Below are positions 1 to 64,000 of a DNA stretch of 64,000 bases, one piece after another. Below the pieces are notes generated by a model that did no database searches, had not been told where the DNA came from, and saw nothing but the letters and a program-made list of their open reading frames with translations. The stretch is from an uncultured Fibrobacter sp. (GTDB lineage: Bacteria; Fibrobacterota; Fibrobacteria; Fibrobacterales; Fibrobacteraceae). The translations under genes were made by a program, and so were the position numbers. Numbering within the stretch: position 1 is the first letter of the stretch; each line of letters begins with the position of its first letter. The DNA is taken from the NCBI RefSeq assembly GCF_947166265.1, contig NZ_CAMVDO010000018.1, positions 1,093-65,092 on the forward strand. Reading direction: 5' to 3'.

Positions 1-42
1 TTCAGCCCCGACTCAGCCTGCTCCGCAAATTGGCGAGCTTTT

Positions 43-72
43 CTAACCACTAACCACTAACCACTAACCACT
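43..72. repeat. Heptamer tandem repeat (CTAACCA)x4
   Basis: ctaacca repeated 4 times plus ct, upstream of the GH2 start. Confidence 0.95.
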
Positions 73-113
73 TTTTCTATCTTTTCACCCAAAATTTCAT
101 AAAGGACACTCGA

Positions 114-2966
114 ATGAGCAAAATTATGAGCCTCGATGGCGACTGGCAGATGAAGTGGGACACTGAAGATGCCGGTATTTCTACTCGTTGGTACGCCACA
201 AATCCCCAAGACACAGAAACGGTCCAGGTTCCCCATATTTGGGAAAGGGCCTTCGACAAGCTCCTGATGTCGCAGGATTGCGCCTTCTATTTTAAGCGTT
301 TCACCGTCGAAGACGAAAAACAGGTCGCCAAGCGCATTTTCCTGCGTTTTGAGCGAATCGCCTCCCATGCAACCGTCTGGCTCAACGGAAAGCTCCTGGG
401 CACCCACTTCGGTGCCTACACGCCCTTTATCATTGAACCGCAAAAGGCCTTAAAGCTCGGCGAAGAAAACATCCTTTGCGTCCGCGTCGCCAACATGGGC
501 GCCGCCAATGGCCGCATCGACTTCGGCCGCGAAAGCGCCGACGGCGCCGACGACCGCTACGCCCACCCCGGTGAACTTCCGGTCGGTCTTCCGTGGAACC
601 AGTACCCGTTCGGCGGCATTTTCGGACACGTCGACCTGATTCTCGGCACCGCAGCCTTTATCTCCGACGTCAAGCTCGAACCCGATGCCGACACCCAGCG
701 TGTCGCCTGCGAAATCAGTTTCAACAACCCACGCAACTACCAGACCAGACTCCGCGTTCTCATGAGGAACCCCGACGGAGACGTCTACGAACATTTCGTG
801 GACAACATCAAGCTCGACAAGGAAAACATGACGCAGCGCTTTGTGTTCGAAGTCAAGGAACAGCAGCGCCACAAGTTCCAGTGGAGCCTGGAACACCCGA
901 ACCTTTACGCCATCGAGTTCCAGCTCGAAATCAAGGCCGGTAAGGAAAAGGACGGCAAGGAAATCAAGCGCCCCGAATACGCTTTCCCCGTGGTCCGCAC
1001 CTTCGGTTTCCGCAAGTTCGACTGCCTCAAGGGCGACTACTACCTGAACGACCAGATCCTGAAAATCCAGGGCATCACCTACAACCAGCAGTGGAGCGAA
1101 GGTGGCCTCTGGACCATCAACAATCCCAAGCTCGAAAAAGACCTGCTCGCCGTCAAGAAGGCTGGTTTCAACGCCATCCGCAGCTGCGGCGCCCCGCTTC
1201 CCGAAGCAGCCCTCGATATTTGCGACAAGCTCGGCTTGATTGTATTCCAAGAATTTCCGATCCATACCATGAGGTCTACCCCGAAGGGTCTTGAAATCGT
1301 GAAAAAGCTGATCAACGACATCGTCGAAGAACAGCACCACCACCCCTGTATCGGCATCTGGGTCATGGGCGCCGAAAACGGAACGCTCCTGTTGCAGAAC
1401 GGTAACAAGCTCCTGAACGCCATCAGCCCCGTCGACATGACGCGTCCGGTCATCAGCAACCTGAACAGCATCTACCTCGACAACGAAGGCAACTTCCGCA
1501 AGGATACCGGCAAGCTTCTGCCGGTTTCGATCGACAAGATTTCGACATACGCCACGCTCCGCATGAACCCGCGTATGACGCCGAACGCAGCCTATAGCCA
1601 CTACCTCGCCCACAGCTTCGACCGCGATGCCGAAGAACCGCTGTCCGTACCCGATACGGGTCTTGGCGACAGCCACTTCCAGGACGAAGAAGAAAACGTG
1701 GCAAACGACATCAACAACAAGATGCTCGTGACGCTGAAAAACCACACGCTGTTGCCCGCGACCGCAACCAACATCACAGGTCCGCGCAGCGCCAAGGTTC
1801 AAAAGAACATCAAGACCTACATCAAGCAGATCGAGACCTTCGTCGAAAGCGACATGTCCGTCTGGAAAGATTACAAGAGCTTTATCGCCGATGCAAACCG
1901 CATCGCCCTCAAGAGCAAGCTCGACCAGATTACCGCCCTTCAGAGCAATCCGCAAATCGCGGGTTTCTTCCTGGACCAGTGGGCCGACTACAACACCGAG
2001 TTCTGCGGGCTTTGCGACGAAAACCGCGTCAGCAAGGGTTTTGACGAATTCATCCAGGAAATCACGACCCCGAGCCGTGCCCTTATCAGCGAACTGGAAC
2101 ACGTAGTCGCCCCGCAGAGCGAAATCAGCTTCCAGCTCACGCTCCTGAACAACAGCCGCTACGAAGATGTCGCCGTCGAGGTACGCATCATCGACGAAAA
2201 GGGCAAGGAAATTTCTTGCGACACCGTGACCCCCGAAGAACAGGCCGGTAAGACAAGCCTTACGCAGATGGGCATCTACACCACGATGGCTCCCCGCAAC
2301 GAAGGCAAGTACCAGCTCAAGGTGACGCTCAAGAACGACGGCAAGGAAATCCACTCTTCTGTCGAAGACCTGATCGTAATCGCCCAGGCCGACGTGAAGG
2401 CCGCCATGAAGAAGGTCTGCTCTCTGGACGACAGCGAAGAATCGAGCGACGCCCTCGCCGCTCTTTCGGGACCGGAACAGGTCATCTTTACCGCAAACCT
2501 CAGCTCCTGGCCCGACGAAATTCTGGACAAGCTCGTGGACGTAGTGAAGAATGGCGGAAAGACCTTGCTTCTCTCCGACCTCACCCAGGACGATATCGAC
2601 TACCTGAACCAGAGCCACCAATTCGACTGCAACATCGAATCGCACTGGAGCACGGGTGCAAACGAACTCAGCCTGCACTACCTGCCCAAGGGTTCTGCGC
2701 TCGCCTCCGTCTTTGGAGAGGCGGCCGTCCTCGACCACAATGCCGCAGCCGTCATGCCGAGCATTTCCTTGAACGAACTGCCGGGTGCAACCGTATTTGC
2801 ACGCTCCGTCACCCTGAAGGACGGAGACGTCAAGGTCGGTTCCGACTTGCAGCTCTACCCGTTCGGTAACGGAAAGATCATGTTCAACCAGTTCAACGTC
2901 TTCGAAGGCCTCGAAACGAACGCCCTCGCCGACAAGCTGTTTGCAACGATCGTCGGATTGCTCTAA
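114..2966 (+). CDS. Glycoside hydrolase family 2-like protein (beta-galactosidase/glucuronidase fold)
   Basis: 950 aa; GH2 N-terminal motifs (LRFERIASHATVWLNGKLLGTHFGAYTPF), RTFGFRKF, YYLNDQILKIQG, GFNAIRSCGAP, CDKLGLIVFQE; host-like codon usage. Confidence 0.85.
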   Translation: MSKIMSLDGDWQMKWDTEDAGISTRWYATNPQDTETVQVPHIWERAFDKLLMSQDCAFYFKRFTVEDEKQVAKRIFLRFERIASHATVWLNGKLLGTHFGAYTPFIIEPQKALKLGEENILCVRVANMGAANGRIDFGRESADGADDRYAHPGELPVGLPWNQYPFGGIFGHVDLILGTAAFISDVKLEPDADTQRVACEISFNNPRNYQTRLRVLMRNPDGDVYEHFVDNIKLDKENMTQRFVFEVKEQQRHKFQWSLEHPNLYAIEFQLEIKAGKEKDGKEIKRPEYAFPVVRTFGFRKFDCLKGDYYLNDQILKIQGITYNQQWSEGGLWTINNPKLEKDLLAVKKAGFNAIRSCGAPLPEAALDICDKLGLIVFQEFPIHTMRSTPKGLEIVKKLINDIVEEQHHHPCIGIWVMGAENGTLLLQNGNKLLNAISPVDMTRPVISNLNSIYLDNEGNFRKDTGKLLPVSIDKISTYATLRMNPRMTPNAAYSHYLAHSFDRDAEEPLSVPDTGLGDSHFQDEEENVANDINNKMLVTLKNHTLLPATATNITGPRSAKVQKNIKTYIKQIETFVESDMSVWKDYKSFIADANRIALKSKLDQITALQSNPQIAGFFLDQWADYNTEFCGLCDENRVSKGFDEFIQEITTPSRALISELEHVVAPQSEISFQLTLLNNSRYEDVAVEVRIIDEKGKEISCDTVTPEEQAGKTSLTQMGIYTTMAPRNEGKYQLKVTLKNDGKEIHSSVEDLIVIAQADVKAAMKKVCSLDDSEESSDALAALSGPEQVIFTANLSSWPDEILDKLVDVVKNGGKTLLLSDLTQDDIDYLNQSHQFDCNIESHWSTGANELSLHYLPKGSALASVFGEAAVLDHNAAAVMPSISLNELPGATVFARSVTLKDGDVKVGSDLQLYPFGNGKIMFNQFNVFEGLETNALADKLFATIVGLL

Positions 2967-2994
2967 TCGAGCCGAAAACGAAACGAATATCATC

Positions 2995-3018
2995 AAGCGC
3001 GGGCAACCGCGCTTTTTT
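2995..3018 (+). terminator. Rho-independent terminator
   Basis: AAGCGCGG-gcaa-CCGCGCTT followed by T run, just after the GH2 stop. Confidence 0.85.
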
Positions 3019-3106
3019 ATATAAAATAATATTCAAATAGGCTGACCTTTTTTCAAATAATATTTGTATATTAGTAACACAGGAGAAGAACCATAAGGAG
3101 AATTGT

Positions 3107-3613
3107 ATGGAACAAATCGTCAAGAAAGTTGAAGAACTGGGGCTTACGCTCCCCCAATGCCCGACACCGCTCGCGGCATACGTCCCTGCCACCCGCTGTG
3201 GCGATGTCATTTTCGTCTCGGGACAGCTCCCGTCTGTCAATGGGGATTTTTCGGCTTTTTGCGGTACGGTTCCTAACGAAGTTTCTGTAGAAAAGGCGGC
3301 CGAAGGGGCTGCCATCTGCCTCATGAACAACGTCGCGGCAGCTCTTACCCAGCTGCAAGATGACGAAACGCTCCGACTCGTACAGATGCAGGGCTTTGTG
3401 CAGTCTGCCGAAGGCTTCCACGAACAGCCTGCCGTTTTAAACGGAGCAAGCGAACTTGCCGTCAAGATTTTCGGCGAAAACGGAAAGCACGCCCGAACCG
3501 CAGTAGGCGTTTCGAACTTGCCGAAAAATGTCGCCATCGAAATCAGCTGCACCTTCCAGGTCATCAAGGCCGAAGCCAAGTTCACCGGCCGCTACGGCTG
3601 GATCGAAGGATAG
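3107..3613 (+). CDS. RidA/YjgF/UK114 family protein
   Basis: LGLTLP..P.PLAAYVPA, FVSGQLP, HARTAVGVSNLP..VAIEI motifs; AAGGAG RBS. Confidence 0.9.
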   Translation: MEQIVKKVEELGLTLPQCPTPLAAYVPATRCGDVIFVSGQLPSVNGDFSAFCGTVPNEVSVEKAAEGAAICLMNNVAAALTQLQDDETLRLVQMQGFVQSAEGFHEQPAVLNGASELAVKIFGENGKHARTAVGVSNLPKNVAIEISCTFQVIKAEAKFTGRYGWIEG

Positions 3614-3616
3614 CGA

Positions 3617-5827
3617 CTACTTCACGACAATCGAACGTGAAGATTTTCCCACTTTAACGATATAGGTTCCCGTGCTTGCAACGGGAATCTTTTGATTTTG
3701 GCTGGAAATCCTGCCACGGGCGATCGATTTTCCCAGCAGGCTAAACACCGCATACGGAGTTCCGACGCGAGCCCCCGAAACAAGGAGGTTCATCCCTTCT
3801 GCGTTCAAGCCAAACGAAGCAACAGATTTATTCTTACGCACCGGGATAATTGGCAAACGCTCCTGATTTTCCTTGAGAATCCCTTCCATATCGGCAATAA
3901 TCGGATACGGATACAACTTGCTTAAAGTCCACACCTTCGAATTCGTATTTGTCGAATCGACATAGTTCAATTCCTTTACGAAATCTTTCGACTGCATTTG
4001 AGATGTTGTGCGGGCTTTTTTTTCATACCAAATCCATTCTGGCTGAGTTTTCGTTCCATAGAAAACGTTCCAATCATAGAAGGTGTTATAGAAATTTATA
4101 TTAGAAGGGCCTCTACCCGTAGTTACATATGAAAGCGGATGACCCAAATTCGTAGAGTCCGCACTGACGATTCTAAACGCTCTCCCCGCATTGTAGGAAT
4201 TGTGGATATCCTCATAAGACTCGCCCAAAATTCCACCTACACTTTTTTCAAGGGAATCATACGAAACGACATCTGCAAAATTAGCCAAATCATTCAAGTA
4301 TTGCGGATCACGCAAGCATTTTCCTTCTCTCATCATACACGAACCATCCAGAGCCGCGGCAACGCCCCCTATATAAGAGCAATGTTTAGCCGTCACAGCA
4401 CCAAAATTCATAACCTGCGAAGCATCAGCCTTATCAAGCAGACCAACTGCACCGCCAACATGAGTCCCTCCTTCGACATCAACCGTTCCAAAATTGACAG
4501 AACGTTCTATTTTATCATAAATCGCTGCAACAAGACCACCAATCACTGAAGGTGGTGTTACTGAGACATAATCAGTACGCCAAACCTCATCATACGAGAC
4601 ATGGACTTTTCCAAAATTTACAACATTCTTCACTGAACCTCCCGTCCCACACACACCTCCAATGTCATGACGTCCCCCCGAGACCTGTTTTTTTATTCGA
4701 AATTCGACATTTCCTTCGTTTACTAGATTTTCTGAATTTCCGCAATGAGCAGAACATCCACCAACAGAGCCATCATCATCCGCATAATTCGCCAAAACAG
4801 TAATATTTCCTCGATTCAGAGCTTTGGAAAATTTTTTAATATCATCACTCGCATAATCTACAATAGAACTAGATATTCCGCCCACATCAAAATCTTCTAA
4901 TGAGTCAGCGTTTATAAAGATATTACCCTCATTATAGATTTCAGGCAAGATATCTATTTCTGACAAAGTATCCGAAGCAAAGACAACGAAGCCAACACCA
5001 GAAGCGATTACTTCACGAATATTCTTAACATCAATGTTTATATTTCCATAATTCGAAAGTTTATACAAATGGGAATTCAGTATACAAAAATCCCTCAAGC
5101 CATTATAAGAATTCTCCCTGCATACCCCTCCAACAGTTATTGAATAAGCCGAATCCGCTTTAACCGTGATATCGGCATAATTAACAGCTTCATGAACAAG
5201 AGAACTGTCTATTCCCAACGTTTCAAAGCTACTGGTTCCTCTTATCCAAAGCCTTTCTATAAAAGGACTTTCCACAATAATGGGGGTTCTATTTTCCAAG
5301 ACTCCATCTATAAAGCTTCCCGCTTCAACCCTGACATTAACGGTATCCCCAGAAACCTTGATAACGCCCTCCGTAATTACATTACCCTCCGACGAGTCTC
5401 TTATCATAACCGGGGATACGGCTGAGAAATAACGGCTCTTTACATTCATTTCAAAATTTTTGAAACTTATATCTTTGGCGCTACCATACGAACAAACTAA
5501 CAAATTATCATCTTCCGTATATGCGCCATAGACAGTATAGCCGTTAAAATCAAGATTAGCGTAAGCGGTCTCAATCGCTTTCAAAGGGTGTTCCCTATTT
5601 ACCGTTTTCTTGTCCTTGCCAAATACAATGTCTGCAACAAGTTTAACGCAGTGAAACGATGAATGTGGCCCCACATGAGGACCGACCCACACAAGTTCTT
5701 CGGGCGAACCAATCTGATAGCAGCCCCCCTCTAGCTTGGGTTCCAGCGTATCGCCAGTCCACTCCGCCATGGCAAGCGAAGCGTTCATCAGAATGAACAT
5801 CAAGAACAATAAGATATGTCGTTTCAT
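3617..5827 (-). CDS. Secreted GLUG-repeat-like surface protein with Fibrobacter/T9SS-like C-terminal sorting domain
   Basis: Signal peptide; N-terminal WTG...YQIGSPEELVW; repeated N.G.V...VGG(L/I)(V/A)G units; C-terminal YAVFSLLGK...GTYIVKVG; AT-rich. Confidence 0.65.
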   Translation of the reverse strand: MKRHILLFLMFILMNASLAMAEWTGDTLEPKLEGGCYQIGSPEELVWVGPHVGPHSSFHCVKLVADIVFGKDKKTVNREHPLKAIETAYANLDFNGYTVYGAYTEDDNLLVCSYGSAKDISFKNFEMNVKSRYFSAVSPVMIRDSSEGNVITEGVIKVSGDTVNVRVEAGSFIDGVLENRTPIIVESPFIERLWIRGTSSFETLGIDSSLVHEAVNYADITVKADSAYSITVGGVCRENSYNGLRDFCILNSHLYKLSNYGNINIDVKNIREVIASGVGFVVFASDTLSEIDILPEIYNEGNIFINADSLEDFDVGGISSSIVDYASDDIKKFSKALNRGNITVLANYADDDGSVGGCSAHCGNSENLVNEGNVEFRIKKQVSGGRHDIGGVCGTGGSVKNVVNFGKVHVSYDEVWRTDYVSVTPPSVIGGLVAAIYDKIERSVNFGTVDVEGGTHVGGAVGLLDKADASQVMNFGAVTAKHCSYIGGVAAALDGSCMMREGKCLRDPQYLNDLANFADVVSYDSLEKSVGGILGESYEDIHNSYNAGRAFRIVSADSTNLGHPLSYVTTGRGPSNINFYNTFYDWNVFYGTKTQPEWIWYEKKARTTSQMQSKDFVKELNYVDSTNTNSKVWTLSKLYPYPIIADMEGILKENQERLPIIPVRKNKSVASFGLNAEGMNLLVSGARVGTPYAVFSLLGKSIARGRISSQNQKIPVASTGTYIVKVGKSSRSIVVK
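3664..3694 (+). terminator. Putative terminator for the RidA gene, inside the convergent CDS
   Basis: AGGTTCCCGT-gcttgca-ACGGGAATCT-TTTT, 50 bp after the RidA stop. Confidence 0.5.
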
Positions 5828-5874
5828 ATCAGAACTCCTATTCCCAACAAAACTTTTATTATAAATTTAAAAAA

Positions 5875-6378
5875 TTACAGACAAACCGTCTTCAGCCATT
5901 CGCGCATCGCGTAAACATCGACATTCGCCTGCAAGGACTTGTGGGCGATTCTTGCACCCGGCATTGTCGCCATCTTTTTCGGGTCCAGATGCATGCCCAC
6001 GCGACCGAGGTCTAGGCGGTCGGCGTCGTAGCAGGTGTTGATGGTCGGATCATCGGTCTGATGTTCCTTGGTGTGGTAAAAGCAGGCGTGATACAGTTGG
6101 TCGAACTGTTCCTGCGTAATATCGAGGAGTCCCTTTTCGAAACATTCCTTGGCAAAAGCCGCGCTGCGCTCGCCATGTTCACCATCGTAGCCGTCATCTT
6201 CGCGCTTGCAATCGTGAAAGAGAGCGAACAGTCGCACAACTGTCACGTCGGCACCCGTAATGGGCGCGAGGAGCAAGCCGTTGAATTCCACCTGCCGCCA
6301 ATGAGCAAGCCCATGAATCGTCGAATCCACGATTCGGTTGCTATAGACAAACTCTTGTAAAGCGGCAAAGTCGATCAT
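5875..6378 (-). CDS. HD-domain phosphohydrolase family protein
   Basis: HGLAHW...LFALFHDC...H...CYDADRLDLGRVG motifs. Confidence 0.8.
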   Translation of the reverse strand: MIDFAALQEFVYSNRIVDSTIHGLAHWRQVEFNGLLLAPITGADVTVVRLFALFHDCKREDDGYDGEHGERSAAFAKECFEKGLLDITQEQFDQLYHACFYHTKEHQTDDPTINTCYDADRLDLGRVGMHLDPKKMATMPGARIAHKSLQANVDVYAMREWLKTVCL

Positions 6379-6380
6379 AG

Positions 6381-6534
6381 AGGTATGAGCAATGAGGTAT
6401 GAGCGCGGTCACCTACGGTGACCTTCGAGGCTTCTTGTAATAAGATATAAAAAACATTTCATGGCAAACATCTCATAGCTCAAAGCGACGACCCGCCGCG
6501 ACCTCACTGCTCAGAGGTGCGGAGCACCGACCTA
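6381..6534. repeat. Intergenic REP-like cluster (ATGAGGT/ATGAGC units, GGTCACC-tac-GGTGACC hairpin, CTCARAG..CGACCT units)
   Basis: Short hairpins and repeated units also seen at 50953-51019 and 60557-60600; the last unit overlaps the mutS TAG. Confidence 0.6.
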
Positions 6535-9144
6535 TTTTCCGTAGTGTTCCTTCAGGTCCATCAGGCATTGGAGCGCCTGAATCGGAGTCATTTCTTCGGG
6601 TTTCAGGCGACGGATTTCTTCCTTCAGGAGCTGCGTAGATTCGTCAGGAGGAGCGAACAGGTCGACCTGCGGCTTTTCCATAAGCTTCTTGTGGGTGGCA
6701 CCATCGCTCGGGTCAATCTTCTGTTTTTCGAGGCGCAAAAGAATCTTGCGGGCGCGGCGCAGCACGTTGTTCGGGAGGCCCGCCATTTCGGCCACGTGAA
6801 TACCGTAGCTGGAATCGCAAGCACCTTCGAGAATCTTGTGCAAGAAGATGAGCTTATCGCCCTTTTCTTGAACGCCCACCTGGAAGTTTCCGGCGTGTTC
6901 AAGGCTTTCCACAAGGCCCGTGAGCTCGTGGTAGTGCGTTGCAAACAGCGTGATGGCGGCACGGGCGGGTTCATCGTGCAGCGTTTCTACAATCGCCCAC
7001 GCAATCGAGAGGCCATCAAAGGTGCTGGTTCCGCGACCGATTTCGTCGAGGAGCACCAGGCTGTGGGACGTCGCATTGCGCAAGATGTTCGCCGTTTCGA
7101 TCATTTCGACCATGAACGTCGAAAGGCCGCGGCTCAGGCGGTCGCTGGCACCCACGCGGGTAAAGATGCGGTCCACCACGCCGATGCGGGCACTTTCCGC
7201 CGGTACAAAGCAGCCGATTTGCGCCATAAGCACAATGAGTCCCGTCTGGCGCAGGTAAGTCGATTTACCGGCCATGTTCGGGCCCGTAATGAGCATCAAG
7301 CGAGTCGCTTCGGGCGAAAGGTTCACATCGTTCGGGATAAAGTCCAGGTCCGAATTGACCGCGACAATCACCGGATGGAAACCACCCTTGATTTCGATAC
7401 CCGAGCCTTCGAAGACTTCGGGGCAAACGTAATTGTACTTGCGGGCGGCGCGGGCAAAGCTGTAAAGCGTATCCACGTGCGCAATCGCATTCGCGATTTC
7501 TTGCAGTTCGGCGCGCCAGCTGTTCACGCGTTCGCGGAGTTCGCAGAAAATCTTGTATTCCAGCGCGTGAATGTTGACTTCGGCGTTGCTGATGATGGAT
7601 TCGCATTCCTTCATCTCGGGCGTAATGTAGCGTTCGCCGTTCACCGTCGTCTGCTTGCGGATGTATTCGTCGGGAATCGGAGCGGTCGCCTTCGCCATCT
7701 GCGCCTTGGTAATTTCGATATAGTAACCGAAAACGCGGTTGTAGCCAACCTTAAGGCTCGGAATTCCCAAGCGTTCACGTTCACGAACTTCCAAAGAGGC
7801 TATCCATTCGCGGCGTTCCTTGATGTCTTCGTTCATGGCATCGAGTTCCGCGTTAGCGCCCGCGCGAATCATGCCGCCCTCACGAACGGTCAGCGGCAAG
7901 TCGTCGTTAAATTGCGAAAGGAGCTCTTCGCCACGGCCACGGGCGGCAATGAGGGCCGCTCGCATCGGTTCAAAAATCGGCGAATTCAAACCTTCTAGTA
8001 CATCAGCCACCTTGGACGCCTGCGAAAGCGAACGGCCCATGCCCGCCAAGTCGCGGGCATTCGCGCGGCCAGAACCCACACGGCCCATCAGGCGTTCCAT
8101 ATCGAGAATCGAAGTCAGCGATTCCTTCAGTTCGTCAAGCGCGACCGGATTATTCACCAGTTCCTCGACTGCGTCTTCACGTTCCTTGATGCGTTCCACC
8201 GAAATCAGCGGGTGGCTCACCCACTCCTTCAGATTGCGCCCGCCCATCGCGGTCACCGTAAAGTCGAGCACATAGCAAAGCGTACTGCTGATATCGTCAG
8301 CATTCAACGGACGCACCAGTTCCAGGTTACGCAGCGTACTCGGATCAAGCGTCATGTAATCGTCAAGATTCAGAATCTCGAGCGTCGTAAAATGCGAAAG
8401 TTCGGACTTCTTCTGGTCCATCAGGTACTGGAGAAGCGCTCCCGTCACCTGGGTTTCGACCACTCGCCCATCGAGACCGAGACCGTCCAAAGCCTCGACC
8501 TTAAAGTGCGTAAACAGCACATCCTTCGCGGAATCTTCGCCGAACAGGAATGCCGGAAGTTCCGTCACCAGAATGTTTTCGGAACGAATCAAGTCCATCA
8601 CGCCGCTAGGAATTACGGTTCCTTCGGGCACCACGACTTCTTTCGGCATGCGGCGGCAGAATTCACATTCAAAAGCCTGCACCGAGCTCTTGCAGGCAGC
8701 CAGATAGCCGGTCGTCACGTCGGCAATCGCAAACGAGACCGAGTCCTTTTCGGGAATGAACGCGCAAAGGTAATTCGCCTCTTTCGCATTCAGGTTCGAC
8801 TCGTCCATTGCGGTGCCGGCACTGATGATTTCTACAATGTCGCGCTTGACGATACCCTTTGCAAGTTTCGGGTCTTCTACCTGTTCGCAAATGGCGATGC
8901 GGTAACCCGCCGCCACCATCTTGGGCACGTAGCGGTCCGCGGCATGGTGCGGGAACCCGCACAAAGGGGTCGCACCCGAGGCGCCGTTGTTGCGGCTCGT
9001 GAGCGTGAGTCCTAAAATCTTCGAGGCAACCACAGCATCGTCTTCGAAAAGTTCGAAGAAGTCGCCCATTCTAAAAAACAAGATGCAGCCGGGATTCTGT
9101 TTCTTAATCTCGTAATACTGCTGCATTAACGGGGTTACAGCCAT
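6532..9144 (-). CDS. mutS: DNA mismatch repair protein MutS
   Basis: TPLMQQYYEIK..LFFRMGDFFELF, Walker A ITGPNMAGKSTYLRQ, STFMVEM, DEIGRGTST, FATHYHEL. Confidence 0.98.
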   Translation of the reverse strand: MAVTPLMQQYYEIKKQNPGCILFFRMGDFFELFEDDAVVASKILGLTLTSRNNGASGATPLCGFPHHAADRYVPKMVAAGYRIAICEQVEDPKLAKGIVKRDIVEIISAGTAMDESNLNAKEANYLCAFIPEKDSVSFAIADVTTGYLAACKSSVQAFECEFCRRMPKEVVVPEGTVIPSGVMDLIRSENILVTELPAFLFGEDSAKDVLFTHFKVEALDGLGLDGRVVETQVTGALLQYLMDQKKSELSHFTTLEILNLDDYMTLDPSTLRNLELVRPLNADDISSTLCYVLDFTVTAMGGRNLKEWVSHPLISVERIKEREDAVEELVNNPVALDELKESLTSILDMERLMGRVGSGRANARDLAGMGRSLSQASKVADVLEGLNSPIFEPMRAALIAARGRGEELLSQFNDDLPLTVREGGMIRAGANAELDAMNEDIKERREWIASLEVRERERLGIPSLKVGYNRVFGYYIEITKAQMAKATAPIPDEYIRKQTTVNGERYITPEMKECESIISNAEVNIHALEYKIFCELRERVNSWRAELQEIANAIAHVDTLYSFARAARKYNYVCPEVFEGSGIEIKGGFHPVIVAVNSDLDFIPNDVNLSPEATRLMLITGPNMAGKSTYLRQTGLIVLMAQIGCFVPAESARIGVVDRIFTRVGASDRLSRGLSTFMVEMIETANILRNATSHSLVLLDEIGRGTSTFDGLSIAWAIVETLHDEPARAAITLFATHYHELTGLVESLEHAGNFQVGVQEKGDKLIFLHKILEGACDSSYGIHVAEMAGLPNNVLRRARKILLRLEKQKIDPSDGATHKKLMEKPQVDLFAPPDESTQLLKEEIRRLKPEEMTPIQALQCLMDLKEHYGK

Positions 9145-9851
9145 TAGGCATCTCCCATCGACAATTCAACCTGGTCCGGATTTTCTTCGGGCTGCACCGG
9201 TTCTTCGGGGCTAACCGATTCGGGTTTCGCATACTGCGGCACCAAGGCGCCCGCTTCCAAAAGTTCACTGAACTCGCGGAGTCTCGGCAAGTCTTCGGGA
9301 ATGCGGTTGATGCCGAAATACTTCATGAATTCCTGCGTCGTCACGTAGGTATAGGGGTTTCCGACCGTATCGGCACGGGAACCGAGAGCAATGAAGCCCT
9401 TGTCGAGCAAGTTACGAATCGGGCCATCCACCGACGACACGCCACGCACCTGTTCAATCGCCGCCTTGGTAATCGGCTGCTGGTAAGCGATGACCGCCAA
9501 GGTTTCAAGCGCAGCCTGGCTGAGCCTGCGGGCATTTGCCTCGGGGAACAGCTTGCGCACCCACGGGTAGTACTTGGCGCGGGTCCTAAAGCGGTAACCG
9601 CCCGCCTGTTCCACAATTTCGAACGGGGAATTAATCTTGTTCAGCGAATCGTTCGCCGCAATCAAAGCATCGGACACCAAGCGCGCATCCAAAAAGTCGC
9701 CCAGAATTTCACGCAGTTTCTTGAGCGTCACAATATCAGGAGACGCAAACACGAGCGCCTGGATAATGCGGGCCAAATCCTCTTGGCTCTCGACTTTCGG
9801 GAGTTCCGCCGATTCTTCGGCCAAATCGTCCAAATTCTGATTTTCTTCCAT
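9144..9851 (-). CDS. scpB: SMC-Scp complex subunit ScpB
   Basis: ALVFAS, AGGYRFRT, LSQAALETLAVIAYQQPITKAAIEQVRGV, Y.TTQEFMKYFG; TAATG coupling to mutS. Confidence 0.95.
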   Translation of the reverse strand: MEENQNLDDLAEESAELPKVESQEDLARIIQALVFASPDIVTLKKLREILGDFLDARLVSDALIAANDSLNKINSPFEIVEQAGGYRFRTRAKYYPWVRKLFPEANARRLSQAALETLAVIAYQQPITKAAIEQVRGVSSVDGPIRNLLDKGFIALGSRADTVGNPYTYVTTQEFMKYFGINRIPEDLPRLREFSELLEAGALVPQYAKPESVSPEEPVQPEENPDQVELSMGDA

Positions 9852-9936
9852 ACACCCGCAAAATAAAAAATTTCACAGAGGCAAGTAAAGCGCCCACCAA
9901 GGATTTCACTCTTTTAGGCGAGTCCGGGTCAAAATT

Positions 9937-12114
9937 CTATTCATCCTGAACACATCTAATTCCATAAGCGGCAAAATTTCTGCTTGTAGCAGTCGGGAAT
10001 TCGTACAGGAATCGGCTTGCGTTATAATTAAAATTCAAATACCCCGCTTTATATTTCGAGTCCGATGCATAAGCTAGGTACGCAACTCCATTTATATAGT
10101 AATCTTGCGATAGATACCCCGAAGGAAGAATCGAAAAACCATAGAAATTCAATCCATTTTCATCTGCTTTCCAACCATTTTCAGAACGTAACATAAGCCC
10201 ATTAGGACAAAATATAGCCTGCTGAGGGATTTCATCTTTTATATACGAAAAGAGCTGATTCCATTCAGTATAGTTCGGGATATGCCAACCGGAGGGACAT
10301 AAACGGACACTACTATCCATAATAGTCTCGTATGCATAAAGGCGACCATACTTTGCACAGCTATCAGGTTCATTTTGAAGACAAAAACTCAATGAATCTT
10401 TTTCTTCATTTGATTCTAGATAAGCGTAATCTAAATTTTCGGCCATCCAATTTTGGTCACCGATTTTGGTCGTATTATACTTCTTTCCGTCCCTAGCATC
10501 AATCAATGTTCCATATTCATAATCAGAATGCAAATTTTTTATACAGCGAACAGGAATCTGCGTTGCATAGTCAACAAATCCCTCATACTCAGAATCGGCA
10601 TCTTCTAACTCAAATATATACTGTGCATCTCTGCTGCCTAAAATATCCCTAGCCCAGAACCAACCCGAAGTTCCGTTTCCATTTAACTCGCCACTACGAA
10701 ATGTTCCTGAAATATATCCAGAAGGAGTTCCCGAAAATCCAAAGACATCCCTACCCGGTTCAATATCAGGATGGTAATTCCATCCGTCTGTTGATTTTAG
10801 CGCAGATGCAATCGAGATATTTTCCCTATTGCGATCCACATAGGCTACCAGCGAATCCCATTCGCTCATATAGGGCAGATGCCATCCCTGGGGGCACACA
10901 GCACGGGCTTGATTCGCTGTATAATATTTTCCTCCGTACGAAGTACTGGATGCATTCAAAGTGTCGTAATCAAGATTTTCAGCCATCCATTCACGAGGTC
11001 CAATCTTAACGGTTTTATATTCTTTTCCGTCTCGTTCATCCTTCAAAGTTCCATACGAACCTTCATACCCCTTTATAACAATTGTATCGGCGGGATTCTT
11101 TTCAGAAACATCCTTAATACAACGGACTGAATAACTCTCATCAACGAACCACGATTGAATGCCACTCCACATATCAACATCTGACAAGCGGTATGTATCA
11201 CACTGTTGAACCCAATGATCTCGTTTCGGATGGAGAGATGATGTCCAAAGCCGAGTTTCATCACCATTATCTTTGTATGCAGACTCTTTATAAAAACCTG
11301 CAGGTAATGCCGAAAAGCCAAACCGGTCTAATTGAGATTCTTCCCATTCGTATTGAGATTTCAGACCATTATGTCCCCCCGCGTTTTCGCTTAAAATTTC
11401 GTATTCACCCGACGAAGGTAAATGCCAACCGGCAGGACATGCTCCTTTTGCATTTTCATAAATATATAGGGCACCATATTTTTCGCAATTCGTTTCCAAC
11501 TTATCATAGCAGTGAGATTTCACAACCGAATCGCTAAAATTCATATTTTGCGCCATCCAGGTCTGAGTTCGTTCCCCGACACCAATGACAATTGTTTTGT
11601 AGACTTTTCCATCCCTTTCATCCAAAAATTCGCCATATTTGCCAGATTTTAACAAATCCTGATTAAGGAATTCCGTTGTGACACATTTGTATTTTGAACA
11701 GTCGTAAGTCCCCGAAGAAACGATTTTTACATCAACGGTATCGTGATTTGAGGCTGCCCCGCCGGTAGCGCTACTCGACAAACCTTCCTTGTCGGCAGTC
11801 TTGGAGTCGCTGGACCCGTCGGGATTCTTGCTGCTTGACGACTTTGTAGAACTCGGCTTTGTCTGGTCGTAGGACTTGAACCACTTTTCGCCGTCGCATT
11901 CGTAGTTCTCTTCGAGTTCGGTCACATAGACCTTCTCGCCGATGACATCCATGCTGCACTCGTATGTTTCGAGTTCCGCCTTGTCAGCCACTTCGGCGGG
12001 GAGTCCCTTTGCGCTCGGCGAAGACGACCCGTCGTCCCCGCAACCGATAAACGCAGAACCGAGCATCCCCGCAAGGGCGCAGACAGTAAACTTTTTAGAG
12101 AATGGATTTTTCAT
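9937..12114 (-). CDS. FISUMP (Fib_succ_major) lipoprotein, three FISUMP domains
   Basis: Start moved to MKNPF; lipobox AFIGC; three DxRDGxxYxTxxIG..WMAxN(L/M)...CPxGWH(L/I)P...(S/G)(V/I)RC units. Confidence 0.9.
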   Translation of the reverse strand: MKNPFSKKFTVCALAGMLGSAFIGCGDDGSSSPSAKGLPAEVADKAELETYECSMDVIGEKVYVTELEENYECDGEKWFKSYDQTKPSSTKSSSSKNPDGSSDSKTADKEGLSSSATGGAASNHDTVDVKIVSSGTYDCSKYKCVTTEFLNQDLLKSGKYGEFLDERDGKVYKTIVIGVGERTQTWMAQNMNFSDSVVKSHCYDKLETNCEKYGALYIYENAKGACPAGWHLPSSGEYEILSENAGGHNGLKSQYEWEESQLDRFGFSALPAGFYKESAYKDNGDETRLWTSSLHPKRDHWVQQCDTYRLSDVDMWSGIQSWFVDESYSVRCIKDVSEKNPADTIVIKGYEGSYGTLKDERDGKEYKTVKIGPREWMAENLDYDTLNASSTSYGGKYYTANQARAVCPQGWHLPYMSEWDSLVAYVDRNRENISIASALKSTDGWNYHPDIEPGRDVFGFSGTPSGYISGTFRSGELNGNGTSGWFWARDILGSRDAQYIFELEDADSEYEGFVDYATQIPVRCIKNLHSDYEYGTLIDARDGKKYNTTKIGDQNWMAENLDYAYLESNEEKDSLSFCLQNEPDSCAKYGRLYAYETIMDSSVRLCPSGWHIPNYTEWNQLFSYIKDEIPQQAIFCPNGLMLRSENGWKADENGLNFYGFSILPSGYLSQDYYINGVAYLAYASDSKYKAGYLNFNYNASRFLYEFPTATSRNFAAYGIRCVQDE

Positions 12115-12230
12115 AGCGAAACCCGTTGTTATCTTTTCCGCCCTAAAAATAACAAAGCACCCCCGTGCATCGCAAGCCTTCAGCGCACGGAAAAACAACT
12201 TTTTTCAAGATTTTCTATCAGAAATTTTCT

Positions 12231-12253
12231 ATATGACTCAACCTGAGACATAT
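12231..12253. promoter_or_regulatory. 23-bp palindrome, copy 1 (ATATGACTCA-ACC-TGAGACATAT)
   Basis: Inverted repeat 117 bp upstream of the ATG at 12114; 5 copies in the window. Confidence 0.75.
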
Positions 12254-12292
12254 AGGAGATTTTTGATAGGATGTCAACGTCGTCAACTATCC

Positions 12293-13717
12293 CTATGGCC
12301 GGTCAACGAACAGTTCGTCTAGGCAGACCGTAACGGGAATGGCCGAAGCGTATGAATTGTCCTTTAGCCCAAAGGTCGTTATAAGCGTCGGCATCACGGT
12401 TCGTCGTTTGGCAACCAGTTCCTTGAACATCCCGACCCTGTTCCTAACCTTCAAATCTTCCCCCTTTTGTAAGGAGTATTCGTGGTCGCAGTATTTGATT
12501 TCGCAAACATTGAACACCCTGTCGGCGCGTTCGATAATCAAATCGACCTGCACCCCGCTCCCATCTTCCTGATGCCGCCAGCAATAATATTCCGTCGCGA
12601 TTTTATCTATTCCAAGAGCAACCTTGACCTGTTCAATGTGTGAATAGCAAACCCGCTCAAAGGCAAGCCCCATCCAGTTATTTACGGGAGGCGTATTCAG
12701 GTGGTGGCTCCAGAAATGGGGGTCGGTCGTCCGGCCGACGAACTGGTTTTGAAACATCACGAAAAAATCCACCAGTTGGTAGATGCCGCCGTTTTTCTTT
12801 ATCTTGTCCCCCCGTGTCCGGTAATAACGCACGAAATCGCATTGAACCAGGTCGTCAAGAATTTTGCTCAAGTGCCCGTTATTCTGAACGCCCAACTCAT
12901 TTGCAATCTCTTCGCGGGTCAGTCCCGATTTCTTTTTGCAAAGGGCGTTTATAATGGAAACATGCCCTTCGGGATTTCTAAAGAGAGAACTGAAAAGGCG
13001 CTTGAATTCGTTCCGCAATTTAGCATCTGGCGAAAAAAACAGCCTATCAATGCCCTGCGCACAACTTTCGCGGGCTTGCAGTAAATCCAGATAGTAAGGG
13101 ATGCCGCCCAACGCCATGTAGATTTGCAAAATGGAAAGCCTGTCCCACAGGATTCCCTTGGCTTTGAGATATTTTTCCGTCTCGGACAAGGTGAACGGAC
13201 GGATGTGGAATTCATGCGTAATGCGATTGTGCAAGCCCCCATGCGAGTCGATAAGGTTCCTTATCATCCATGTCGTGGCGCTGCCGCAGACAATCAGCAA
13301 GACTTCGGGATGGACGGAACACCAGTTGTTCCAAAAATGCCCCAACGCTTTTATGAAGCCAGATTTGTGCGTGTCAAAACAAGGGAGTTCATCGATAAAG
13401 ATAATGCTGCGCTTTCCCTTTTTGAGTTTAAAATTCAAAAGTTCCTGAAGCCTAGAAAACGCATCAAGCCACGTGGATGGCATAGACCCCTGATAGCCGA
13501 TCTCGCGCAAGGCGAGCACAAAAGCGGCCATCTGCTCGTGCAAAGAACCTTCCAGAATTCCTGTCACCTTGAAAGAAAATTCATTGCCGTATTTTTGGTC
13601 TATCAGATACGTCTTGCCGACCCTACGTCGGCCGTACAGGGCGATGAACTCCGGCTTGCCAGACCCGTAGATATCGTTCAGTTCCTTGATTTCCTTGTTT
13701 CTACCAATGATATCCAT
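12293..13717 (-). CDS. AAA/P-loop ATPase with wHTH and C-terminal PD-(D/E)xK-like domain (archaeal-ATPase/DUF234-like)
   Basis: IIGRNKE, Walker A YGRRRVGKT, Walker B IFIDELP, C-terminal QVDLIIER...CEIKY; start may be 13717 or 13732. Confidence 0.85.
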   Translation of the reverse strand: MDIIGRNKEIKELNDIYGSGKPEFIALYGRRRVGKTYLIDQKYGNEFSFKVTGILEGSLHEQMAAFVLALREIGYQGSMPSTWLDAFSRLQELLNFKLKKGKRSIIFIDELPCFDTHKSGFIKALGHFWNNWCSVHPEVLLIVCGSATTWMIRNLIDSHGGLHNRITHEFHIRPFTLSETEKYLKAKGILWDRLSILQIYMALGGIPYYLDLLQARESCAQGIDRLFFSPDAKLRNEFKRLFSSLFRNPEGHVSIINALCKKKSGLTREEIANELGVQNNGHLSKILDDLVQCDFVRYYRTRGDKIKKNGGIYQLVDFFVMFQNQFVGRTTDPHFWSHHLNTPPVNNWMGLAFERVCYSHIEQVKVALGIDKIATEYYCWRHQEDGSGVQVDLIIERADRVFNVCEIKYCDHEYSLQKGEDLKVRNRVGMFKELVAKRRTVMPTLITTFGLKDNSYASAIPVTVCLDELFVDRP

Positions 13718-13739
13718 ACCGTTAAAATACATTATTACC

Positions 13740-13826
13740 GGGCTAAAGTCAACACAAAATCCAACTTTCAGCCCACAAATAGCACATTATCGGGCTAAAG
13801 TTCACAAAAACCAACAAGTTTAGCCC
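13740..13826. promoter_or_regulatory. Two tandem 35-bp imperfect palindromes (GGGCTAAAG...TTYAGCCC), 52-bp period
   Basis: 13740-13774 and 13792-13826, directly upstream of the ATPase. Confidence 0.6.
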
Positions 13827-13832
13827 ACTATT

Positions 13833-14034
13833 GGGCGTTCCCCGGCCCGGTCCCTGAGCCTGCCGAAGGGGGGCCGGGTCGGGTGCTGCTCGCCGAGCCC
13901 GCTCGGCTCATCGAGCCTTGCCGCTCTACAGGGCCCACGGCAAGTCTCGCCACCGCACGGCGGTGCGACGCCCTCCCCTAAAGGGGACCATAGCCACTAA
14001 GCAGTAAAACTGCAAGTGGCTGGAGGCCTAACGC
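13833..14034. repeat. Composite palindromic element, copy A (GGGCGTTCCCC...GGGTCGGG...CCTAACGC)
   Basis: Same ends as the elements at 53212-53347 and 58515-58662; contains a nested CCCTGAGCCTGCCGAAGGG hairpin. Confidence 0.65.
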
Positions 14035-14042
14035 GATTCTAG

Positions 14043-14077
14043 TGTGAAATGTGAAGTGTGGGGTGTGGAATGTGAAA
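14043..14077. repeat. Heptamer repeat TGTGRRR x5
   Basis: tgtgaaa tgtgaag tgtgggg tgtggaa tgtgaaa; 3 related units at 22317-22337. Confidence 0.8.
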
Positions 14078-14096
14078 TTGAAAATCCGCCGGCGGG

Positions 14097-15749
14097 TTAA
14101 TCGGAGTCCTTGATGCAGCGGACGGAGTAGGCGGCACTCGTGTTAAGCCTTTCCATGCCCATTCCATCGGATCCATAATACAAATACTCAGGATGGGTAA
14201 AACTCAAACCGTCAGTTGAACCCGCGGTAGTATGGAAATAAGCAAAATGTCCGGCAGCGGTGAAATTGCCGGAGCTGGTCCTGTAACCAGCAGGAATCCC
14301 TGAAAAACCGAAGGTGTCGGTGCCGATATATTCATTACTATAATATTCCCATCCTATCTGCGACTTGAGAGCCTTGCCTGCCGTTTTTTCGCCCGCTGCA
14401 ATATACAAGATATAGAATTCATCATCATCACCTGCATATCTAGGCAAGTGCCAGCCTGAAGGACAAATGCCCCGCACTTTTTTAGTAGGCACGCCATCAC
14501 CACAATTCACACCATTGCCATTATCACAGAGTGCAACGTAATCTATTGCCGCCGCCCAGGTGTAAAGGCGACCCGCCACGTCGCAGTTCTCGGTTTTATT
14601 GTCGTAGCACCAACTGCGTTCCAACAGACTCGGTGTCTTGACGCTGTCAGCGTAGTTCAGGTTCTCCGCCATCCATATCTGGTCACCTATCTGCACCGTC
14701 CTGTAAACCTTGCCGTCGCGTTCATCGGTCATGGAGCCGTAAGTAATATCCGGATTAAAGTAGGCTTCCTTTGGCACATCCCAGTTCCAACTCATTAGAG
14801 AGACCCAACCATTTGCCGTGCAATAATACTTGTTAGTTTCGGTCACAACGCCATTTGTTCTCGTCCCCACTTCTGCGTTGGTGCACGTTTTGCCATAAGT
14901 ATCCATGTCAATTTCCTTGGCCTTTTCCCACGAACCATTTTTACAGACAACATAGGACGAAGAATCCTTCTTTCCGATAAATCCTTCCCTACTCGCATTG
15001 CATTCTGGCAACGCCTTTACCGTATCTTTTACGCAACTCTTTACTTTGTTGTCGTTCCCGCCGCCGTTCTTGCAGGTGGACTTTGCAGCGTTGAAGGCGT
15101 ATTCCTGACTGATTTCATTGGTCATGTCGCTATAGACTTTCAGCGTGTCGATGTCTTCGACCCCCTTGTAATCGATCGTCTTGACCATAAGCTGCGTGCC
15201 TTCCACGAAATAGATGTATTCCATGTCCCTGTCAAAGCCATCCTTGCGCACAAAGTGCCATGTGCTGATGTCGGTCTTGACCATGGCGTCACAGACTCCC
15301 ACCTCGGTGCAGGTCTCGTTCACGGTGATTTCGGGTTCAAGGATTTCGGTCGGCCGCGAACTGCTGGACTTGGCGGAACTGCTCGACGTAGCCTCGCCCT
15401 TGTCGTCGTCCGAAGAACCTTCCTTGTCGGCAGCCTTGGAGTCGCTGGAGTCGTCGGACTTCTTGCTGCTCGATGACTCTGTCGAACTCGGCTTTGTCTG
15501 GTCGTAGGACTTGAACCACTTTTCGCCGTCGCATTCGTAGTTCTCTTCGAGTTCGGTCACATAGACCTTCTCGCCGATGACATCCATGCTGCACTCGTAT
15601 GTTTCGAGTTCCGCCTTGTCAGCCACTTCGGCGGGGAGTCCCTTTGCGCTCGGCGAAGACGACCCGTCGTCCCCGCAACCGATAAACGCAGAACCGAGCA
15701 TCCCCGCAAGGGCGCAGACAGTAAACTTTTTAGAGAATGGATTTTTCAT
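14097..15749 (-). CDS. FISUMP lipoprotein
   Basis: First 88 codons identical to the gene at 9937-12114; single C-terminal FISUMP domain ending SVRCIKDSD. Confidence 0.9.
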   Translation of the reverse strand: MKNPFSKKFTVCALAGMLGSAFIGCGDDGSSSPSAKGLPAEVADKAELETYECSMDVIGEKVYVTELEENYECDGEKWFKSYDQTKPSSTESSSSKKSDDSSDSKAADKEGSSDDDKGEATSSSSAKSSSSRPTEILEPEITVNETCTEVGVCDAMVKTDISTWHFVRKDGFDRDMEYIYFVEGTQLMVKTIDYKGVEDIDTLKVYSDMTNEISQEYAFNAAKSTCKNGGGNDNKVKSCVKDTVKALPECNASREGFIGKKDSSSYVVCKNGSWEKAKEIDMDTYGKTCTNAEVGTRTNGVVTETNKYYCTANGWVSLMSWNWDVPKEAYFNPDITYGSMTDERDGKVYRTVQIGDQIWMAENLNYADSVKTPSLLERSWCYDNKTENCDVAGRLYTWAAAIDYVALCDNGNGVNCGDGVPTKKVRGICPSGWHLPRYAGDDDEFYILYIAAGEKTAGKALKSQIGWEYYSNEYIGTDTFGFSGIPAGYRTSSGNFTAAGHFAYFHTTAGSTDGLSFTHPEYLYYGSDGMGMERLNTSAAYSVRCIKDSD

Positions 15750-15866
15750 AGCGAAACCCGTTGTTATCTTTTCCGCCCTAAAAATAATAAAGCACCCCCA
15801 TGCATTGCAAGCCTTCAATGCGCAGAAAAACGAACTTTTTATGCCGCGTCGGGCCGAAAAATTTCT

Positions 15867-15889
15867 ATATGTCTCACGCCGCGACATAT
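15867..15889. promoter_or_regulatory. 23-bp palindrome, copy 2 (ATATGTCTCA-CGC-CGCGACATAT)
   Basis: 118 bp upstream of the ATG at 15749, between divergent FISUMP genes. Confidence 0.7.
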
Positions 15890-16007
15890 GGAGAATTTTC
15901 TTGGAGCATGTACGGATTTCTTTAAATACAACGCGCGAATCCGCATAAATAAAAGTATATTTAGAAAATAAATCTTATCGAGGCATTTTAAGAGCCAAGG
16001 AAAAACT

Positions 16008-17600
16008 ATGAGCGCTTTTTTCAGTATTTTGGCTATTCTGTCTGCGGCATTGCTCGCTGCCTGCGGTGGCGACGGCTCAACATCCCCTCAGCCAAGCGAA
16101 ACCGAGACCATCGAGCGTGATTCGAGTTCTTCGCAAAAACATGTTGGTTCATCTTCCAGTAATTTTGAGAATTCTGAAGCGGAAACGGGAAAACGGATTT
16201 CCAGTTCGTCCTACAGAAACGGAACGGCGCAGGAATCATCGAGTTCACGGCTTGTCGATCCCGACGGGCTACTGAATCCGAACATCTCGTACGGAGTGCT
16301 AGTGGATTCCCGTGACAATCAAACCTATAGAACCGTGAAGATTGGTCGCCTAACCTGGATGGCCCAGAACCTGAATTACGTATCTGAGCGCAGCATTCCG
16401 AGTGATTATGGAATAGGGCGACTTTACCAGTGGCCAGAGGCTCTTGGCCTGGACTCGACCCACATATCGGAAAGCTTTGAGTTTGACGCGCTAAAACTGA
16501 TTGCGCACGAAAACCATCGGGGAATTTGTCCCGAAGGATGGCACATCCCGACCGTTATCGAATATGTGCTTCTCGTAAAAGCCGTAGAAGCCGAAGTCGG
16601 CAAGGAACATGTCGGATCGGCGCTCAAGTCAAGTGCCGTGGGTGCATGGCCCGAAGAACCCGACGAAGACAAGCCGACAAACGTCTCGGGCTTTTCGGCG
16701 GCATACGCAGGGTGGGCAAACGAGAATGACAGGTACGTGAAATATGGAGAAGACACGTGGCTGGGCGGCCCGACGACAGAAACGATATTTTGGGCAACCG
16801 TTCCCAATGGCGGTTCTGGCGGATATGGTTTTCATCTTGACAAGACCGGAATGGTCTCTGATCAGATGAGCTCGTATTATAGAAGCGGAAAGGCTTCAGT
16901 CCGTTGCGTACAGGACCGCGACTTTGACGAAGGAAAAAGTGCGGGGCCGCAGCAAGGGAGCGTGTATGACAGTCTGGAGAACACGTTGACGGACCTGCGC
17001 GACAATCGTGTTTACAGGACGACGGTAATCGGTTCGCAGGTATGGATGGCGGAGAACCTGAAGTATGTGACAACGGGCGGTTATGCAGATGACATGGAGC
17101 AGAGCCGTTGCTTTAATGACGATCCACAGTACTGCGAGGACTTTGGAAGGCTTTACCGATGGACGGCAGCCATGGACATTCCCTCCTCTTACGCGGAAAA
17201 GGTTTTCGATGATACGCTGATGCACCAGGGACTTTGCCCGCAAGGGTGGCACGTTCCTAGCAATACCGATTTCGACACGCTGATTGTGAACGCGGGGGGA
17301 TTTAAGACGGCTGCGCTGAATCTCAAGTCGGCGGACTATTGGTTTGAAGGTGGGAAGCCAAGGCCGGGCACCTTGAAATATTCATTTGACGCCCTTCCCA
17401 TCATGACGTATTATGAACGGCAACCATACGCAAGCAAGATAGGGCCTTTGAGCGCCTTTTGGTCTTCCTGGAACGACAACTTGAATGGAGGCAGCCTGGG
17501 CTTTGTCTATGACAAAGACGGCATTGCGGATTTTCGCAGTACCGAAAAATACTGGTTTATTCCGCTCCGTTGCCTGAGGGACGAACGGGTTCCCGAGTAG
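16008..17600 (+). CDS. FISUMP lipoprotein, two FISUMP domains
   Basis: Lipobox LLAAC; Ser-rich linker; two D.RD...Y.T..IG..WMA.NL.Y...CP.GWH.P...RC units. Confidence 0.9.
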   Translation: MSAFFSILAILSAALLAACGGDGSTSPQPSETETIERDSSSSQKHVGSSSSNFENSEAETGKRISSSSYRNGTAQESSSSRLVDPDGLLNPNISYGVLVDSRDNQTYRTVKIGRLTWMAQNLNYVSERSIPSDYGIGRLYQWPEALGLDSTHISESFEFDALKLIAHENHRGICPEGWHIPTVIEYVLLVKAVEAEVGKEHVGSALKSSAVGAWPEEPDEDKPTNVSGFSAAYAGWANENDRYVKYGEDTWLGGPTTETIFWATVPNGGSGGYGFHLDKTGMVSDQMSSYYRSGKASVRCVQDRDFDEGKSAGPQQGSVYDSLENTLTDLRDNRVYRTTVIGSQVWMAENLKYVTTGGYADDMEQSRCFNDDPQYCEDFGRLYRWTAAMDIPSSYAEKVFDDTLMHQGLCPQGWHVPSNTDFDTLIVNAGGFKTAALNLKSADYWFEGGKPRPGTLKYSFDALPIMTYYERQPYASKIGPLSAFWSSWNDNLNGGSLGFVYDKDGIADFRSTEKYWFIPLRCLRDERVPE

Positions 17601-17655
17601 GGGCGAACCGCAACCGTGCCGAAACGCCATGTGCGAAACGCATGGTTAGGCGACA

Positions 17656-17680
17656 ATAAAACCCCGCGCAATGCGCGGGG
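17656..17680 (-). terminator. Rho-independent terminator
   Basis: CCCCGCGC-aat-GCGCGGGG with T run on the minus strand, between convergent genes. Confidence 0.8.
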
Positions 17681-17712
17681 CTGTCTTCATATATAAGGAG
17701 TATTGGTTCCGA

Positions 17713-18339
17713 TTACTTCTTCTGGAGCGGGGTATCCTTCAGGATTTCTTCGACCAGGTTCTTCATGTTTTCTTCCCAGTCGCCCTTGCCCATGGCAAAT
17801 CCGAGGTGGACGCGGGCCTTGAGGGTACCGCTTGCGACGACAGTCTTGCTGTCGGCATTGGCAATGGAGTATTCACCGGTGAACTGGAGGTAGCTCTTGG
17901 TTTCGGCGCTCATGGTGAGCGGGTTCATCTTGGTTTCGGAGAGGCGGGAAACTTCGAGGTTGCTCATGGAGATGATGAGGCCGGAAACACCTTCGTCGAA
18001 CTTCGGAGAAGGAACGAGGTAGTCCTTCTTGCCGAACTTGGCCGGGGTCATGGTGTAGTCGGTCACTTCCTTGGCGGTGAAGTTGGCGGCGATGTCAGCC
18101 TGGCTCTTCAGTTCGCTGCCCATCTGCTGAGTGAACCAACCGGAGAAGTTGCTGGAGTAGTCCGGGAGGTCGTCGGCGACGTCGTCCTGGTTCTTCACGA
18201 CAGGTTCGGTGTAGAAGACGGTTACTGCAGTTGCTGGTTCAGTCCAAGTCGGGTCGATATTCTTGAGACCGGCCTTGCCACCGCAACCGATGAGGGTAAG
18301 GGATGCTGCGCAGAGGAGAAACGCGGCGAGTTTTTTCAT
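17713..18339 (-). CDS. Hypothetical lipoprotein
   Basis: 208 aa, lipobox TLIGC, strong host codon bias, AGGAGG RBS. Confidence 0.8.
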   Translation of the reverse strand: MKKLAAFLLCAASLTLIGCGGKAGLKNIDPTWTEPATAVTVFYTEPVVKNQDDVADDLPDYSSNFSGWFTQQMGSELKSQADIAANFTAKEVTDYTMTPAKFGKKDYLVPSPKFDEGVSGLIISMSNLEVSRLSETKMNPLTMSAETKSYLQFTGEYSIANADSKTVVASGTLKARVHLGFAMGKGDWEENMKNLVEEILKDTPLQKK

Positions 18340-18479
18340 GATGTTGTCCTCCTAAAGGAGAGGTTCTAGAAAACGACATTGTTTTCTTGGCGAAACAAGA
18401 TAGGAAAAATTTGTTCGAAAAAGAGATTTTTTTCCTGAAAAAAAATTTTTTTTCGACCCATTCAGCCGTAGAATTTTCT

Positions 18480-18502
18480 ATATGTCACACGTTGCGACAT
18501 AT
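18480..18502. promoter_or_regulatory. 23-bp palindrome, copy 3 (ATATGTCACA-CGT-TGCGACATAT)
   Basis: Between the divergent lipoprotein and RhuM genes. Confidence 0.7.
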
Positions 18503-18657
18503 GGAGAAAAAAACGTGTTTAAAAGCTTCACCCAGTCCAAAGTTCCTGCTTTCGCTGACTTACCAAAATCGATATCTGTTCTGGGATGTAGTTTGATTGA
18601 CAACAATCCCCTTTTTACATATATTTATAGTGAACAAATGTGTAATTAAGGTGGTTT

Positions 18658-20046
18658 ATGCCGAACGAAAACGAGATTTTGCCGCTACAGTCCGATTTTG
18701 AGCAAATCAAAAGGACCGACGCCGACGGGCGCATTTTCTGGAGCGCGAGGGAACTATCTTCCGCTATGGGCTATAGCACCTACCAGAAATTCTGCCGTAT
18801 TTTGGATAAATCAATGGCGTCGGCACAGGCGAAAGGCCTGAATTTGGCAGACCATTTTAACCGAGTGGTTGAAATGGTCAAGCTCGGATCAGGGGCATTC
18901 CGCGAGGTTGAAAATGTCCATCTTTCACGCGAAGCATGTCTTTTAGTCGCTGAAAATGCCGACCGCAAAAAGCCTCAAGTGCAAATAGCCCTTACATATT
19001 TTTCTCAAGGCGAAAAAGCCCTTCCAACCGTCGCAAGCGCCGATTTTTCAAGCATTCTGCTGTACAAGACGGCCCAAGGGGAATCTCGCATCGAGGTTAT
19101 TTTCAACAGCGACACGTTCTGGATGCCTCAAAAGCGTATGGCGGAATTGTACGGGGTGGAAGTCAACACGATAAACTACCATCTCAAGGAAATTTATGCT
19201 AGCGGAGAGCTCACGGAATCGGCAACTATTCGAAAAATTGGAATAGTTCAAAACGAAGGTGAACGAGAGGTAACCCGCCCGCAAATGCTGTATAATCTCG
19301 ACGCCATTATCGCCGTCGGCTACCGAGTGAACAGTTACCAGGCGACCCAGTTCCGCATCTGGGCGACTACGGTACTGAAAGAAATGATTGTAAAGGGGTT
19401 CGTGCTGGACGACGAGCGCCTCAAGCAGGGGACGCACTTTGGCAAGGACTACTTCGACGACTTGCTAGAACGGATTCGGGAAATCCGCGCGTCAGAACGC
19501 AGGTACTACCAGAAAATCACCGACATCTATGCGGAATGCAGCACCGACTACGACCCCAAAGCCGAAACGACGCAGCAGTTCTTCAAGATTGTCCAAAACA
19601 TGATGCACTGGGCGGTCACGCACCAGACCGCAGCCGAAATCATCTACTCCAGGGCCGATGCAGAAAGTCCGCACATGGGTTTAACTACGTGGAAAAAGGC
19701 GCCCGACGGTCGCGTGCAAAGGTCCGATACGGTTATCGCGAAGAACTATCTTTCCGACAAGGAAGTCTCTGCGCTGAACCGAATTTCGACCGCATTCCTA
19801 GACCTAGCCGAAAGCCAGGCAGAACGCCACATCATCATGAGCATGAACGATTGGCGACAGCAACTTGAGGAATTCCTCGGGCTCTACAAGTACGACATTC
19901 TCCAGAACGCCGGAACCGTATCCGCAGAAGACGCAAAGCAAAAAGCCTTTGCGGAATATGACAAGTTCAAACTTGTTCAGGACCGCGAATTTCTTTCTGA
20001 TTTCGACAAAGTGGTCAAGAAACTTGAAATAGAAAAATCTCGATAA
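18658..20046 (+). CDS. RhuM-family protein with N-terminal DinD/Bro-N-like domain
   Basis: N-terminal FEQIKR..WSARELS..MGYS.YQKF...HFNRVVEMVKLGSGAFRE (DinD-like); C-terminal YNLDAIIAVGYRVNS..ATQFRIWAT..LKE..KGF.LDDERLK (RhuM). Confidence 0.8.
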   Translation: MPNENEILPLQSDFEQIKRTDADGRIFWSARELSSAMGYSTYQKFCRILDKSMASAQAKGLNLADHFNRVVEMVKLGSGAFREVENVHLSREACLLVAENADRKKPQVQIALTYFSQGEKALPTVASADFSSILLYKTAQGESRIEVIFNSDTFWMPQKRMAELYGVEVNTINYHLKEIYASGELTESATIRKIGIVQNEGEREVTRPQMLYNLDAIIAVGYRVNSYQATQFRIWATTVLKEMIVKGFVLDDERLKQGTHFGKDYFDDLLERIREIRASERRYYQKITDIYAECSTDYDPKAETTQQFFKIVQNMMHWAVTHQTAAEIIYSRADAESPHMGLTTWKKAPDGRVQRSDTVIAKNYLSDKEVSALNRISTAFLDLAESQAERHIIMSMNDWRQQLEEFLGLYKYDILQNAGTVSAEDAKQKAFAEYDKFKLVQDREFLSDFDKVVKKLEIEKSR

Positions 20047-20087
20047 CCAATGTTAGGGGGCAGGATTTAGGGGATAGGGGGTAGGGA

Positions 20088-21083
20088 TTACTCAGAGTCC
20101 TTCACACAACGGACGGAGTAGCCCATGTCTTTACTACTGTCATTCAATGTCGCATTATCGTGACGATAGTAGAATAATGACATTTGATATGCCCAGTTAT
20201 CATTTCTGACTGTAGAGCTCCAAAAGTGCGCATACTCGGATTCCTCACCATAATATCCATTATAGAAATAAGTGGAGATATCCCTTTTGCCCGCAGGAAG
20301 CGCTGAAAAAGAATAGGAATCATCCCCATTCCCGTTAAAAGTCCAATCCGTAGTAGACTTGAGCATTCTTCCAGCCTTATTGTCAGAGGTATATTCCGTA
20401 ATGGAGTCATCCACGGCTACAATCAAGTTTTCCCATTCTGACTTGCTGGGTAAATGCCATCCCTTTGGACAGGCTCCACGAACAAAGTCTGCACCAAGAT
20501 CACATTTGTGTCCGTATCCGCATTCTTCCAAGGTCTTTCCGACCGCAGCACTCCACAGGTACAAGCGGCCATATTTATCACAATTTTCGAATTTATCTCT
20601 ATAACAAAAACTGTTCTCTGTCCTATAATTTAAATTCTCCGCCATCCACACTTCCGAATAATTCGTTCCGACAGGGGCAATCGTGGTTGTCTTGTAGTTT
20701 CGACCATCGCGTAGGTCGGTCAATATGTTAGCAGACGCGTCGTAGATACTGCCATCGCTGCTGGAAGATGCTGTTTCGGCCATATCGGAACTTGATGAAG
20801 ATTTTGGCTCCCCACTCGATGAAGAACTTTTTGCACTCTTCGGAGTGACAGAAGAACTTGATTTTTCATTGCCGCTAGATTGAGCATCATTGGATGCCTC
20901 GCGACTGTCGCTGGACCCGTCGGTCACTTCGGCTGGCTCAGTGACCTTGGCACTGCTGCTCAGGGCACTTGTTTCGCCGTCATCACCACCCGCCGATGAA
21001 GAGTCATCGCAAGCGGAAAGGGCGAACCCGAGCACCCCCGCAAGGGCACAGACCGTAAACATTTTCGCGAATGTATTTTTCAT
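20088..21083 (-). CDS. FISUMP lipoprotein
   Basis: MKNTFAK leader, lipobox ALSAC, Ser-rich linker, FISUMP domain ending SVRCVKDSE. Confidence 0.9.
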   Translation of the reverse strand: MKNTFAKMFTVCALAGVLGFALSACDDSSSAGGDDGETSALSSSAKVTEPAEVTDGSSDSREASNDAQSSGNEKSSSSVTPKSAKSSSSSGEPKSSSSSDMAETASSSSDGSIYDASANILTDLRDGRNYKTTTIAPVGTNYSEVWMAENLNYRTENSFCYRDKFENCDKYGRLYLWSAAVGKTLEECGYGHKCDLGADFVRGACPKGWHLPSKSEWENLIVAVDDSITEYTSDNKAGRMLKSTTDWTFNGNGDDSYSFSALPAGKRDISTYFYNGYYGEESEYAHFWSSTVRNDNWAYQMSLFYYRHDNATLNDSSKDMGYSVRCVKDSE

Positions 21084-21101
21084 AGCAAAACCTTTTGGAA
21101 T

Positions 21102-22271
21102 TTATTCAGAATCCTTGACGCAACGGACGGAGTACCCTTCTCTCTTGTTGTTCGCTCCGTAGCCCACGCCGAGGCCTTCGAGAGCCCAGTTGACGCCTTG
21201 GCACATCGCTTCGCCGCTACCGAAATTAGTGGCCGTCCACAAAGAGGCGTTGAAGCCCTCATCGTAGAAATAGCCATTGTGGTATCTGAAACCGGCGGAG
21301 AGCTCAGAGAACCCGTACTTGTCGGTTCCGTTGCCACCACTGTACCATCCGCTGGTGGATTTCAACAACAGGCCGCCAGTGTTGGAACCACCGATGTAGG
21401 TGTGCAGGGTGCTGAACTCCTGTTCCGTCGGTACATGCCAGCCCTCTGGGCAAATGCCACGGTGTGGACTGTTTGGGTTACATCTCGAACCAAGGGAGCC
21501 TTCCGTGAGATTGGAATAGCCGCACGTGGTTCTTGCATTTTCGATGAACTGGGCTGCACTATCCATCACGGCACTCCAAGTGTAAAGTCGACCGTACTTG
21601 TCGCAGTTGGAAACCTTGTTCTCGTAGCACCAGCTGGTGGAATCAGAGGTATTTTCTTTTGATCTGAACTTCACACCAGTGTAAGCATAATTCAAGTTCT
21701 GGGCCATCCATATCTGATCTCCGATTTTAACCGTCTTATAGACTTGTCCATCGCGTTCATCGGTAAACTCGCCATAATTAATGTCCGGATTCAAGTAATC
21801 CCAGGCGGTTTTGCTAGACCCCTCGACATCGCTCGGGGTGACACTCGAAGAACTAGAGTTGCTGGACTTGGTCGATGTTCCTGCCGAAGAAGGATTGCCC
21901 TTGCTGTCGCTGGAGTCGTCGGTCACTTCGGCGGGATCGTTGGACTTGCTATCGCTCGACTTGTCACTCGATGAAGAGAAATCGCAGTCCATCTTCTCAA
22001 TGAGAGTCCCGATGACCCAGCCATTGTTACCATCGCACACAGCCATGTCATGGTATTCCGTCAGGTAGGTGGCGACACACTTCTGACTCTTGCCGCAGTC
22101 GTAGTCCGACAGTTCCATGAAAGTCTCGATGGTGTCAGGAATTCCACCACGAGTGCTGCCGCTACCGCCCTCACCACCCGCCGACGACGACAAATCGTCA
22201 CAAGCGGAAAGGGCGAAGAATGCCGCGAGCACCGCCACCCACAAGAAACCAAGACCCTTGACACACTTCAT
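21102..22271 (-). CDS. FISUMP lipoprotein
   Basis: Start moved to MKCVKG; lipobox ALSAC; GGIPDT..DCGKSQKC module; FISUMP domain. Confidence 0.9.
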   Translation of the reverse strand: MKCVKGLGFLWVAVLAAFFALSACDDLSSSAGGEGGSGSTRGGIPDTIETFMELSDYDCGKSQKCVATYLTEYHDMAVCDGNNGWVIGTLIEKMDCDFSSSSDKSSDSKSNDPAEVTDDSSDSKGNPSSAGTSTKSSNSSSSSVTPSDVEGSSKTAWDYLNPDINYGEFTDERDGQVYKTVKIGDQIWMAQNLNYAYTGVKFRSKENTSDSTSWCYENKVSNCDKYGRLYTWSAVMDSAAQFIENARTTCGYSNLTEGSLGSRCNPNSPHRGICPEGWHVPTEQEFSTLHTYIGGSNTGGLLLKSTSGWYSGGNGTDKYGFSELSAGFRYHNGYFYDEGFNASLWTATNFGSGEAMCQGVNWALEGLGVGYGANNKREGYSVRCVKDSE

Positions 22272-22355
22272 ACCATTATCTCCTGTAAAAATTTTCACCA
22301 CCCACAAACCAAGCAATGTGAAATATGGAATGTGGAATGATTGTTTATCGGCGGG

Positions 22356-23483
22356 TTAGTCAGAGTCCTTAACGCAACGGACAGAAAAGCCCATGTACAT
22401 GTAATTGCCTGCTTCGTCCCAGCCCACAACGTTATTGGGGTACAAGCGCACGCCATACACAGTATCATCGAACATGACAGAACTCCAGAAGCACGCCGTC
22501 TTGCCAACACTCACGAAGGAGCCTCTGCCATAAAGACCTGCCGGCAACGCGGAAAAACCGAAGTCATCATCACCGTTACCGTCGCTAAGCCACCCGCTCC
22601 GGGACTTAAACTTATTCCCTACCGCCGTGGAACCATCGCTCACCGCCGTGAACAGAGTATCCCATTCGCTTTTTTGCGGCAAGTGCCAGCCGCTAGGACA
22701 AATTCCTTTGACAATACCATTCAGGGCAGAACACATACTGCCATAACCACAATCTTGCGGATTGACCGCATCGGTCGCGAGTTTCACCGAGTCGATGGCC
22801 GCCGCCCAAGTATATAGACGGCCGTACTTGGCACAGTTGGCAGGGTCGTTGTCGTAGCACCAGCTAGTAGAATCGGAGATGTAAACATTATTGTAATAGG
22901 AAAAGTTATAGGGAACATCGATGTAGGCATAATTCAGGTTCTGTGCCATCCAAACCTGATCTCCGATTTTAACCGTCTTATAGACTTGTCCATCACGTTC
23001 ATCGGTAAACTCTCCATAATCGATGTCCGGATTCAAGTAATCCCAGGCGGTTTTCATTTCTTCGCTAGACGAAGACACCTCCTTGCCCGCAGAGCTGCTT
23101 GACTTTACGTCATTTCCAGATGTATTCGAATTGCTGGACTTGGTCGATGTTCCTGCCGAAGAAGGATTGCCCTTGCTGTCGCTGGAGTCGTCGGTCACTT
23201 CGGCGGGATCGTTGGACTTGCTATCGCTGGACTTGGCGTCGCTATCCTTATCAGTGACCTTGCCGCTGCTGGAGATTGCTTCGTCCTTATCGTTGGAACG
23301 AGAATCACTGGATTCTTCGCGGCTATCGCCGCTCAGAATGACGTTATTGTCATCGTCACCCGCCGACGAAGAATCGTCACAGGCGGAAAGGGCAAAGATT
23401 GCCGCCAACAAGAAGATGATTAGAGATTGCTTCCCCTGAAACAAGTTCAGGGTCGCAATGACACGCTGGAAAGACTTCTTCAT
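22356..23483 (-). CDS. FISUMP lipoprotein
   Basis: Lipobox ALSAC; Ser/Asp-rich linker; FISUMP domain ending SVRCVKDSD. Confidence 0.9.
   Translation of the reverse strand: MKKSFQRVIATLNLFQGKQSLIIFLLAAIFALSACDDSSSAGDDDNNVILSGDSREESSDSRSNDKDEAISSSGKVTDKDSDAKSSDSKSNDPAEVTDDSSDSKGNPSSAGTSTKSSNSNTSGNDVKSSSSAGKEVSSSSEEMKTAWDYLNPDIDYGEFTDERDGQVYKTVKIGDQVWMAQNLNYAYIDVPYNFSYYNNVYISDSTSWCYDNDPANCAKYGRLYTWAAAIDSVKLATDAVNPQDCGYGSMCSALNGIVKGICPSGWHLPQKSEWDTLFTAVSDGSTAVGNKFKSRSGWLSDGNGDDDFGFSALPAGLYGRGSFVSVGKTACFWSSVMFDDTVYGVRLYPNNVVGWDEAGNYMYMGFSVRCVKDSD
23424..23462. repeat. REP-like element inside signal-peptide coding sequence
   Basis: AGATTGCTTC-CCCTGAAACAAGTTCAGGG-TCGCAATGAC; both 10-bp ends are identical to those of the intergenic element at 60497-60532. 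Confidence 0.75.
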
Positions 23484-23637
23484 AAGAACATCCCCGTCTA
23501 TAGTTTATCTTGTTAAATATAGGTAATGCCCCTGCCAAAGTCCATACCCCCCCCATTGTAAATTTTAAGAAACAAGATAAAGGTTCAGAATAACGCAGAA
23601 AAACAACTTTTTCAAGGTTTTCTATCAGAAATTTTCT

Positions 23638-23660
23638 ATATGACTCAAGTTGAGACATAT
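23638..23660. promoter_or_regulatory. 23-bp palindrome, copy 4 (ATATGACTCA-AGT-TGAGACATAT)
   Basis: Symmetry extends to TCT/AGA on the flanks; between the ATPase stop and the FISUMP start. Confidence 0.75.
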
Positions 23661-23665
23661 AGAGT

Positions 23666-23680
23666 TATAACTTGCCAAAT
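23666..23680. repeat. 15-bp inverted repeat, left arm (TATAACTTGCCAAAT)
   Basis: Exact reverse complement at 25164-25178; the pair encloses the ATPase gene. Confidence 0.75.
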
Positions 23681-23689
23681 GTAGGCATT

Positions 23690-25120
23690 TTATGGTAGAT
23701 TTGGCGAATTATACAAGACGTCCAAAGTAATTGATTTTGGAATCTGCCTGGCGCAGGAATTGGGTTTTAGACCGAGCGATGTCACGAAGGTAAGCATCGG
23801 TGACTTGCGGGTCTTAGAGGATTCCTTGAACAGCTTGACTTTTTCAAGGAGTTCCGTCAAGTAATGCTGCGTGACTTCGTAGGGGCTGGTCGAAAACTTC
23901 ATTTCACAGATGTTGATGACGTTGTCGATGCGGTCGATCAGAAGGTCGAATTGTGCGCCGTCTTTCCCCGTATATATCCAGCTACAAGGGGCACTTTCTA
24001 TTCCAGAGATTCCGAGTGCGTTCAGGATTTGCGGATAATGCTGAAGGCACAGCATTTCGAATGCGTAGCCGCACCAACTGTTGTATTCAGGCTTACCCTG
24101 GATTTGCAGCCATTGGTTGCGGCGACCCTTCGCCCGTTTCGCGAGGAACTTGAAATAGAAAAGCGTGTAGAAATCGACGAGTTGAATCAGTTCGTCTTTG
24201 GTCTTCTTGCCAAAGGGACTATAACGCCTAATGAATCCGCAATTTTCAAGATCGTCCAAGGCCTTGGACACGCCCCCGCTACTTTCGACTGAAAGTTCCT
24301 TGATTAACGTGTTCCTGGTTATCCCCTTTTTCTTTTGAGCAAGAACTTCTACGATGGCAATGTATTTTTCGGAATTGCGGAACAACGCGTGATACAAGTT
24401 GTGAAATTCGTTGCGGAGTTCGCCATCTTCGCCGAACAAAAGTCTGTCCACATTCTGTGCAAGGCTTTCGCCTTTGTCCAGGAGTTTCAAGTAATACGGA
24501 ATCCCCCCAAAAACCATGTAGAACTGTGCGATTTCAAAACGGTCCATGGTGAAATTTTTTGCCTTCAAAAATTCTTCGCATTCGCCAAGGGTGAACGGAG
24601 AAAGTTTTATCTGGTGCGTTACGCGGTTATGCAGACCACCCTTGTTGTTGATGAGCTTGTTCATCATCCACGACGTGGCAGAACCACAGACAATCAACTT
24701 TATGGTCGGGTCATCGGAGGCCCACGAATTCCAGAAATGTTCCAGGGCGCTTACAAAGTCAGACCGTGCGGTATCAAACCACGGCAATTCATCGATGAAA
24801 ATGATTTTCTTGGTTTTATGCAATTTCGATAGTTCGTCGCGCAAGAGATTGAACGCGTCAAACCAATTTTTGACGGTTGCCTTCTTTGAAAAATATTGCG
24901 AAAAGGCATCCGTAAAATTCTGCAATTGCTTTTTGAGATCGGAATTGGCCAACCCCGTCATGTAAAAAGAAAAGTTTTTTTGGAAAAGGCTCTTCACGAG
25001 ATAAGTCTTGCCGACTCGCCTACGACCATAGACAGCGACAAATTCAGCTTCGTCACTATCGATGAACCTGTTCAACAGGGATATTTCGCGTTTTCTGCCA
25101 ACAATCAGTTTTTCGGACAT
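23690..25120 (-). CDS. AAA/P-loop ATPase with wHTH and C-terminal PD-(D/E)xK-like domain, paralog of 12293-13717
   Basis: IVGRKRE, YGRRRVGKT, IFIDELPW, AQFDLLIDR...ICEMKF. Confidence 0.85.
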   Translation of the reverse strand: MSEKLIVGRKREISLLNRFIDSDEAEFVAVYGRRRVGKTYLVKSLFQKNFSFYMTGLANSDLKKQLQNFTDAFSQYFSKKATVKNWFDAFNLLRDELSKLHKTKKIIFIDELPWFDTARSDFVSALEHFWNSWASDDPTIKLIVCGSATSWMMNKLINNKGGLHNRVTHQIKLSPFTLGECEEFLKAKNFTMDRFEIAQFYMVFGGIPYYLKLLDKGESLAQNVDRLLFGEDGELRNEFHNLYHALFRNSEKYIAIVEVLAQKKKGITRNTLIKELSVESSGGVSKALDDLENCGFIRRYSPFGKKTKDELIQLVDFYTLFYFKFLAKRAKGRRNQWLQIQGKPEYNSWCGYAFEMLCLQHYPQILNALGISGIESAPCSWIYTGKDGAQFDLLIDRIDNVINICEMKFSTSPYEVTQHYLTELLEKVKLFKESSKTRKSPMLTFVTSLGLKPNSCARQIPKSITLDVLYNSPNLP

Positions 25121-25163
25121 AGGACCTCCCTATACTTTACCAAATATATATAAAAACACATGG

Positions 25164-25178
25164 ATTTGGCAAGTTATA
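25164..25178. repeat. 15-bp inverted repeat, right arm (ATTTGGCAAGTTATA), overlapping a TTGCCA -35-like hexamer
   Basis: Reverse complement of 23666-23680; partial repeat at 25216-25228. Confidence 0.7.
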
Positions 25179-25279
25179 CGGCATAATTCACCAAAAGTAT
25201 CTTTTTTATGATAGATTTGGCAAGATAACGCAGTTTTTAAGGCAGTATTGCCATTCGGATTTGATAATCCGTCGGCGGG

Positions 25280-26542
25280 TTAGTCTGAGTCCTTGACGCA
25301 ACGGACGGAGAAGCCGTTTTTCTTCCACTCGCCCCACAAAAGGGCGGAATCGTCGTCGTGTTGCAATCTCAAACAGTAGGATTTGTCGCTACCGTACACA
25401 CTAGAAGACCAGAAGAACGTACCAACGCCCTTTGACCTAAAAAATTCTCCGATGTACATAAAGCCTGCAGGGAGGGCTGAGAAACCAGAGGCATTCGTTC
25501 CCGACGTAGAAGTCGAATATTCCTTCCACCCGTCCGCAGTCTTCAACTCTACACTAGCACCAAGGTAACTCCAGTAAGTAGTTAGGTCTTCAACGCCGCT
25601 CGCTATTGGTTCTACCAGTTTCTTCCACTCTTCCTTTGTAGGCAAATGCCAGCCTTTGGGACAAACGCCCTGCGTACCTTCGTTGCCAATGTCGCAATTG
25701 TAGTGATAGCCACAATTGACCTTATTCATTGCAACTTCCCAGGTGTACAGGCGACCGTACCTGGAGCAGTTCGCAGCAAACTCTTCTTCCGTCAAAATTC
25801 TTTTACTGATTTCATCAAGGGCACCGTCACCATAGCAGCCGCTCCATGCATACCTACCCAAGCTGGACACATCGCCCGGATCGTAATTCAAGTTCTGGGC
25901 CATCCATATCTGATCTCCGATTTTAACCGTCTTATAGACTTGTCCATCGCGTTCATCGGTAAACTCGCCATAATTAATGTCCGGATTCAAGTAATCCCAG
26001 GCGGTTTTCATTTCTTCGCTAGACGAAGACACCTCCTTGCCCGCAGAGCTGCTTGACTTTACGTCATTTCCAGATGTATTCGAATTGCTGGACTTGGTCG
26101 ATGTTCCTGCCGAAGAAGGATTGTCCTTGCTGTCGCTGGAGTCGTCGGTCACTTCGGCGGGATCGTTGGACTTGCTGTCGCTGGACTTGTCGGTCACTTC
26201 GGCGGGATCGTTGGACTTGCTATCGCTGGACTTGGCACTCGATGAAGAGAAATCGCAGTCCATCTTCTCGATGAGAGTCCCGATGACCCAGCCGTTGTTA
26301 CCATCACACACAGCCATGTCATGGTATTCCGTCAGATAGGTGGCAACGCACTTCTGACTCTTGCCGCAGTCGTAATCCGACAGTTCCATGAATGTCTCGA
26401 CGGTGTCGGGAATTCCACCACGGTTCCCGCCACTACCATTATCACCCCCCGCTGACGAAGAATCGTCGCAGGCGGAAAGGGCGAAACCGAGCACCCCCGC
26501 AAGGGCGCAGACCGTAAACTTTTTCGCGAATGTGTTTTTCAT
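25280..26542 (-). CDS. FISUMP lipoprotein
   Basis: MKNTFAK leader, GGIPDT module, 15-aa internal duplication, FISUMP domain. Confidence 0.9.
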   Translation of the reverse strand: MKNTFAKKFTVCALAGVLGFALSACDDSSSAGGDNGSGGNRGGIPDTVETFMELSDYDCGKSQKCVATYLTEYHDMAVCDGNNGWVIGTLIEKMDCDFSSSSAKSSDSKSNDPAEVTDKSSDSKSNDPAEVTDDSSDSKDNPSSAGTSTKSSNSNTSGNDVKSSSSAGKEVSSSSEEMKTAWDYLNPDINYGEFTDERDGQVYKTVKIGDQIWMAQNLNYDPGDVSSLGRYAWSGCYGDGALDEISKRILTEEEFAANCSRYGRLYTWEVAMNKVNCGYHYNCDIGNEGTQGVCPKGWHLPTKEEWKKLVEPIASGVEDLTTYWSYLGASVELKTADGWKEYSTSTSGTNASGFSALPAGFMYIGEFFRSKGVGTFFWSSSVYGSDKSYCLRLQHDDDSALLWGEWKKNGFSVRCVKDSD

Positions 26543-26560
26543 GGGGAAACCTTTTGAGAT

Positions 26561-27721
26561 TTAGTCAGAATCCTTGAGACAACGGACGCTCACTGCAATG
26601 ACCTTACTGCGATTAACCATGAGTGCACTCGGACGTCCATAATACATATCCACGCCATATACATAATAGCCATCAATTTCGGAAGAACTCCAAAAGTCTG
26701 TATAATCGCCAGCATTGACAAAACCATCGGTTGGTCTCGAGCCCACAGGCAACGCCGCAAAACCGTATGCGTCCGTACCGTTACGATTATTAGTCCATCC
26801 CGTCTGAGATTTGAGAGCCTTACCCGCATCATCTGTTTCGCCAACTTCATCAATCAAAACATTCCATTCGGTTGTATCAGGCAGATGCCACCCCATCGGA
26901 CATAAGCCCTGAACTTTTGAAGGTAGAGAGCAGGTCTTTTTTCTGCCACAGTCCACTCCATTGCCGCTGTCGTAAAGTGCGATTGAGTCAATCGCCGCGG
27001 CCCAGGTGTAAAGCCGACCGCCATACGCACATTTTTCTTCATTGTATTCATAGCACCAATTACGTTCCAACAAACTAGGCGTTTTAATACTGTCGGCATA
27101 GTTCAAATTCTGTGCCATCCATATCTGCTCGCCAATCTGAGCAGTCTTATAAACCTGACCATCGCGTTCATCGAGAATTTCGCCATACTTACCCGTTTCA
27201 AGGAATTCCTGGTTCAGGTATTCTGTCGTAACACACTTATACTTCGTGCAATCGTATGTTCCAGACGGCATGACCTTTGCTTCGGCGTAACTTTTCGGAA
27301 CCTCGCCTTTACTAAACGAAGACTCGACCTTGCTCGCAGAACTGTTGCTTGACTTTGTGCCATTTCCAGACGAATTGGAGTTGCTTGACTTGGTCGATGT
27401 TCCTGCCGAAGAAGGGCTATCCTTGCTGTCGCTGGAGTTGACACTCGATGAAGAGAAGTCGCAGTCCATCTTCTCGATGAGAGTCCCGATGACCCAGCCG
27501 TTGTTACCATCGCACACAGCCATGTCATGGTATTCCGTCAGGTAGGTGGCAACGCACTTCTGACTCTTGCCGCAGTCATAGTCCGACAGTTCCATGAATG
27601 TCTCGACGGTGTCAGGAATTCCACCACGGTTTCCGCCACTACCATTATCACCACTTGCCGACGACGAGTCATCACAGGCGGAAAGGACGAAGAATGCCAA
27701 CAGTAAAATAAATTTTTTCAT
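26561..27721 (-). CDS. FISUMP lipoprotein
   Basis: Start MKKFI (or MGVF at 27733); lipobox VLSAC; GGIPDT module; YDCTKYKCVTTE module; FISUMP domain. Confidence 0.9.
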   Translation of the reverse strand: MKKFILLLAFFVLSACDDSSSASGDNGSGGNRGGIPDTVETFMELSDYDCGKSQKCVATYLTEYHDMAVCDGNNGWVIGTLIEKMDCDFSSSSVNSSDSKDSPSSAGTSTKSSNSNSSGNGTKSSNSSASKVESSFSKGEVPKSYAEAKVMPSGTYDCTKYKCVTTEYLNQEFLETGKYGEILDERDGQVYKTAQIGEQIWMAQNLNYADSIKTPSLLERNWCYEYNEEKCAYGGRLYTWAAAIDSIALYDSGNGVDCGRKKTCSLPSKVQGLCPMGWHLPDTTEWNVLIDEVGETDDAGKALKSQTGWTNNRNGTDAYGFAALPVGSRPTDGFVNAGDYTDFWSSSEIDGYYVYGVDMYYGRPSALMVNRSKVIAVSVRCLKDSD

Positions 27722-27753
27722 AAAAACACCCATTACAAAATTTTACCCCTTAG

Positions 27754-29580
27754 TCAATCTTTCAAGCAGCGGAGATTATACGAACTCTGTTGCATAGCAA
27801 CCGCATTAGAATATGAATCCATTGTAGAAGTGCCTTTTTTCAAAGCCAAGTCGAATCTCATATTTATACTGATTCCTGCATCATCCCTTGAAGATGTCAG
27901 AAGAACAGCCTCGGCTCCACTATTAACCCCAGTAGTGAAAGAACTGGTTCCACCCGGCAAAAGAGCAAATCCATATTCATCCTTAAAGCCATTGACCTGC
28001 ATTACTTCGATATCCGTCTTGCCGCTCGATTGAAAATAACCCATGACAAACGATCCTTCCGTATCCCATGCTGGCGGTGCAAACAACATGCTTGAATGCG
28101 ACGCATCCACACCGGTCGTTTCAAATAGTTTTTCGAATTCAGCAAGGCTTGGGATATGCCATCCATCTGGACATTTTCCGCGGACAGGTTCGCCTAAATC
28201 TGTAGAATCAACAACCGCACTTAACCAGGAATAGTAGCAACCATACGTACCATTCGATGTACAACCATATTCCAGATTTTTTGCCATCCATGTCTGGTCG
28301 CCTATGGTTGTAATCGGATATTTTTTCCCGTCCCTTGAGTCTGTCAAGATTTCATAGGCATCCATATTTTGCTTTACCCCGTCGGCCATCCATTCCTTTT
28401 CCGTGCATGTATACAACAATACCCAAAACTTACTGACGGATTGTGTTACGGACTCCCCTTCATTATATGAACCACACCCCTTTTTAAGTTCTATTTCAGA
28501 TGAGGAGGCTTCCCTAAATGCTCCGGATTCGCATACATAAAAAGAACTCGTATCGACAGCACCCGCTAAAACACTTCCGTCAGCGTCGCACTTGAGGCCA
28601 TGGGTGTTCTGCTCCAAGGCTGTCGCCTTTCGCCACATTCCATTATCGCAAATAAAGTAGACCCCATCATTTTTACTGTAAGTATTTCGGGCAGCAACAA
28701 TCTTCTTATCGAAGTTGTCAGAACACTCGCCCAGTTTGTACTCTGCGGCAACAAAGGAGTTTATGTAGGATTCAAAGTCTGGGATTTTTTCAACGCCACC
28801 ACTTTCCTGGATATTCTTTCGCACTTGTACGAAATCCAGGTCCACTGCAAAGTCTGCCGCATCCGCACGATTATCCAAATCGTTCCATTCTCCGTCCTTT
28901 TTAAAGTCAAGAGCGAACATCTGTAGGCGATAATCAAAACCAGTTTCCGATTCATTCAGCATAAGGATCGTCATAGCCAGCAGTGCCGCTCCCCCATCGG
29001 TATCGGAGTAAACGTTCAGTTTGTTCAATTCGTCAAAGTTTCCTTCAAAGCCAAAGGTCTTGAAAAGTTCCTGTTCGGCCTGCTTTTTGGCATCATAGAT
29101 AGACGCTCCATAATCCACCAACTCTTCGATACGGCTATAAACCAAGGATGTTGCAACATTGATATTCGCACTGTTTTTTTGCTTTAGGTTTATGACGCCC
29201 TTTAGCGATGATTCCGATGAAGAAATGGAGCCTGTAACGATATTGTAAAATTTACCAGTTACCTTTGCATAACCATAGTTGGTTTCCGAGGAGACTTCCT
29301 TTATGGAATATGCCCCATCATTGTCGGCAACCTCACCGGTGAATTCCTCAAAGACCATAATGAAGGTTGAATCTAACCCTTGAATGACAATGTCGCTTCC
29401 TTTGGCAAAGGGCCCCACTTGTGCATATCCCGAAACATCTCCAGAAAAGGGTTCGTTGGCATCCTTGGCAGATGTTTCGTAGGGAGAACTAGAGGAATCG
29501 CTTCCGCAGGCGGAAAGGGCGACACCGAGCACCCCCGCAAGGGCGCAGACCGTAAACATTTTCGCGAATGTGTTTTTCAT
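27754..29580 (-). CDS. FISUMP lipoprotein with large N-terminal domain (G.AQ.GPF type)
   Basis: MKNTFAK leader, lipobox ALSAC; N-terminal domain homologous to that of 53380-57324; C-terminal FISUMP ending LRCLKD. Confidence 0.85.
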   Translation of the reverse strand: MKNTFAKMFTVCALAGVLGVALSACGSDSSSSPYETSAKDANEPFSGDVSGYAQVGPFAKGSDIVIQGLDSTFIMVFEEFTGEVADNDGAYSIKEVSSETNYGYAKVTGKFYNIVTGSISSSESSLKGVINLKQKNSANINVATSLVYSRIEELVDYGASIYDAKKQAEQELFKTFGFEGNFDELNKLNVYSDTDGGAALLAMTILMLNESETGFDYRLQMFALDFKKDGEWNDLDNRADAADFAVDLDFVQVRKNIQESGGVEKIPDFESYINSFVAAEYKLGECSDNFDKKIVAARNTYSKNDGVYFICDNGMWRKATALEQNTHGLKCDADGSVLAGAVDTSSFYVCESGAFREASSSEIELKKGCGSYNEGESVTQSVSKFWVLLYTCTEKEWMADGVKQNMDAYEILTDSRDGKKYPITTIGDQTWMAKNLEYGCTSNGTYGCYYSWLSAVVDSTDLGEPVRGKCPDGWHIPSLAEFEKLFETTGVDASHSSMLFAPPAWDTEGSFVMGYFQSSGKTDIEVMQVNGFKDEYGFALLPGGTSSFTTGVNSGAEAVLLTSSRDDAGISINMRFDLALKKGTSTMDSYSNAVAMQQSSYNLRCLKD

Positions 29581-29598
29581 AGGGAAATCTTTTGAAAT

Positions 29599-30747
29599 TT
29601 AGTCAGAGTCCTTGACGCAACGGACGGAGAAGCCGTTGTATCCTTCAAATTCGTACAAGTACGCCCTACTATCGCTCCAGTATAGCATCGCGCTGTAAAC
29701 AAGATTGACATTCCACTTGGTAGAACTCCAAAAGCCAGTCTTGGAGCCGACTTTGTCGAAAGTTCCATAGATATTTTGTCCAGCAGGCAACGCTGAAAAT
29801 CCATAGGCATCACTACGGTTGCCATTGGCACCAAACCAGCCATTCTGCGACTTTAGCTTTGTTCCAGCCGTAGATTTTCCGCCAACCGCATTAAACAAAG
29901 CATTCCATTCAGAACTATCAGGCAAATGCCAACCGCTTGGGCAAATACCTTGAACAGGCAAGGTCGGCGAGCATATCGCACCATGTCCACAGCCAGTTTT
30001 TATGGAATCCATAGCCGCACTCCATTTATAGAAACGCCCAGTCACCTCGCAGTTAGCCGTCACATTGTCGTAGCACCGACTTTTGCCAAGAAGACTCGGA
30101 GTCGCTATACTGTCAGCATAGTTCAGATTCTGAGCCATCCAAACCTGTTCGCCAATCTTTACAGTCTTATAGACCTGACCATCGCGTTCATCAATTATCG
30201 AATCATACTGAATTTCAGGATTGAGATAGGCTTCTTTCGGAACACTCCAATCAAAGTTCCCCGAACTCGATGAAGGAATGATGACACTCGATGAGGATTC
30301 TTCCTTGCTCATGGAACTGCTACTTCGCTTTTCACTTGAAGATGATTTCACCGATGAACTAGACTTATCCTTGTTGCTGCTGGATGAGTCATCGGACTTT
30401 ACAGAACTGGAACTCTTAGAGTCGGACGAGTTCCTTGTTTCTTTCGCGGAACTGCTGGAGTTATCGGTCACTTCGGCTGGTTCGACGGACTTGCTGTCGC
30501 TGGACTTGGCGTCGCTATCCTTATCAGTGACCTTGGCACTGCTGGAGATTGCTTCGTCCTTATCGTTGGAACGAGAATCACTGGATTCTTCGCGGCTATC
30601 GCCGCTCAGAATGACGTTATTGTCATCGTCACCCGCCGATGAAGAGTCGTCGCAAGCGGAAAGGGCGAAGAACGCCGCGAATATAAAGACGGTTAAGAGT
30701 CGGCCCTTCGGCAAGCTCAGGGGCCTTGTAGCAATGACATTTTTCAT
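29599..30747 (-). CDS. FISUMP lipoprotein
   Basis: Start MKNVIA (or MDVF at 30759); lipobox ALSAC; long Ser-rich linker; FISUMP domain. Confidence 0.9.
   Translation of the reverse strand: MKNVIATRPLSLPKGRLLTVFIFAAFFALSACDDSSSAGDDDNNVILSGDSREESSDSRSNDKDEAISSSAKVTDKDSDAKSSDSKSVEPAEVTDNSSSSAKETRNSSDSKSSSSVKSDDSSSSNKDKSSSSVKSSSSEKRSSSSMSKEESSSSVIIPSSSSGNFDWSVPKEAYLNPEIQYDSIIDERDGQVYKTVKIGEQVWMAQNLNYADSIATPSLLGKSRCYDNVTANCEVTGRFYKWSAAMDSIKTGCGHGAICSPTLPVQGICPSGWHLPDSSEWNALFNAVGGKSTAGTKLKSQNGWFGANGNRSDAYGFSALPAGQNIYGTFDKVGSKTGFWSSTKWNVNLVYSAMLYWSDSRAYLYEFEGYNGFSVRCVKDSD
30702..30725. repeat. REP-like hairpin inside signal-peptide coding sequence
   Basis: GGCCCTTCGGCAAGCTCAGGGGCC; matches intergenic CCCTGAGCCTGCCGAAGGG (about 13852) and CACTTCGGCAAGCTCAGTG (57721). 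Confidence 0.7.
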
Positions 30748-30864
30748 AAAAACATCCATTATGATAATTTACCTCCTAAAAATAACAAAGCACCCCCGTG
30801 CATCGCAAGCCTTCAATGCGCAGAAAAACGAACTTTTTATGCCGCGTCGGGCCGAAAAATTTCT

Positions 30865-30887
30865 ATATGTCTCACGTTGCGACATAT
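30865..30887. promoter_or_regulatory. 23-bp palindrome, copy 5 (ATATGTCTCA-CGT-TGCGACATAT)
   Basis: 118 bp upstream of the ATG at 30747; divergent to the TIGR02147 gene. Confidence 0.75.
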
Positions 30888-30992
30888 GGAGAATTTTCTT
30901 GAAGAGTACGTGATAAAAAGCACATCTTATCGAAATTTTCCGTTCCGTAAAAATTGCAAATTCCAACCCAATAAGGTAAATTTGAAAAGCCC

Positions 30993-31811
30993 ATGAAACC
31001 GATATCCGACTACAACGACTACCGCCTTTTTATCAGGGATTACTACGAAGAACGCAAGCTGATGACGGGCCTGTCCTGGCGCGGCTTCAACAAGATGGCG
31101 GGATACGCCAACACGAGATTCTTGAAACTTGTCTGCGACGGAAAGTCAAAGCTGAGCAGTGTCGGCGCAAGTCGCCTGGCAAAACTCATGGGGCTCTCCA
31201 AAATCCAGACGTCCTACTTCTTGGCACTTGTCACCTACTGCAATTCCCCCGTAGAAAAGAAAAGGCAGGCCGCCCTTGAACAGATGCACACCCTGGCAAA
31301 GGACGACAGGGTCAGGGTCGTAGGGGGCGACGGCTACGAATACTTCAAGAACTGGTGGAACCCGGTGCTCCGGGAACTTGCCCCCAGGGTCGCCAATGCC
31401 ACGCCGTCAAAAATCGCGAATATGCTCCACGAAAGCGTGACTCCCGAGAACGTGAAGAAATCCCTGAATTTCCTGGTCCAGGCGGGATTTCTGAAGGAGC
31501 GGCGCAACAGGTATGTCCAATCCGACAAGGCAATCCTTGGCTCGTCCGAGAAGATTCCGCGGGCCATCCGCGGCATGCACAGGCAGATGGCAAGGCTTGC
31601 GGAGAAGGCCGTCGAGGCATTTCCCGTAACGGAGCGCAACTTTTCGGGAATGACGGTCGCCGTAAACCGGGCGGCATACGCGCAGATCGTAAGCGAACTG
31701 GATCTCTGCCGCAAGAAGATAGCCGCAATCGTTTCTGCCACGGAGAGTTGTGACCGAATTTACAGGGTGAACCTACAGTTGTTCCCGTTGACAAAAGAGA
31801 TCGAGAAATGA
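30993..31811 (+). CDS. TIGR02147-family (DUF4423) protein, probable DNA-binding
   Basis: 272 aa; MKPISDYNDYRLFIRDYYEERK...FLKLVCDGK..LS (HTH-like), YFKNWWNPVLREL, ERNFSGMT, YRVNLQLFPLT. Confidence 0.85.
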   Translation: MKPISDYNDYRLFIRDYYEERKLMTGLSWRGFNKMAGYANTRFLKLVCDGKSKLSSVGASRLAKLMGLSKIQTSYFLALVTYCNSPVEKKRQAALEQMHTLAKDDRVRVVGGDGYEYFKNWWNPVLRELAPRVANATPSKIANMLHESVTPENVKKSLNFLVQAGFLKERRNRYVQSDKAILGSSEKIPRAIRGMHRQMARLAEKAVEAFPVTERNFSGMTVAVNRAAYAQIVSELDLCRKKIAAIVSATESCDRIYRVNLQLFPLTKEIEK

Positions 31812-33604
31812 AAACCCTTCTGAAACTTTTATTCATCCCCTACCTTGCGCTGCTATTCCTTGCCGCCTGTGGCGATTCGGAAAAGGAAGTCGCCAACGGC
31901 TATACCGAAGAGCAGAACGCTAGCCTAGATAGCGCCGCCTACGCGATGCTGCAGACGTGGGAGCCCAAAGTCGCCCTGAGACTCGCGAAGGTCGAAGACA
32001 AGAATCTAGGACTTTCCTGGTACGATGTAGAGTTTACGACCGATGCAACGCCCTACTACGAGCATGCTGTCGAAACCGTCGATGAAGCCTGCACCGTGAA
32101 CCTGTATGCCGAACAGAACGGCGTCCGCATGAACTTGACTCGCACCTACAAGAAGAACATCTATACGGAATTTTTGAATCGGGATTCGCTGGACGCTGTA
32201 GTGGAGGATCACCTGGACAATTCTTACGGCGACAGCGCCACAGCAAGTTGCCGGGCGGATTCTACGGCCTTCGCAGACTACTGTGCCGAATACGGCGGGG
32301 CCGTGACGGACCTTTTCAAACTGGACCGTTGCAGCGTACTTCACTTGACATGCGTCATGAAGTTCACGCCGAAAGTTGCCGCCGATGAATACTTGCAGGC
32401 TACGGCCAAGAGAATGAAGGATATCTGCATTGCCGAGTTCTACGCCCCGGGAGAAGACGCTGAAGCCGATTCCACGCTCCTTGTGGACAAGCGGGACGGT
32501 CAAGTGTACAGGACGGTAAAAATCGGCGAACAGGTGTGGATGGCGGAGAACCTGAACTACGCCTATCGGGCTTCTTCGGAAACCATGGATTCCCTCAGTT
32601 ACTGCCCGGAAGGAAATCCCGCCAACTGCGAAAAATACGGACGGCTCTACACCTGGGCCGCGGCGGTGGGCTGCACCGACGACCCCTGCGATATAGGCAA
32701 CAATGTCCAAGGGATATGCCCAGACGGCTGGCGTGTACCGAACCTTGACGACTTCGAAACTCTCGAAGAAGAAATGGGCGGGCGCGACGTCGCCGGGAAA
32801 AAGGCGGCGGCAGAAGAGTTCATGGGAACGGACGATTACGGGTTTACGGCACTGTTCCCGGGTTATTCCGTTCTGCCGCCCGAAACGGAAAGGCAGGAAA
32901 AGTATTACGGCTACGGGGCCTTCTTTATCATGGCTTCGACGAACATGGGAATCCCGCAGCATTGGAGACTCCTTTTCGGCGATACCAGCTCGAATGTCGA
33001 ATTGGCTTCGTCATACGCATTCGAATCGCTCCGCTGCATAAAGGGTGCGGCGACGGAAAATTCAGAGGGGGCCGTGGACCCGGCAGATGTTGTCGCCGGG
33101 ACCTTCACGGACGAGCGCGACGGGCGGACTTACGCCATCACGACGATAGGCTCGCAGACATGGCTTGCCGAGAACCTGAAATACAAGGGGGATTTCACGA
33201 GTTACTGCTACGAAAACGACGACGAGAACTGCGAAAAATACGGCAGGATGTATTCTCCCGACGACGCCAAGACGGCCTGCCCGGAGGGTTGGCGGCTGCC
33301 GTCCGCCCAGGACTTTGTAGACCTGGAGGATAACACCGGGAAGGACATGACTGCTCTCAGGACGACCGAAGGCTGGGAAAGCGGAAACGGAAGCGATCTT
33401 TACGGATTCAGCCTTTACCCGGCAGGACGTTACAGCATCATCGGAAACACCCTGAAATTCGTGCAAATGGGAGTGGCGGCCTACCTATGGACGGACACGG
33501 AAAGCGAATTCGGGACGCTCGTTTTTGACGGACTCAATGTCGGTTACCCGGCAACGTCCATGACATCGGACAACTACCTGAATGTCCGCTGCCTAAAGGA
33601 TTGA
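31808..33604 (+). CDS. FISUMP lipoprotein, two FISUMP domains
   Basis: ATGA overlap with the TIGR02147 gene; lipobox FLAAC; two FISUMP units. Confidence 0.9.
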   Translation: MKTLLKLLFIPYLALLFLAACGDSEKEVANGYTEEQNASLDSAAYAMLQTWEPKVALRLAKVEDKNLGLSWYDVEFTTDATPYYEHAVETVDEACTVNLYAEQNGVRMNLTRTYKKNIYTEFLNRDSLDAVVEDHLDNSYGDSATASCRADSTAFADYCAEYGGAVTDLFKLDRCSVLHLTCVMKFTPKVAADEYLQATAKRMKDICIAEFYAPGEDAEADSTLLVDKRDGQVYRTVKIGEQVWMAENLNYAYRASSETMDSLSYCPEGNPANCEKYGRLYTWAAAVGCTDDPCDIGNNVQGICPDGWRVPNLDDFETLEEEMGGRDVAGKKAAAEEFMGTDDYGFTALFPGYSVLPPETERQEKYYGYGAFFIMASTNMGIPQHWRLLFGDTSSNVELASSYAFESLRCIKGAATENSEGAVDPADVVAGTFTDERDGRTYAITTIGSQTWLAENLKYKGDFTSYCYENDDENCEKYGRMYSPDDAKTACPEGWRLPSAQDFVDLEDNTGKDMTALRTTEGWESGNGSDLYGFSLYPAGRYSIIGNTLKFVQMGVAAYLWTDTESEFGTLVFDGLNVGYPATSMTSDNYLNVRCLKD

Positions 33605-33708
33605 CGAAGCGAGGAAATCATAACATAATTATATACAAAAAGGGCTGCCAAAGTCAATAGGGCACCGAGAAAAAACATTTCATGGGATGCGGCACATTCC
33701 TATTCGGA

Positions 33709-34008
33709 TTACATGTCTCCCATCGACAATTCAACCTGGTCCGGATTTTCTTCGGGCTGCACCGGTTCTTCGGGGCTAACCGATTCGGGTTTCGCATACT
33801 GCGGCACCAAGGCGCCCGCTTCCAAAAGTTCACTGAACTCGCGGAGTCTCGGCAAGTCTTCGGGAATGCGGTTGATGCCGAAATACTTCATGAATTCCTG
33901 CGTCGTCACGTAGGTATAGGGGTTACCCACCGTATCGGCACGGCTACCCAGCGCAATAAAGCCCTTGTCAAGCAAGTTACGAATCGGGCCATCCACCGAC
34001 GACACACC
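33709..34008 (-). pseudogene. scpB: 3' fragment of scpB (second allele)
   Basis: 33716-33924 is identical to 9151-9359; 33925-34008 differs from 9360-9443 only at synonymous sites; no 5' part, no RBS. Confidence 0.93.
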
Positions 34009-34047
34009 AGGATTTCAATATAAAACCAACGATACAGGGCAATAAGG

Positions 34048-37000
34048 CTATTTCAGCGTCACAGTCTTGCTTATCCCGTTCACACGGACGATGTAGTTGC
34101 CCGGCGCGCGTAAGGTAATGTTCGTCATTGCATTGGAAAGCAGCTTCTTTGCAACCAAATGGCCGAGGGCATCGAAAATGCGAACAACGCCACCCTGCGT
34201 ATTAGAAAGCGTAAGCGTCATGCCGTTCACCGCAAGGTTGAACATGGGCCGATTAGCGTTCCAAGTGACTGTCGTTTCTTCAGAAGAACTGCTTTCCGCC
34301 TCCGAAGATGAACTTTCCTCTGAAGACGATGACTCCGTCAAACTTGAAGAGCTCATCTTCCCGCCCGCAGAACTCGACGAATTGGACTCAATCCCGGAGC
34401 TACTACTAGATTCAACCGACGAGCTGGACTCATCACTCGAAGAACTCATTTCAGAACTACTCGATTCTTCTTCCATTCCAGGGCAGTGAATTTTACGCTC
34501 CTCAACGAATACATACTCTATGGCAAAACCACCCTTACGCGCACCCCCATTGATATAGAACGAGGCCGGTTGGCTTTCGTCGCAATACTCATAAACATCC
34601 GACTCAAAGGTGCGATCCATCTGGAAATGATATTCATAGAGAACGTCACTCGTTGCAGATTCCTGCATAAAGCCCATATACATGTGTTCTGAACTATTTT
34701 CGTAGACGTAACCGCTTCCAACAATCTTGTACGAATGACCTTTCTGCATATTAATAGGATACTTCGCCTGAACTCTATCCAGCGAATTCTCTCTATAATT
34801 GGACCATAACTGAAGAACAACCTGTTCATCATTGTTTTCAACCAGTTTCGAATTTCCCCTATCTTCGCTATACCTAGGATTCAAAGTCCAGCCCTGCGCA
34901 TGGCAATTCTTAATAAAGTTTCCATGGCCCTCAAGAGCATCGCCAATCCAATCGGCGCCATAATCCACAGAACTACTAGAAGATTCTACAGAAGAAGAAC
35001 TGGAATGCGGATTGAAATACGTCGAAAAATACGAAACATCACCTGACACAGAGGCAATCTTCGGAGTCCACCCCACAAATTCATAATCACTATAGGAAGG
35101 CTTATCCCCTTTGAATACAGGCATACTGCCATAAGCAAGGCTATCATTCTGCAAAACATTTCCCTGATCAAGGAATTTCACGGCGTAATACAAGCTTTCA
35201 TACCTAGCAACCAAAGTTGTCGCAGTAGTAAACATCTTGCTTGCCCCTGCATTTCCCACCAAAGTTTCGCCATCATACCATCCCAGGAACGAACGTCCAG
35301 TCCGTTGCGCATCCGGCAAAGTAAGAGTCACACTAGAGCCGCTTATCGCATAGGCCACTACAATTACCCCATCCACCTCAAACGAAACAGCCGACGGCTC
35401 TGTCCCCCTATTAATATAGAACGCATACAAGCTATCATCCGAACGAATGATAGATTTCGAAAATACAGCCTCTCCCTTGACACCCCAATAACCGAACTGC
35501 AAGTCTTCGTCAGCATCACTTGGATCAGGGTCCTTAGGCATATCGATAATGTGTCCTGCCATGTTCGTATAGCTAGAATCTATCGTATAGGTCTTTACAC
35601 GAATGACTTTCGACGAATCCCGGAATATAAGCCGATAAATTGCGAAATGGGATTCATCAGCAAAGACAGGATAATTTTTGCCACCTTGACTCCAAGAACC
35701 GCTATTTTCTACAGTGCCATCGCAAGTATTCATACGCCATGCGAACTTTTCATTCTGCATTTCCTCGGTGGTCAGAACATGGGAATCGGCTGCATCACTC
35801 AACCCAAGCCTCGAACGGTCCGCATAATCGCACCCCTTTACATGAACCCCGCTCGTCATCACCCCATTAATCACTACGGAGTCCGCTATACTATAATTAC
35901 CACTTGCCTTCGACGAAAGCGGATGAATCGCCGCAATCAAAGTATCATTTAACGCACCAAAATGAATCAATGATCCTTTGTTGATGTTATTCGTAACCGT
36001 TCCCGAATAAGCAATACCCGCAACAAAAGCTTTTGTAATTTCATCATTACCATTCAATTCAACACGTCCTTCATTTATACAGTTATTCACCTTTTTGGAA
36101 TCCGTCACAATCCCCGCAACAACAACTTCTTCGGCACTCACCGGGACCCTGGCATAGACATTTCCATAATTTACGGTTTGCGCAATACTTCCGTTTGAAC
36201 CAGACCCGACAACGCCTGCGACACGGACTTTCGTTTTCAGCGACTTCTTATTGACATAGTTCACGTCTGCATAATTCGCACTACTCACAACAGATGAATT
36301 CGAACCCGTACCGAGAATTCCACCTGCAAAGAAAAAAGCTCCCTTACTTGAATTCCAATCGCCTAACGCTGAATCCACCGCAACGTCAATACGTCCATAA
36401 TTGAAGGCTTTATAAACTGAGTCTTTGCGAGAATGGCCAACCAGCCCACCGATGTACGCCGAATTACGGGCATTGTAGTAAACATTCCCACGGTTCACCA
36501 CATTGAAAAGTTTATTCGAAGACGAACTGCCATAGCCCACTAGGCCCCCCAGTCTATAGGCATCACGGTCGCTAAACTTGTAGAAACCATTGGGATAAAT
36601 ATTTCCCTCGTTCACGGAATTGTATATTTTATAGGTACTCGCCGCCTCGGCAATTAAGCCCCCCACATAGAATCCCTGCAAATCACGCTTATTGACAACA
36701 CCATCTAGAACAACCGACCCATCCGTATAAGCGATAAAGCCCGCATTATGAACATACAAAGCAGAGTCGCTCCCGATTTTTCCTTCGTTTATGCTGGAGG
36801 TGATATTGATTGTTCCCCGAATCTGCTTGCCCACAAAACCGCCACTCAGCCGATACGCCTCGACGTGCCCCCTATTAACACTTCCCGAAATTGTTACCTT
36901 CGACGGCTGAGACACATAAACACCTTCCGTTCCTACATAACCAAGAAATCCACCGGCACACCCTCTCAGTTTTGAACCGTAACGGGTCACATCGCCCTTA

Positions 37001-38058
37001 TTTTCACTATTTTCTATAGTCAGTACGCCCTCGCTTATAGAAACAAAACCCCCTGCAACAAAGCCATTTGCAGAATCGGTATCCACGATACCCGTAGAAT
37101 CAAGCCCCGAATACACATTTCCCTCATTGACAGTATTGCGAATATGTACCGTCGACCCAGCAAGCACGACTGAAATGATACCTCCCGACGAGCCATACTT
37201 CGCCGTTGTCGAAACAGAAGCATGATTGACACTGCTATCAATGACGATATGATCCCCACCCTGAGCATTTGCACTTCCCAGATATTCGGCATTCCCTAAA
37301 ATACCCCCACAATACGCTCCAGTCACCTGTCCAAAGTTTTCCGACCCAACAATGGTACCCCCGTTATCGGCGACACTAGCAATTCCCCCGCCAAAATTCA
37401 AAGCAACCACTTTTCCATAATTTCGGCTATTTCTAATGGTTCCACCGGCATACATAGGAACATACGATCCATTCTCACGCCTACTTCCTATATAGGGTTT
37501 TTCGAACCATCCCGCAATACCACCTACATAGACATCCTTGACGGTTCCGTGAAATTCACAGTTCACAATAGAATCACCATAAAAATATCCGACAATACCG
37601 CCCGTTATACTGTTCGACTTTAACAACCCCTGAATCCAGGCGTTTTCAATAGTCAGGTTCTTGACAACGCCGCCCCTACCGATGATTGCGAAAAATCCGC
37701 TACGGTCATACTTTTTAGGAGGAACGTAAACACCAGAAATTTTATGACCATTGCCATCAAATATTCCCTTATAGCCTACCGTGTCAGAAGAATCATTATA
37801 TGCAATCGGAGTCCATTCGATAGTCTCGCTGCCGACCGAATCTTCCCAAACCACAATATCGTTCGTGAGAATAGCATTATAATCCAAATTTCCCTTGCCC
37901 ACGTTGACAGCGAACCACGCGAGGTTCTCGGGGGTCGCAATTTCGTAGAACTCCTTGCCATCAATTTCGCGAATGGCGGGTTTCTTGACGGAACCGTCCC
38001 AGTTGGCAAAAACCAGTGGGCATACAAATAAAAGGGCTGCAATTAGTTTTTTGAGCAT
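34048..38058 (-). CDS. Large secreted GLUG-repeat-like / InlB-B-repeat-like surface protein with Ser-rich linkers and C-terminal sorting domain
   Basis: Signal peptide; WDG...YEIATPENLAWFA; F.G.FDGNGHKISG; many N.G.V...GG..G units; F.GW repeats; C-terminal VRIFDALGHLV...GNYIVRVNG. Confidence 0.7.
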   Translation of the reverse strand: MLKKLIAALLFVCPLVFANWDGSVKKPAIREIDGKEFYEIATPENLAWFAVNVGKGNLDYNAILTNDIVVWEDSVGSETIEWTPIAYNDSSDTVGYKGIFDGNGHKISGVYVPPKKYDRSGFFAIIGRGGVVKNLTIENAWIQGLLKSNSITGGIVGYFYGDSIVNCEFHGTVKDVYVGGIAGWFEKPYIGSRRENGSYVPMYAGGTIRNSRNYGKVVALNFGGGIASVADNGGTIVGSENFGQVTGAYCGGILGNAEYLGSANAQGGDHIVIDSSVNHASVSTTAKYGSSGGIISVVLAGSTVHIRNTVNEGNVYSGLDSTGIVDTDSANGFVAGGFVSISEGVLTIENSENKGDVTRYGSKLRGCAGGFLGYVGTEGVYVSQPSKVTISGSVNRGHVEAYRLSGGFVGKQIRGTINITSSINEGKIGSDSALYVHNAGFIAYTDGSVVLDGVVNKRDLQGFYVGGLIAEAASTYKIYNSVNEGNIYPNGFYKFSDRDAYRLGGLVGYGSSSSNKLFNVVNRGNVYYNARNSAYIGGLVGHSRKDSVYKAFNYGRIDVAVDSALGDWNSSKGAFFFAGGILGTGSNSSVVSSANYADVNYVNKKSLKTKVRVAGVVGSGSNGSIAQTVNYGNVYARVPVSAEEVVVAGIVTDSKKVNNCINEGRVELNGNDEITKAFVAGIAYSGTVTNNINKGSLIHFGALNDTLIAAIHPLSSKASGNYSIADSVVINGVMTSGVHVKGCDYADRSRLGLSDAADSHVLTTEEMQNEKFAWRMNTCDGTVENSGSWSQGGKNYPVFADESHFAIYRLIFRDSSKVIRVKTYTIDSSYTNMAGHIIDMPKDPDPSDADEDLQFGYWGVKGEAVFSKSIIRSDDSLYAFYINRGTEPSAVSFEVDGVIVVAYAISGSSVTLTLPDAQRTGRSFLGWYDGETLVGNAGASKMFTTATTLVARYESLYYAVKFLDQGNVLQNDSLAYGSMPVFKGDKPSYSDYEFVGWTPKIASVSGDVSYFSTYFNPHSSSSSVESSSSSVDYGADWIGDALEGHGNFIKNCHAQGWTLNPRYSEDRGNSKLVENNDEQVVLQLWSNYRENSLDRVQAKYPINMQKGHSYKIVGSGYVYENSSEHMYMGFMQESATSDVLYEYHFQMDRTFESDVYEYCDESQPASFYINGGARKGGFAIEYVFVEERKIHCPGMEEESSSSEMSSSSDESSSSVESSSSSGIESNSSSSAGGKMSSSSLTESSSSEESSSSEAESSSSEETTVTWNANRPMFNLAVNGMTLTLSNTQGGVVRIFDALGHLVAKKLLSNAMTNITLRAPGNYIVRVNGISKTVTLK

Positions 38059-38197
38059 AGAGTCCTCGTTGTGCTATCGGAGTAAATATAGCTAAAAACA
38101 ACCAAAAAGTAAAGAAAAAAAAAAACAATTACGTATGCAACGTGAGCTAAAGCAAGTTTCAGATTCTTTTATTATCAACGCAAAGCATTATATATGA

Positions 38198-38253
38198 TTT
38201 TCATAAAACAGATTATACGATTTTCATAAATAAAACTATTTGTTTTTCATAAA
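38198..38253 (+). promoter_or_regulatory. Three TTTTCATAAA direct repeats at 23-bp period
   Basis: Copies start at 38198, 38221 and 38244, just upstream of TATATT (38262) and the ATPase. Confidence 0.6.
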
Positions 38254-38287
38254 AATTTAGCTATATTTAAACAAAAAAGGCATAATT

Positions 38288-39436
38288 ATGATTGAAAGGT
38301 CAATTTCCAAGACAATTATAGACATGGCAAAGAATTTTCCCGTAGTAACGCTGACGGGGCCTAGGCAAAGTGGCAAATCCACCTTGCTGAAATCATGCTT
38401 TGCGGACTATAAATACATTTCGCTAGAAGACCCCGATATTCGCCAACTCGCCGAAAACGACCCCCGCGGTTTCCTAAAGGACTGTGGATTAAAATGTATT
38501 ATAGACGAGGCGCAACGCGTTCCGGACTTATTTTCCTATCTACAGACTATCGTGGATTCTCGCGACGAATGCGGACAGTTTATTTTGTCCGGTTCGCACA
38601 ATTTCTTGTTGATGGAACGTATTTCGCAAAGCCTCGCCGGGCGCACAAGCATCCTCAAACTTTTCCCATTTTCCGCCAAAGAATTAAGGGCTGTTGACAA
38701 ACTTCCAAATGATCTTGATAAAATTTTGCTCAAAGGTTGTTACCCTAGACTCTATGACAAGAAAGTTTCGGCAAAGGAATATTTTACATCTTACCTACAA
38801 ACGTATGTAGAAAGAGATGTCCGCTTATTGCGAAACATAACCGACATGGCGGCATTCAAAAGATTTCTCAAACTATGCGCGGCAAACGTCGGATCCATTT
38901 TGAACGTAGCCTCGCTTGCCAAAGATGCGGGAATCTCCGTCATAACAGCAAACGCCTGGATTTCAATTCTTGAAGCAAGTTTTATACTTCTTCGGCTGCC
39001 TCCATACTATAAGAATTTTTCGAAAAGAGTCATCAAATCGCCTAAAATTTATTTCTGCGACACGGGACTACTTTGCAATCTGTTGAACATTTTCAACCAG
39101 GAACAATTGCAAAAAAGTGGATTGCGCGGAGCAATCTTCGAAAATTTCGTGGTTACTGAATACATGAAAAAAGCACTGTTTAAAGGCGAAGAACCGCAGC
39201 TTTATTTTTGGCGCGACACGAACCAGAATGAAGTCGACTTGCTTTGCGAAACCGATGGTGAACTGAGCGCCATCGAAATCAAATCTGGCGAAACAAAGAA
39301 CCAGAAATTCTACGACGGATTGAAAAAATTCGCCGAAGTCGCAGACATTCCGCTATCGAACACAAGAGTTGTCTATGGCGGAGACGATTCTTACCGCGGG
39401 GAAAATCAGAAATTCATCAGCTGGAAAGAAATATAA
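38288..39436 (+). CDS. AAA_14-type ATPase with DUF4143-like C-terminal nuclease-like domain
   Basis: LTGPRQSGKST, IIDEAQRVP, FILSGS, SLAGR, KSPKIYFCDTGL, EVDLL...AIEIKSG. Confidence 0.88.
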   Translation: MIERSISKTIIDMAKNFPVVTLTGPRQSGKSTLLKSCFADYKYISLEDPDIRQLAENDPRGFLKDCGLKCIIDEAQRVPDLFSYLQTIVDSRDECGQFILSGSHNFLLMERISQSLAGRTSILKLFPFSAKELRAVDKLPNDLDKILLKGCYPRLYDKKVSAKEYFTSYLQTYVERDVRLLRNITDMAAFKRFLKLCAANVGSILNVASLAKDAGISVITANAWISILEASFILLRLPPYYKNFSKRVIKSPKIYFCDTGLLCNLLNIFNQEQLQKSGLRGAIFENFVVTEYMKKALFKGEEPQLYFWRDTNQNEVDLLCETDGELSAIEIKSGETKNQKFYDGLKKFAEVADIPLSNTRVVYGGDDSYRGENQKFISWKEI

Positions 39437-39492
39437 AAGCCCCGACAACTAACGCTGCGGGGCAATAGCTTCCACTAAAATTATTTAGCAGA

Positions 39493-40632
39493 CTAGAACA
39501 CGACCAAGTCGTTCTTGTGGATGAGTTCGTCGGCGACATCCTTGCCCAAGAGTTCGTGAACCTGGGCGGTCTTCTTGCGGAGAACAAGCTTAAGCGTTTC
39601 GCTGTCGAACTTTGCAACACCGCGTGCCACAGCTTCGCCGTCCTGACTCAAGACTTCGATCAGGTCGCCCTTGTCAAAGTGCTTCTTAACGGCGCAAACA
39701 CCTACGGGGAGCAGGCTAGAATGCTTTTCGCGCAGAGCCTTCACGCCACCTTCGTCTACCACCACGGCCCCGCGCGGAGTCGTCACGAAGCTGAGCCAGC
39801 GCTGACGGCTATTGAGTTTCTTCTTGGAACCCACAAAAAGCGTACCTTCGGCATTTTCAAAGATTACCTGATGCGGCAACACCTTCATGCCACTTGCGAG
39901 GAAGGCATTGCAACCGCTCTTCGTCACGTTGCGGATGGCTTCGAGCTTGCTGCGCATACCGCCGGTACTCACGGCAGAGCCCGTTTCGCCGGGCTTACCT
40001 GCAAGCGCCAAAACGGCAGGCGTAATTTCCGGCACAAAGCGGAGGAGTCGCGCGTTCGGGTTCTTCTTCGGATTGTCATCGAAGAGGCCGTCTTCGTCCG
40101 TGAAAATCAGGAGCAAGTCAGCATCGAGGAAGAGCGCCACGTCACTCGAAAGCTTGTCGTTGTCGCCCACCTTGATTTCGGCGACGGCGAGAGAGTCGTT
40201 CTCGTTGATAATCGGAACAATCTTACGGGCAAGCATCGCCTTGATGGTGTTCTGCAAATTCTTGTAGCGGTTACGGTCGCGGAAGTCTTCGGCAGACAGA
40301 AGAATCTGACCCACAGAAAGCTGCATCCAGCGGAACATTTCGCGGTAGGCGTACATCAAGTCAATCTGACCCACGGCAGCACAGGCCTGCTTTTCGGCAA
40401 GCACAGTCGGCTTTTCCTTGTAGCCGAGCTGGCTCATGCCGGTACCCACGGCACCACTAGTCACAACCACGACTTCCTTACCCGCTTCCATCAGGCGAGC
40501 GACCGAGTCGGCAAGTTTCTGGATGTAGCGGGTGCGAACGCCGCCCTTTTCGGAGTCGACCAAAATACGTGAGCCAATCTTCACCACAATGCGGCGGGAT
40601 TCATCGAGAATATTCTTTCTTAATTCACTCAT
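39493..40632 (-). CDS. proB: Glutamate 5-kinase
   Basis: RIVVKIGS, VTSGAV, AAVGQ, PIINEND, GDNDKLS, TGGMRSK, C-terminal PUA domain. Confidence 0.97.
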   Translation of the reverse strand: MSELRKNILDESRRIVVKIGSRILVDSEKGGVRTRYIQKLADSVARLMEAGKEVVVVTSGAVGTGMSQLGYKEKPTVLAEKQACAAVGQIDLMYAYREMFRWMQLSVGQILLSAEDFRDRNRYKNLQNTIKAMLARKIVPIINENDSLAVAEIKVGDNDKLSSDVALFLDADLLLIFTDEDGLFDDNPKKNPNARLLRFVPEITPAVLALAGKPGETGSAVSTGGMRSKLEAIRNVTKSGCNAFLASGMKVLPHQVIFENAEGTLFVGSKKKLNSRQRWLSFVTTPRGAVVVDEGGVKALREKHSSLLPVGVCAVKKHFDKGDLIEVLSQDGEAVARGVAKFDSETLKLVLRKKTAQVHELLGKDVADELIHKNDLVVF

Positions 40633-40635
40633 AGA

Positions 40636-43617
40636 TTACCTACAAACAAGCAACCGAATTGCATCGAGGCGGAGTTGCGGGTTCGAAATCACCTTTTTCC
40701 ATTCCTGGGCATTCTTGCGGAGCTGTTGCAGCTGGGCGTTGTTGCCCGCCTTGCCTCGCATGCTGAGCAAATGGTTCATACGCTGGTATTCCTGTTCAGC
40801 TCGTGCTTCCACCGCTGCGGCCGCCACTTCGGCAATTTCTTTCGCCTTGGCAGACACAATGCGGCGAGCAATCGCAAGACCTTCCTTGCCGAAATACTTG
40901 AGCGTCATGTTCACGGCGGCATTGCCCTGCGGAACAGGCACATCCTTGAAGCTCGCGTTTTTCAGTTCCGCAACCTTTTCGGTCAAGTCTTCGCCTGTCG
41001 GGTTCACGAGCACGCTAATGTAGCGCGGGCCAGCGAGGTCCGATACGCCCCATTCCTCAGAAATGGAGAAATCGACCGCAAAATTGTACTGCATCACAAG
41101 GCCGCGCATTCCGGAATTCTGCCAGATGTTGCAAGCCACTGCCCCGTTATCGAGCGAAGTTTCAAAGTCAATCACGCCCTGCGAAAGCGGGTGTTCCAAG
41201 CTCACAAAGTCCACTTCGTCATGCACCATGGCCACGTTGCGGTCAAAGGTCACAGTCAAGCTAGACGTATCGCAGAAGCGGGCATCTTCGTCACCGGCAT
41301 CCGAGCTATCGGCAAAAGATCCAACGGCCTGCTCCACGCGGCCACCGCCACCGGCGCCCGCCATGCCAACGCTTTCGGGCATGCCAGGAATCGAGCCCGA
41401 TTCCACCTGCGTGCCCATGCTAATGATGTAGCAGCCCTTAATCTTACTCTTTTCGATTTCAAGGCCACGGTCCATCAGCGACGAGAACACCAGCGTTTCC
41501 AAATCCTTGTCGGCATCAATCTTCAAGATGGCATCGGTGATTTCTTTAGCCTTCGCCGGGTTGCGGGAATTGAATTCCAGCAGGCGGTCGCGGCCCTTTT
41601 CAATATTCTTGCGCATGGTATCGCAGTCTTTCTTGACCTGCGGAATCACCGTATCCATAAAGTTCTGGAGCAATGCCTGCGGTTCGGCCAAAGCGGCAAT
41701 CAGTTCGTCGGTGTACTTGAGGAAGAGTTCGCCGCCGCTCATCATCGGAGTACCAAAGGCATTCAAGCCGTTGTGGTACCAGCGGAACATGACTTCCTGA
41801 CCGGAGCCCTTTACATACGGCACGTGAATAATGATGTTTTCGGTCTGACCGATACGGTCCAAGCGGCCAATACGCTGTTCCACCAGGGCCGCATCGAGCG
41901 GCAGGTCGAACAGAATCAAATGGTGGGCAAACTGGAAGTTGCGACCTTCGGAACCGATTTCAGAGGCAATCAACAGGTTCGCGCCGTTTTCCTTGCTGAA
42001 GTTCGCGGCGGCCTTGTCGCGGGCCATAATCGTCATGTTCTCGTGGAACATCGAGAACGCGCCCTCGCCCATGTATTCGTTCAAGAGCGATTCAAGAGCC
42101 TGCACCACCTGAATCGATTCGCAAATCAGGAGCACCTTGTCGTTTGCGTGCTCCTTCAAGAAGCCCTTGAGCCACACGTAGCGTTCGTCAAGCGCCCAGG
42201 CGTCGGAATAGCTCGTACAAAGCAGGCCGTTTTCCTGGATGTCGGTGGACATGTCCAAATCGTTTTCGGCAGCCACGTTCACCATGTCGCGGTAATTCTT
42301 ATTCGGTTCCAACGGAATTTCGTCGAGCACACGCTTCGGGAATCCGCCCACGCCCTTACGGGTATTGCGGAACACCACCGATCCCGTACCCACGGCATCC
42401 ACAATGCGGCGAATCCATTCGTCGGCAGGCATGCTCTTTGCGCTTTCCTGTTCAAGCCACGGACGGATAATCGACTTCTTCGGCACGCATTCGTTCAAGT
42501 CGTCCCAGCTCATGGTCTCACCGGGGTCCGTCGGCAGTTTCGAAAGTTCGTTCACCAACTTGCGGTAAGCGTCCTGGTCCTTGATAAAGCTGTTGTAGTC
42601 CGCAAAGCGCACGGGGTCGAGCATCTTGAGGCGGTTGAACTGCGATTCCGGATGGAACTGCAACGGCGTACCCGTCAAAAGCAGCACACCCTTGGAACGC
42701 TGGATGACCGCATTCGCCAGCAGATATTCATGGCTCGTGAATCCATCTTCGCAAACCAGGTGATGCGCTTCGTCGATAATCACCATGTCCCAGGTGGTCT
42801 TGAGCAAGTCTTCGATCAGTGCGGGTTGCTTAATCAGGAAGTCGATCGAGCAGATAATATCGTTTGCCTGGCTGAACGGATTCGGACGTTCGTCGTCATC
42901 CAGAATGATGCTTCGGATAAAGCCTTCGTCCACCAACGTAAACAGGTGGTTGAAGCGGCGTTTCATTTCGACCAGCCACTGATGCTTCAACGTTTCGGGC
43001 ACAATAATCAGGGTTCGAGTCAAGCGACCGCGAGCCTTAAGCGCATGCCAAATCATACCGGCTTCGATCGTTTTACCGAGGCCCACTTCGTCAGACAGCA
43101 TCAGGCGCGGGAGCGTAGAACTATCGCAGGCGCGGCTACACAGGTAATACTGATGCGGAATCATCGAAGTACGCGGGCCAATCATGCCACGCACCGGCGA
43201 CGAAATCCACTTGCAAGAAAGTTCCATGGCCGATTCGCGGCGACCAAACTGCACGCTGTTCGACACGCGGTTTTCCATAAGCGCCTTGAACAGGTCGGCA
43301 GGGCGCGCAATCGAAATCTTTCCGCTCAGTTCGGACTCCTTCATCGAACGTCCCGCACGTCCCGAATAGACAAGCAGTCCGTCCACCTCTTTCACCGATT
43401 CCACGGTAAAGGACAAACCCTTTTCACTTTTGGCAGTATCACCCACCGAAAGCTCGAAACGGTCCACAGGGGCTCCCATGGAACGGTAACAACGGACATC
43501 ACTTACAGCGGGGAAAGAAATCTTAACAATACGGTCTTGCACCTCGGTCACAATGCCTAGTCCGAGTGCAGGTTCCGATTGACTTACATAGCGTTGGCCA
43601 ATCTTGAAATTCATCAT
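40636..43617 (-). CDS. rapA: RNA polymerase-associated SWI2/SNF2 ATPase RapA (HepA)
   Basis: F.IGQRYVSQSEPALGLG N-terminus; LSDEVGLGKTIEAG; DEAHH; LLLTGTP; SEIGSEGRNFQF; EQRIGRLDRIGQ. Confidence 0.92.
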   Translation of the reverse strand: MMNFKIGQRYVSQSEPALGLGIVTEVQDRIVKISFPAVSDVRCYRSMGAPVDRFELSVGDTAKSEKGLSFTVESVKEVDGLLVYSGRAGRSMKESELSGKISIARPADLFKALMENRVSNSVQFGRRESAMELSCKWISSPVRGMIGPRTSMIPHQYYLCSRACDSSTLPRLMLSDEVGLGKTIEAGMIWHALKARGRLTRTLIIVPETLKHQWLVEMKRRFNHLFTLVDEGFIRSIILDDDERPNPFSQANDIICSIDFLIKQPALIEDLLKTTWDMVIIDEAHHLVCEDGFTSHEYLLANAVIQRSKGVLLLTGTPLQFHPESQFNRLKMLDPVRFADYNSFIKDQDAYRKLVNELSKLPTDPGETMSWDDLNECVPKKSIIRPWLEQESAKSMPADEWIRRIVDAVGTGSVVFRNTRKGVGGFPKRVLDEIPLEPNKNYRDMVNVAAENDLDMSTDIQENGLLCTSYSDAWALDERYVWLKGFLKEHANDKVLLICESIQVVQALESLLNEYMGEGAFSMFHENMTIMARDKAAANFSKENGANLLIASEIGSEGRNFQFAHHLILFDLPLDAALVEQRIGRLDRIGQTENIIIHVPYVKGSGQEVMFRWYHNGLNAFGTPMMSGGELFLKYTDELIAALAEPQALLQNFMDTVIPQVKKDCDTMRKNIEKGRDRLLEFNSRNPAKAKEITDAILKIDADKDLETLVFSSLMDRGLEIEKSKIKGCYIISMGTQVESGSIPGMPESVGMAGAGGGGRVEQAVGSFADSSDAGDEDARFCDTSSLTVTFDRNVAMVHDEVDFVSLEHPLSQGVIDFETSLDNGAVACNIWQNSGMRGLVMQYNFAVDFSISEEWGVSDLAGPRYISVLVNPTGEDLTEKVAELKNASFKDVPVPQGNAAVNMTLKYFGKEGLAIARRIVSAKAKEIAEVAAAAVEARAEQEYQRMNHLLSMRGKAGNNAQLQQLRKNAQEWKKVISNPQLRLDAIRLLVCR

Positions 43618-43698
43618 ACCTCCCAAATTTAGTTTTTCTCTCGCCTCTCGTCTGTAGGGCGAAGCCCGTTCTCTCGTCTATTTCTACATTTACCTCGT

Positions 43699-44439
43699 AT
43701 GATTTGGTACTACATAGATGAATCCGTCACAGACGGCGAACGACGCAAGGGTCCTTATAATATCGACGAGATTAGGGATTTTGTCAAGAACGAGACTATA
43801 AAAGACGAAACCTTGGTTTGGCACTCGGGAATGGAAGCCTGGGTCCAGTGGAAGGACACCGAAGAATCCAAGGAAACACTACTTTCCGAGGAAGAACAGA
43901 TCAAGGCCGCGCTAGAAGCGATCATCGCCGAGCACAACAAGGGAAAGCGCTATGCCGGATTCCTTGTCCGGGGTATTGCCTACCTCATCGACAATATTAT
44001 TTTATCCGCAATCGGTGTTTTAATCGTGATGCTGATGAGCAGTTTACAGCTTATCGACCTGAACACCCTCTCCGAAGCCATGAACGCCTATGTCGCAACC
44101 CCGACTTCCGAAGAGGCTCTTTCTAAGGTTTTCGACGTTCCTGGCGTACACCTGTTCCTTATCATTTGGGGAATCCTCCAGGCCATCTACTTTATCACCT
44201 TCACGACAATCAAATACGCCACCCCCGGCAAAATGCTCTTGAAGATCCATGTAGAAACCGCTAATGGCGAAAAAATGAACTGGGTGACTTCGTCGCTCCG
44301 TTATATTGCAAGCATCCTCACGCAGAGCACCCTGATGTTCTACGGACTCGGGTACCTCATCGTGATGATAGACCCCAAGCGTCGCGCCCTGCACGACCAC
44401 ATTGCACGAACCCGCGTCATCTACGACAATAAGAAGTAA
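43699..44439 (+). CDS. RDD-family membrane protein with N-terminal GYF_2/DUF4339-like domain
   Basis: WYY...GPY...TLVWHSGMEAW; YAGFLVRGIAYLID; TPGKMLL; RRALHDHIARTRV. Confidence 0.88.
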   Translation: MIWYYIDESVTDGERRKGPYNIDEIRDFVKNETIKDETLVWHSGMEAWVQWKDTEESKETLLSEEEQIKAALEAIIAEHNKGKRYAGFLVRGIAYLIDNIILSAIGVLIVMLMSSLQLIDLNTLSEAMNAYVATPTSEEALSKVFDVPGVHLFLIIWGILQAIYFITFTTIKYATPGKMLLKIHVETANGEKMNWVTSSLRYIASILTQSTLMFYGLGYLIVMIDPKRRALHDHIARTRVIYDNKK

Positions 44440-44534
44440 CGGGCGGCCTTCTGCAACAAAATCTAGGCATCTATTTTCAGTCAAAAATTTAACATTCCTT
44501 AGCCTTTCGACCAAAAACTTCATATATTGGTAGT

Positions 44535-46091
44535 ATGAAGTTATTTGCAAGAATTTTATCTGTCCTTTTATTGCTAGTGGCGTTCGCAAGTGCCGACACC
44601 ACGACGATTGCCCCAGCAGACACCTCTGCAAGCACAATTGACACCGCCACTAAAACGGTCGAAGGCAAAAAACATGCCGTCTGGATCAAGCTGGAAGGCG
44701 ACGTGGAACCTTCCATGTACGATTTCTGCGCCCGAGCCATCGACGATGCGCTCCAGGAAAATCCGGACTACATCATCTTTGAAATCAACACCTTCGGCGG
44801 TCGCCTCGATGCAGCCTTCGACCTGGTGGACACCATCATGGCCGTCAAGGGGCCAGAAACCATCGCCCTCGTGAAAAAGAAAGCCATCAGCGCGGGTAGC
44901 CTGATCGCTCTCGCCTGCAAGAAACTCTACATGCTCGAAGCGACAACCATCGGCGACTGCGCCCCCATCGTGCAGGGTGGCGATGGCACTCCGCAGATTG
45001 TCGGCGAAAAAATCCAGTCCCCGCTCCGCGCCAAATTCAGGAACCTTGCCCAGCGCAACGGCTACCCGGAGCTGCTGAGTTCCGCCTTCGTGACACCGGA
45101 ACTCGAAATCCTCGAACTCACCGCCACGCTCGACAAAGGCAAGAAATCGCAACGCGACACGGTGCTCATTATCGAAGGTGAAAAGTACGCCGTCCTCGAC
45201 AGCGCCGCCAAGGCCTTCTGGGGCACCCCGAAAATCCTCGTGAAAGAAGGCGAACTGCTGACAATGACCGACAAGGAAGCCGAGGAACTCGGATTTTCCA
45301 AGGGGACCTTCAAGGACCGTGGAGAATTCGAAACGAGGCTTGCCATCGAAAGCCGCAGCGAAGTCGAAACCACCCTCGGCGAAGACATCGCCTCCGCCAT
45401 CGCCGCCATTTCGGGCATTCTCCTGATTCTCGGCTTCGGCGCACTCTACATCGAATTCAAGACGCCGGGATTTGGCCTGTTCGGAATCATCGGCATCATC
45501 CTCATCGGCATCGTATTCCTCGGACAGTTCGCCCCGCAGCTCGACGGCTACATTCCCGCCATCCTGCTCGTGGCAGGCGTAGTGCTGTTCCTTGTCGAAA
45601 TATTTGTAATGCCGGGAACATTCCTGTTCGGCATCGGCGGTATCGTATGCATGATCCTTGCGCTCGCGCTTTCGTTCGAACCCTCGGAAATGCCCGAATA
45701 CGTTCCCGAAACCATCGAGACCACCTTTGACGCCACCCCCTGGCTACTCGGACTCCTTTACATGCTCTGTTGCGCGGGCATCGCACTCGTGTTCCCGATT
45801 GCGGCAAGCAAGTACCTGATTCCGCTTCTGCCCGAAGGCTGGACGCCCATGCTCAAGACCGATTTGGAAACCGCCGCCTCACCCACCGAAGCAGTGCAAG
45901 AAGTCTCCGTCGGCGACACTGGCACCGCAAAGACATTCCTGCGCCCCGTAGGCCAGGCAAGCTTCACGCTGCCCGACGGCTCCACCAAGCTGTTTGACGT
46001 ACAGACGCATGGCGAAATCATAGAAGCCGGCCAGAAAGTCAAGATTGAATCTATTCAAGAAGGCCACATCTGGGTCGGACTAGACGCCTAG
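44535..46091 (+). CDS. nfeD: NfeD-family membrane-bound ClpP-class serine protease (long form)
   Basis: EINTFGG, AISAGSLIA, EFKTPGFGLFG, LFLVEIFVMPG, C-terminal OB domain G.A.T.LRP.G. Confidence 0.88.
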   Translation: MKLFARILSVLLLLVAFASADTTTIAPADTSASTIDTATKTVEGKKHAVWIKLEGDVEPSMYDFCARAIDDALQENPDYIIFEINTFGGRLDAAFDLVDTIMAVKGPETIALVKKKAISAGSLIALACKKLYMLEATTIGDCAPIVQGGDGTPQIVGEKIQSPLRAKFRNLAQRNGYPELLSSAFVTPELEILELTATLDKGKKSQRDTVLIIEGEKYAVLDSAAKAFWGTPKILVKEGELLTMTDKEAEELGFSKGTFKDRGEFETRLAIESRSEVETTLGEDIASAIAAISGILLILGFGALYIEFKTPGFGLFGIIGIILIGIVFLGQFAPQLDGYIPAILLVAGVVLFLVEIFVMPGTFLFGIGGIVCMILALALSFEPSEMPEYVPETIETTFDATPWLLGLLYMLCCAGIALVFPIAASKYLIPLLPEGWTPMLKTDLETAASPTEAVQEVSVGDTGTAKTFLRPVGQASFTLPDGSTKLFDVQTHGEIIEAGQKVKIESIQEGHIWVGLDA

Positions 46092-46093
46092 CA

Positions 46094-47440
46094 CTACTTG
46101 TGCGGAGTCCAGGTCAGGTAATAGCGGGCTGCATCCATCTGTTGCGGCGTAAAGGTCGAATATTCCCAGTCGTTGACTCCTATCGGGAACATCACATAAT
46201 GGCGGTCTGGGCACGAGTCACTATTGTGCCCATAATTCATGCATTCCGGAGTATCTCCGTAATCATCAAAGCCGCCTTCATCCGAAGTATGTTTCATTCC
46301 AAAGAAATGCCCCAATTCATGTAGCGCCGTACTTGCAATCATGTCGGATGAATGTTGAAATTCGCCCTTGAGGGCATGAGTCGCCATGGATATATAGTCG
46401 TTCGAAAAATAAAGTTGATCCTCTTCCAATCCATTATAAATATGTCCAGAAAGCGGAGAAAAACCGCCCACCGATTCCGATCCACCGATTTCATCGATAA
46501 TGTAATAACCCAACACGAAATTGATTTCACCCTCGTGCCCAGGCCAATGCGCGAGCGAATCTAGCAAGCCGTGGCCCCCCGAAGTCCTCTTGAAAATCAC
46601 ATCTTTCGAATCAGGGAATTCTGAACCTATCACAGGGTGATCTTTCGCGTATAAAACATTCACTTTTTTGACGGTTATTCCTCCCGGATTCATAGCACGA
46701 TTCAAGCGAAAGAGAATCTTGTCAGCCAATTCTTCTTCAGACAGGTCATCTTTTGTTCCCCGATACGATCCGGCAACAATCAAATTGACGTTAAAGCTCA
46801 GCGGATAATCTTTTCCATCTGTACTGGCGACAACAATATTCTTTAACGCCCCCTTGTACAGTGAGCCGTTTTCATAATACAGTTGAACCATTTTCAAATC
46901 ATACGAACCGTCATTAACATCTTCAAACAGGTCGGATTCCAAGGGGAAATACAGCCGATTTCCCTTTTCAATCGGCTCAATCACGCGAATCACCTTTTGC
47001 ACTTCCTCAAACGATTCAGAGTTTTCATCATAGAGATAAGATTCTTCAACAAACCCTAACAAATACTTTTGATTATCCGGCTTATCGAAACACACTAGGT
47101 ATCCCTGAGAATTTTCTACCGGACCAAACGAAAAATTTCCATACTGTGGGATACCGGGTTCCCAGGAATTCACCATTACAAGTCTATTGGAATTACGCAC
47201 AAAAGAGAATTTTCCCTCTTCTGGAACGGTATACTTTCCCGAATCGAAATAGCCGCGAAGACTACTCAGACTAGAATTCCATTTTTCAAATTTCCAGTCC
47301 CCGTCTCGATACTCAATTTCATCCGCACGCATCCAGATATCATCGTCTATGGAAGAACCCGATGCGACCTGCGAACAGCCAACAACGAATACAGAAAAAA
47401 AAGCCAATAGTGCAACGAACAAATTCGCTCTATACTTCAT
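46094..47440 (-). CDS. Lipoprotein zinc metallopeptidase (metzincin motif)
   Basis: Lipobox VVGC; HELGHFFGMKH followed by Met-turn YVMFP; AT-rich. Confidence 0.75.
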   Translation of the reverse strand: MKYRANLFVALLAFFSVFVVGCSQVASGSSIDDDIWMRADEIEYRDGDWKFEKWNSSLSSLRGYFDSGKYTVPEEGKFSFVRNSNRLVMVNSWEPGIPQYGNFSFGPVENSQGYLVCFDKPDNQKYLLGFVEESYLYDENSESFEEVQKVIRVIEPIEKGNRLYFPLESDLFEDVNDGSYDLKMVQLYYENGSLYKGALKNIVVASTDGKDYPLSFNVNLIVAGSYRGTKDDLSEEELADKILFRLNRAMNPGGITVKKVNVLYAKDHPVIGSEFPDSKDVIFKRTSGGHGLLDSLAHWPGHEGEINFVLGYYIIDEIGGSESVGGFSPLSGHIYNGLEEDQLYFSNDYISMATHALKGEFQHSSDMIASTALHELGHFFGMKHTSDEGGFDDYGDTPECMNYGHNSDSCPDRHYVMFPIGVNDWEYSTFTPQQMDAARYYLTWTPHK

Positions 47441-47589
47441 GAAATCAAACTCCTTCTCCTTTTCAATATAATCTCATTTTCAAGAGAAAAGAAGAAACCC
47501 CATAAAAAAACGCAAATTTCACCTAGAAACGGCCCTTTCCAGCTAAAAAATGGTATATTGAGCAAAGAAAACTTAATGGAGAAAAACAA

Positions 47590-48561
47590 ATGGACACTCT
47601 TTTGATCACTGGAATCATCGTCGCGGCGATTGCCGTTATCGTTTTGCTCGCCTTTATCGGCAAGTTCTTTAGCCTTTGGCTTCAGGCATTGTTTTCAAAG
47701 GCGAACGTGAGCATTTTCCAGCTCATCGGTATGCGTCTGCGTAAGGTGCCGCCGCAGGTTATCGTGGAAGCGCGAATCCTCAGCTGCAAGGCAGGTCTCC
47801 CGGTCGACACAAACTTGCTCGAAGCCCACTATCTTTCTCGCGGTAACGTACTCCGCGTGATCCAGGCTTTGATCGCCGCCAACAAGGCAAACATCAAGCT
47901 CGACTTCAAGGAAGCAGCCGCCATCGACCTTGCCGGCCGTAACGTGCTCGAAGCCGTGCAGATGTCCGTGAACCCGAAGGTCATCGAAACCCCGAAGGTT
48001 TCCGCCGTGGCTCTCGACGGTATTCAGCTGCATGCCATTACCCGTATCACTGTGCGCGCAAGCATCCAGAAGCTCGTCGGTGGCGCCGGTGAAGAAACGG
48101 TCGTCGCCCGTGTGGGTGAAGGCATCGTGTCTTCCATCGGTTCTGCTCAGAGCCACAAGGAAGTGCTCGAAAACCCGAACATGATTTCCAAGAAGGTGCT
48201 TGCCTCTGGCCTTGACGCCGGTACCGCATTCGAAATTCTTTCTATCGATATCGCAGATGTGGACGTGGGCCAGAACATCGGAGCTATCCTCGAAACCGAC
48301 CGTGCCGAAGCTGATAAGAAGATTGCTCAGGCAAAGGCCGAAGAACGCCGCGCCATGGCATACGCCGCCGAACAGGAAATGAAGGCCAAGGTCATGGAAA
48401 TGAAGGCGAAACTCGTCGAAGCCGAAGCCCAGATTCCGATGGCAATGGCATCTGCCCTTCGCGACGGCAAGCTCGGCGTGATGGACTACTACAACCTGAA
48501 AAATATCGAAGCCGACACACAGATGCGCAAGGAAATCGGCAGCGCACCCGAGGCGAAGTAA
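47590..48561 (+). CDS. floA: Flotillin-like protein FloA (YqfA/UPF0365)
   Basis: [66 protein letters not shown]. Confidence 0.93.
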
Positions 48562-48577
48562 CCGACTGTAGGGCATT

Positions 48578-49393
48578 ATGGAAACCCTCATTTTCATAGC
48601 CATCGCGGTCGTCATCACGATCATCCAGAAGAAGCTGGAAAAGACGAAGGAGCAACAGAACCAGTTGCCCCGCCACCAGGAACAGCATCGCGAAAACGGA
48701 GAATCAGATGATGATACGCAGGAAGCCGAACACCTGCCCCCGCGTTCGTTGCAGGACCTGATTCGTCAATTCGAAAATGCACAGCGTCAGGCTTCACAGG
48801 GCAACATTGAGCCGCCGACACCACCCGTACAAAAGCGTGATCCCAACAAGCCGCTGACACTTCGCGACATTGCCGAAGTCGTCATCGGGGTGGATTTCAT
48901 CAACCTGGAATTTCTGATGGAAGAATTCGACGTTGACGAAAATACGGCCGCCGAAATGCTGATGGACCTGCAAGACCACCGCATCGTCGGTCACGACATG
49001 GGCGAAGGCGACTGCGACGTACTCGTGCACGACCTGGACGAACTCGACAATCTCTTAAGCCACGAGAAACGAGCCAAGCAAGAACGGGAATCCGCAAATC
49101 GCGAGCGACATGACAACGACGCGGAACGCGAACGCATTGAAGCCCGCCGCCAGGAACTGGACCGGCAGCGGGAACTCAACGCACTCGAAGAACGCGCCAA
49201 GACAGCCCGCGAATCTGCCGCAGCGATTTCCAACATGGATGCCGCCGAAGCATCCGCTGCAGGAATTCCGGCACCGCGCCGTGCGCCCCTTGTTTCAGCT
49301 AGGAGCCTAGCCGACGTGCGCAAAGGGTTCATCTGGGCAAAAGTCCTGGACGAACCCCGCTTCAAGCGCCGTTGGAGTGCGCAGTACCGATAA
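48578..49393 (+). CDS. Hypothetical membrane-anchored coiled-coil protein (YqfB-like position after floA)
   Basis: N-terminal TM helix, charged coiled coil, C-terminal GFIWAKVLDEPR. Confidence 0.7.
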   Translation: METLIFIAIAVVITIIQKKLEKTKEQQNQLPRHQEQHRENGESDDDTQEAEHLPPRSLQDLIRQFENAQRQASQGNIEPPTPPVQKRDPNKPLTLRDIAEVVIGVDFINLEFLMEEFDVDENTAAEMLMDLQDHRIVGHDMGEGDCDVLVHDLDELDNLLSHEKRAKQERESANRERHDNDAERERIEARRQELDRQRELNALEERAKTARESAAAISNMDAAEASAAGIPAPRRAPLVSARSLADVRKGFIWAKVLDEPRFKRRWSAQYR

Positions 49394-49415
49394 AATCAAA
49401 TCATCTTCATATACG

Positions 49416-49445
49416 AAAAGGGCCTCTCTAAAGAGGCCCTTTTTA
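49416..49445. terminator. Bidirectional Rho-independent terminator
   Basis: AAAAGGGCCTCT-ctaa-AGAGGCCCTTTTTT between convergent genes. Confidence 0.9.
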
Positions 49446-49489
49446 CGTTGCAAGAGATTTTTTACACCGACGCAAGAAAACTCAAGAGT

Positions 49490-50290
49490 TTAATTCTTAG
49501 AGAATCTCGACAAGAATTGCGACAGGCGTTCATTTCCGGACTGGTTGAACACGAAATCAGGGGTTCCCTGTTCCACGATAACACCGCCATCCATAAAGAT
49601 GACCTTGTCCGCAACATCGCGGGCAAAAGCCATTTCATGCGTCACGATAACCATCGTCATCTTATCTTCGGCAAGTTTCTTGATAATCTTGAGCACTTCG
49701 CCGGTAAGCTCCGGATCCAGCGCAGAGGTCGGCTCGTCAAAGAAAAGAATCTTCGGGTTCATCGCCAAGGCACGAGCAATGGACACACGCTGCTGCTGGC
49801 CACCGCTAAGTTCACAAGGGTACGCCTTTTCCTTCCCTTCGAGTCCCATACGCTTGAGCAAGGAACGCCCCATAGCGCGAGCTTCTTCACGGGAGTCTCC
49901 CAACACACGCACCGGAGCCAGGCAAAGATTCTGAAGCACCGTCAGGTGCGGGAACAAGTTGAAGTTCTGAAACACGAGCCCCGTCGAAAGGCGGATTTCG
50001 CGCAGCACCTTCGCCGACGCATACTTGACGGGAGCACCCTTTTCACCAGGCAACACCATGTCTTTGCCGTCCACCTGCACCAGGCCACCGTCCACCGTTT
50101 CGAGCTGGGTAATACAGCGCAACAAAGTGCTCTTGCCGGAGCCACTCGGGCCAATAATCGAAAGCACCTCACCTGCATTCAAATCAAACGAAATATCCTT
50201 AAGCACATTATAGTCGCCAAAGGATTTCTTGACATGTTCCACTTTCAGGATCGGCGCAGTATCATTCACATTTTCCATTCCACGCCTCAC
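49490..50290 (-). CDS. Polar amino-acid ABC transporter ATP-binding protein (GlnQ family)
   Basis: GPSGSGKST, VFQNFNLFPH, LSGGQQQRV, FDEPTSALDPEL. Confidence 0.95.
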   Translation of the reverse strand: MRRGMENVNDTAPILKVEHVKKSFGDYNVLKDISFDLNAGEVLSIIGPSGSGKSTLLRCITQLETVDGGLVQVDGKDMVLPGEKGAPVKYASAKVLREIRLSTGLVFQNFNLFPHLTVLQNLCLAPVRVLGDSREEARAMGRSLLKRMGLEGKEKAYPCELSGGQQQRVSIARALAMNPKILFFDEPTSALDPELTGEVLKIIKKLAEDKMTMVIVTHEMAFARDVADKVIFMDGGVIVEQGTPDFVFNQSGNERLSQFLSRFSKN

Positions 50291-50946
50291 TTATAGTAGT
50301 TAAGCTTGCGTTCCAGATAAGCAAAAAGAACGCTCAGCAAAAGGTTTGCCACATAGTAGAATACGCCCGCCACGAACAGCGGGTAAATGCTCGCGTAGGC
50401 GGCCTGCTGTTTCTTGGCCAGCGCAAAAAGTTCCGTCACCGCAATCACCTGCGCAAGGGAAGTATCCTTTACCAGGGTGATGACCTCGTTCGCGCTCGCG
50501 GGCACCACACGCTTTACCACCTGCGGGAGGATAATGCGGAAAAACGTCTGCGAACGGGTCATGCCGAGCATGTAAGCAGCTTCGTACTGTCCCTTCGGAA
50601 CAGACTGGATTCCACCGCGGAAAATCTCAGCAAAGTACGCCGCATAGTTTATCGAGAACGCCACAATCACCGCCGGGAAACGGTCAAACGAAAATCCGAT
50701 TCCCGAATATTCGCTCAGGTAGTACGAACCAAAGTAAATCGCCACAATCTGCAACAAGAGCGGCGTTCCGCGCATCACCGAAATATAGAACGACACCGGG
50801 TAACGCACCACGCGCCACTTGCTCATCTTGAGTACCGCTATCAGGAGCCCAAGCGGTATCGAGAAAAGAAGCGTCAGCCCGAATATAGCGAGCGTCGTGC
50901 AAAATCCGCCCCAAAGAATCGGGAGTAAATTGCTCAAATCAGACAT
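50287..50946 (-). CDS. Polar amino-acid ABC transporter permease
   Basis: RGTPLLLQ, AAYFAEIFRGGIQSVPKGQYEAA..LG, KDTSL. Confidence 0.95.
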   Translation of the reverse strand: MSDLSNLLPILWGGFCTTLAIFGLTLLFSIPLGLLIAVLKMSKWRVVRYPVSFYISVMRGTPLLLQIVAIYFGSYYLSEYSGIGFSFDRFPAVIVAFSINYAAYFAEIFRGGIQSVPKGQYEAAYMLGMTRSQTFFRIILPQVVKRVVPASANEVITLVKDTSLAQVIAVTELFALAKKQQAAYASIYPLFVAGVFYYVANLLLSVLFAYLERKLNYYK

Positions 50947-50952
50947 ATTAAC

Positions 50953-51019
50953 TCAGAGGCGCACTGCGCCGACCTCAAACCTCAAAGCTCCCTCCCGTAG
51001 GGAGCGAGCCCCATACCTA
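50953..51019. repeat. REP-like element of the CTCARAG..CGACCT family
   Basis: ctcagaggcgcactgcgccgacctca...ctcccgtagggag...catacCTA; overlaps the TAG of the binding-protein gene. Confidence 0.55.
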
Positions 51020-51826
51020 TTTACCGAACCACTTGGCAAAGATTTCGTCGAACTTACCATCGGCCTTCATTGCAGCCAAAGTCGAGTTCACGGCGTCGCG
51101 CAGAGCCTGATCCTTCTTGCGGAAGCCGATTGCATAGACTTCATCCGACAGGCCTTCTTCAAGCACCACGTAATCCTTGGCATTCGTCACAATCCAGTAC
51201 TTGGCGACAATTTCGTCGAGGAACACGGCATCGACACCGCCCTTGTCCAAATCCATCAGGGCCGTCTGGTTATCGTCAAACGGGACGATATCCTTGGCAG
51301 CCTTACCCGCTTCGGAAGCATCGAGTAATTTCTGGGCGGTAGAGCCATTCTGCACGGCAATCTTCTTGCCCTTGAGCGATTCGAGGTTCGCAAGCGACTT
51401 GTCCTTCACGGTGAAAATCATACGGTTCTTGAGGTACGGGTCGCTCAAGTTCATCGCAGCAGCGCGTGCGCTGTCCACGCTCATACCGTTCCAGATACAG
51501 TCAATCTTGCCGGTATTCAATTCCTGCTCCTTCGCGTCCCAGGAAATCGGCTGCGTCTTAAGCTTTACGCCCAGGCGAGCGCAAACTTCAGTCGCAAGGT
51601 CGATATCGAAACCCACGATATTGTTGTCCTTGTCCCTAAAGCCCATCGGCGGGAAAGAATCGTCGAGGCCGAGCACGAACTCGCCTGCAGCCTTCACCTT
51701 GTTCAGGGATTCATCGGCCTGAACCTTGGCAGGTTCATTCTGAGCCGATTCATTTTTCGCCTCGTTACAGGCAGAAAGAAAAGCGGCACAAGCGACCGCA
51801 GCAAGCATCGTAAAGATTTTCTTCAT
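51017..51826 (-). CDS. Amino-acid ABC transporter substrate-binding lipoprotein
   Basis: Lipobox FLSAC; GLDDSFPPMGF, GFDIDLA, WNGMS, GFRK.D. Confidence 0.95.
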   Translation of the reverse strand: MKKIFTMLAAVACAAFLSACNEAKNESAQNEPAKVQADESLNKVKAAGEFVLGLDDSFPPMGFRDKDNNIVGFDIDLATEVCARLGVKLKTQPISWDAKEQELNTGKIDCIWNGMSVDSARAAAMNLSDPYLKNRMIFTVKDKSLANLESLKGKKIAVQNGSTAQKLLDASEAGKAAKDIVPFDDNQTALMDLDKGGVDAVFLDEIVAKYWIVTNAKDYVVLEEGLSDEVYAIGFRKKDQALRDAVNSTLAAMKADGKFDEIFAKWFGK

Positions 51827-51883
51827 AAGAAGCTCCTTTTTGCAGAGAATATAGAAAGATTTCTACCGCAATCCACTCATCCG

Positions 51884-52639
51884 CTAAAAATAATAGGACG
51901 CTCCAAACTGAATATTCCATAGCCTTGCAGGGGTCGCCATCCTGTACGTCTCTCCTTCCTTAATTTCAACGACGCCCGAATGTTCAATGCGGGTCATGTC
52001 GAATGTAAGTCTAAAGCCAACCCCTATCATGTGCCGGCGGAAAACGGGAAACGTGATACCCGCACCACCCAACACGGAATAACCGAGTTTTTCTTGTTCA
52101 AATTCATGCTCGTCGTCGCCATCCTTATCCGTTATCTCGCCATCGAAATTAAAGACAATCTGAGCGCCCGCTTCTAGATACATATAACGAACAGGTCTCA
52201 GGCGCATCAACAACGGAAACGAGGCGCTGTAAACATACAAATAGTATTCTTCGATATCGTAAGTACCATAACCTTTCCATTCTTGTCGCGAATATACCTG
52301 CTTGTTCAGCCGGTGTTCCACAAAACGCATATCGGCCTCAGCGGCAAGTCCAAAATAATCGTTCAACATATACCAGGCGCAAACACCGAATTCCATTCCG
52401 AAGCCGGTACGTAAAACCGAGTTTTCCCACACTTCATTGCTATAGGAATCGAAAACGCCTTTCACGCGCTTGTTATTCCAGGCATTCGACAGCAAAACGG
52501 ATAACCGGGGCCCCCAATAAAGCGATTTCGAAGAAGCTTCCGCCGGAGACCCTTCGACAGTCTGCGGCGTCGCAAAGGCATGTCCGGCCAAAGCAAACAT
52601 GAGCCCCAAAACAAAGAAATATCTTTTCACACTTTTCAT
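51884..52639 (-). CDS. Outer-membrane beta-barrel (porin-like) protein
   Basis: Signal peptide from MKSVKR; alternating hydrophobic strands; C-terminal IQFGASYYF. Confidence 0.65.
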   Translation of the reverse strand: MKSVKRYFFVLGLMFALAGHAFATPQTVEGSPAEASSKSLYWGPRLSVLLSNAWNNKRVKGVFDSYSNEVWENSVLRTGFGMEFGVCAWYMLNDYFGLAAEADMRFVEHRLNKQVYSRQEWKGYGTYDIEEYYLYVYSASFPLLMRLRPVRYMYLEAGAQIVFNFDGEITDKDGDDEHEFEQEKLGYSVLGGAGITFPVFRRHMIGVGFRLTFDMTRIEHSGVVEIKEGETYRMATPARLWNIQFGASYYF

Positions 52640-52735
52640 CTCGTCTCCTGCAATAAATATAATCATTTTGCGCAACAGGATACCCTTTTCAGTGAATTTA
52701 TACTAATTTTAGATTAAAGGGTCAAGGAATTTTAT

Positions 52736-53212
52736 ATGAGAAATCTGTTCAGGCGCATTACCGTATTCATTTGCTCGTTCTTCTGGAGCAATAACATAAG
52801 GCCATGCAACCCCATTCGTTTTATCCGAAAATACTGGGCTCAGCTGGCTCTTTCATCCATCGCCATACAGGCCATCGCCTGCGCCTACGGTGGTGAAGAC
52901 GGCTACGGCGGACAAATTTATCTGTGCAAGCCTCTATTTACCCTGCAAAAGAAATCCGACAAAAGCTACTCCAACTGTGAACAAGATATCGTCGACCAGC
53001 TGGTGATTGCAAAAGACATCCAAGACAATTTCAACAAGAGCTCCAGCGCCACTATCGAAGCCTGGAACGAGGCCATCGCCAACGCACGCGAAATCGCGGT
53101 AACCTGCGACATGAAGCACCTCAAGGCAGACACCACGCTCACAGGCTACATCTGCCCCGACGGGCGCACCCGCACCGTAGAAGAAGGCGAGCAGTACAAT
53201 TCATACCGCTAA
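52736..53212 (+). CDS. Hypothetical Cys-containing protein, possible lipoprotein
   Basis: 158-aa ORF with host codon usage; AIAC lipobox-like site after a long leader. Confidence 0.55.
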   Translation: MRNLFRRITVFICSFFWSNNIRPCNPIRFIRKYWAQLALSSIAIQAIACAYGGEDGYGGQIYLCKPLFTLQKKSDKSYSNCEQDIVDQLVIAKDIQDNFNKSSSATIEAWNEAIANAREIAVTCDMKHLKADTTLTGYICPDGRTRTVEEGEQYNSYR

Positions 53213-53347
53213 CGCGGCATTTTTCTTTGGGCGTTTCCCACTTCGTGGGTCGGGCTATACTCGCTTCGCTCACGAAGCCTTGCTCCCTAAAAAGTCAAAT
53301 AAAAAAGGCCCGCAAGTCTTCGCCCTACGGGTCACTATCCCTAACGC
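53212..53347. repeat. Composite palindromic element, copy B
   Basis: ACGCGGCATTTTTCTTTGGGCGTTTCCC..GGGTCGGGCTATA...GTCACTATCCCTAACGC. Confidence 0.7.
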
Positions 53348-53379
53348 AATTTTACAGCACCCATTAGGAAAAACCGATT

Positions 53380-56300
53380 CTAGTCCTTTACGCAGCGAAC
53401 AGAAAACCCACGATACTTGCTGTCGCGGGACAAGTCACCGTCGCCGAGATCCATATGGTATGCGTTGAAATTATTATAGTCCGTAGAACTCCAAAAGAAC
53501 GCGAAGTAGCCTCTGTAATCGAAATAGCTACCGTCCTTGTATCCAGCAGGCAAAGCGGAAAAGCCGAATGCATTTTCGTTAGTAGAGGCGTTCGTAGAGG
53601 ACCAACCACTTGTCGATTTGAGCATTCTTCCAGCCACTGATTTTCCTCCTACGGCAGAGAGTAGGCTTTCCCACTCATCTTTATTTGGTAAATGCCAGCC
53701 TTCGGGGCAAATGCCCTGAACCGGACCAGTCAGGCCGCAGTTTTTGCCATTACCGCAATTTAGCGGATTGTCCGCATCAGACGCAAGCTTCACCGAGTCA
53801 ATAGCTGCCGCCCAGGAATAAAGGCGACCATATTTTGTGCAATTATTCCAATCGTTATTATAGCACCAATTTCCTTTTCGCATACTCGGGTAGGTTGTAC
53901 TGTCTGAATAGTTTAGGTTTTCTGCCATCCAGGTTTGTGTCCCTATGGTCACGATTTTGTAGGTCTTGAGGTCCCTTTCATCAATCATTGATCCATATTC
54001 ACCAACAAACTCAATTTTTGCTTTCCACAAGCTATTATTACACAGATATAAAGAATCTTGCGTCGCAGATAGGTGTTTTCTTATTTCACTCCTCGTTGTG
54101 TAGCTGACACATCCTTTATTAAGTGATATTTCTAGAGAATTCGCAATTCTGAATGTATCTGCATCACACACATACTTATTTTCGGCAACAACTTCTCCAT
54201 CTACAATTGCACCATCTTTTGTACAAACTTTACCATAAGTATCAGAAGACAGAGTATCCGCAAGACCCCAATAGTAGTCATACTCCCACTCGCCTTGGTT
54301 ATAATAGCTTTTTCGCTTACATATGTAGCACGTATCACCAGATTTCCCTACCGTTTTATATCTTTTTTGGGTACATGCTCCAAGATCATTTTCAATTCGA
54401 CCTCGACTTGCGCGCCACACGTTATTTTCCCAAACATAATACTTATCAGAATTTACATTTCCTTTTTTCACGTCACCATCTTTTCCGGAGCTCCAGCCGT
54501 AAGTATCATACTCCTGTTCTGTAGATTCTACCCATCCTTTCGCTTTACATGTATAATAAATGGCTCCTGATTTAGCAACCACATTAATTCGACTTTTGAC
54601 ACATGCCCCTATATTATTTTCAATGTCGCTAGCAGATGCTCGCCATTTACCATCAACAGAGACATAATAATTGCCAAGTTCGCCCTTTCTAACTTCGCCA
54701 TCTGCCGAGGCAGACCAACCTAGAGTTTCATAAGCAAGCAAATCAACGCTGTTCCAAATTTTATTCCGGCAAACATAATACTCACTATTAAATGTACCCT
54801 TATCATTCTCCCGACTAGTCACACACACGCCCAAATTATACTCAATTTCATTAGCGCTTGCTCTCCATACTCCGTTTTCATAAACATAATGGTTAGTTGC
54901 AACAACGCTCCCTTCTTTCATTTCGCCTTCGGTTCCGGCTTTCCAACCATAGGTATCATACTCAATGGCAGTCGCTTCAGTCCAACTTCCAGATTTGCAG
55001 ATATAATACACATCGTTCAACTTTTCAACAACCCCTTTGTTTGAAGCGGTGCAATACCCAAGGCCATATTCTTCTGCGGTTATCTGTTTCCAGCTCTTAT
55101 TTTCGCAGATGTAATACTTGCCATTTTGCAAATGCTTTTCGCCGTCTTTCTTCGTCACACATGCGCCAAACTCATATTCCATATCGTCAGCTGCAGCACG
55201 CCATGCGCCATCTACATACACGTAGTGGTTTGTTGCAGTGACGGAGCCTTCTTTCACTTCGCCTTCGGTTCCAGCCTTCCAGCCGTAGGTATCATATTCA
55301 AGAGCAGTAGCAATTCTCCAGTTGTTCGATTTGCAGATGTAATAGGCAGTCACGGGCTTCGCAACTTCACCTTCGCGGCTTTCGACGCAGGCGCCGAGAA
55401 TTTCTTCAACGGCGTTTTTGGCTGCACGCCAGGCACCATTTTCATAGACATAGAACTTATCCTTGTTAACCTTACCCGCGCGAACTTCGCCATCATCACC
55501 CTTGCCGAACCCGTCGGTATCGTATTCAAGCACAGTCGCAGTACGCCAGCTATTGTCTTCGCAGATAAAGTACGTCGTATCAATTTTTGCAATCTCCCCT
55601 GTACGTTTTGAGGTGCAGAGTCCCAAGGCAGTCTCGTTCTTCGCGACAGTCCACTTGCCATCTTCAAACACATAATACGTAGCCGTCACATCGCCTTTCT
55701 TGACATCGCCTTCTTTACCGTCTTTCCACTGGTAGGTATCCTTTTCGATATCCGTTGCCTTCTGCCAGCTGGTTCCCTTACAGATGTAGTGGACATTGTA
55801 GTTCTTGCTCTTTGAGTTCTTGTTTTGCGCAATTACGCCGGACCTTGTCGAAGAGCAGCCGCCCAGTTCGTAGGCATTGTTCCAGTAAATAGTCAGGTAG
55901 TTTTCGTAGGCAGGAATGTCAAGAATGTTCCAACTCTTCACGTTCGCACGGATCGAACCGCCGTCAAAGCCTTCCGCCCAGTCCGCCATGTCCGCTTTCA
56001 TCTGCCCGTTGTTCCATTCTCCGTCCTCAGCCAAATCGCTCTTGAAACTGCCAATCGCATTTTGGATTTCGGTTTCAGTCCTGTCGCCAATGAAAAGCAA
56101 CGAAATCGCCATCAGGGTGGCGTTCTCCCCATAACTTTCGCTGGTAGAAGGCACGAATGTCTTCAAGTCCTCAGAATACTCCACCGAAGTGGCAAAACCG
56201 AGCGCCGTCATAATTTCAAAGTCGGCCTGTTTCTTGGCCGCAAAAACGCTATAGCCATCGTTGACAAGCTTTGCGGCGCGATCATATTCCAAGTGTGTAA

Positions 56301-57324
56301 GCAGATTGATATTCACTTCCGTTCGTTTGCTCAAATCGGTCAGCACACGGAGCGTCATGGAATCCTTGGAATATTCGCCACTGACTTCGTTGCGCCACAG
56401 TCCACGAACTTCAAGCACCGCGTAAGGATAAACAAGATTCACCTTTGGAATCACAAAGTCGCCCTTGTTGCTGGAAATTTCGTCATTGTACACGCGACCA
56501 GAATACACGAGGGAATCGTTGCGCAGAAGGACTTCGCGGAGTTGTAGCGGAGAGTTGAACTTGAACGGTCCCTTCTGTGCCGCACCAAGAATGGAAGCGT
56601 TCTTGACAATGTATCCATCGGCGGTCTCCGGATTCCACTTTTCCGTATCGCAGGCGAAGAAGACGGAGTCTTTCTTGACTAAGACACGTTGTTTTGCATT
56701 GCCTGCATTACACCTTGGCAAATCTTCCTTTGTCTTGACAATTTCGTAACCCAAATAGACGGTATCCTTAATCCAACCATTCGCCTTGCAAGTGTAATAG
56801 GTGGAATCGGCTAACACTAACGCGCGAAGCCCAAAATCAACGGAATCGCATGGGCCCAAAGCATTCTTTGTTTTCACCTCGATGTAAGTTGCCTTCGCAG
56901 AAGAACTGGAATTACAGTCACCGCAAAGCGGGTCATCGACAACGGAGCTGCTTGAGCCTGCGACGGGGTCCACAACATTAGAATCACCCGGCACCTCAAC
57001 GGAGTCTGCCCCAGACGAAATTGCAATGCTAGAACTTGATTCAGGTCGCGTCGTGATGTCAATCCAATCATTGTTCAAGCATAGGTACTCAATGGACTTG
57101 TCCAGTACGAGAACCGTGTCACCTTTGCGGTCAGTGGTACAGGAACCGAGGTCATAGATGGTCGGAACCTCGCGTGGAGGAATTTCAACAGCATTATCAT
57201 CACTACCGTCATCACCACAAGCGAACAGAACCGCACAGCTAGAGATTGCCGCACTTGCTTTCAGCAGGTTCACAATGACACTTTTGCTAGATGCGAATGT
57301 ATTTGCAATTCTATTCCAAACCAT
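53380..57324 (-). CDS. Large FISUMP lipoprotein with G.AQ.GPF domain and six ~75-aa Cys/Trp repeats
   Basis: Start MVWN with GGAGG RBS; lipobox LFAC; repeats EYDTYGW..G..GEV..G.V...YV...G.WRA...LG.C...YYIC...W; C-terminal FISUMP. Confidence 0.88.
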   Translation of the reverse strand: MVWNRIANTFASSKSVIVNLLKASAAISSCAVLFACGDDGSDDNAVEIPPREVPTIYDLGSCTTDRKGDTVLVLDKSIEYLCLNNDWIDITTRPESSSSIAISSGADSVEVPGDSNVVDPVAGSSSSVVDDPLCGDCNSSSSAKATYIEVKTKNALGPCDSVDFGLRALVLADSTYYTCKANGWIKDTVYLGYEIVKTKEDLPRCNAGNAKQRVLVKKDSVFFACDTEKWNPETADGYIVKNASILGAAQKGPFKFNSPLQLREVLLRNDSLVYSGRVYNDEISSNKGDFVIPKVNLVYPYAVLEVRGLWRNEVSGEYSKDSMTLRVLTDLSKRTEVNINLLTHLEYDRAAKLVNDGYSVFAAKKQADFEIMTALGFATSVEYSEDLKTFVPSTSESYGENATLMAISLLFIGDRTETEIQNAIGSFKSDLAEDGEWNNGQMKADMADWAEGFDGGSIRANVKSWNILDIPAYENYLTIYWNNAYELGGCSSTRSGVIAQNKNSKSKNYNVHYICKGTSWQKATDIEKDTYQWKDGKEGDVKKGDVTATYYVFEDGKWTVAKNETALGLCTSKRTGEIAKIDTTYFICEDNSWRTATVLEYDTDGFGKGDDGEVRAGKVNKDKFYVYENGAWRAAKNAVEEILGACVESREGEVAKPVTAYYICKSNNWRIATALEYDTYGWKAGTEGEVKEGSVTATNHYVYVDGAWRAAADDMEYEFGACVTKKDGEKHLQNGKYYICENKSWKQITAEEYGLGYCTASNKGVVEKLNDVYYICKSGSWTEATAIEYDTYGWKAGTEGEMKEGSVVATNHYVYENGVWRASANEIEYNLGVCVTSRENDKGTFNSEYYVCRNKIWNSVDLLAYETLGWSASADGEVRKGELGNYYVSVDGKWRASASDIENNIGACVKSRINVVAKSGAIYYTCKAKGWVESTEQEYDTYGWSSGKDGDVKKGNVNSDKYYVWENNVWRASRGRIENDLGACTQKRYKTVGKSGDTCYICKRKSYYNQGEWEYDYYWGLADTLSSDTYGKVCTKDGAIVDGEVVAENKYVCDADTFRIANSLEISLNKGCVSYTTRSEIRKHLSATQDSLYLCNNSLWKAKIEFVGEYGSMIDERDLKTYKIVTIGTQTWMAENLNYSDSTTYPSMRKGNWCYNNDWNNCTKYGRLYSWAAAIDSVKLASDADNPLNCGNGKNCGLTGPVQGICPEGWHLPNKDEWESLLSAVGGKSVAGRMLKSTSGWSSTNASTNENAFGFSALPAGYKDGSYFDYRGYFAFFWSSTDYNNFNAYHMDLGDGDLSRDSKYRGFSVRCVKD

Positions 57325-57431
57325 GAAAGCCTCCATCGGCAAATACCCTAGGAAAATTTGCACTTAAAAAATAAATTTATAACTCGGAATAAAACGAGCG
57401 TAAGGGAAATATGTTCCTTGTTTTTAACCAC

Positions 57432-57461
57432 AAAGGGACGCATCGCTGCAGTCCACTTTTT
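57432..57461. terminator. Terminator-like hairpin, homologous to 57606-57635
   Basis: GGACGCA-tcgc-TGCAGTCC-ACTTTTT. Confidence 0.45.
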
Positions 57462-57605
57462 GTAATACAGGTTATTTCTTTTCAGAGATTACCTGAAAAT
57501 CCTTATAGATTGCGGAATCCGCTATCCACTTCAACAAAGCCCTACAACCGCGATAAATGAACAAGCCTTTTTCATTCCAGTCTCCTGTTTTGTTAGAAAG
57601 ATAAG

Positions 57606-57635
57606 AAAAAGGGCCGCATCGCTGCGGTCCCTTTT
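57606..57635. terminator. Bidirectional terminator downstream of the displaced sdhB allele
   Basis: AAAAAGGGCCGCA-tcgc-TGCGGTCCCTTTT. Confidence 0.8.
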
Positions 57636-57652
57636 ATAATGCTTTGGTTCCT

Positions 57653-57745
57653 ATCGGGGCTACGCCCCTCCAGGATGACACAGGAAAGGTCGGTGAGCCT
57701 GCCGAACCGACTATTCAGTTCACTTCGGCAAGCTCAGTGAACTTG
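57653..57745. repeat. REP-like cluster
   Basis: CCTATCGGGGCTACGCCCCTCCAGGATGAC; GGTGAGCCTGCCGAACC; GTTCACTTCGGCAAGCTCAGTGAAC. Confidence 0.6.
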
Positions 57746-58506
57746 CTAGTCCTTACCATAAACCTTTTCGGCGTAGGTCACGGTAGCGCCGAGGTATTCG
57801 CGGTTCATCTTGGCGATGTAATCCACGGTGATACCCTTCGGGCATGCGGCCTGGCATTCGTAAAGGTTCGTGCAGTTGCCGAAGCCTTCCTTGTCCATCT
57901 GGGCGACCATGGCGAGCACACGCTTCTTCGCCTCGACCCTATGACGACCGTTCGCGCTAGACGCATAAAAAAAACTCTAATTAGCGCTCACTCTCGCCAA
58001 CACGACTCGTCAATACGAGTCGCTTTTGGCTCACAGCCTGCGGCAAGAAGCTGAGGTGAGACACCTTCGCAGAAACGAAGAGCATCGCGGAAGCGTTCTT
58101 ACAGGCAGCCACGCAAGCACCGCAACCGATACAAGCGGCAGCGTCAAAGGCGCGGTCGGCATCAGCCTTGGGAACCGGGATCACAGATGCTTCAGGAGCG
58201 GCACCGGTGTTCACGGACACGAAACCACCGGCAGCGATGATGCGGTCGAAAGCGGTACGGTCCACGGCGCAGTCACGGATAACCGGGAATGCGGCGGCGC
58301 GCCACGGTTCGATCACGATGGTGTCGCCATCCTTGAACTTCCTTTTTCCCCTTCCTTGCCCTGCTTCATCTGTTCTTCGTTCACAATGTCGAGCATTTCC
58401 AAGAAGGACATGTCCGGAGAAACATCGTTGATCTTGACAGTTTCGAACTGTCCCTTGGTCTTGGCATCCTTCTGACGCCAAATCTTCAAAGTCAAATTCA
58501 GTCCGC
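57746..58506 (-). pseudogene. sdhB: Near-full-length second allele of sdhB/frdB, inactivated
   Basis: Colinear with 60688-61460; lacks ATG; 115 bp (Cys cluster) replaced by 9 bp at 58341-58349; 98-bp insertion at 57939-58036. Confidence 0.95.
57939..58036. mobile_element. 98-bp hairpin-containing insertion (MITE/REP-like) in the sdhB pseudogene
   Basis: Absent from intact sdhB, where TTGC occupies the site; internal hairpin CGACTCGT-caat-ACGAGTCG; ends CTATGA / TCACAG. Confidence 0.55.
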
Positions 58507-58514
58507 CGCCGCTG

Positions 58515-58662
58515 ACGCGGCATTTTCTTTTGTGCGTTCCCCACTGGCATGGGTCGGGCTATATTCTGGGGGCAATCGGCTGCGCTTTCGCTTGCCGCTC
58601 ACCTCCCAGAACCAAGCCTCGCTACGCGAGTCTTGTCCCCAAGGGGTCACTATCCATAACGC
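58515..58662. repeat. Composite palindromic element, copy C
   Basis: ACGCGGCATTTTCTTTTGTGCGTTCCCC..GGGTCGGGCTATA...GTCACTATCCATAACGC; abuts the 5' break of the sdhB pseudogene. Confidence 0.7.
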
Positions 58663-58681
58663 AGATGCAAATGTAACACAG

Positions 58682-59173
58682 CTATTTCAAATTCTCAACG
58701 AACGAATTCAAAAGAGCTTCGCTGATATGTCTTTTGGACAACCGAAGGATTTCGGCGCAAGCCAAGGCTTCCTCTTTATTCAGCAAACCGTTCTCATTGG
58801 CAGCAATCAAGATGCCTATCGTTCCGGTAATACGGAGTTTCATCGTCGTGGCGACGTGCCTTGCACGAACTTCATCCACAATCAAAAGGTCACTCTTGTT
58901 TTCGTCGGAATAAACGATAGCTTCACTTTCGCCAAGATCCAAGCCAGTTACACGCATCAACATGCAAACTGCTTGGCTATTGCCAACAGACACTTTTTTG
59001 AAAAACTCACAGGATTTCACCTGTTCAGCTTCGTCCCAAAATTCCTGATTTGAAGTTAATTCTTCATAAACAGCCTCTGGAAGAAGGACTTCGCCAAACA
59101 ATTTTCCAAGAATGTCAAGACGATTAATTTTAAGGAAAGAAATTATCGGAGTTGCATCAGATACGACAATCAT
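58682..59173 (-). CDS. PIN-domain (DUF3368-like) putative toxin
   Basis: MIVVSDATPII, LPEAVYEEL, LDLGESEAI, LLIVDE..AR, ITGTIGIL. Confidence 0.88.
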   Translation of the reverse strand: MIVVSDATPIISFLKINRLDILGKLFGEVLLPEAVYEELTSNQEFWDEAEQVKSCEFFKKVSVGNSQAVCMLMRVTGLDLGESEAIVYSDENKSDLLIVDEVRARHVATTMKLRITGTIGILIAANENGLLNKEEALACAEILRLSKRHISEALLNSFVENLK

Positions 59174-59175
59174 CC

Positions 59176-59448
59176 TTACCTCTTGGAAAGGAGTTCCATA
59201 ACGTTGGCAGCATCCTGCTCGGCTTCTTCCCAACTCTGATCGATATAGGGAATACCTTCGCTCCCATAAAGTTCAATTAGTTCCCATTTGGAGATACCCA
59301 AAATTTCGGCAGCACGACCATGGGAAATGGTCTCGTTCTTGATAAATGGATACAACAGCAACGCATTGCGGCGGAGTTCGTCGCTCTTGTTATCGCATAC
59401 CATGAGGTCTGCAATATCTTCTGGAATGTCCATTGTTACTGTCGGCAT
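59176..59448 (-). CDS. UPF0175-family putative antitoxin
   Basis: 90 aa; ISHGRAAEILGISKWELIELY..GIPY; 2 bp upstream of the PIN gene. Confidence 0.88.
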   Translation of the reverse strand: MPTVTMDIPEDIADLMVCDNKSDELRRNALLLYPFIKNETISHGRAAEILGISKWELIELYGSEGIPYIDQSWEEAEQDAANVMELLSKR

Positions 59449-59479
59449 GGAAAACCTCCACTACCAATATATATTTTTA

Positions 59480-59644
59480 TCAAGAAAAAGGCAACCCCGC
59501 CAGTTTAAGCAACGCCGTTAGATGCAGTTCCTTGAGAATTTCTTCTGCAGAGTAACGCTTGGCGGACACTACAGTTTGTTGTTCCGCCTCGTGCAACTTG
59601 GCATAAATTTCTTCTTCAGATTGGTGTTGGGCATCTGTTTGCAT
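59480..59644 (-). other. 54-codon ORF resembling the C-terminal half of a Phd/YefM-type antitoxin (probable remnant)
   Basis: Manual translation MQTDAQHQSEEEIYAKLHEAEQQTVVSAKRYSAEEILKELHL... Confidence 0.35.
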
Positions 59645-59680
59645 ACGTTTGCGGCAACTAAAAAATTTTCATAAGGAGTC

Positions 59681-60361
59681 TCATTCTTTTATGCATCTAA
59701 CAGCCTGCCAAAAACTTGTATTGCCAACTTCTGCAATTCGTTCAATACTCAATGATCTCATAAGAATCGAATTTTTCATAGTAGTTGACGAATACACCGC
59801 TCCCATATGAAGACGATCACAATCCGTTATATTTAGACAAAAACCAGATGGAAGAGCAGCAAATCCACAATCATTAGAACCAACGCCCCTATTTTCATTC
59901 CATAGACCATTGATTTTGAGTTGAGATGCGGCCTCTTCTTTATCACTGCTCATATTATTCAAAAGTTTATTAAAATCTTCCTCACTTGGCATACGCCATC
60001 CTTTGGGGCAAATCGCAGGAATTATGTCAACATCAAAAGTTTCATTTTGATTTCCATTTAAACGCAAGGAATACAACCTACCATAAATTTCACAATTTTC
60101 AGGATTGTTGTCATAGCACATGCTATACTCTACATTATAATTCAAATTTTTTGCCATCCAAACCTGGTCTCCAATGGTAGTATACTCATACACCTGACCA
60201 TCACGAGCATCTACAAATGTCCCTCGATTGGGTTCACCGTATAAATTTGTACCGGTATCTGGGCACACTTCGCTAGCACTCCATTTATCATCCGCATCCG
60301 TCGTGCAGGCGATCAACACAAACTGAAAGACAATCACAATTAGTAGTATATTTCTTTTCAC
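59681..60361 (-). CDS. Small FISUMP lipoprotein
   Basis: GTG start, lipobox LIAC, DARDGQVY.YTTIGDQVWMAKNLNY, CPKGWRMP, AVRCIKE; AT-rich. Confidence 0.88.
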   Translation of the reverse strand: MKRNILLIVIVFQFVLIACTTDADDKWSASEVCPDTGTNLYGEPNRGTFVDARDGQVYEYTTIGDQVWMAKNLNYNVEYSMCYDNNPENCEIYGRLYSLRLNGNQNETFDVDIIPAICPKGWRMPSEEDFNKLLNNMSSDKEEAASQLKINGLWNENRGVGSNDCGFAALPSGFCLNITDCDRLHMGAVYSSTTMKNSILMRSLSIERIAEVGNTSFWQAVRCIKE

Positions 60362-60454
60362 TTTATCAACCTTAATTAAAAATTCATTCTCGCAAAATAT
60401 AGTTTTTCATTCATACTTTGATATATCTTCTGAGATTCACCTCCCCCACCATAA

Positions 60455-60488
60455 AAAAAGAGAACTGCCGTTAAGCAGTCCTCTTTTT
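60455..60488. terminator. Terminator downstream of sdhCAB
   Basis: AAAAAGAG-A-ACTGC-cgttaa-GCAGT-C-CTCTTTTT. Confidence 0.7.
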
Positions 60489-60496
60489 AATGCTTT

Positions 60497-60687
60497 AGAT
60501 TGCTTCGTCGCCTTACGGCTCCTCGCAATGACGTGTTAATCGGCGACGCTCACCCCTCAAAGGGAGCGGAGCGACCGACCTCACACCTCATACCTATTAG
60601 TCGTTCGCCAAGTTGCTACGCAACTTGCCGCAAGACTCGCGGCGCCTTGGTCATGAGCAAGCGAGCTTGCTCGCGACGCTCGGCTTG
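60497..60687. repeat. REP-like cluster downstream of sdhB
   Basis: AGATTGCTTC..TCGCAATGAC (60497-60532), CTCAAAG..CGACCTCA..CCTCATACCT, AAGTTGC-tac-GCAACTT, GAGCAAGCGAGCTTGCTC. Confidence 0.7.
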
Positions 60688-61464
60688 CTAGTCCTTGCCA
60701 TAAACCTTTTCGGCGTAGGTCACGGTGGCGCCGAGGTATTCGCGGTTCATCTTGGCGATGTAATCCACGGTGATACCCTTCGGGCATGCGGCCTGGCATT
60801 CGTAAAGGTTCGTGCAGTTGCCGAAGCCTTCCTTGTCCATCTGGGCGACCATGGCCAAGACGCGCTTCTTTGCCTCGACCTTGCCCTGCGGCAAGAAGCT
60901 GAGGTGAGAAACCTTCGCAGAAACGAAGAGCATAGCGGATGCGTTCTTACAGGCGGCCACGCAGGCACCGCAACCAATGCAAGCGGCAGCGTCGAAGGCG
61001 CGGTCGGCATCAGCCTTGGGAACCGGAATCGTGGAAGCTTCAGGAGCGGCACCGGTGTTGACGGAAACGAAACCACCGGCAGCGATGATGCGGTCGAAAG
61101 CGGTACGGTCCACGGCGCAGTCACGGATAACCGGGAATGCGGCGGCGCGCCACGGTTCGATCACGATGGTGTCGCCATCCTTGAACTTGCGCATGTGAAG
61201 CTGGCAAGTGGTGGTCGCATGGTCAGGACCGTGCGGCATACCGTTGATGACGAGAGAGCACATGCCACAGATACCTTCGCGGCAGTCGTGGTCGAAGGCG
61301 AAGCCTTCCTTGCCCTGCTTCATCTGTTCTTCGTTCACGATGTCCAGCATTTCCAGGAAGGACATGTCCGGAGAAACATCGTTGATCTTGACAGTTTCGA
61401 ACTGTCCCTTGGTCTTGGCATCCTTCTGACGCCAAATCTTCAAAGTCAAATTCAGTCCGCTCAT
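60688..61464 (-). CDS. sdhB: Succinate dehydrogenase/fumarate reductase Fe-S subunit
   Basis: [12 protein letters not shown] (2Fe-2S), [24 protein letters not shown]. Confidence 0.96.
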
Positions 61465-63377
61465 TATTTGTAGCTCCTAGTAGCGAGGTGGACGTTATCA
61501 AAGGTAAGAGGTTCCTTGGAAAGTTCCGGTGCGACACCGTCGCCCTTGTATTCCCAGGCACCCACGTAGCAGAAGTTCTCGTCGTCGCGCTTGGCTTCGC
61601 CTTCCGGAGTCTGGCTTTCTTCGCGGAAGTGGCCGCCGCAAGATTCCTTGCGGTGCAGGGCGTCGAGAGTGAGGACTTCGGCGAATTCGAGGAAGTCAGC
61701 CACGCGGCCGGCACGTTCGAGGTTCTGGTTGAAGGAACCTTCGGAGCCGAGCACGTTGACGTTTTCCCAGAATTCGGCACGGAGGGCCGGAATCTTCTCG
61801 AGAGCGGTCTTCAGGCCGGCCTCGTTACGGGCCATGCCCACGTATTCCCACATGATGTTACCGAGTTCACGATGGATATCGTTAACAGTGCGGTGACCCT
61901 TGATGGAGAGGAGCTTGTGGATGCGTTCTTCGGTCTGCTTCTTGCAGTCTTCGAACGCGGCATCGGATTCGGAAACCTTCTCGAGCTTGGTGCCCGCGAA
62001 GTAGCCGCCGATGGTGAACGGAATGACGAAGTAACCGTCGGAGAGGCCCTGCATCAAAGCAGATGCGCCGAGGCGGTTTGCACCGTGGTCGGAGAAGTTG
62101 GCTTCACCGAGAACGAAGCAGCCCGGAATCGTGGACATCAGATCGTAGTCCACCCAGAGGCCGCCCATGGTGTAGTGGATGGCCGGGAAGATACGCATCG
62201 GGACCTTGTACGGGTCTTCGTCGGTAATCTTTTCGTACATCTGGAAGAGGTTGCCGTACTTGGCAGACACACCTGCAACGCCCATGCGCTGGATAGCGTC
62301 GGCGAAGTCGAGGTACACAGCCTGCTTGGTGTTACCCACGCCGAGACCTGCGTCGCAGACCTGCTTGGCGTTACGGGATGCCACGTCACGCGGAACGAGG
62401 TTACCGAAGCTCGGGTACTTTTCTTCGAGGTAGTAGTAACGTTCTTCTTCCGGAATCTGGTCCGGGCTGCGGGTGTCGCCAGCCTTGCGCGGAACCCAGA
62501 TACGGCCGTCGTTACGGAGAGATTCGCTCATCAAGGTGAGCTTGGACTGCAGGTCGCCGTGGCGAGGAATGCAAGTCGGGTGAATCTGCGTGTAGCAGGG
62601 GTTAGCGAACAGAGCGCCGCGCTTGTAGGCACGGAAAGCAGCCGTCACGTTAGAGCCCTGGGCGTTGGTAGAAAGGTAGTAGACGTTACCGTAACCACCG
62701 GTGCAAAGGCACACAGCGTCACCCACGTGGCTTTCAAGTTCGCCAGTGATGAGGTTACGGACGATGATACCGCGAGCCTTGCCGTCGATCACGACGAGGT
62801 CCATCATTTCGCGGCGGGGGAACATCTTCACCTTACCGGCGGCAACCTGGCGCATGAGAGCCTGGTAGGCACCGAGCAAGAGCTGCTGACCCGTCTGACC
62901 GCGAGCGTAGAACGTACGGGAAACCTGCGTACCACCGAAGGAACGGTTGTCGAGGAGGCCACCGTATTCACGACCGAACGGAACGCCCTGAGCGACGCAC
63001 TGGTCGATGATGAGGTTGGAGTTTTCAGCCAAGCGGTGCACGTTGGCTTCGCGAGCGCGGAAGTCACCGCCCTTCACGGTATCGTAGAACAGACGGTAAA
63101 CGGAGTCGCCGTCGTTCTTGTAGTTCTTGGCAGCGTTGATACCACCCTGGGCAGCAATGGAGTGTGCGCGACGGGGGCTATCCTGGATGCAGAAAGACTT
63201 GACGTTGTAACCAAGTTCGGCGAGGGATGCAGCGGCAGAAGCACCGGCAAGGCCAGTACCCACCACGATCACCGTGAACTTACGCTTGTTGGCGGGGTTC
63301 ACGAGCTTGAGTTCGAACTTATGCTTGGTCCACTTTTCTTCGATGGAACCACCGGGGATTTTAGAATCAAGAATCAT
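61464..63377 (-). CDS. sdhA: Succinate dehydrogenase/fumarate reductase flavoprotein subunit
   Basis: [60 protein letters not shown]. Confidence 0.97.
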
Positions 63378-63388
63378 TAGTGGTCTCC

Positions 63389-64000
63389 TTAAATTTCAGC
63401 GTTAAAAGAAACTTCTACTTCGCCAACAGAAGGAATCACGAAGGCGGTCTTGGCGGCAGCCTTTTCCTTCTGCTGCTGTTCGTACTGCGGCTGGAGGCTA
63501 CGAGACTTTTCAATCAGAGCCTGCGTACCCGGCTGGTTGCCGAGGTAGAAAGCGGCAACAGCGGTGATACCGAAGCCGAGGGCAACGATAACGCTGTAAG
63601 CGATACCGGCGATATCGATAATCGGGGTCCACTTCTGGTGAGCGATACCCATGGTCTGGAAAGCAGAAGAAATAGCGTGGAAGAGGTGCATACCGATCAC
63701 GAACATGCTAACCACGTAGAAAGCAGCCCAAGCCGGGTTTGCAAACATCTGGATGGTGGTGAGCCACATGTCGCGGACGATTTCGCCCTTGTCGTTCATG
63801 TAGAGGTAGTGTTCGCCGAACTTGAGCATCATGAGGTGCTGCACGAGGAACACGAGAATAAAGAGACCGGACCAGATCATGGTGAAGGTTGCGAAAGTCT
63901 TCTTACCCTTGCGAGCATTGATTTCGTAATCGATGCCACCGCGAGCCTTCTTGTTTTCAATCTTCAGCGTAACGGCGAGGAAGATATGAATAGCGAAGGC
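63389..64000 (-). CDS. sdhC: Succinate dehydrogenase/fumarate reductase cytochrome b subunit (5' end beyond window)
   Basis: Frame stays open to 64000 ([19 protein letters not shown]...TMIWSG..FLVQHL...[15 protein letters not shown]). Confidence 0.92.

What the first reader, a model, noticed from the sequence alone, without database searches (positions are those of the whole stretch)
9151..34008. The FISUMP array is bracketed by two different alleles of the scpB 3' end
Seen: 33716-33924 is 100% identical to 9151-9359 (209 bp). The next 84 bp differ at 9 positions, all synonymous (including Ser TCC/AGC), and the last codons differ (GDA* vs GDM*). The fragment starts abruptly 42 bp after the stop of the 34048 gene. 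Unusually, the intact copy is downstream (next to mutS) and the truncated copy is upstream, the reverse of a classic integrase att duplication. Inference: synonymous-only divergence means both copies were once functional, so the roughly 24-kb cargo probably arrived by additive homologous (single-crossover) integration of DNA from another strain, using scpB as the anchor. The 209-bp identity would be the crossover or conversion tract and would still allow excision or amplification of the array.
Basis: partly seen in the sequence, partly recalled or inferred. Interest (0 to 1): 0.75.

Follow-up and report, generated by a model that had tools for sequence, protein, structure and literature searches.

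The report
Leftover scpB fragment at an array edge
The 301-bp scpB piece at the far end of the FISUMP gene array is the decayed remnant of a second, once complete scpB gene, left by integrase-free recombination at a rearrangement hot spot and still exchanging sequence with the intact gene: a clear but fairly ordinary genome scar.

Summary
Window 9151-9359 equals 33716-33924 (209 bp). The next 85 bp carry 9 differences, all synonymous, and the tails read GDA* versus GDM*.

The fragment is real. Two independent metagenome assemblies (L081, 99.9% identical; L088, 95%) show the same junctions.

It is not an att duplication. Its left edge is a ~460-bp microhomology deletion (TGG[G/T]GTG) within a 34048-gene/leader/scpB layout that survives intact in L011. 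Its GDM* tail plus 105 bp is the left end of a different insertion found between scpB and mutS in L007-type genomes. That stub joins the array through 5 bp of microhomology (CGCTT). No integrase, transposase or tRNA lies in 9.9-39.5 kb.

Both 85-bp haplotypes occur in full-length scpB genes of other genomes. The intact gene's first 492 bp are 99% identical to L012.

The 209-bp identity is a recent gene-conversion tract. L081's relic differs at 4 clustered sites inside it, and L088's relic carries the intact-type haplotype.

Additive, homology-anchored acquisition is plausible, but a plain single crossover is not enough. Deletion between the repeats would leave only the truncated scpB, so excision is probably selected against.

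The parts
6532..9144 (-). mutS. Its ATG overlaps the scpB stop (TAATG).
   Evidence: MutS_I-V domains in the orthologous genes of L090-L098.
9144..9851 (-). Intact scpB (235 aa), a mosaic gene.
   Evidence: TIGR00281, E 3e-34. The protein is 100% identical in many Fibrobacter genomes. Its first 492 nt differ from L012 at 4 sites, its last 209 nt at 29.
9151..9359 (-). Copy 1 of the 209-bp identical tract (conversion tract) in the intact gene.
   Evidence: Closest alleles elsewhere are L007, L087 and L089, which are the GDM*-tail genomes, plus L094, each 6 differences away.
9360..9444 (-). 85-bp segment of the intact gene carrying the L012-type haplotype (CCCTCTCCA at the 9 variable sites).
9852..9920 (-). 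scpB leader shared by all genomes that carry an insertion upstream of scpB.
   Evidence: Blast limits and alignment of the upstream regions.
9937..33604 (.). Composite FISUMP array. It holds 11 FISUMP genes, ATPase_2 genes (12293-13732 and 23690-25120), RhuM (18658-20046), a lipoprotein gene (17713-18339) and TIGR02147/DUF4423 (30993-31811). No recombinase.
33605..33611 (.). Illegitimate junction. The 7 nt after the FISUMP stop (CGAAGCG, also present in L010 and L100) overlap the E-left sequence by 5 nt (CGCTT on the minus strand).
33612..33708 (-). Stub of the left end of insertion E, which lies between scpB and mutS in L007-type genomes. It includes a promoter-like TTGACT-18-TATAAT (33657 to 33628).
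   Evidence: 95.4% identity to L007 10408-10815 over 409 bp; promoter scan.
33709..34009 (-). scpB relic: the last 98 codons plus a stop, with a GDM* tail.
   Evidence: Called as a 95-aa SMC_ScpB gene in L081. The L088 ortholog has a 2-bp deletion.
33716..33924 (-). Copy 2 of the 209-bp identical tract. Sites 33838, 33849, 33862 and 33868 differ in the near-identical strain L081.
34003..34020 (-). Deletion junction. The first ~11 nt of the scpB leader (TGAAATCCTGG) are fused to scpB nt ~405 through the imperfect microhomology TGG(G/T)GTG.
   Evidence: Comparison with L011, L081 and L088.
34048..38058 (-). 1336-aa secreted repeat protein with a T9SS C-terminal sorting domain. It lies directly upstream of a full scpB in L011.
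   Evidence: (98.1% identity to L011).
38288..39436 (+). AAA_14/DUF4143 ATPase, part of the insertion between proB and scpB.
   Evidence: L090 has proB-ATPase-scpB.
39493..40632 (-). proB (glutamate 5-kinase), the ancestral upstream neighbour of scpB.
   Evidence: proB abuts scpB in L003, L005, L006, L008, L013, L014, L091, L092 and L094-L098.

Best explanation
The fragment is the 3' relic of a second scpB gene that was once complete. That gene sat just downstream of the 34048 gene, behind the same ~70-nt leader that precedes the present scpB. At its 3' end it carried the left junction of another insertion (E), which in L007-type genomes separates scpB from mutS.

An integrase-free recombination event then placed a block next to it. 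The block comprised the FISUMP array, a leader and the 5' part (at least) of another scpB allele. One end of the block was joined illegitimately through 5 bp of microhomology, 105 bp into E. The other end was joined by homology in the scpB 3' end or in mutS. This resembles homology-facilitated illegitimate recombination, or an equivalent Campbell-type event. It produced a chromosome with two scpB copies.

The redundant upstream copy then lost its leader and first ~405 nt through a deletion at a 7-bp imperfect microhomology. Since then the relic and the intact gene, 24.5 kb apart, have repeatedly exchanged sequence by gene conversion. The present 209-bp perfect identity is the latest such tract.

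Shown directly: both junctions, their presence in other assemblies, the allele affinities, the patchy differences and the absence of recombinase genes. Inferred: the order of events, the source of the incoming DNA (another strain or the same chromosome) and the direction of each conversion.
For: 1. The relic junctions are real and shared.
- L081 (ENA NODE_3801) is 99.93% identical to window 32102-48059. It contains the 34048 gene, the relic, the E stub and the FISUMP gene.
- L088, from another metagenome, is 94.9% identical over window 34908-30623 and has both junctions.

2. The left junction is a deletion. L011 has the 34048 gene (98.1% identity), the same intergenic sequence, the leader, a full scpB and mutS. 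The window keeps the leader only up to TGAAATCCTGG and then continues at scpB nt ~405.

3. The right side of the relic is contiguous L007-type sequence. The GDM* tail and 105 bp match L007, L086, L087 and L089, which have a full scpB followed by E. In L007 a 27-bp scpB remnant lies before mutS.

4. The array end is joined by microhomology. L010 and L100-L105 share TGACGAAGCG after the orthologous FISUMP stop and then continue differently.

5. Ancestral and intermediate layouts exist in other genomes.
- proB-scpB-mutS is the majority layout and is also found in distant species.
- proB-ATPase-scpB occurs in L090.
- proB-ATPase-34048-scpB occurs in L011.
- array-scpB-mutS occurs in L010.

6. The allele data support two alleles and recombination.
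- The 9 differences are clustered (P = 1.4e-5).
- The two haplotypes match different genomes.
- The intact gene's first 492 nt are 99.2% identical to L012, while flanking mutS is ~95%.

7. Conversion is ongoing.
- L081 differs from the window at only 8 substitutions in 16 kb. Four of them lie within 31 bp inside the tract, and the other four lie in one FISUMP patch.
- L088's relic carries the intact-type haplotype at 8 of 9 sites.

8. No integrase, transposase or tRNA lies in 9.9-39.5 kb.
Against: - The required intermediate, 34048 gene followed by a full scpB(GDM*) and then E, was not found in any fetched genome.
- The order of events cannot be fixed.
- L012's own last ~190 bp are an outlier (at least 27 differences from every other allele). 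L012 therefore cannot show what the window's intact gene carried before conversion. A later import of a ~510-bp L012-like patch into the intact gene would give the same pattern without two strains being involved in the original event.
- DNA uptake or natural transformation in Fibrobacter was not examined.
- The contiguity of the 24-kb repeat-rich array in the window could not be checked with reads. Exact-protein look-ups for four window genes found nothing.
Confidence: 0.6

Rival explanations
1. This is the first reader's model: Campbell-type single crossover. A circular DNA carrying the array, a leader, a full scpB with the GDM* tail and 105 bp of E was closed by the CGCTT microhomology joint. 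It integrated by one homologous crossover into the scpB of an L011-like chromosome. A later 460-bp deletion truncated the upstream copy.
For: Both parental layouts exist: L011-type as recipient and L007-type as donor, with array-leader-scpB(GDM*)-E. The product has direct repeats of scpB flanking the insert. The intact copy is a chimera whose breakpoint lies near 9359/9360.
Against: The model still needs the extra deletion and an illegitimate circularisation. The relic is uniformly L007-like and shows no internal crossover. A reciprocal crossover does not make the two tracts identical. L081 shows that the perfect identity is recent. No circular form has been observed.
Confidence: 0.2
2. The origin is purely intragenomic. 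A microhomology-mediated tandem duplication of array-leader-scpB-E stub occurred within one chromosome and was followed by deletions. The 85-bp allelic difference arose later, when an ordinary ~510-bp homologous import from an L012-like strain replaced the 5' part of the intact gene.
For: The L012-like patch is short (9360-9870) and does not extend into mutS or the array. Microhomology junctions are typical of duplications and deletions. L012's 3' tract cannot be used to infer direction.
Against: It needs at least four events, including precise loss of E and of a whole array copy. The window's accessory pieces have their best matches in different genomes: the 34048 gene is 98% to L011, RhuM is 98% to L004, and the relic is 95-96% to L007. 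The core flanks are only ~94%, which points to exchange between lineages.
Confidence: 0.13
3. Site-specific integration. The array is an integrative island and the scpB 3' end is its attachment site, duplicated as attL and attR.
For: There are direct repeats at both ends of a variable region, located at the 3' end of a conserved gene. A 20-bp repeat (GTTGAATTGTCGATGGGnGA) flanks insertion E in L007.
Against: No integrase, recombinase or transposase was detected among the 13 large ORFs scanned from 9.9-39.5 kb, and there is no tRNA. The truncated copy is on the wrong side. The repeat is 294 bp with allelic differences, not a short core. The fragment's outer edge is a deletion junction inside leader-scpB.
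Confidence: 0.03
4. Assembly artefact. The fragment is a chimeric join of two co-occurring strains.
For: All relatives found are metagenome assemblies. A Logan contig (L082) breaks 33 nt into the relic, where a 31-mer becomes shared with the intact copy.
Against: The junctions rest on only 3-7 nt of shared sequence, which is too short for an assembler join. They recur in L081 and in the 5%-diverged L088, which come from different data sets.
Confidence: 0.03

Closest known systems
Homology-facilitated illegitimate recombination (de Vries & Wackernagel 2002; Prudhomme et al. 2002; Meier & Wackernagel 2003, as cited in PMC5361080)
   Same: Foreign or relocated DNA is fixed by one homologous anchor and one joint at a few bases of microhomology, without any recombinase gene. 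Here the joint is the 5-bp CGCTT at 33605-33611 and the anchor is scpB/mutS.
   Different: HFIR is defined experimentally in transformable bacteria. Here it is only inferred from the scars. DNA uptake in Fibrobacter was not assessed, and the anchor crossover point cannot be located.
Displaced 3' ends and orphan modules at Rhs, CDI and T6SS effector-immunity loci (Kirchberger et al. 2017, PMC5361080; Jackson et al. 2009 and Koskiniemi et al. 2014, cited there)
   Same: Additive acquisition next to a conserved gene leaves truncated 3' pieces of that gene as relics at module boundaries. The relics stay recombinogenic with the intact gene.
   Different: In those systems the displaced 3' ends lie downstream of the intact gene, and the variable 3' end is itself the cargo (a toxin tip). 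Here the conserved gene is a housekeeping condensin subunit, the relic lies upstream, and the cargo is an array of secreted FISUMP lipoproteins.
Flexible genomic islands exchanged by homologous recombination in conserved flanks (López-Pérez et al. 2014, PMC4033161; title and abstract only)
   Same: A variable region lies between conserved core genes (proB and scpB/mutS), with different contents in closely related genomes and no mobility genes.
   Different: Replacement islands swap their content cleanly. Here an additive event left a duplicated anchor gene and microhomology junctions.
Integrase-mediated islands inserted at the 3' end of a gene (attL/attR duplication)
   Same: There are direct repeats of a gene's 3' end at the two ends of an accessory region.
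   Different: No integrase is present. The partial copy is upstream rather than downstream. The repeat is long and allelic. The outer edge is a deletion scar.

Membership tests
Integrase-type integrative island (att duplication) | Tyrosine or serine recombinase gene inside or next to the island | tested here: not met
   Pfam and NCBIfam scans of 13 large ORFs from 9.9-39.5 kb found none. Seven FISUMP ORFs were read from their translations only.
Integrase-type integrative island (att duplication) | Intact target gene first, with the partial 3' copy at the distal end of the island | tested here: not met
   The partial copy lies upstream of the intact gene, and the intact gene abuts mutS.
Integrase-type integrative island (att duplication) | Short identical core bounded by unrelated arms | tested here: not met
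   The repeat is 294 bp with 9 allelic differences. Its outer edge is a deletion within leader-scpB.
Campbell-type single-crossover integration | Direct repeats of the homologous segment flank the inserted DNA | tested here: met
   9151-9444 and 33716-34009 are in the same orientation, 24,565 bp apart.
Campbell-type single-crossover integration | The two copies are reciprocal chimeras of donor and recipient alleles | tested here: inconclusive
   The intact copy is a chimera, L012-like and then L007-like. The relic is uniformly L007-like, and its 5' part is deleted.
Campbell-type single-crossover integration | Circular donor molecule | not testable with these tools
   No reads or circular contigs were available.
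Homology-facilitated illegitimate recombination | One end joined at 3-10 nt of microhomology to non-homologous recipient DNA | tested here: met
   The CGCTT overlap lies between the E-left sequence (L004, L007) and the array-end sequence (L010, L100) at 33605-33611.
Homology-facilitated illegitimate recombination | The other end joined by homologous recombination in an anchor | tested here: inconclusive
   scpB and mutS are the only shared sequences on that side, and a breakpoint lies near 9359/9360. A later conversion or import would explain that breakpoint equally well.
Homology-facilitated illegitimate recombination | DNA uptake by the recipient (natural transformation or conjugation) | not tested
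   No competence genes were examined. The literature search returned nothing specific to Fibrobacter.
Intrachromosomal gene conversion between dispersed repeats | Differences clustered into tracts rather than spread evenly | tested here: met
   There are 0 differences in 209 bp and 9 in 85 bp, P = 1.4e-5.
Intrachromosomal gene conversion between dispersed repeats | Tracts differ between very close strains and match the partner copy | tested here: met
   L081 has 4 clustered differences inside the tract, and the window's relic there equals its own intact gene. L088's relic carries the intact-type haplotype.
Pseudogene relic | Lacks the start, leader and 5' coding region, with disabling changes in orthologs | tested here: met
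   Only codons ~137-235 remain. L088 has a 2-bp deletion near the 5' edge of its relic.

The most novel reading that the evidence does not exclude
The relic is not merely decaying. Recurrent gene conversion with the intact scpB keeps it recombination-proficient. Because a deletion between the two repeats would remove the leader and 5' two-thirds of the only intact scpB seen here, the arrangement acts as a housekeeping-gene lock. The lock protects the 24-kb FISUMP array from deletion while still allowing amplification and cassette exchange. The scpB|mutS boundary, with its 20-bp repeat around insertion E, could also be the target of an unrecognised integrase-free insertion mechanism.
Probability: 0.12. 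Interest if true: 0.55.

Novelty: new member of a known kind. Interest (0 to 1): 0.3.

Why it matters
FISUMP genes are the largest paralog family in Fibrobacter, and how their arrays grow and move is not documented. This locus gives a readable record of that process:
- It is a hot spot between proB and mutS with at least six layouts among close relatives.
- Growth is additive and uses no mobility genes.
- The junctions rest on microhomology.
- A dated relic still undergoes gene conversion with a housekeeping gene 24 kb away.

It also carries a practical caution. A truncated copy of a core gene beside an island need not mark an att site. The finding is useful as an example for genome-plasticity studies in rumen bacteria, but it is not a new kind of system.

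Tried and rejected
- Exact-protein look-ups for four window genes found nothing: FISUMP 31808-33604, FISUMP 9937-12114, TIGR02147 30993-31811 and MutS. The right-hand side of the array therefore could not be confirmed in a same-strain assembly.
- I first read the L012 comparison as showing that the intact gene's last 209 bp were overwritten by the relic. L012's own tract turned out to be an outlier, at least 27 differences from every allele, so the direction cannot be inferred from it.
- I looked for the layout 34048-scpB(GDM*)-E. The metagenome scan with the GDM*-tail pattern gave only three L007-type contigs and one window-type contig.
- I looked for the left neighbour of the array in L010. 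It matches the L100-type flank (Exo_endo_phos...HSP90), not proB or the 34048 gene, so L010 is not a simple precursor.
- No further scpB relic lies at the internal module boundary 18503-18594, so repeated scpB-anchored additions are not supported.
- Site-specific integration and assembly chimera were considered and rejected (see rivals).
Full report
OBSERVATION

The repeat is exactly as described. Window 9151-9359 and 33716-33924 are identical over 209 bp. Homology continues for 85 more bases, to 9444/34009, with 9 mismatches. The intact gene, 9144..9851 on the minus strand, is ScpB (TIGR00281). Its TAA overlaps the ATG of mutS (6532..9144). The fragment keeps the last 98 codons. Its translation equals that of the intact gene except for the last residue, GDA* versus GDM*, so all nine differences are synonymous. 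The chance that all nine would fall in 85 of 294 positions is 1.4e-5. The fragment starts 38 nt after the stop codon of the 34048..38058 gene. Between the copies lie 11 FISUMP genes, two ATPase_2 genes, a RhuM gene, a small lipoprotein gene and a TIGR02147/DUF4423 gene.

IS IT REAL?

A protein look-up with the 1336-aa product of the 34048 gene returned an ENA metagenome contig, L081. It is 99.93% identical to window 32102-48059 and contains the 34048 gene, a 95-aa SMC_ScpB gene call, the 111-bp spacer and the start of the FISUMP gene. A metagenome scan with the GDM*-tail pattern returned L088, from a different data set. L088 is 94.9% identical over window 34908-30623 and has both junctions of the fragment. 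The joins rest on only 3-7 shared bases, so an assembler did not create them. The arrangement is shared by lineages about 5% apart.

WHAT THE NEIGHBOURS LOOK LIKE ELSEWHERE

Eighty Fibrobacter loci carrying scpB, ten contexts of the identical ScpB protein and blastn against the window show that this locus is a hot spot. At least six layouts occur:
- proB-scpB-mutS is the majority layout. It is seen in L003, L005, L006, L008, L091, L092 and L094-L098, in three NCBI genome assemblies (GCA accessions), and in distant species such as L013 and L014. It is therefore taken as ancestral.
- L090 has proB, a DUF4143 ATPase and then scpB.
- L011 has proB, the ATPase, the 34048 gene (98.1% identical), scpB and mutS.
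- L010 has a FISUMP array, scpB and mutS.
- L004/L099, L093, L002, L009 and L007 have an array upstream and a second insertion (E) between scpB and mutS. E carries a lipoprotein/thioredoxin-like operon, with or without FISUMP and collagen-FISUMP genes.
- The window has all of proB, the ATPase, the 34048 gene, the fragment, the array, scpB and mutS.

Relative to the ancestral layout, window 9852-39490 is extra.

ANATOMY OF THE FRAGMENT

- Left edge. In L011 the 34048 gene is followed by the same intergenic sequence, then a ~57-nt leader (TGAAATCCTGGGGTGG...ATG) and a complete scpB. The same leader precedes the window's intact scpB (9852-9908) and every scpB that has an insertion upstream. At the fragment, the leader stops after TGAAATCCTGG and the sequence continues at scpB nt ~405. 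The overlap TGG(G/T)GTG is an imperfect 7-nt microhomology between the leader and scpB. This is a ~460-bp deletion inside a formerly complete leader-scpB unit.
- Tail. GGGAGACATGTAA plus the next 105 bp matches L007, L086, L087 and L089 at 92-96% identity. In those genomes a full-length scpB ends in GDM* and is followed by E. In L007 a 27-nt native scpB end (GTTGAATTGTCGATGGGAGATGCCTAATG) sits before mutS, so E is flanked by a 20-bp repeat. GDM* is therefore the junction of another insertion and not an scpB allele. The stub carries a promoter-like TTGACT-18-TATAAT, which now points into the convergent FISUMP gene.
- Right edge of the stub. Homology to E ends at TTTCCT|CGCTT. From there the window follows the sequence that lies after the orthologous FISUMP stop in L010 and L100-L105 (TGACGAAGCG), which in those genomes continues differently. 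This is a second illegitimate joint with 5 nt of microhomology.

No integrase, transposase or tRNA occurs in 9.9-39.5 kb.

ALLELES AND CONVERSION

At the nine variable sites the intact gene reads CCCTCTCCA. That is identical to L012 and matches L091, L095 and L088 at 8/9. The fragment reads TTTGGAGGT. It matches L007, L009, L011, L087, L089 and L092 at 7/9, and the two remaining sites are private. Each copy therefore has closer relatives in full-length genes of other genomes than in its partner.

The intact gene is a mosaic. Its first 492 nt differ from L012 at 4 sites (99.2% identity), while flanking mutS is ~95% identical. Its last 209 nt differ from L012 at 29 sites and are closest to the GDM*-tail genomes and L094, at 6 differences each. 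L012's own last ~190 nt are an outlier to every allele, so L012 cannot show which side was overwritten.

Two observations show that conversion between the copies is ongoing. First, L081 differs from the window at only 8 substitutions in 16 kb. Four of them lie within 31 bp inside the 209-bp tract (33838-33868), where the window's relic equals its own intact gene. The other four lie in one patch of a FISUMP gene. Second, L088's relic carries the intact-type haplotype in the 85-bp segment, together with three of L081's four tract variants and a 2-bp deletion. The perfect 209-bp identity is therefore a recent conversion tract in this lineage. It is not the footprint of the original integration.

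MOST LIKELY HISTORY

A complete scpB once followed the 34048 gene and was itself followed by E. A block consisting of the array, a leader and another scpB allele was joined to it. The far end was joined illegitimately, 105 bp into E. The near end was joined by homology in scpB or mutS. The resulting two-copy chromosome lost the leader and 5' part of the upstream copy. The relic and the gene have exchanged patches since.

This resembles homology-facilitated illegitimate recombination. It also resembles the additive displacement proposed for T6SS effector-immunity, Rhs and CDI loci (PMC5361080), but with a housekeeping gene as anchor and the relic upstream.

It still needs the extra deletion, and it does not explain the identity tract. 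An intragenomic duplication followed by a later L012-like import cannot be excluded.

Accessory pieces have their best matches in different genomes: the 34048 gene is 98% to L011, RhuM is 98% to L004, and scpB 5' is 99% to L012. The core flanks are ~94%. This argues for frequent exchange between lineages.

CONSEQUENCE

Recombination between the two 209-bp repeats would delete the array together with the leader and first 492 nt of the only intact scpB in the window. That would leave a truncated gene next to mutS. Excision is therefore probably selected against, whereas unequal exchange could amplify the unit. This is inference, and it rests on general knowledge that ScpB is a core subunit of the SMC-ScpAB complex.

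VERDICT

This is a clear example of a recombination scar at a plasticity hot spot. It is a new member of a known kind and of modest interest.

Noticed in passing
L007 10690-16415; also L086, L087, L089, and L002, L004/L099, L009, L093: An insertion (E) lies between scpB and mutS. It carries a lipoprotein / thioredoxin-like (AhpC-TSA) operon, with or without FISUMP and collagen-FISUMP genes, and an AAA-ATPase_like/PDDEXK_9 gene. No integrase was detected. In L007 it is flanked by a 20-bp direct repeat of the scpB end (GTTGAATTGTCGATGGGnGA). In L002/L004/L009 the left joint is instead 12 nt into mutS (TAATGGCTGTAACC|TGCGGG).
   Followed up: partly
L012 10500-10705 (corresponds to window ~9150-9330): L012's scpB is 99% identical to the window's over the first 492 nt. 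Its last ~190 nt differ at 27 or more sites from every other allele fetched, including some amino-acid changes. The same 3' stretch of scpB has therefore been replaced independently in that genome.
   Followed up: partly
window 17597-18502: Inside the array, the FISUMP gene 16008-17600 (+) is followed by a stretch 91% identical to the sequence that flanks the array end in L100-L105 (GGGGCGAACCGCAACC..., plus a 208-aa lipoprotein gene, 17713-18339 on the minus strand). The window's array is thus a composite of two units, with a former array-end flank trapped in the middle. No scpB relic lies at that internal boundary.
   Followed up: partly
L083-L085 and L100-L105 versus window 30993-33604: The terminal module TIGR02147/DUF4423 plus the ~599-aa FISUMP gene (88-91% identical) adjoins different core genes in different genomes. 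In L083 these are LPG_synthase_C/TGT/Ddl. In L100 and L010 they are Exo_endo_phos/TrmB/SMC_N-AAA_23 protein/HSP90. In the window it adjoins the scpB relic. This implies larger rearrangements with breakpoints at array ends.
   Followed up: partly
window 23666-23713 and 25131-25178: The ATPase_2 gene 23690-25120 is bracketed by inverted repeats with perfect 15-nt ends (TATAACTTGCCAAAT). Three matches were found in the window against 0.15 expected. The second ATPase_2 gene (12293-13732) has no such repeat.
   Followed up: partly
window 12039-12128 = 15674-15763; 11776-12075 vs 15411-15710; 32437-32470: FISUMP paralogs share identical or near-identical 5' ends: 90 nt at 100% and 300 nt at 96%. The only other cluster of differences between the window and the near-identical L081 is a patch in a FISUMP gene. 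This suggests gene conversion among array paralogs.
   Followed up: no
L009 and L011 (both from MAG RGIG6529): One MAG holds two contigs, each with a full scpB encoding the identical protein but in different contexts: scpB followed by E, and 34048 gene-scpB-mutS. Either two strains were binned together or this genome has two scpB copies.
   Followed up: no
window 34048-38058 vs L011; 18595-20121 vs L004/L099: Accessory genes are 98% identical to genomes whose core flanks are only ~92-94% identical to the window. This is a sign of recent spread of accessory genes between lineages.
   Followed up: no

Follow-up and report, generated by a model that had tools for sequence, protein, structure and literature searches.

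A 23-bp palindrome upstream of Fibrobacter lipoprotein genes as a likely operator of a TIGR02147/DUF4423 protein

Background

Five copies of a 23-bp palindrome lie in a 64-kb stretch of a Fibrobacter genome (64,000 nt, referred to here as the window), each ahead of a lipoprotein gene. What does the palindrome do at these promoters and, if it is a binding site, which protein is likely to bind it? A first-pass annotation had proposed either a site for a dimeric regulator controlling the lipoprotein array, with a neighbouring TIGR02147 protein as candidate, or a symmetric recombination site marking cassette ends.

Fibrobacter is a key rumen cellulose degrader, and the FISUMP lipoproteins have been suggested to act as cellulose binders or cohesin analogues. 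To our knowledge nothing is known of FISUMP regulation, and the TIGR02147/DUF4423 family has no known function; a full-text literature search returned no paper on the role of TIGR02147/DUF4423. The FISUMP (TIGR02145) lipoproteins form the largest paralogous family in Fibrobacter, with 17–119 copies per genome (PMC4704652).

Results

Five palindrome copies in the window

The pattern ATATGWCWCA-N3-YGMGACATAT matches the 64 kb exactly five times, at precisely the coordinates given in the first-pass annotation, and has 0 matches in dinucleotide-preserving shuffles. Allowing up to three mismatches adds no palindrome site across the 64 kb, so the earlier statement that none lies outside 12–31 kb holds. 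On the gene-sense (minus) strand an invariant tail, AGAAAxTT, stands immediately 3' of the palindrome in all five copies, and the conserved unit is a 10-3-10 palindrome plus this asymmetric tail.

12222..12253, minus strand: copy 1, palindrome 12231-12253, gene-sense ATATGTCTCA GGT TGAGTCATAT, with AGAAAATTT tail at 12222-12230; 39 nt past the stop of ATPase gene 12293-13732 and 116 nt from the ATG of FISUMP gene 9937-12114 (minus)
15858..15889, minus strand: copy 2 with tail, palindrome 15867-15889, ATATGTCGCG GCG TGAGACATAT; midway between divergent FISUMP genes 14097-15749 (minus, 117 nt) and 16008-17600 (plus, 118 nt)
18471..18502, minus strand: copy 3 with tail, palindrome 18480-18502, ATATGTCGCA ACG TGTGACATAT; 140 nt from the ATG of the 208-aa lipoprotein gene 17713-18339 (minus)
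23629..23660, minus strand: copy 4 with tail, palindrome 23638-23660, ATATGTCTCA ACT TGAGTCATAT; 29 nt past the stop of ATPase gene 23690-25120 and 154 nt from the ATG of 22356-23483 (minus), the first gene of a three-gene FISUMP unit (22356-23483, 21102-22316, 20088-21083)
30856..30887, minus strand: copy 5 with tail, palindrome 30865-30887, ATATGTCGCA ACG TGAGACATAT; midway between a four-gene FISUMP unit (29599-30759 to 25280-26542) and the TIGR02147 gene, whose ATG is 105 nt away

Every copy (5/5) heads a minus-strand lipoprotein transcription unit, as had been reported, and our spacings from palindrome to ATG agree with the earlier ones within 1 nt; for gene 29599-30759 the distance from copy 5 is 105 nt to the first ATG and 117 nt to the second. 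The gene below copy 3 (17713-18339) encodes a lipoprotein that is not a FISUMP member, and two FISUMP genes of the window, 53380-57363 and 59681-60361, have no site, so the palindrome does not control the whole FISUMP family.

The arms contain GTCTC/GAGAC and GAGTC, lookalikes of type IIS restriction sites that face the centre, a resemblance which we judged to be numerology.

Promoters and genes beside the sites

Features adjoining the copies were assigned as follows.

12170..12206, minus strand: putative promoter parts of copy 1, assigned by reading the sequence
Plus strand, up to about 10 nt from the ATG of the TIGR02147 gene: predicted promoter of that gene, TTGCAA-17-TAAATTTG
30993..31811, plus strand: TIGR02147/DUF4423 protein, 272 aa, candidate cognate regulator
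31808..33604, plus strand: FISUMP lipoprotein gene, with a 4-nt overlap with the TIGR02147 stop codon

Downstream of copy 1, an A6-N4-T5 tract (~12206-12191) is followed by TTGCGA at 12175-12170, found where it had been described, 55 nt after the palindrome, and 18 nt further on by TG-n-TATTTT. The A/T tract recurs 3' of all copies; core promoter types vary among them. Half-sites outside the palindromes number only 2 in the 64 kb (~5.7 expected), and none lies near the five promoters.

A role as sigma-54 enhancer was considered and rejected: by eye no correctly spaced −24/−12 element (GG-N10-GC) is present below the sites, and TIGR02147 lacks an AAA+ domain.

Distribution in Fibrobacter

A scan of 185,579 species genomes (one per species, 596 Gb), in which about 4 chance matches to the 19 specified bases were expected, returned 31 loci, 28 of them from Fibrobacter/Fibrobacterales and 3 others, about the chance number. 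With the three chance loci set aside, L001-L031 hold 31 further Fibrobacter/Fibrobacterales sites in 14 assemblies, each of which has 1–5 strict copies. The distinct Fibrobacter sites, 36 in all (5 in the window plus these 31), are without exception intergenic, with the tail toward a lipoprotein gene at a distance of 105–154 nt. The target is a FISUMP gene 105–117 nt away at approximately 22 of the 36, while eight lie about 140 bp upstream of an orthologue of the 208-aa lipoprotein (138–142 nt for the seven measured; the eighth, at L011, is cut by the locus end). Twelve of the 36 sit midway between a divergent TIGR02147 orthologue, with its ATG 101–107 nt away, and a FISUMP lipoprotein gene. 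The sites show both the positional fixing and the over-representation in promoters of one gene set that are expected of an operator.

A REP/BIME-type palindrome was also considered. Such elements are scattered through a genome, chiefly in 3' regions, in tens to hundreds of copies, and the explanation was rejected because each assembly has only 1–5 strict copies, every one ahead of a lipoprotein gene, and because relaxed matching adds none in the window.

Conservation of the arms and boundaries of homology

Some of the likeness among copies extends well beyond the palindrome: copies 1 and 2 share −10..+473 at 92%, copies 2 and 5 share −16..+149 at 89%, and copies 1 and 4 also share a longer promoter stretch. 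The palindrome might therefore be a fragment of a recently duplicated promoter with no function of its own, a case that the first-pass annotation had allowed for. However, copy 3 resembles the other copies at −5..+31 only, which marks a conservation island within an unrelated promoter, and copy 4 likewise has only a 32–37-nt island in common with copies 2 and 5. Moreover, the half-sites are kept in unrelated flanks beside regulator orthologues of 75% identity in L122 (ATATGTCTCA-TGG-TGAGACATAT at 106 nt) and 76% identity in L120 (ATATGTTACA-CTG-TGTGACATAC at 105 nt). Divergence in the arms is 0% compared to 8.3% at four-fold sites, or 6% compared to 27% in a diverged subfamily; arms changing below the neutral rate, with diverged flanks in L120 and L122, make up the phylogenetic footprint expected of an operator. 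Arm conservation and unrelated flanks contradict mere duplication, which we find scarcely credible.

In each of the ten pairs of copies, similarity sets in 1–16 nt before the palindrome (boundary −1 to −16), and the earlier remark that homology stops just beyond the palindrome was right. Synteny between species ends 0–10 nt from it at many loci (for example at 18502 in three, and at 18506 and 18507 in two more), and the various left-flank types (the TIGR02147 side, 3' ends of ATPase genes and others) are joined there in free combination with right-flank promoter types. The palindrome bounds, on the upstream side, a portable unit of promoter plus gene. The free mixing of flanks and the breaks in synteny also suit a symmetric recombination site, at which a recombinase would cut the palindrome and shuffle or invert lipoprotein cassettes in the manner of shufflon- or inverton-like antigenic variation. 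The central 3 nt, which are GGT, GCG, ACG, ACT and ACG in copies 1–5, could be read in the same way, as they are 7–10 times more variable than synonymous sites and their alleles include the reverse complements ACT/AGT and GAT/ATC. Conservative recombinases, however, require identical crossover cores of 2 or 6–8 nt, and the 3-nt centres here are unequal among the five copies; the homology boundaries fall at the distal edge rather than the centre; left-arm and right-arm variants co-segregate; and no integrase, invertase or transposase was found by Pfam/NCBIfam searches of 48 ORFs, including all array ORFs of at least 200 aa. Homologous recombination between conserved 35–100-bp operator modules would yield such mosaics with no dedicated enzyme. 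We consider a recombinase site very unlikely, and of the earlier proposal that the motif marks cassette ends we retain the module boundary but not the recombination.

The plain operator model does not account for the hypervariable centre. We looked at whether its alleles could arise by flipping of the loop and rejected the idea, the reverse-complement pairs being two among 9 alleles, near chance (expected 0.57).

Conserved arms around a variable loop might also indicate a nucleic-acid hairpin, which would act either within long 5' leaders as an RNA stem-loop or as the terminator of the ATPase genes upstream. The 10-bp stem with its 3-nt loop is predicted at −4.7 to −7.2 kcal/mol (DNA parameters; z-scores −1.8 to −4.8), both arms switch together between subfamilies, and copies 1 and 4 come after ATPase stop codons. 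Yet it is the sequence that is kept and not the pairing: the mismatches T:T (class A) and G:A (class B) stay uncompensated, and hybrid sites combine allowed half-sites while losing pairing; cognate half-sites also occur alone beside −35 hexamers (see below). The palindrome precedes the predicted promoters in both directions and so is unlikely to be transcribed. With regard to termination, the terminator scan made no call, there is no T-run, the A+T-rich stem is followed by AGAAAATTT, and copies 2, 3 and 5 have no co-oriented gene upstream. Rfam gave 0 matches in the whole 64-kb window. Either kind of hairpin seems highly improbable.

The candidate regulator

The TIGR02147 gene beside copy 5 forms a conserved two-gene operon with the FISUMP gene that follows it. 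Its product is predicted to comprise an N-terminal XRE/lambda-cI-like HTH domain (residues 1-105), followed by a middle domain resembling a winged helix and by long C-terminal helices, with the HTH itself at residues ~28-55 (SWRGFNKMAGYANTRFLKLVCDGKSKLS). For the AF2 model of the N-domain (pLDDT 95.2, pTM 0.87), Foldseek matches in the PDB were almost all XRE-type (probability 0.95–0.99, TM ~0.5–0.6, weak E-values of 0.2–1), the top ones being lambda cI (1lmb, 1rio), HigA and C-proteins (C.Csp231I); the whole protein retrieved the same families with lower probability and weak E-values. At curated Pfam thresholds only DUF4423, and no HTH family, passes among 36 members. Sub-threshold matches were to HTH_3 (1/36 members, E = 6.8e-4, below the family cut-off), TrmB and HTH_45, and a profile search of PDB sequences with TIGR02147 found no HTH relative. 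The N-domain is modelled with confidence and as an HTH-like fold, but its matches to lambda-cI/XRE-type folds are statistically weak.

Upstream regions of 34 of 84 TIGR02147 homologues contain a 10-3-10 palindrome of the form xxATG-NNN-CA-NNN-TG-NNN-CATxx (mean 4.1 and maximum 10 in shuffles), and 16 of those 34 palindromes lie exactly 111–112 nt from the ATG, 112 nt being the usual distance in other subfamilies. The half-sites differ by subfamily (GATACA, GAAACA, GCAACA and AGTACA; GTCTCA in the present one), as does the predicted recognition helix, GYA[N/S][T/P][R/K]F here compared to GF[S/T]S[P/S]SY elsewhere, a pairing that amounts to essentially one independent contrast. The half-site ATG[ACT][AT]ACA was counted 104 times in the 300 nt upstream and once in 300 nt of coding sequence. 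At 16/29 loci the cognate half-site is found again 48–52 nt from the ATG, beside the −35 hexamer (non-cognate half-sites in 3.2% of comparisons); the present subfamily has no such promoter-proximal half-site. The sequence of the site covaries with regulator subfamily, as that of an operator should, and genomes hold many orthogonal TIGR02147 paralogues, each with its own half-site. The distant paralogues at L033 and L032 (57–59% identity) have no 10-3-10 site, and L032 has tandem 20-bp palindromes.

Locus co-inheritance could imitate covariation of half-sites, but would not preserve two-fold symmetry. One homologue, P0010, lacks an upstream intergenic region of its own.

The TIGR02147 gene adjoins only 12/36 sites, and the operator could instead belong to another protein, either a global regulator or one of the PF01637 ATPases (C-terminally winged-helix-like) whose genes immediately precede copies 1 and 4. 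ATPase genes end 29–113 nt before copies 1 and 4 and before sites L001b and L022, divergent AAA ATPase genes are found at other sites, and the ATPases give weak matches to HTH_11/TFIIE_alpha. However, ATPases at different sites are ~23% identical whereas the motif is invariant, and it is the TIGR02147 subfamily that half-site type follows, with a fixed ATG distance and a cognate half-site at the −35; subfamily-specific half-sites also disfavour a global factor. We regard another ligand as quite unlikely.

Discussion

Judged from comparison of sequences, the palindrome and its tail likely constitute a cis-regulatory operator, bound most probably by the candidate TIGR02147 protein (30993-31811). 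The dimeric-regulator site with a TIGR02147 candidate, as first proposed, is supported computationally by its recurrence in Fibrobacter lipoprotein promoters, by the third of sites that stand at a fixed distance from a TIGR02147 orthologue, by regulator orthologues that keep the site in diverged flanks, by subfamily half-sites and by the HTH model. We infer that a TIGR02147 dimer would bind the palindrome with one N-terminal XRE-type HTH per ATATGTCTCA half-site, leaving the 3-nt centre uncontacted. The operator would lie some 100 bp ahead of the predicted start points and, at copies 2 and 5, would be flanked symmetrically by two divergent promoters, so that a single protein would govern, besides its own TIGR02147-FISUMP operon, four further lipoprotein transcription units. 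The putative regulon would comprise the nine FISUMP genes below the sites, the FISUMP gene that diverges from copy 2 and the gene of the conserved 208-aa lipoprotein.

Simple XRE-type repressors do not usually have their operator ~100 bp away from the start point. As to the sign of regulation, we infer that activation from the upstream site, aided by the intervening A/T tract, is somewhat more probable than repression, because at this distance the bound protein could not block RNA polymerase directly and because the target promoters combine poor −35 hexamers with an extended −10.

A more far-reaching possibility, which we think unlikely, is that TIGR02147/DUF4423 proteins and their sites are a large set of orthogonal regulator-operator pairs selecting which of the 50–120 FISUMP surface lipoproteins a Fibrobacter cell makes, and that the palindrome is at the same time an active hotspot for shuffling cassettes. 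Each paralogue would then have one half-site "code", a single element would serve both regulation and cassette shuffling, and hairpin-templated switching or short-tract exchange would rewrite the centre and move promoter-gene cassettes.

If the operator reading is true, the TIGR02147/DUF4423 family gains its first functional clue, as sequence-specific transcription regulators, and a small set of Fibrobacter surface-lipoprotein genes would be switched together. It would bring with it a defined operator, a regulon small enough to test and a pairing of half-site with recognition helix that is open to binding assays and helix swaps.

Among known systems, the proposed operator is reminiscent of lambda cI and other XRE regulators (HigA, C-proteins of restriction-modification systems) in the small helical N-terminal HTH domain (here a model), the two-fold-symmetric operator with unconstrained centre and the regulator gene adjoining its own site, which suggests autoregulation; sister TIGR02147 subfamilies have an extra site abutting the −35, like OR2 for PRM. 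It differs from them in that TIGR02147 lacks sequence-level membership (HTH_3 in 1/36, below threshold) and, at 272 aa, includes the DUF4423 region and a further, winged-helix-like domain, while the 23-bp operator has a 10-3-10 layout with an asymmetric tail and lies ~100 bp upstream of both predicted promoters, not over them. Invertase and shufflon sites (hix, Bacteroides Mpi-type) are similarly short imperfect palindromes heading surface-lipoprotein cassettes with mosaic flanks. Unlike those, the present sites have no recombinase gene in the window, an odd 3-nt centre that differs among copies, breakpoints at the outer edge, and a position upstream of the promoter rather than in the promoter-gene gap. 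LysR- or TetR-style divergent pairs resemble the arrangement at copy 5, where regulator and target diverge from ~235 bp with one central palindrome that recurs at few other promoters, making a small regulon. The fold and family are different, however, and TIGR02147 is also co-transcribed with a gene of the target type (the TIGR02147-FISUMP operon), with many orthogonal paralogues per genome having half-sites of their own.

Palindrome copies and the limits of their conservation

The 23-bp palindrome ATATGWCWCA-N3-YGMGACATAT (two 10-nt arms around a 3-nt centre) has exactly five pattern matches in the window, those reported in the first-pass annotation, and none in dinucleotide-preserving shuffles. 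Allowing three mismatches uncovered no extra site in the 64 kb, in keeping with its reported absence beyond 12–31 kb. Every copy heads a transcription unit beginning with a minus-strand lipoprotein gene, as had been proposed; the distances previously given to the ATG (117, 118, 141, 155 and 118 bp for copies 1–5) agree with ours to within 1 nt, and the TTGCGA hexamer is present 55 nt after copy 1.

Palindrome copies in the window (central triplets in brackets)
12231–12253 (12241–12243), copy 1: upstream of FISUMP (TIGR02145) lipoprotein gene 9937–12114 (−)
15867–15889 (15877–15879), copy 2: upstream of FISUMP gene 14097–15749 (−); divergent FISUMP gene 16008–17600 at 118 nt
18480–18502 (18490–18492), copy 3: upstream of 208-aa lipoprotein gene 17713–18339 (−), without family match
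23638–23660 (23648–23650), copy 4: upstream of three-gene FISUMP unit (−)
30865–30887 (30875–30877), copy 5: upstream of four-gene FISUMP unit (−); divergent TIGR02147 gene 30993–31811 (+) at 105 nt

In the sense of the downstream genes (minus strand), all five copies agree in C-N-ATATGTC-N-C-N4-TG-N-G-N-CATAT and then in AGAAA-N-TT, thus conservation covers the 10-3-10 palindrome and, toward the gene, an asymmetric tail. Similarity begins 1–16 nt before the palindrome in all ten pairwise comparisons of upstream regions, which bears out the earlier observation that homology stops just beyond it. Between unrelated promoters (copy 3 compared to all others, copy 4 to copies 2 and 5) only positions −5 to +31, approximately, are similar, comprising palindrome and tail alone, so the motif is more than a piece of a duplicated promoter.

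Left- and right-flank types combine freely at the palindrome, as might be expected of the symmetric recombination site marking cassette ends that the first-pass annotation offered as an alternative. However Pfam/NCBIfam scans of 48 window ORFs, among them every array ORF of at least 200 aa, gave no recombinase, the five centres differ and arm variants co-segregate, while the boundaries of homology and of synteny lie at the distal edge and not at the motif centre. The motif does mark a module limit, though probably not through recombination at the site: we read the operator as the upstream limit of a portable promoter–gene module, with homologous exchange between conserved modules. FISUMP genes have common 5' cassettes: the pair downstream of copies 1 and 2 shows 92% identity over positions −10 to +473 (promoter and ~120 codons; 11758–12240 vs 15394–15875) and diverges beyond, and the pair downstream of copies 4 and 5 has in common an internal stretch of ~240 nt (23180–23420 vs 30454–30694, 91%).

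A role as an RNA hairpin or terminator is disfavoured by the modest predicted stability (−4.7 to −7.2 kcal/mol) and by mismatches that are conserved without compensation; there is no T-run at the palindromes, nor any Rfam match to them.

Distribution in Fibrobacter

A scan with ATATGNCNCNNNNNGNGNCATATAGAAA (19 specified bases) of one genome per bacterial or archaeal species (596 Gb) returned 31 loci, 28 of them in 14 Fibrobacter/Fibrobacterales assemblies. The other three, in Patescibacteria, Methanolobus and Treponema, accord with the approximately four chance matches that by our own arithmetic are expected for 19 bases in 596 Gb. With those of the window, the distinct Fibrobacter sites number 36; all are intergenic with the tail toward a lipoprotein gene. 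Some 22 face FISUMP genes (ATG at 105–117 nt) and eight face orthologues of the 208-aa lipoprotein, with the ATG at 138–142 nt in the seven measurable cases (the eighth, L011, where the locus ends first, was assigned by its shared flank); the rest are cut by contig ends or are unclear. Twelve of the 36 lie in an intergenic region divergent with a TIGR02147 orthologue (79–94% identity), whose ATG is 101–107 nt from the palindrome. With only one to five strict copies per assembly, this is a small putative regulon and not a dispersed repeat. FISUMP-domain genes 53380–57363 and 59681–60361, outside the array, have no copy, thus the motif marks a subset of the family. The 208-aa lipoprotein (17713–18339), which has no Pfam or NCBIfam match, is 92–96% identical across at least seven Fibrobacter species and always has the palindrome ~140 nt upstream; no other member of the putative regulon is as well conserved.

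TIGR02147 proteins as candidate binders

The first-pass annotation named as likely binder the 272-aa TIGR02147/DUF4423 protein encoded divergently from copy 5, and fixed spacing, retention of sites in diverged flanks and subfamily-specific half-sites all point to it. At L122 and L120, loci from outside the window with regulators 75% and 76% identical to its own, the intergenic sequence is unrelated to the window's, yet the palindromes are kept (ATATGTCTCA-TGG-TGAGACATAT, 106 nt from the regulator ATG, and ATATGTTACA-CTG-TGTGACATAC, 105 nt, respectively); at L120 a small ORF is preceded by an additional site. Of 84 regions upstream of TIGR02147 homologues (42–59% identity, from metagenomes and genomes), 34 contain a 10-3-10 palindrome xxATG-NNN-CA-NNN-TG-NNN-CATxx, whereas shuffles averaged 4.1 and never exceeded 10, and 16 of the 34 are exactly 111–112 nt from the ATG. 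Subfamilies differ in the variable triplet (GATACA, GAAACA, GCAACA, AGTACA; GTCTCA in the window), usually by symmetric change in both arms, and in hybrid sites (e.g. GAAACA/GCAACA) each half is in the allowed set while self-complementarity is broken. The cognate half-site 7-mer recurs in one orientation at 16 of 29 loci, 48–52 nt from the ATG and immediately before the −35, whereas non-cognate half-sites occur there in 3.2% of comparisons. Common-type half-sites number 104 in the upstream 300 nt and one in 300 nt of coding sequence, and in a diverged subfamily arm differences amount to 6%, against 27% at four-fold sites. Since the half-sites are subfamily-specific their reader must be also, and at these loci TIGR02147 alone qualifies as a DNA-binding candidate of this kind. 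The GTCTCA group has GYA(N/S)(T/P)(R/K)F as its predicted recognition helix, and the xxACA groups have GF(S/T)S(P/S)SY or similar, a single independent contrast.

The neighbouring ATPases would be another possible binder, but they share only ~23% identity between sites, in contrast to the invariant motif. The paralogous ATPase genes 12293–13732 and 23690–25120 (PF01637, archaeal-type), with weak C-terminal HTH matches, stop 39 nt short of copy 1 and 29 nt short of copy 4, and ATPase genes of several kinds likewise adjoin the motif in other species. The gene 18658–20046, divergent from copy 3, has a 462-aa product in which a DinD-like N-terminal region is fused to a RhuM virulence-family domain; another Fibrobacter species (L019) has it at 98.9% identity.

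Two paralogues have other palindromes upstream. At L032 (2800–2930) five tandem ~21-bp units, each with a 20-bp palindrome ATGATAACAC/GTGTTTACAT, precede a 59%-identical paralogue and may represent another arrangement of the operator in that subfamily; at L034 (2862–2883) a perfect 22-bp palindrome CTATATTTATG/CATAAATATAG, with the outer CTATAT...ATATAG of the window motif, precedes a 52%-identical paralogue by 118 bp.

Pfam recognizes only DUF4423 (residues 108–266) in the window protein. The full AF2 model (pLDDT 79.5) comprises a six-helix N-domain (pLDDT 95, pTM 0.87 modelled alone), a helix-helix-helix-hairpin (winged-helix-like) middle and two long C-terminal helices. Foldseek against the PDB retrieved lambda cI, HigA antitoxins, restriction–modification controller proteins and other XRE-type proteins (probability 0.95–0.99, TM ~0.5–0.6, E-values only 0.2–1), and sub-threshold Pfam matches among 36 members include HTH_3, CYNS_N, Aca2, TrmB and HTH_45; a sequence-profile search of the PDB gave no HTH relative. 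The modelled fold is consistent with DNA binding, though not decisive alone. A FISUMP gene typically overlaps the end of the TIGR02147 gene, as 31808–33604 does in the window.

A hypervariable centre

Orthologous regions that are nearly identical were compared in two independent sets (window and loci L005–L031); 56–57% of pairwise positions in the central triplet differ, compared to 5–8% of four-fold sites, ~4% of flanks and 0% of arms. The centre thus varies 7–10 times more than four-fold synonymous sites, often by multi-nucleotide changes. The rate exceeds that of neutral change, which a simple operator model would not predict; candidate causes are hairpin-templated switching or the exchange of short tracts between paralogous copies that have the same arms. 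Reverse-complement centre alleles (ACT/AGT, GAT/ATC) are suggestive, not significant.

Promoters and possible mode of action

The predicted promoter of the TIGR02147 family consists of the cognate half-site, ~8 nt, a TTGACA-like hexamer, 17 nt and TATATTTA. Promoters end in TATATTTA or TAAATTTG 10–19 nt before the ATG (L037–L039, L046–L115; window 30955–30990), hence the mRNAs would be nearly leaderless. The −10 resembles the Bacteroidetes TAnnTTTG element. We read the window promoter as TTGCAA-17-TAAATTTG; it lacks the half-site just upstream of the −35 that most other subfamilies have. On the lipoprotein side an A5–6/T5–7 tract lies ~26–46 nt after the palindrome, and beyond it are a poor −35 and a TG-extended TATTTT ~80 nt after the palindrome. 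On either side the predicted start point would therefore be ~100 bp downstream of the palindrome centre, a distance too great for repression by steric hindrance. Activation from upstream is the mode that we favour; the alternative is repression by looping. It is conceivable that the second, winged-helix-like domain reads the imperfect outer symmetry AGAAxxTCTCCT / ATATG...CATAT / AGAAAATTTCT.

We found nothing on TIGR02147/DUF4423 function in the full-text library searched, and this uncharacterised family would gain a directly testable one. All that is known of FISUMP proteins is that they are abundant domains, putatively extracytoplasmic and possibly able to bind cellulose (PMC4704652); the motif provides a first regulatory handle on these lipoproteins. 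TIGR02147 membership of the XRE family is not established at the sequence level; the system resembles lambda cI/XRE-type regulators in its proposed two-fold-symmetric operator and its divergent, probably autoregulated arrangement.

Follow-up and report, generated by a model that had tools for sequence, protein, structure and literature searches.

The signal peptide of a FISUMP lipoprotein in this Fibrobacter DNA is partly encoded by a hairpin repeat that recurs, with identical ends, in many bacterial phyla. We conclude that these 39 bp are probably a solo copy of an oriented hairpin repeat of the NTS/SRM kind, placed in frame in the leader and subsequently kept and inherited. This kind of repeat has already been described; what is curious is its location, and we do not report a new system. 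The segment is genuinely repeat-derived and in frame, whereas any function in the leader is unproven. FISUMP refers to the Fibrobacter succinogenes major paralogous domain (PF09603/TIGR02145), and all coordinates are those of the window, i.e., the whole stretch of 64,000 nucleotides that was analysed.

The leader copy and its intergenic counterpart

The host gene, the two canonical copies of the repeat and a neighbouring hairpin are located as follows.

22356..23483, minus strand: FISUMP lipoprotein gene, 375 aa, ATG at 23483
23379..23483, minus strand: signal peptide coding region, 35 codons, with K2, K3, R7 and K18 in the n-region
23424..23462, minus strand: canonical hairpin repeat GTCATTGCGA-CCCTGAACTTGTTTCAGGG-GAAGCAATCT, in frame and sense, encoding VIATLNLFQGKQS, signal-peptide residues 8-20
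60497..60532, minus strand: canonical non-coding copy GTCATTGCGA-GGAGCCGTAAGGCGAC-GAAGCAATCT, 3' of an sdhB/frdB-like gene and 136 nt upstream of a FISUMP gene
60455..60490, no strand assigned: terminator-like G+C hairpin with A and T runs on its flanks (read from sequence)

The 375-aa protein exhibits a C-terminal PF09603 Fib_succ_major domain (residues 171-372, E 1.8e-28), which identifies it as a FISUMP protein, and its best homologues are Fibrobacter sp. proteins. A GGGGA Shine-Dalgarno-like motif precedes the ATG at 23483 and is kept in orthologues. The protein begins with MKKSFQR followed by VIATLNLFQGKQS and then LIIFLLAAIFALSAC, the repeat part amounting to 39 nt or 13 codons that lie, on the minus strand, after the basic n-region and ahead of the hydrophobic core of the signal peptide. 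The h-region LIIFLLAAIFA and the lipobox LSAC with Cys35 were read from the sequence, and the complete leader MKKSFQRVIATLNLFQGKQS-LIIFLLAAIFA-LSAC fits the SPII pattern of a basic n-region, an h-region and a lipobox [LVI][ASTVI][GAS]C, processing being predicted from this fit. The lipobox end …(F/V)(A/V)LSAC is common to six tandem paralogues.

Read on the plus strand, the leader copy is AGATTGCTTC-CCCTGAAACAAGTTCAGGG-TCGCAATGAC (39 nt) and the intergenic copy is AGATTGCTTC-GTCGCCTTACGGCTCC-TCGCAATGAC (36 nt); the 10-bp ends AGATTGCTTC and TCGCAATGAC are identical at both sites and the hairpin cores differ. The original prediction had drawn attention to these identical ends around separate core hairpins, and we confirmed the observation: the two-ended pattern has 2 matches in the whole 64-kb window, the leader and intergenic copies, compared to 0 in 100 dinucleotide shuffles. 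Both copies fold alike as RNA and as DNA into a two-tier hairpin, ...(((((..(((…)))...))))).. (MFE), in which a GA/GAA internal loop separates the 5-bp outer stem (ATTGC/GCAAT) from an inner hairpin that varies, with RNA z-scores of -3.6 for the leader copy and -2.6 for the intergenic copy. In both copies, GTC stands before the palindrome and C after it (GTC-ATTGC…GCAAT-C).

A generic structural scan of the window for any 5-bp stem with GA…GAA revealed no enrichment (12 compared to 8.8 in shuffles), hence the repeat family is not findable by shape alone, and no Rfam family reached its gathering score anywhere in the window. On inspection, the GA/GAA loop was judged to be neither a hammerhead nor a kink-turn, as the strand order and the bulge size do not fit. 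The end 10-mers, as DNA and as RNA, and the repeat-derived peptides, used as text strings, retrieved only unrelated primers and siRNAs from the literature.

The intergenic copy is flanked by the sdhB/frdB-like gene (60688-61464, minus strand) and by a 226-aa FISUMP gene (59681-60361, minus strand), and the terminator-like hairpin adjoins it on its downstream side. Read depth in four rumen/gut metagenomes rises 10-40 fold exactly over 60497-60534, an increase that may stem largely from other taxa, and metagenome contigs diverge from the window at 60496-98 and 60532-35, continuing into many different flanking sequences. The core of this copy, GGAGCC-GTAA-GGCGAC, is of the type GGAGCG-AAG-CGAC, the most frequent one among the cores seen across bacteria. 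The core of the leader copy is not itself multicopy. At least 4 separate canonical loci, 2 of them non-coding, and additional variants were found in 232 kb of Fibrobacter-like DNA, which supports in part the multicopy status predicted for this genome.

Conservation and further copies in FISUMP leaders and linkers

The leader copy is fixed in Fibrobacter. The leader MKKSFQRVIATLNLFQGKQS… is found in 22 of the best 120 FISUMP matches (52-91% identity) and in more than 20 protein clusters, and the leader site is occupied in 20 metagenome contigs and empty in 0. A protein search with an element-less leader as the query returned only element-bearing proteins, a DNA pattern in which the leader flanks stood 0-30 nt apart had 0 matches, and a 39-nt skip was not seen in the metagenome contigs aligned to the leader. 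Since no empty-site allele was found in these searches, we infer the insertion rather than observe it.

Further copies of the repeat lie in this and other FISUMP genes of the window.

23311..23342, minus strand: sister-subfamily copy GTCATTCTGA-GCGGCGATAGCCGC-GAAGAATC, in frame, encoding VILSGDSREES in the mature N-terminal linker
23273..23308, minus strand: probable degenerate third copy, right end GACGAAGCAATCT (…DKDEAIS) intact, left end decayed
30691..30738, minus strand: degenerate 'type B' copy in the leader of the paralogue 29599-30759, which reads MKN, VIATRPLSLPKGRLLT, VFIF…LSAC
30584..30615, minus strand: GTCATTCTGA…GAAGAATC sister copy in the linker of the paralogue 29599-30759
57243..57279, minus strand: degenerate copy GTCATTGtGA-ACCTGCTGAAAGCAAGT-GcgGCAATCT in the leader of a 1314-aa FISUMP lipoprotein, which reads …SKS, VIVNLLKASAAIS, SCAVLFAC

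The outer stem of the copy at 23311-23342 covaries (ATTCT/AGAAT), and an intact counterpart of the degenerate linker copy at 23273-23308 is present in L123/L139. The type B copy has the left end GTCATTGCtA and has lost its right end, and the copy at 57243-57279 is a weak match lying inside the shuffle background at 3 mismatches. More in-frame FISUMP copies occur in linkers and leaders, where they encode VIASE(A/T/V)KQS, HCEDCKDEAIS, HCEPKARQS and VILSGDSREES. All in-frame copies detected in 120 FISUMP proteins have the same orientation (28 sense, 0 antisense). The linkers that carry repeat copies are Ser-rich.

Such conservation raises the alternative that the leader copy was truly exapted, i.e., kept for a role in the leader instead of being a tolerated passenger, whether as an mRNA hairpin at +22 to +60 tuning translation initiation or export coupling, as a feature of the leader peptide or as a DNA shuffling junction. 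We consider this unlikely. Among the 20 occupied contigs, which were chosen by fixed flanking anchors, 18 independent ones are of type A and exhibit just 2 variable sites in 39 nt, compared to 18/49 in the adjacent 5'UTR and 13/45 in the h-region of the same contigs, a contrast that argues for exaptation but that gene conversion or a recent spread could also produce. As RNA, the hairpin is stable (-15.9 kcal/mol, z -3.6), and the copy is transcribed, since metatranscriptome contigs span the leader copy, the ATG and about 90 nt upstream; however, one contig bears the stem-breaking change CCCaGAA, and type B leaders persist despite having lost both the hairpin and the right end. Exaptation would also agree with the joining of one leader to ORFs of 250-639 aa and with chimeric leaders in which the change of core coincides exactly with the repeat's left end (MKKSFQR with type B in P0024, L132 and L134; MKN with type B in the window at 30738 and in L124), yet plain leaders with the same mature N-terminus occur in paralogues and orthologues (P0003, P0055).

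The repeat in other bacteria and its GIY-YIG genes

The two ends were found together in at least 120 genome loci across many phyla, spanning Chloroflexota, Bacteroidota, Patescibacteria, Omnitrophota, Planctomycetota, Desulfobacterota, cyanobacteria, Rickettsiales and others; the loci listed include no Fibrobacter record. The 148 copies among these listed loci have cores of 8-38 nt, with a mean core MFE of -3.8 kcal/mol compared to -2.0 kcal/mol for shuffled cores, and 112 of the 148 adopt the outer-stem/inner-hairpin shape. Five GIY-YIG ORFs are present in the listed loci, all of them preceded by a forward copy, 9-30 nt from the ATG, and followed by a reverse copy, 1-7 nt beyond the stop codon. 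Three GIY-YIG genes picked by protein homology alone (from Dehalococcoidia, Kamptonema and Xanthobacteraceae) are also surrounded by the repeat (3/3). In all 8 cases examined, the repeat thus brackets a single-domain GIY-YIG gene of ~95 aa as inverted repeats. The five ORFs of the listed loci are 95-102 aa long with PF01541 as their sole Pfam match; NCBIfam gave only a distant match, TIGR01453 below cut-off, and the PDB only distant matches to the UPF0213 structures 1ZG2 and 1YWL. No GIY-YIG/Ssn homologue was detected in the window or in the 232 kb of Fibrobacter-like DNA (tblastn, five GIY-YIG queries, best E 0.24), for which reason a cognate Ssn enzyme in this Fibrobacter is unproven and can only be called putative. 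A GIY-YIG profile search gave no Fibrobacter name among the 120 matches listed of at least 8000.

SsnA proteins are 94-aa single-domain GIY-YIG nucleases flanked by hairpin repeats of 20-50 nt (Chenal et al., Nat Commun 2025, PMC11893778). The characterised SsnA binds the hairpin on one ssDNA strand and cuts a few bases upstream of it, with cleavage governed by the trinucleotide preceding the palindrome and binding by the C that follows it; the NTS consensus is CGTCATTCCCGCG..GCGGGAATC, and about half of dRS3 copies are NTS (PMC11893778). Like NTS/SRM-SsnA, the window repeat consists of oriented 20-50-nt hairpins with a 5' GTC, a palindrome ATT…AAT and then C, its family occurs in many phyla with inverted copies on both sides of a ~95-aa single-domain GIY-YIG gene, and its solo copies cluster near surface-protein genes. 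Among the features that define SRMs, both window copies (39 and 36 nt) are inverted repeats within 20-50 nt with a predicted hairpin and have GTC 5' and C 3' of the palindrome, and the family flanks ~94-aa GIY-YIG genes, putative members of cd10448, elsewhere but not within the window. In contrast to NTS/SRM, the window subfamily is two-tier, with a free inner hairpin joined through the GA/GAA internal loop to the ATTGC/GCAAT outer stem, and falls outside the SRM pattern, and the Fibrobacter DNA examined (window and 232 kb) yielded no ssn gene. The published degenerate SRM search sequence, HGTCWYN(0-2)YYVSBRHN(0-5)WNVSBRGN(0-2)RNCYNB (PMC11893778), matched 0 of the 148 listed copies and nothing in the window, the NTS consensus being matched as a positive control. 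It is therefore the architecture and the conserved GTC/C, and not the published definition, that place the repeat in the SRM kind.

The dRS3 repeats of Neisseria (ATTCCC-N8-GGGAAT) share with the window repeat the outermost palindrome bases ATT…AAT and a tie to variable surface-protein loci, but they have another stem sequence and no oriented flanks as defined, and are restricted to Neisseria.

The leader element had originally been described as an in-frame REP. The multicopy palindromic repeat, in frame in a signal peptide, is indeed there; the REP identity in the RAYT sense is not, as the repeat is associated with GIY-YIG genes instead. We regard it as very improbable that a classical REP/BIME was made and mobilised here by a RAYT (IS200/IS605-like Y1) transposase. 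The window repeat does resemble REP/BIME/REPIN-RAYT systems in being short, palindromic and multicopy, often in inverted pairs or arrays like BIMEs or REPINs, and in having a proposed enzyme that works on single-stranded hairpins and whose own gene is flanked by the repeats. However, clustering of 2359 ORFs of the listed loci revealed no recurrent Y1-transposase family, and the only small recurrent family abutting the repeat in these loci is GIY-YIG, whereas the gene of REP/RAYT systems codes for an HUH Y1 transposase. Moreover, REP families are usually species- or genus-specific and of lineage-specific sequence, while the window repeat keeps 20 identical bases across phyla. A chance match or shared leader motif, with the intergenic site as a fragment of a decayed FISUMP leader, could be suggested by the mere two exact copies in 64 kb and by the position of the intergenic copy upstream of another FISUMP gene, but it has practically no credibility given the lack of any match in 100 shuffles and the identical ends shared by at least 120 loci from unrelated phyla, which refute coincidence, and given an intergenic core that is of the commonest pan-bacterial type and not leader-like.

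Origin of the leader copy and implications

A solo repeat of the NTS/SRM kind probably reached the leader as follows. Elsewhere, the inverted repeat pairs flanking the ~95-aa GIY-YIG gene form an arrangement resembling an insertion sequence, and genomes also carry scattered solo copies and head-to-head pairs. One copy would have landed in sense and in frame between the n-region and the hydrophobic core in an ancestor of this Fibrobacter lineage. With conserved ends that are stop-free in all three forward frames, an n-region likely to permit extra length and an insert that contributes a lysine, the precursor would have stayed a plausible SPII substrate, and the copy would have been kept. Its presence would thus have been tolerated by the export and lipidation machinery, and it would since have been inherited, and passed among tandem FISUMP paralogues along with the leader. 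The leader copy may at present act as an ssDNA target of an Ssn enzyme, as a recombination junction or as an mRNA hairpin.

More speculatively, and in our estimation quite improbably, Ssn-type repeats could have come to serve as junction modules, in frame and always in sense, in FISUMP leaders and Ser-rich linkers, with ssDNA hairpin formation or cutting by a putative Ssn-like enzyme driving the shuffling and diversification of paralogue cassettes. If true, these modules would be the coding-sequence counterpart of the NTS/dRS3 clusters found round Neisseria surface-protein genes. Should there be a Fibrobacter Ssn, the FISUMP loci would lend themselves to asking whether these repeats shape the recombination of surface-protein genes.

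On the solo-repeat reading, the loose label 'REP' gives way to a specific system that was characterised recently, namely hairpin repeats together with the Ssn GIY-YIG ssDNA nucleases. The very widespread subfamily GTCATTGCGA…GAAGCAATCT and its sister GTCATTCTGA…GAAGAATC are missed by the published SRM pattern; therefore, current counts of Ssn-related motifs are probably underestimates. Such repeats can ride in frame inside exported proteins, here in the signal peptide and linkers of the largest Fibrobacter paralogous family. Gene annotation is affected because the peptides VIA…KQS, SLRG…, HCE…EAIS and VILS…EES are repeat-derived, and the in-frame copies bear on the origin of low-complexity linkers.

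Rickettsia palindromic elements (RPE) are in-frame ORF insertions of ~100-150 bp. The comparison with them drawn in the original prediction fits as an analogy: like the window repeat, RPEs are palindromic, are tolerated in frame and add a peptide segment without destroying the protein. RPEs, likened here by description, are longer, whereas the window insert resides in the signal peptide and low-complexity linkers of one lipoprotein family.

The leader copy and its intergenic counterpart

Re-reading of ends, cores and coding frame upheld in every detail the sequence observation of the original prediction, namely that part of the signal peptide of a FISUMP (Fibrobacter succinogenes major paralogous domain) lipoprotein shares both 10-bp ends with an intergenic palindrome. 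A pattern search for the two 10-mers spaced 8-38 nt apart returned exactly 2 sites in the 64-kb window and 0 matches in 100 dinucleotide-preserving shuffles of it. Hairpins with both ends are called canonical copies, relatives with other ends the sister subfamily, and the two versions of repeat-derived segment found in FISUMP leaders types A and B.

Repeat copies and related segments in the window
23424-23462, plus strand reads AGATTGCTTC-CCCTGAAACAAGTTCAGGG-TCGCAATGAC: leader copy, codons 8-20 of ORF 22356-23483 (minus strand)
60497-60532, plus strand reads AGATTGCTTC-GTCGCCTTACGGCTCC-TCGCAATGAC: intergenic copy
23311-23342, GTCATTCTGA-GCGGCGATAGCCGC-GAAGAATC: sister-subfamily copy in the same gene as the leader copy, encodes VILSGDSREES
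23273-23308, ends in GACGAAGCAATCT: probable decayed third copy, …DKDEAIS
Equivalent leader place in paralogue 29599-30759: degenerate type B segment, MKN-VIATRPLSLPKGRLLT-VFIF…
57243-57279: weak 3-mismatch copy in the leader of a 1314-aa FISUMP lipoprotein (53380-57324)

The product of ORF 22356-23483 contains a Fib_succ_major domain (PF09603, E 1.8e-28), and its precursor begins MKKSFQR-VIATLNLFQGKQS-LIIFLLAAIFALSAC-DDSSS…. On the minus strand, the leader and intergenic copies share the anatomy GTC-ATTGC-GA-(inner hairpin)-GAA-GCAAT-CT, predicted to fold as RNA or DNA into a two-tier hairpin: an outer stem of 5 bp, then a GA/GAA internal loop of 2/3 nt, then an inner hairpin that varies. For the leader copy the predicted folding energy was -15.9 kcal/mol (z -3.6) in the RNA form and -9.4 (z -3.9) in the DNA form; the intergenic copy gave -12.3 (z -2.6) as RNA.

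The intergenic copy lies 3' of the succinate dehydrogenase/fumarate reductase Fe-S subunit gene (60688-61464), adjoins a terminator-like hairpin and is 136 nt upstream of FISUMP gene 59681-60361. Contig depth in four rumen/gut metagenomes rises 10-40 fold exactly across 60497-60534, and contigs diverge from the window at 60496-98 and 60532-35, beyond which their flanks are heterogeneous, thereby confirming both the repeat nature and the boundaries of this copy. The expectation that the element is multicopy in this organism is partly borne out: canonical copies in 232 kb of Fibrobacter-like DNA (window plus 24 loci) have four different cores, two of them non-coding, while the metagenome depth signal is community-wide. 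These cores are those of the leader copy, the window non-coding copy, a linker copy, GTCATTGCGAGGACTGTAAGGACGAAGCAATCT ('HCEDCKDEAIS'), and a non-coding copy, GTCATTGCGAACCCCGAATAGGGGTGAAGCAATCA (loci L146 and L149); the sister subfamily is also present. Beside the intergenic repeat, the hairpin-like stretch CGCTCACCCCTCAAAGGGAGCGGAGCG (60554-60591) has a metagenome contig depth 2-4 fold over its flanks and may be a second short repeat.

A hairpin repeat flanking small GIY-YIG genes

Scanning the exact two-ended pattern over 185,579 species genomes yielded at least 120 loci in Chloroflexota, Bacteroidota, Patescibacteria, Omnitrophota, Planctomycetota, Desulfobacterota, cyanobacteria, Rickettsiales, Bacillota and others. 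The 148 copies in the matches listed have cores of 8-38 nt, nearly all self-complementary and most commonly GGAGCGAAGCGAC and GGAGGAACGAC; the two-tier shape is predicted for 112 of them, and inverted pairs or tandem arrays are frequent. When all ORFs of the loci listed were clustered into families, the sole small recurrent family abutting the repeat was a ~95-aa stand-alone GIY-YIG protein, matching PF01541 only. In all five such ORFs a forward copy precedes the start codon by 9-30 nt and a reverse copy follows the stop at 1-7 nt; in two cases the sister subfamily fills this role. As an independent test, three GIY-YIG homologues were picked by protein profile search alone (Dehalococcoidia MAG, Kamptonema, Xanthobacteraceae MAG), and all three have several repeat copies around them. 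Positions 23424-23462 hold one copy of an oriented hairpin repeat whose inverted copies, in other genomes, bound a cassette with a small GIY-YIG gene. No GIY-YIG homologue was found in the 232 kb of Fibrobacter-like DNA.

The target of SsnA, a 94-aa single-domain GIY-YIG nuclease (cd10448), is an oriented hairpin repeat in single-stranded DNA: the enzyme binds the repeat, cleaves just upstream of it and leaves dsDNA, RNA and the opposite strand alone, with cutting controlled by the three bases that precede the palindrome and binding by the C directly 3' (Chenal et al. 2025, PMC11893778). The repeat goes by NTS in Neisseria, where it reads CGTCATTCCCGCGMAVGCGGGAATCYRG and overlaps dRS3, and by 'Ssn-related motif' (SRM) in other organisms; it flanks ssn genes in the manner of insertion sequence ends, reaches hundreds of copies in some genomes, with Rickettsia counted among those with more than 300 SRM copies, and clusters near surface-protein genes (PMC11893778). 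Like NTS and SRM, the window copies retain GTC-ATT…AAT-C, the bases tied to SsnA cutting and binding, and the repeat-flanked ~95-aa GIY-YIG architecture is the one already published (PMC11893778). The published degenerate SRM pattern matches 0 of the 148 copies listed and 0 window copies, although it does match the NTS consensus. Because the GTC/C features and the flanked architecture are kept, we file the element with the Ssn-related repeats despite the pattern mismatch, as one that works like them and very probably belongs to them, with the SRM pattern as the one formal point of disagreement and the flanked genes assigned by PF01541. The kind of repeat has been known since 2025; what is new is this member and its unusual location. 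In addition, a pan-bacterial subfamily of Ssn-type repeats escapes the published search pattern.

The 'REP insertion' originally proposed holds as an in-frame repeat copy; a RAYT-type REP was rejected because no Y1 transposase recurs near the repeat in the ORF clusters of the loci listed.

In Chloroflexus, Caldatribacterium and an Elusimicrobiota MAG, copies of the repeat are arranged either in tandem, at a period of ~50 bp, or in alternating arrays; those at L003 1372-1870, L085 22-668, L062 555-2200 and L120 2143-2223 look like BIME-type clusters. A canonical copy is present in Candidatus Tisiphia, a Rickettsiaceae endosymbiont (L074 2290-2325).

Repeat-derived leaders of FISUMP lipoproteins

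The 23424-23462 segment separates the basic n-region from the h-region, reads in frame and in sense, and is transcribed and conserved. Metatranscriptome contigs, in which DNA carry-over is possible, span the element, the ATG and ~90 nt upstream. The closest proteins among the matches listed come from Fibrobacter isolates and rumen metagenomes, and the VIAT(L/Q)NLFQGKQS leader occurs in 22 of the best 120 matches (overall identity 52-91%). Other homologues have a type B segment at the equivalent place, including chimeras such as MRKSFQR-VIAPRSLSLPKGRLIT (protein P0024). In Fibrobacter sp. UWR3 (L124) the orthologue at the corresponding position, with the same upstream sequence and neighbouring ATPase gene, is type B; those of UWCM (L122) and metagenome contig L123 are type A. 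The leader of the window gene also heads ORFs of 250-639 aa. Proteins P0003 and P0055 have the mature N-terminus of the window gene behind a plain leader, suggesting that leaders may be swapped by recombination among FISUMP genes.

With the leader flanks as anchors, a metagenome scan gave 20 contigs with 31-61 nt between them (18 type A, 2 with a type B core) and none with 0-30 nt; 16 of the 18 type A contigs are identical across 46 unconstrained bases. An element-less leader used as protein query matched only element-bearing proteins, and none of the aligned metagenome contigs had a 39-nt skip over the leader region. The proposed comparison of leaders with and without the element therefore found no element-free allele in contig or protein searches, so that the site is fixed as occupied and an origin by insertion is what we infer rather than observe. 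Variable sites among type A contigs number 2 in the 39 nt, against 18/49 in the 5'UTR and 13/45 in the h-region/lipobox. As the contigs were chosen through fixed anchors, these figures do no more than hint at nucleotide-level constraint or homogenisation.

Sister-subfamily copies number 2 in the window versus 0 expected, and that at 23311-23342 has its outer stem altered on both sides (ATTCT/AGAAT). Counting the leader copy, this copy and the probable third one, up to 36 of the 75 N-terminal precursor residues appear to be repeat-derived. Repeat-derived FISUMP peptides occur in all three forward frames (VIA…KQS, SLRG…, HCE…EAIS), 28 in sense versus 0 in reverse among the best 120 proteins; the conserved ends are stop-free in every forward frame, and the reverse strand has one stop, TGA in TCGCAATGAC. 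The leader of P0084 contains HCEPKARQS and VILEGRSPDRI, like translations of repeats in other frames, and several long leaders contain (K/C)MSLRG… (proteins concerned: P0084, P0036, P0060, P0106, P0120). Such peptides suggest that repeat-derived extensions may be recurrent in the family.

Palindromic inserts in frame within genes are known from Rickettsia. Here, a solo copy would have landed in the leader or arrived by recombination, and would have been tolerated because a leader with these 13 stop-free codons in its n-region should still work for SPII (net charge +4, 11-residue hydrophobic core, lipobox LSAC); it could then have moved with the leader among tandem paralogues. Today it might serve as an ssDNA target, as a recombination junction or, 21 nt past the ATG, as an mRNA hairpin; the proposed exaptation is unproven.

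ORF 22356-23483 belongs to a tandem array of seven FISUMP lipoprotein paralogues (20088-30759, minus strand), whose leaders all end …LSAC. The type B segment of 29599-30759 has the left end GTCATTGCtA, has lost its right end and is predicted to form no stable hairpin. The type B core CCCTGAGCTTGCCGAAGGG ('LSLPKG') resembles the hairpin core within long copies of other phyla (e.g. L083, …CCCTGAGCCTGTCGAAGG…) and also 'SLSLSKG' of another FISUMP leader; type B-like cores lie at 30700-30720 in the window, in L083, at L124 10025-10065 and in the P0116 leader. As for type A, its core CCCTGAACTTGTTTCAGGG has the look of a derivative that has become a perfect 7-bp stem.

The seven paralogues use at least four leader cassettes: MKNTFAK(M/K)FTVCALAGVLG(F/V)ALSAC, MKCVKGLGFLWVAVLAAFFALSAC, MKKFILLLAFFVLSAC and repeat-bearing leaders. 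A PF01637 ATPase gene (23690-25120) splits the array. In three Fibrobacter loci (L122 2524-3905; L123 8353-9719; L124 3224-4665 and 14814-15542) the FISUMP arrays adjoin AbiEii-family toxin genes (PF08843) that have a small partner upstream, and L122 opens with a HepT-like/Polbeta pair.
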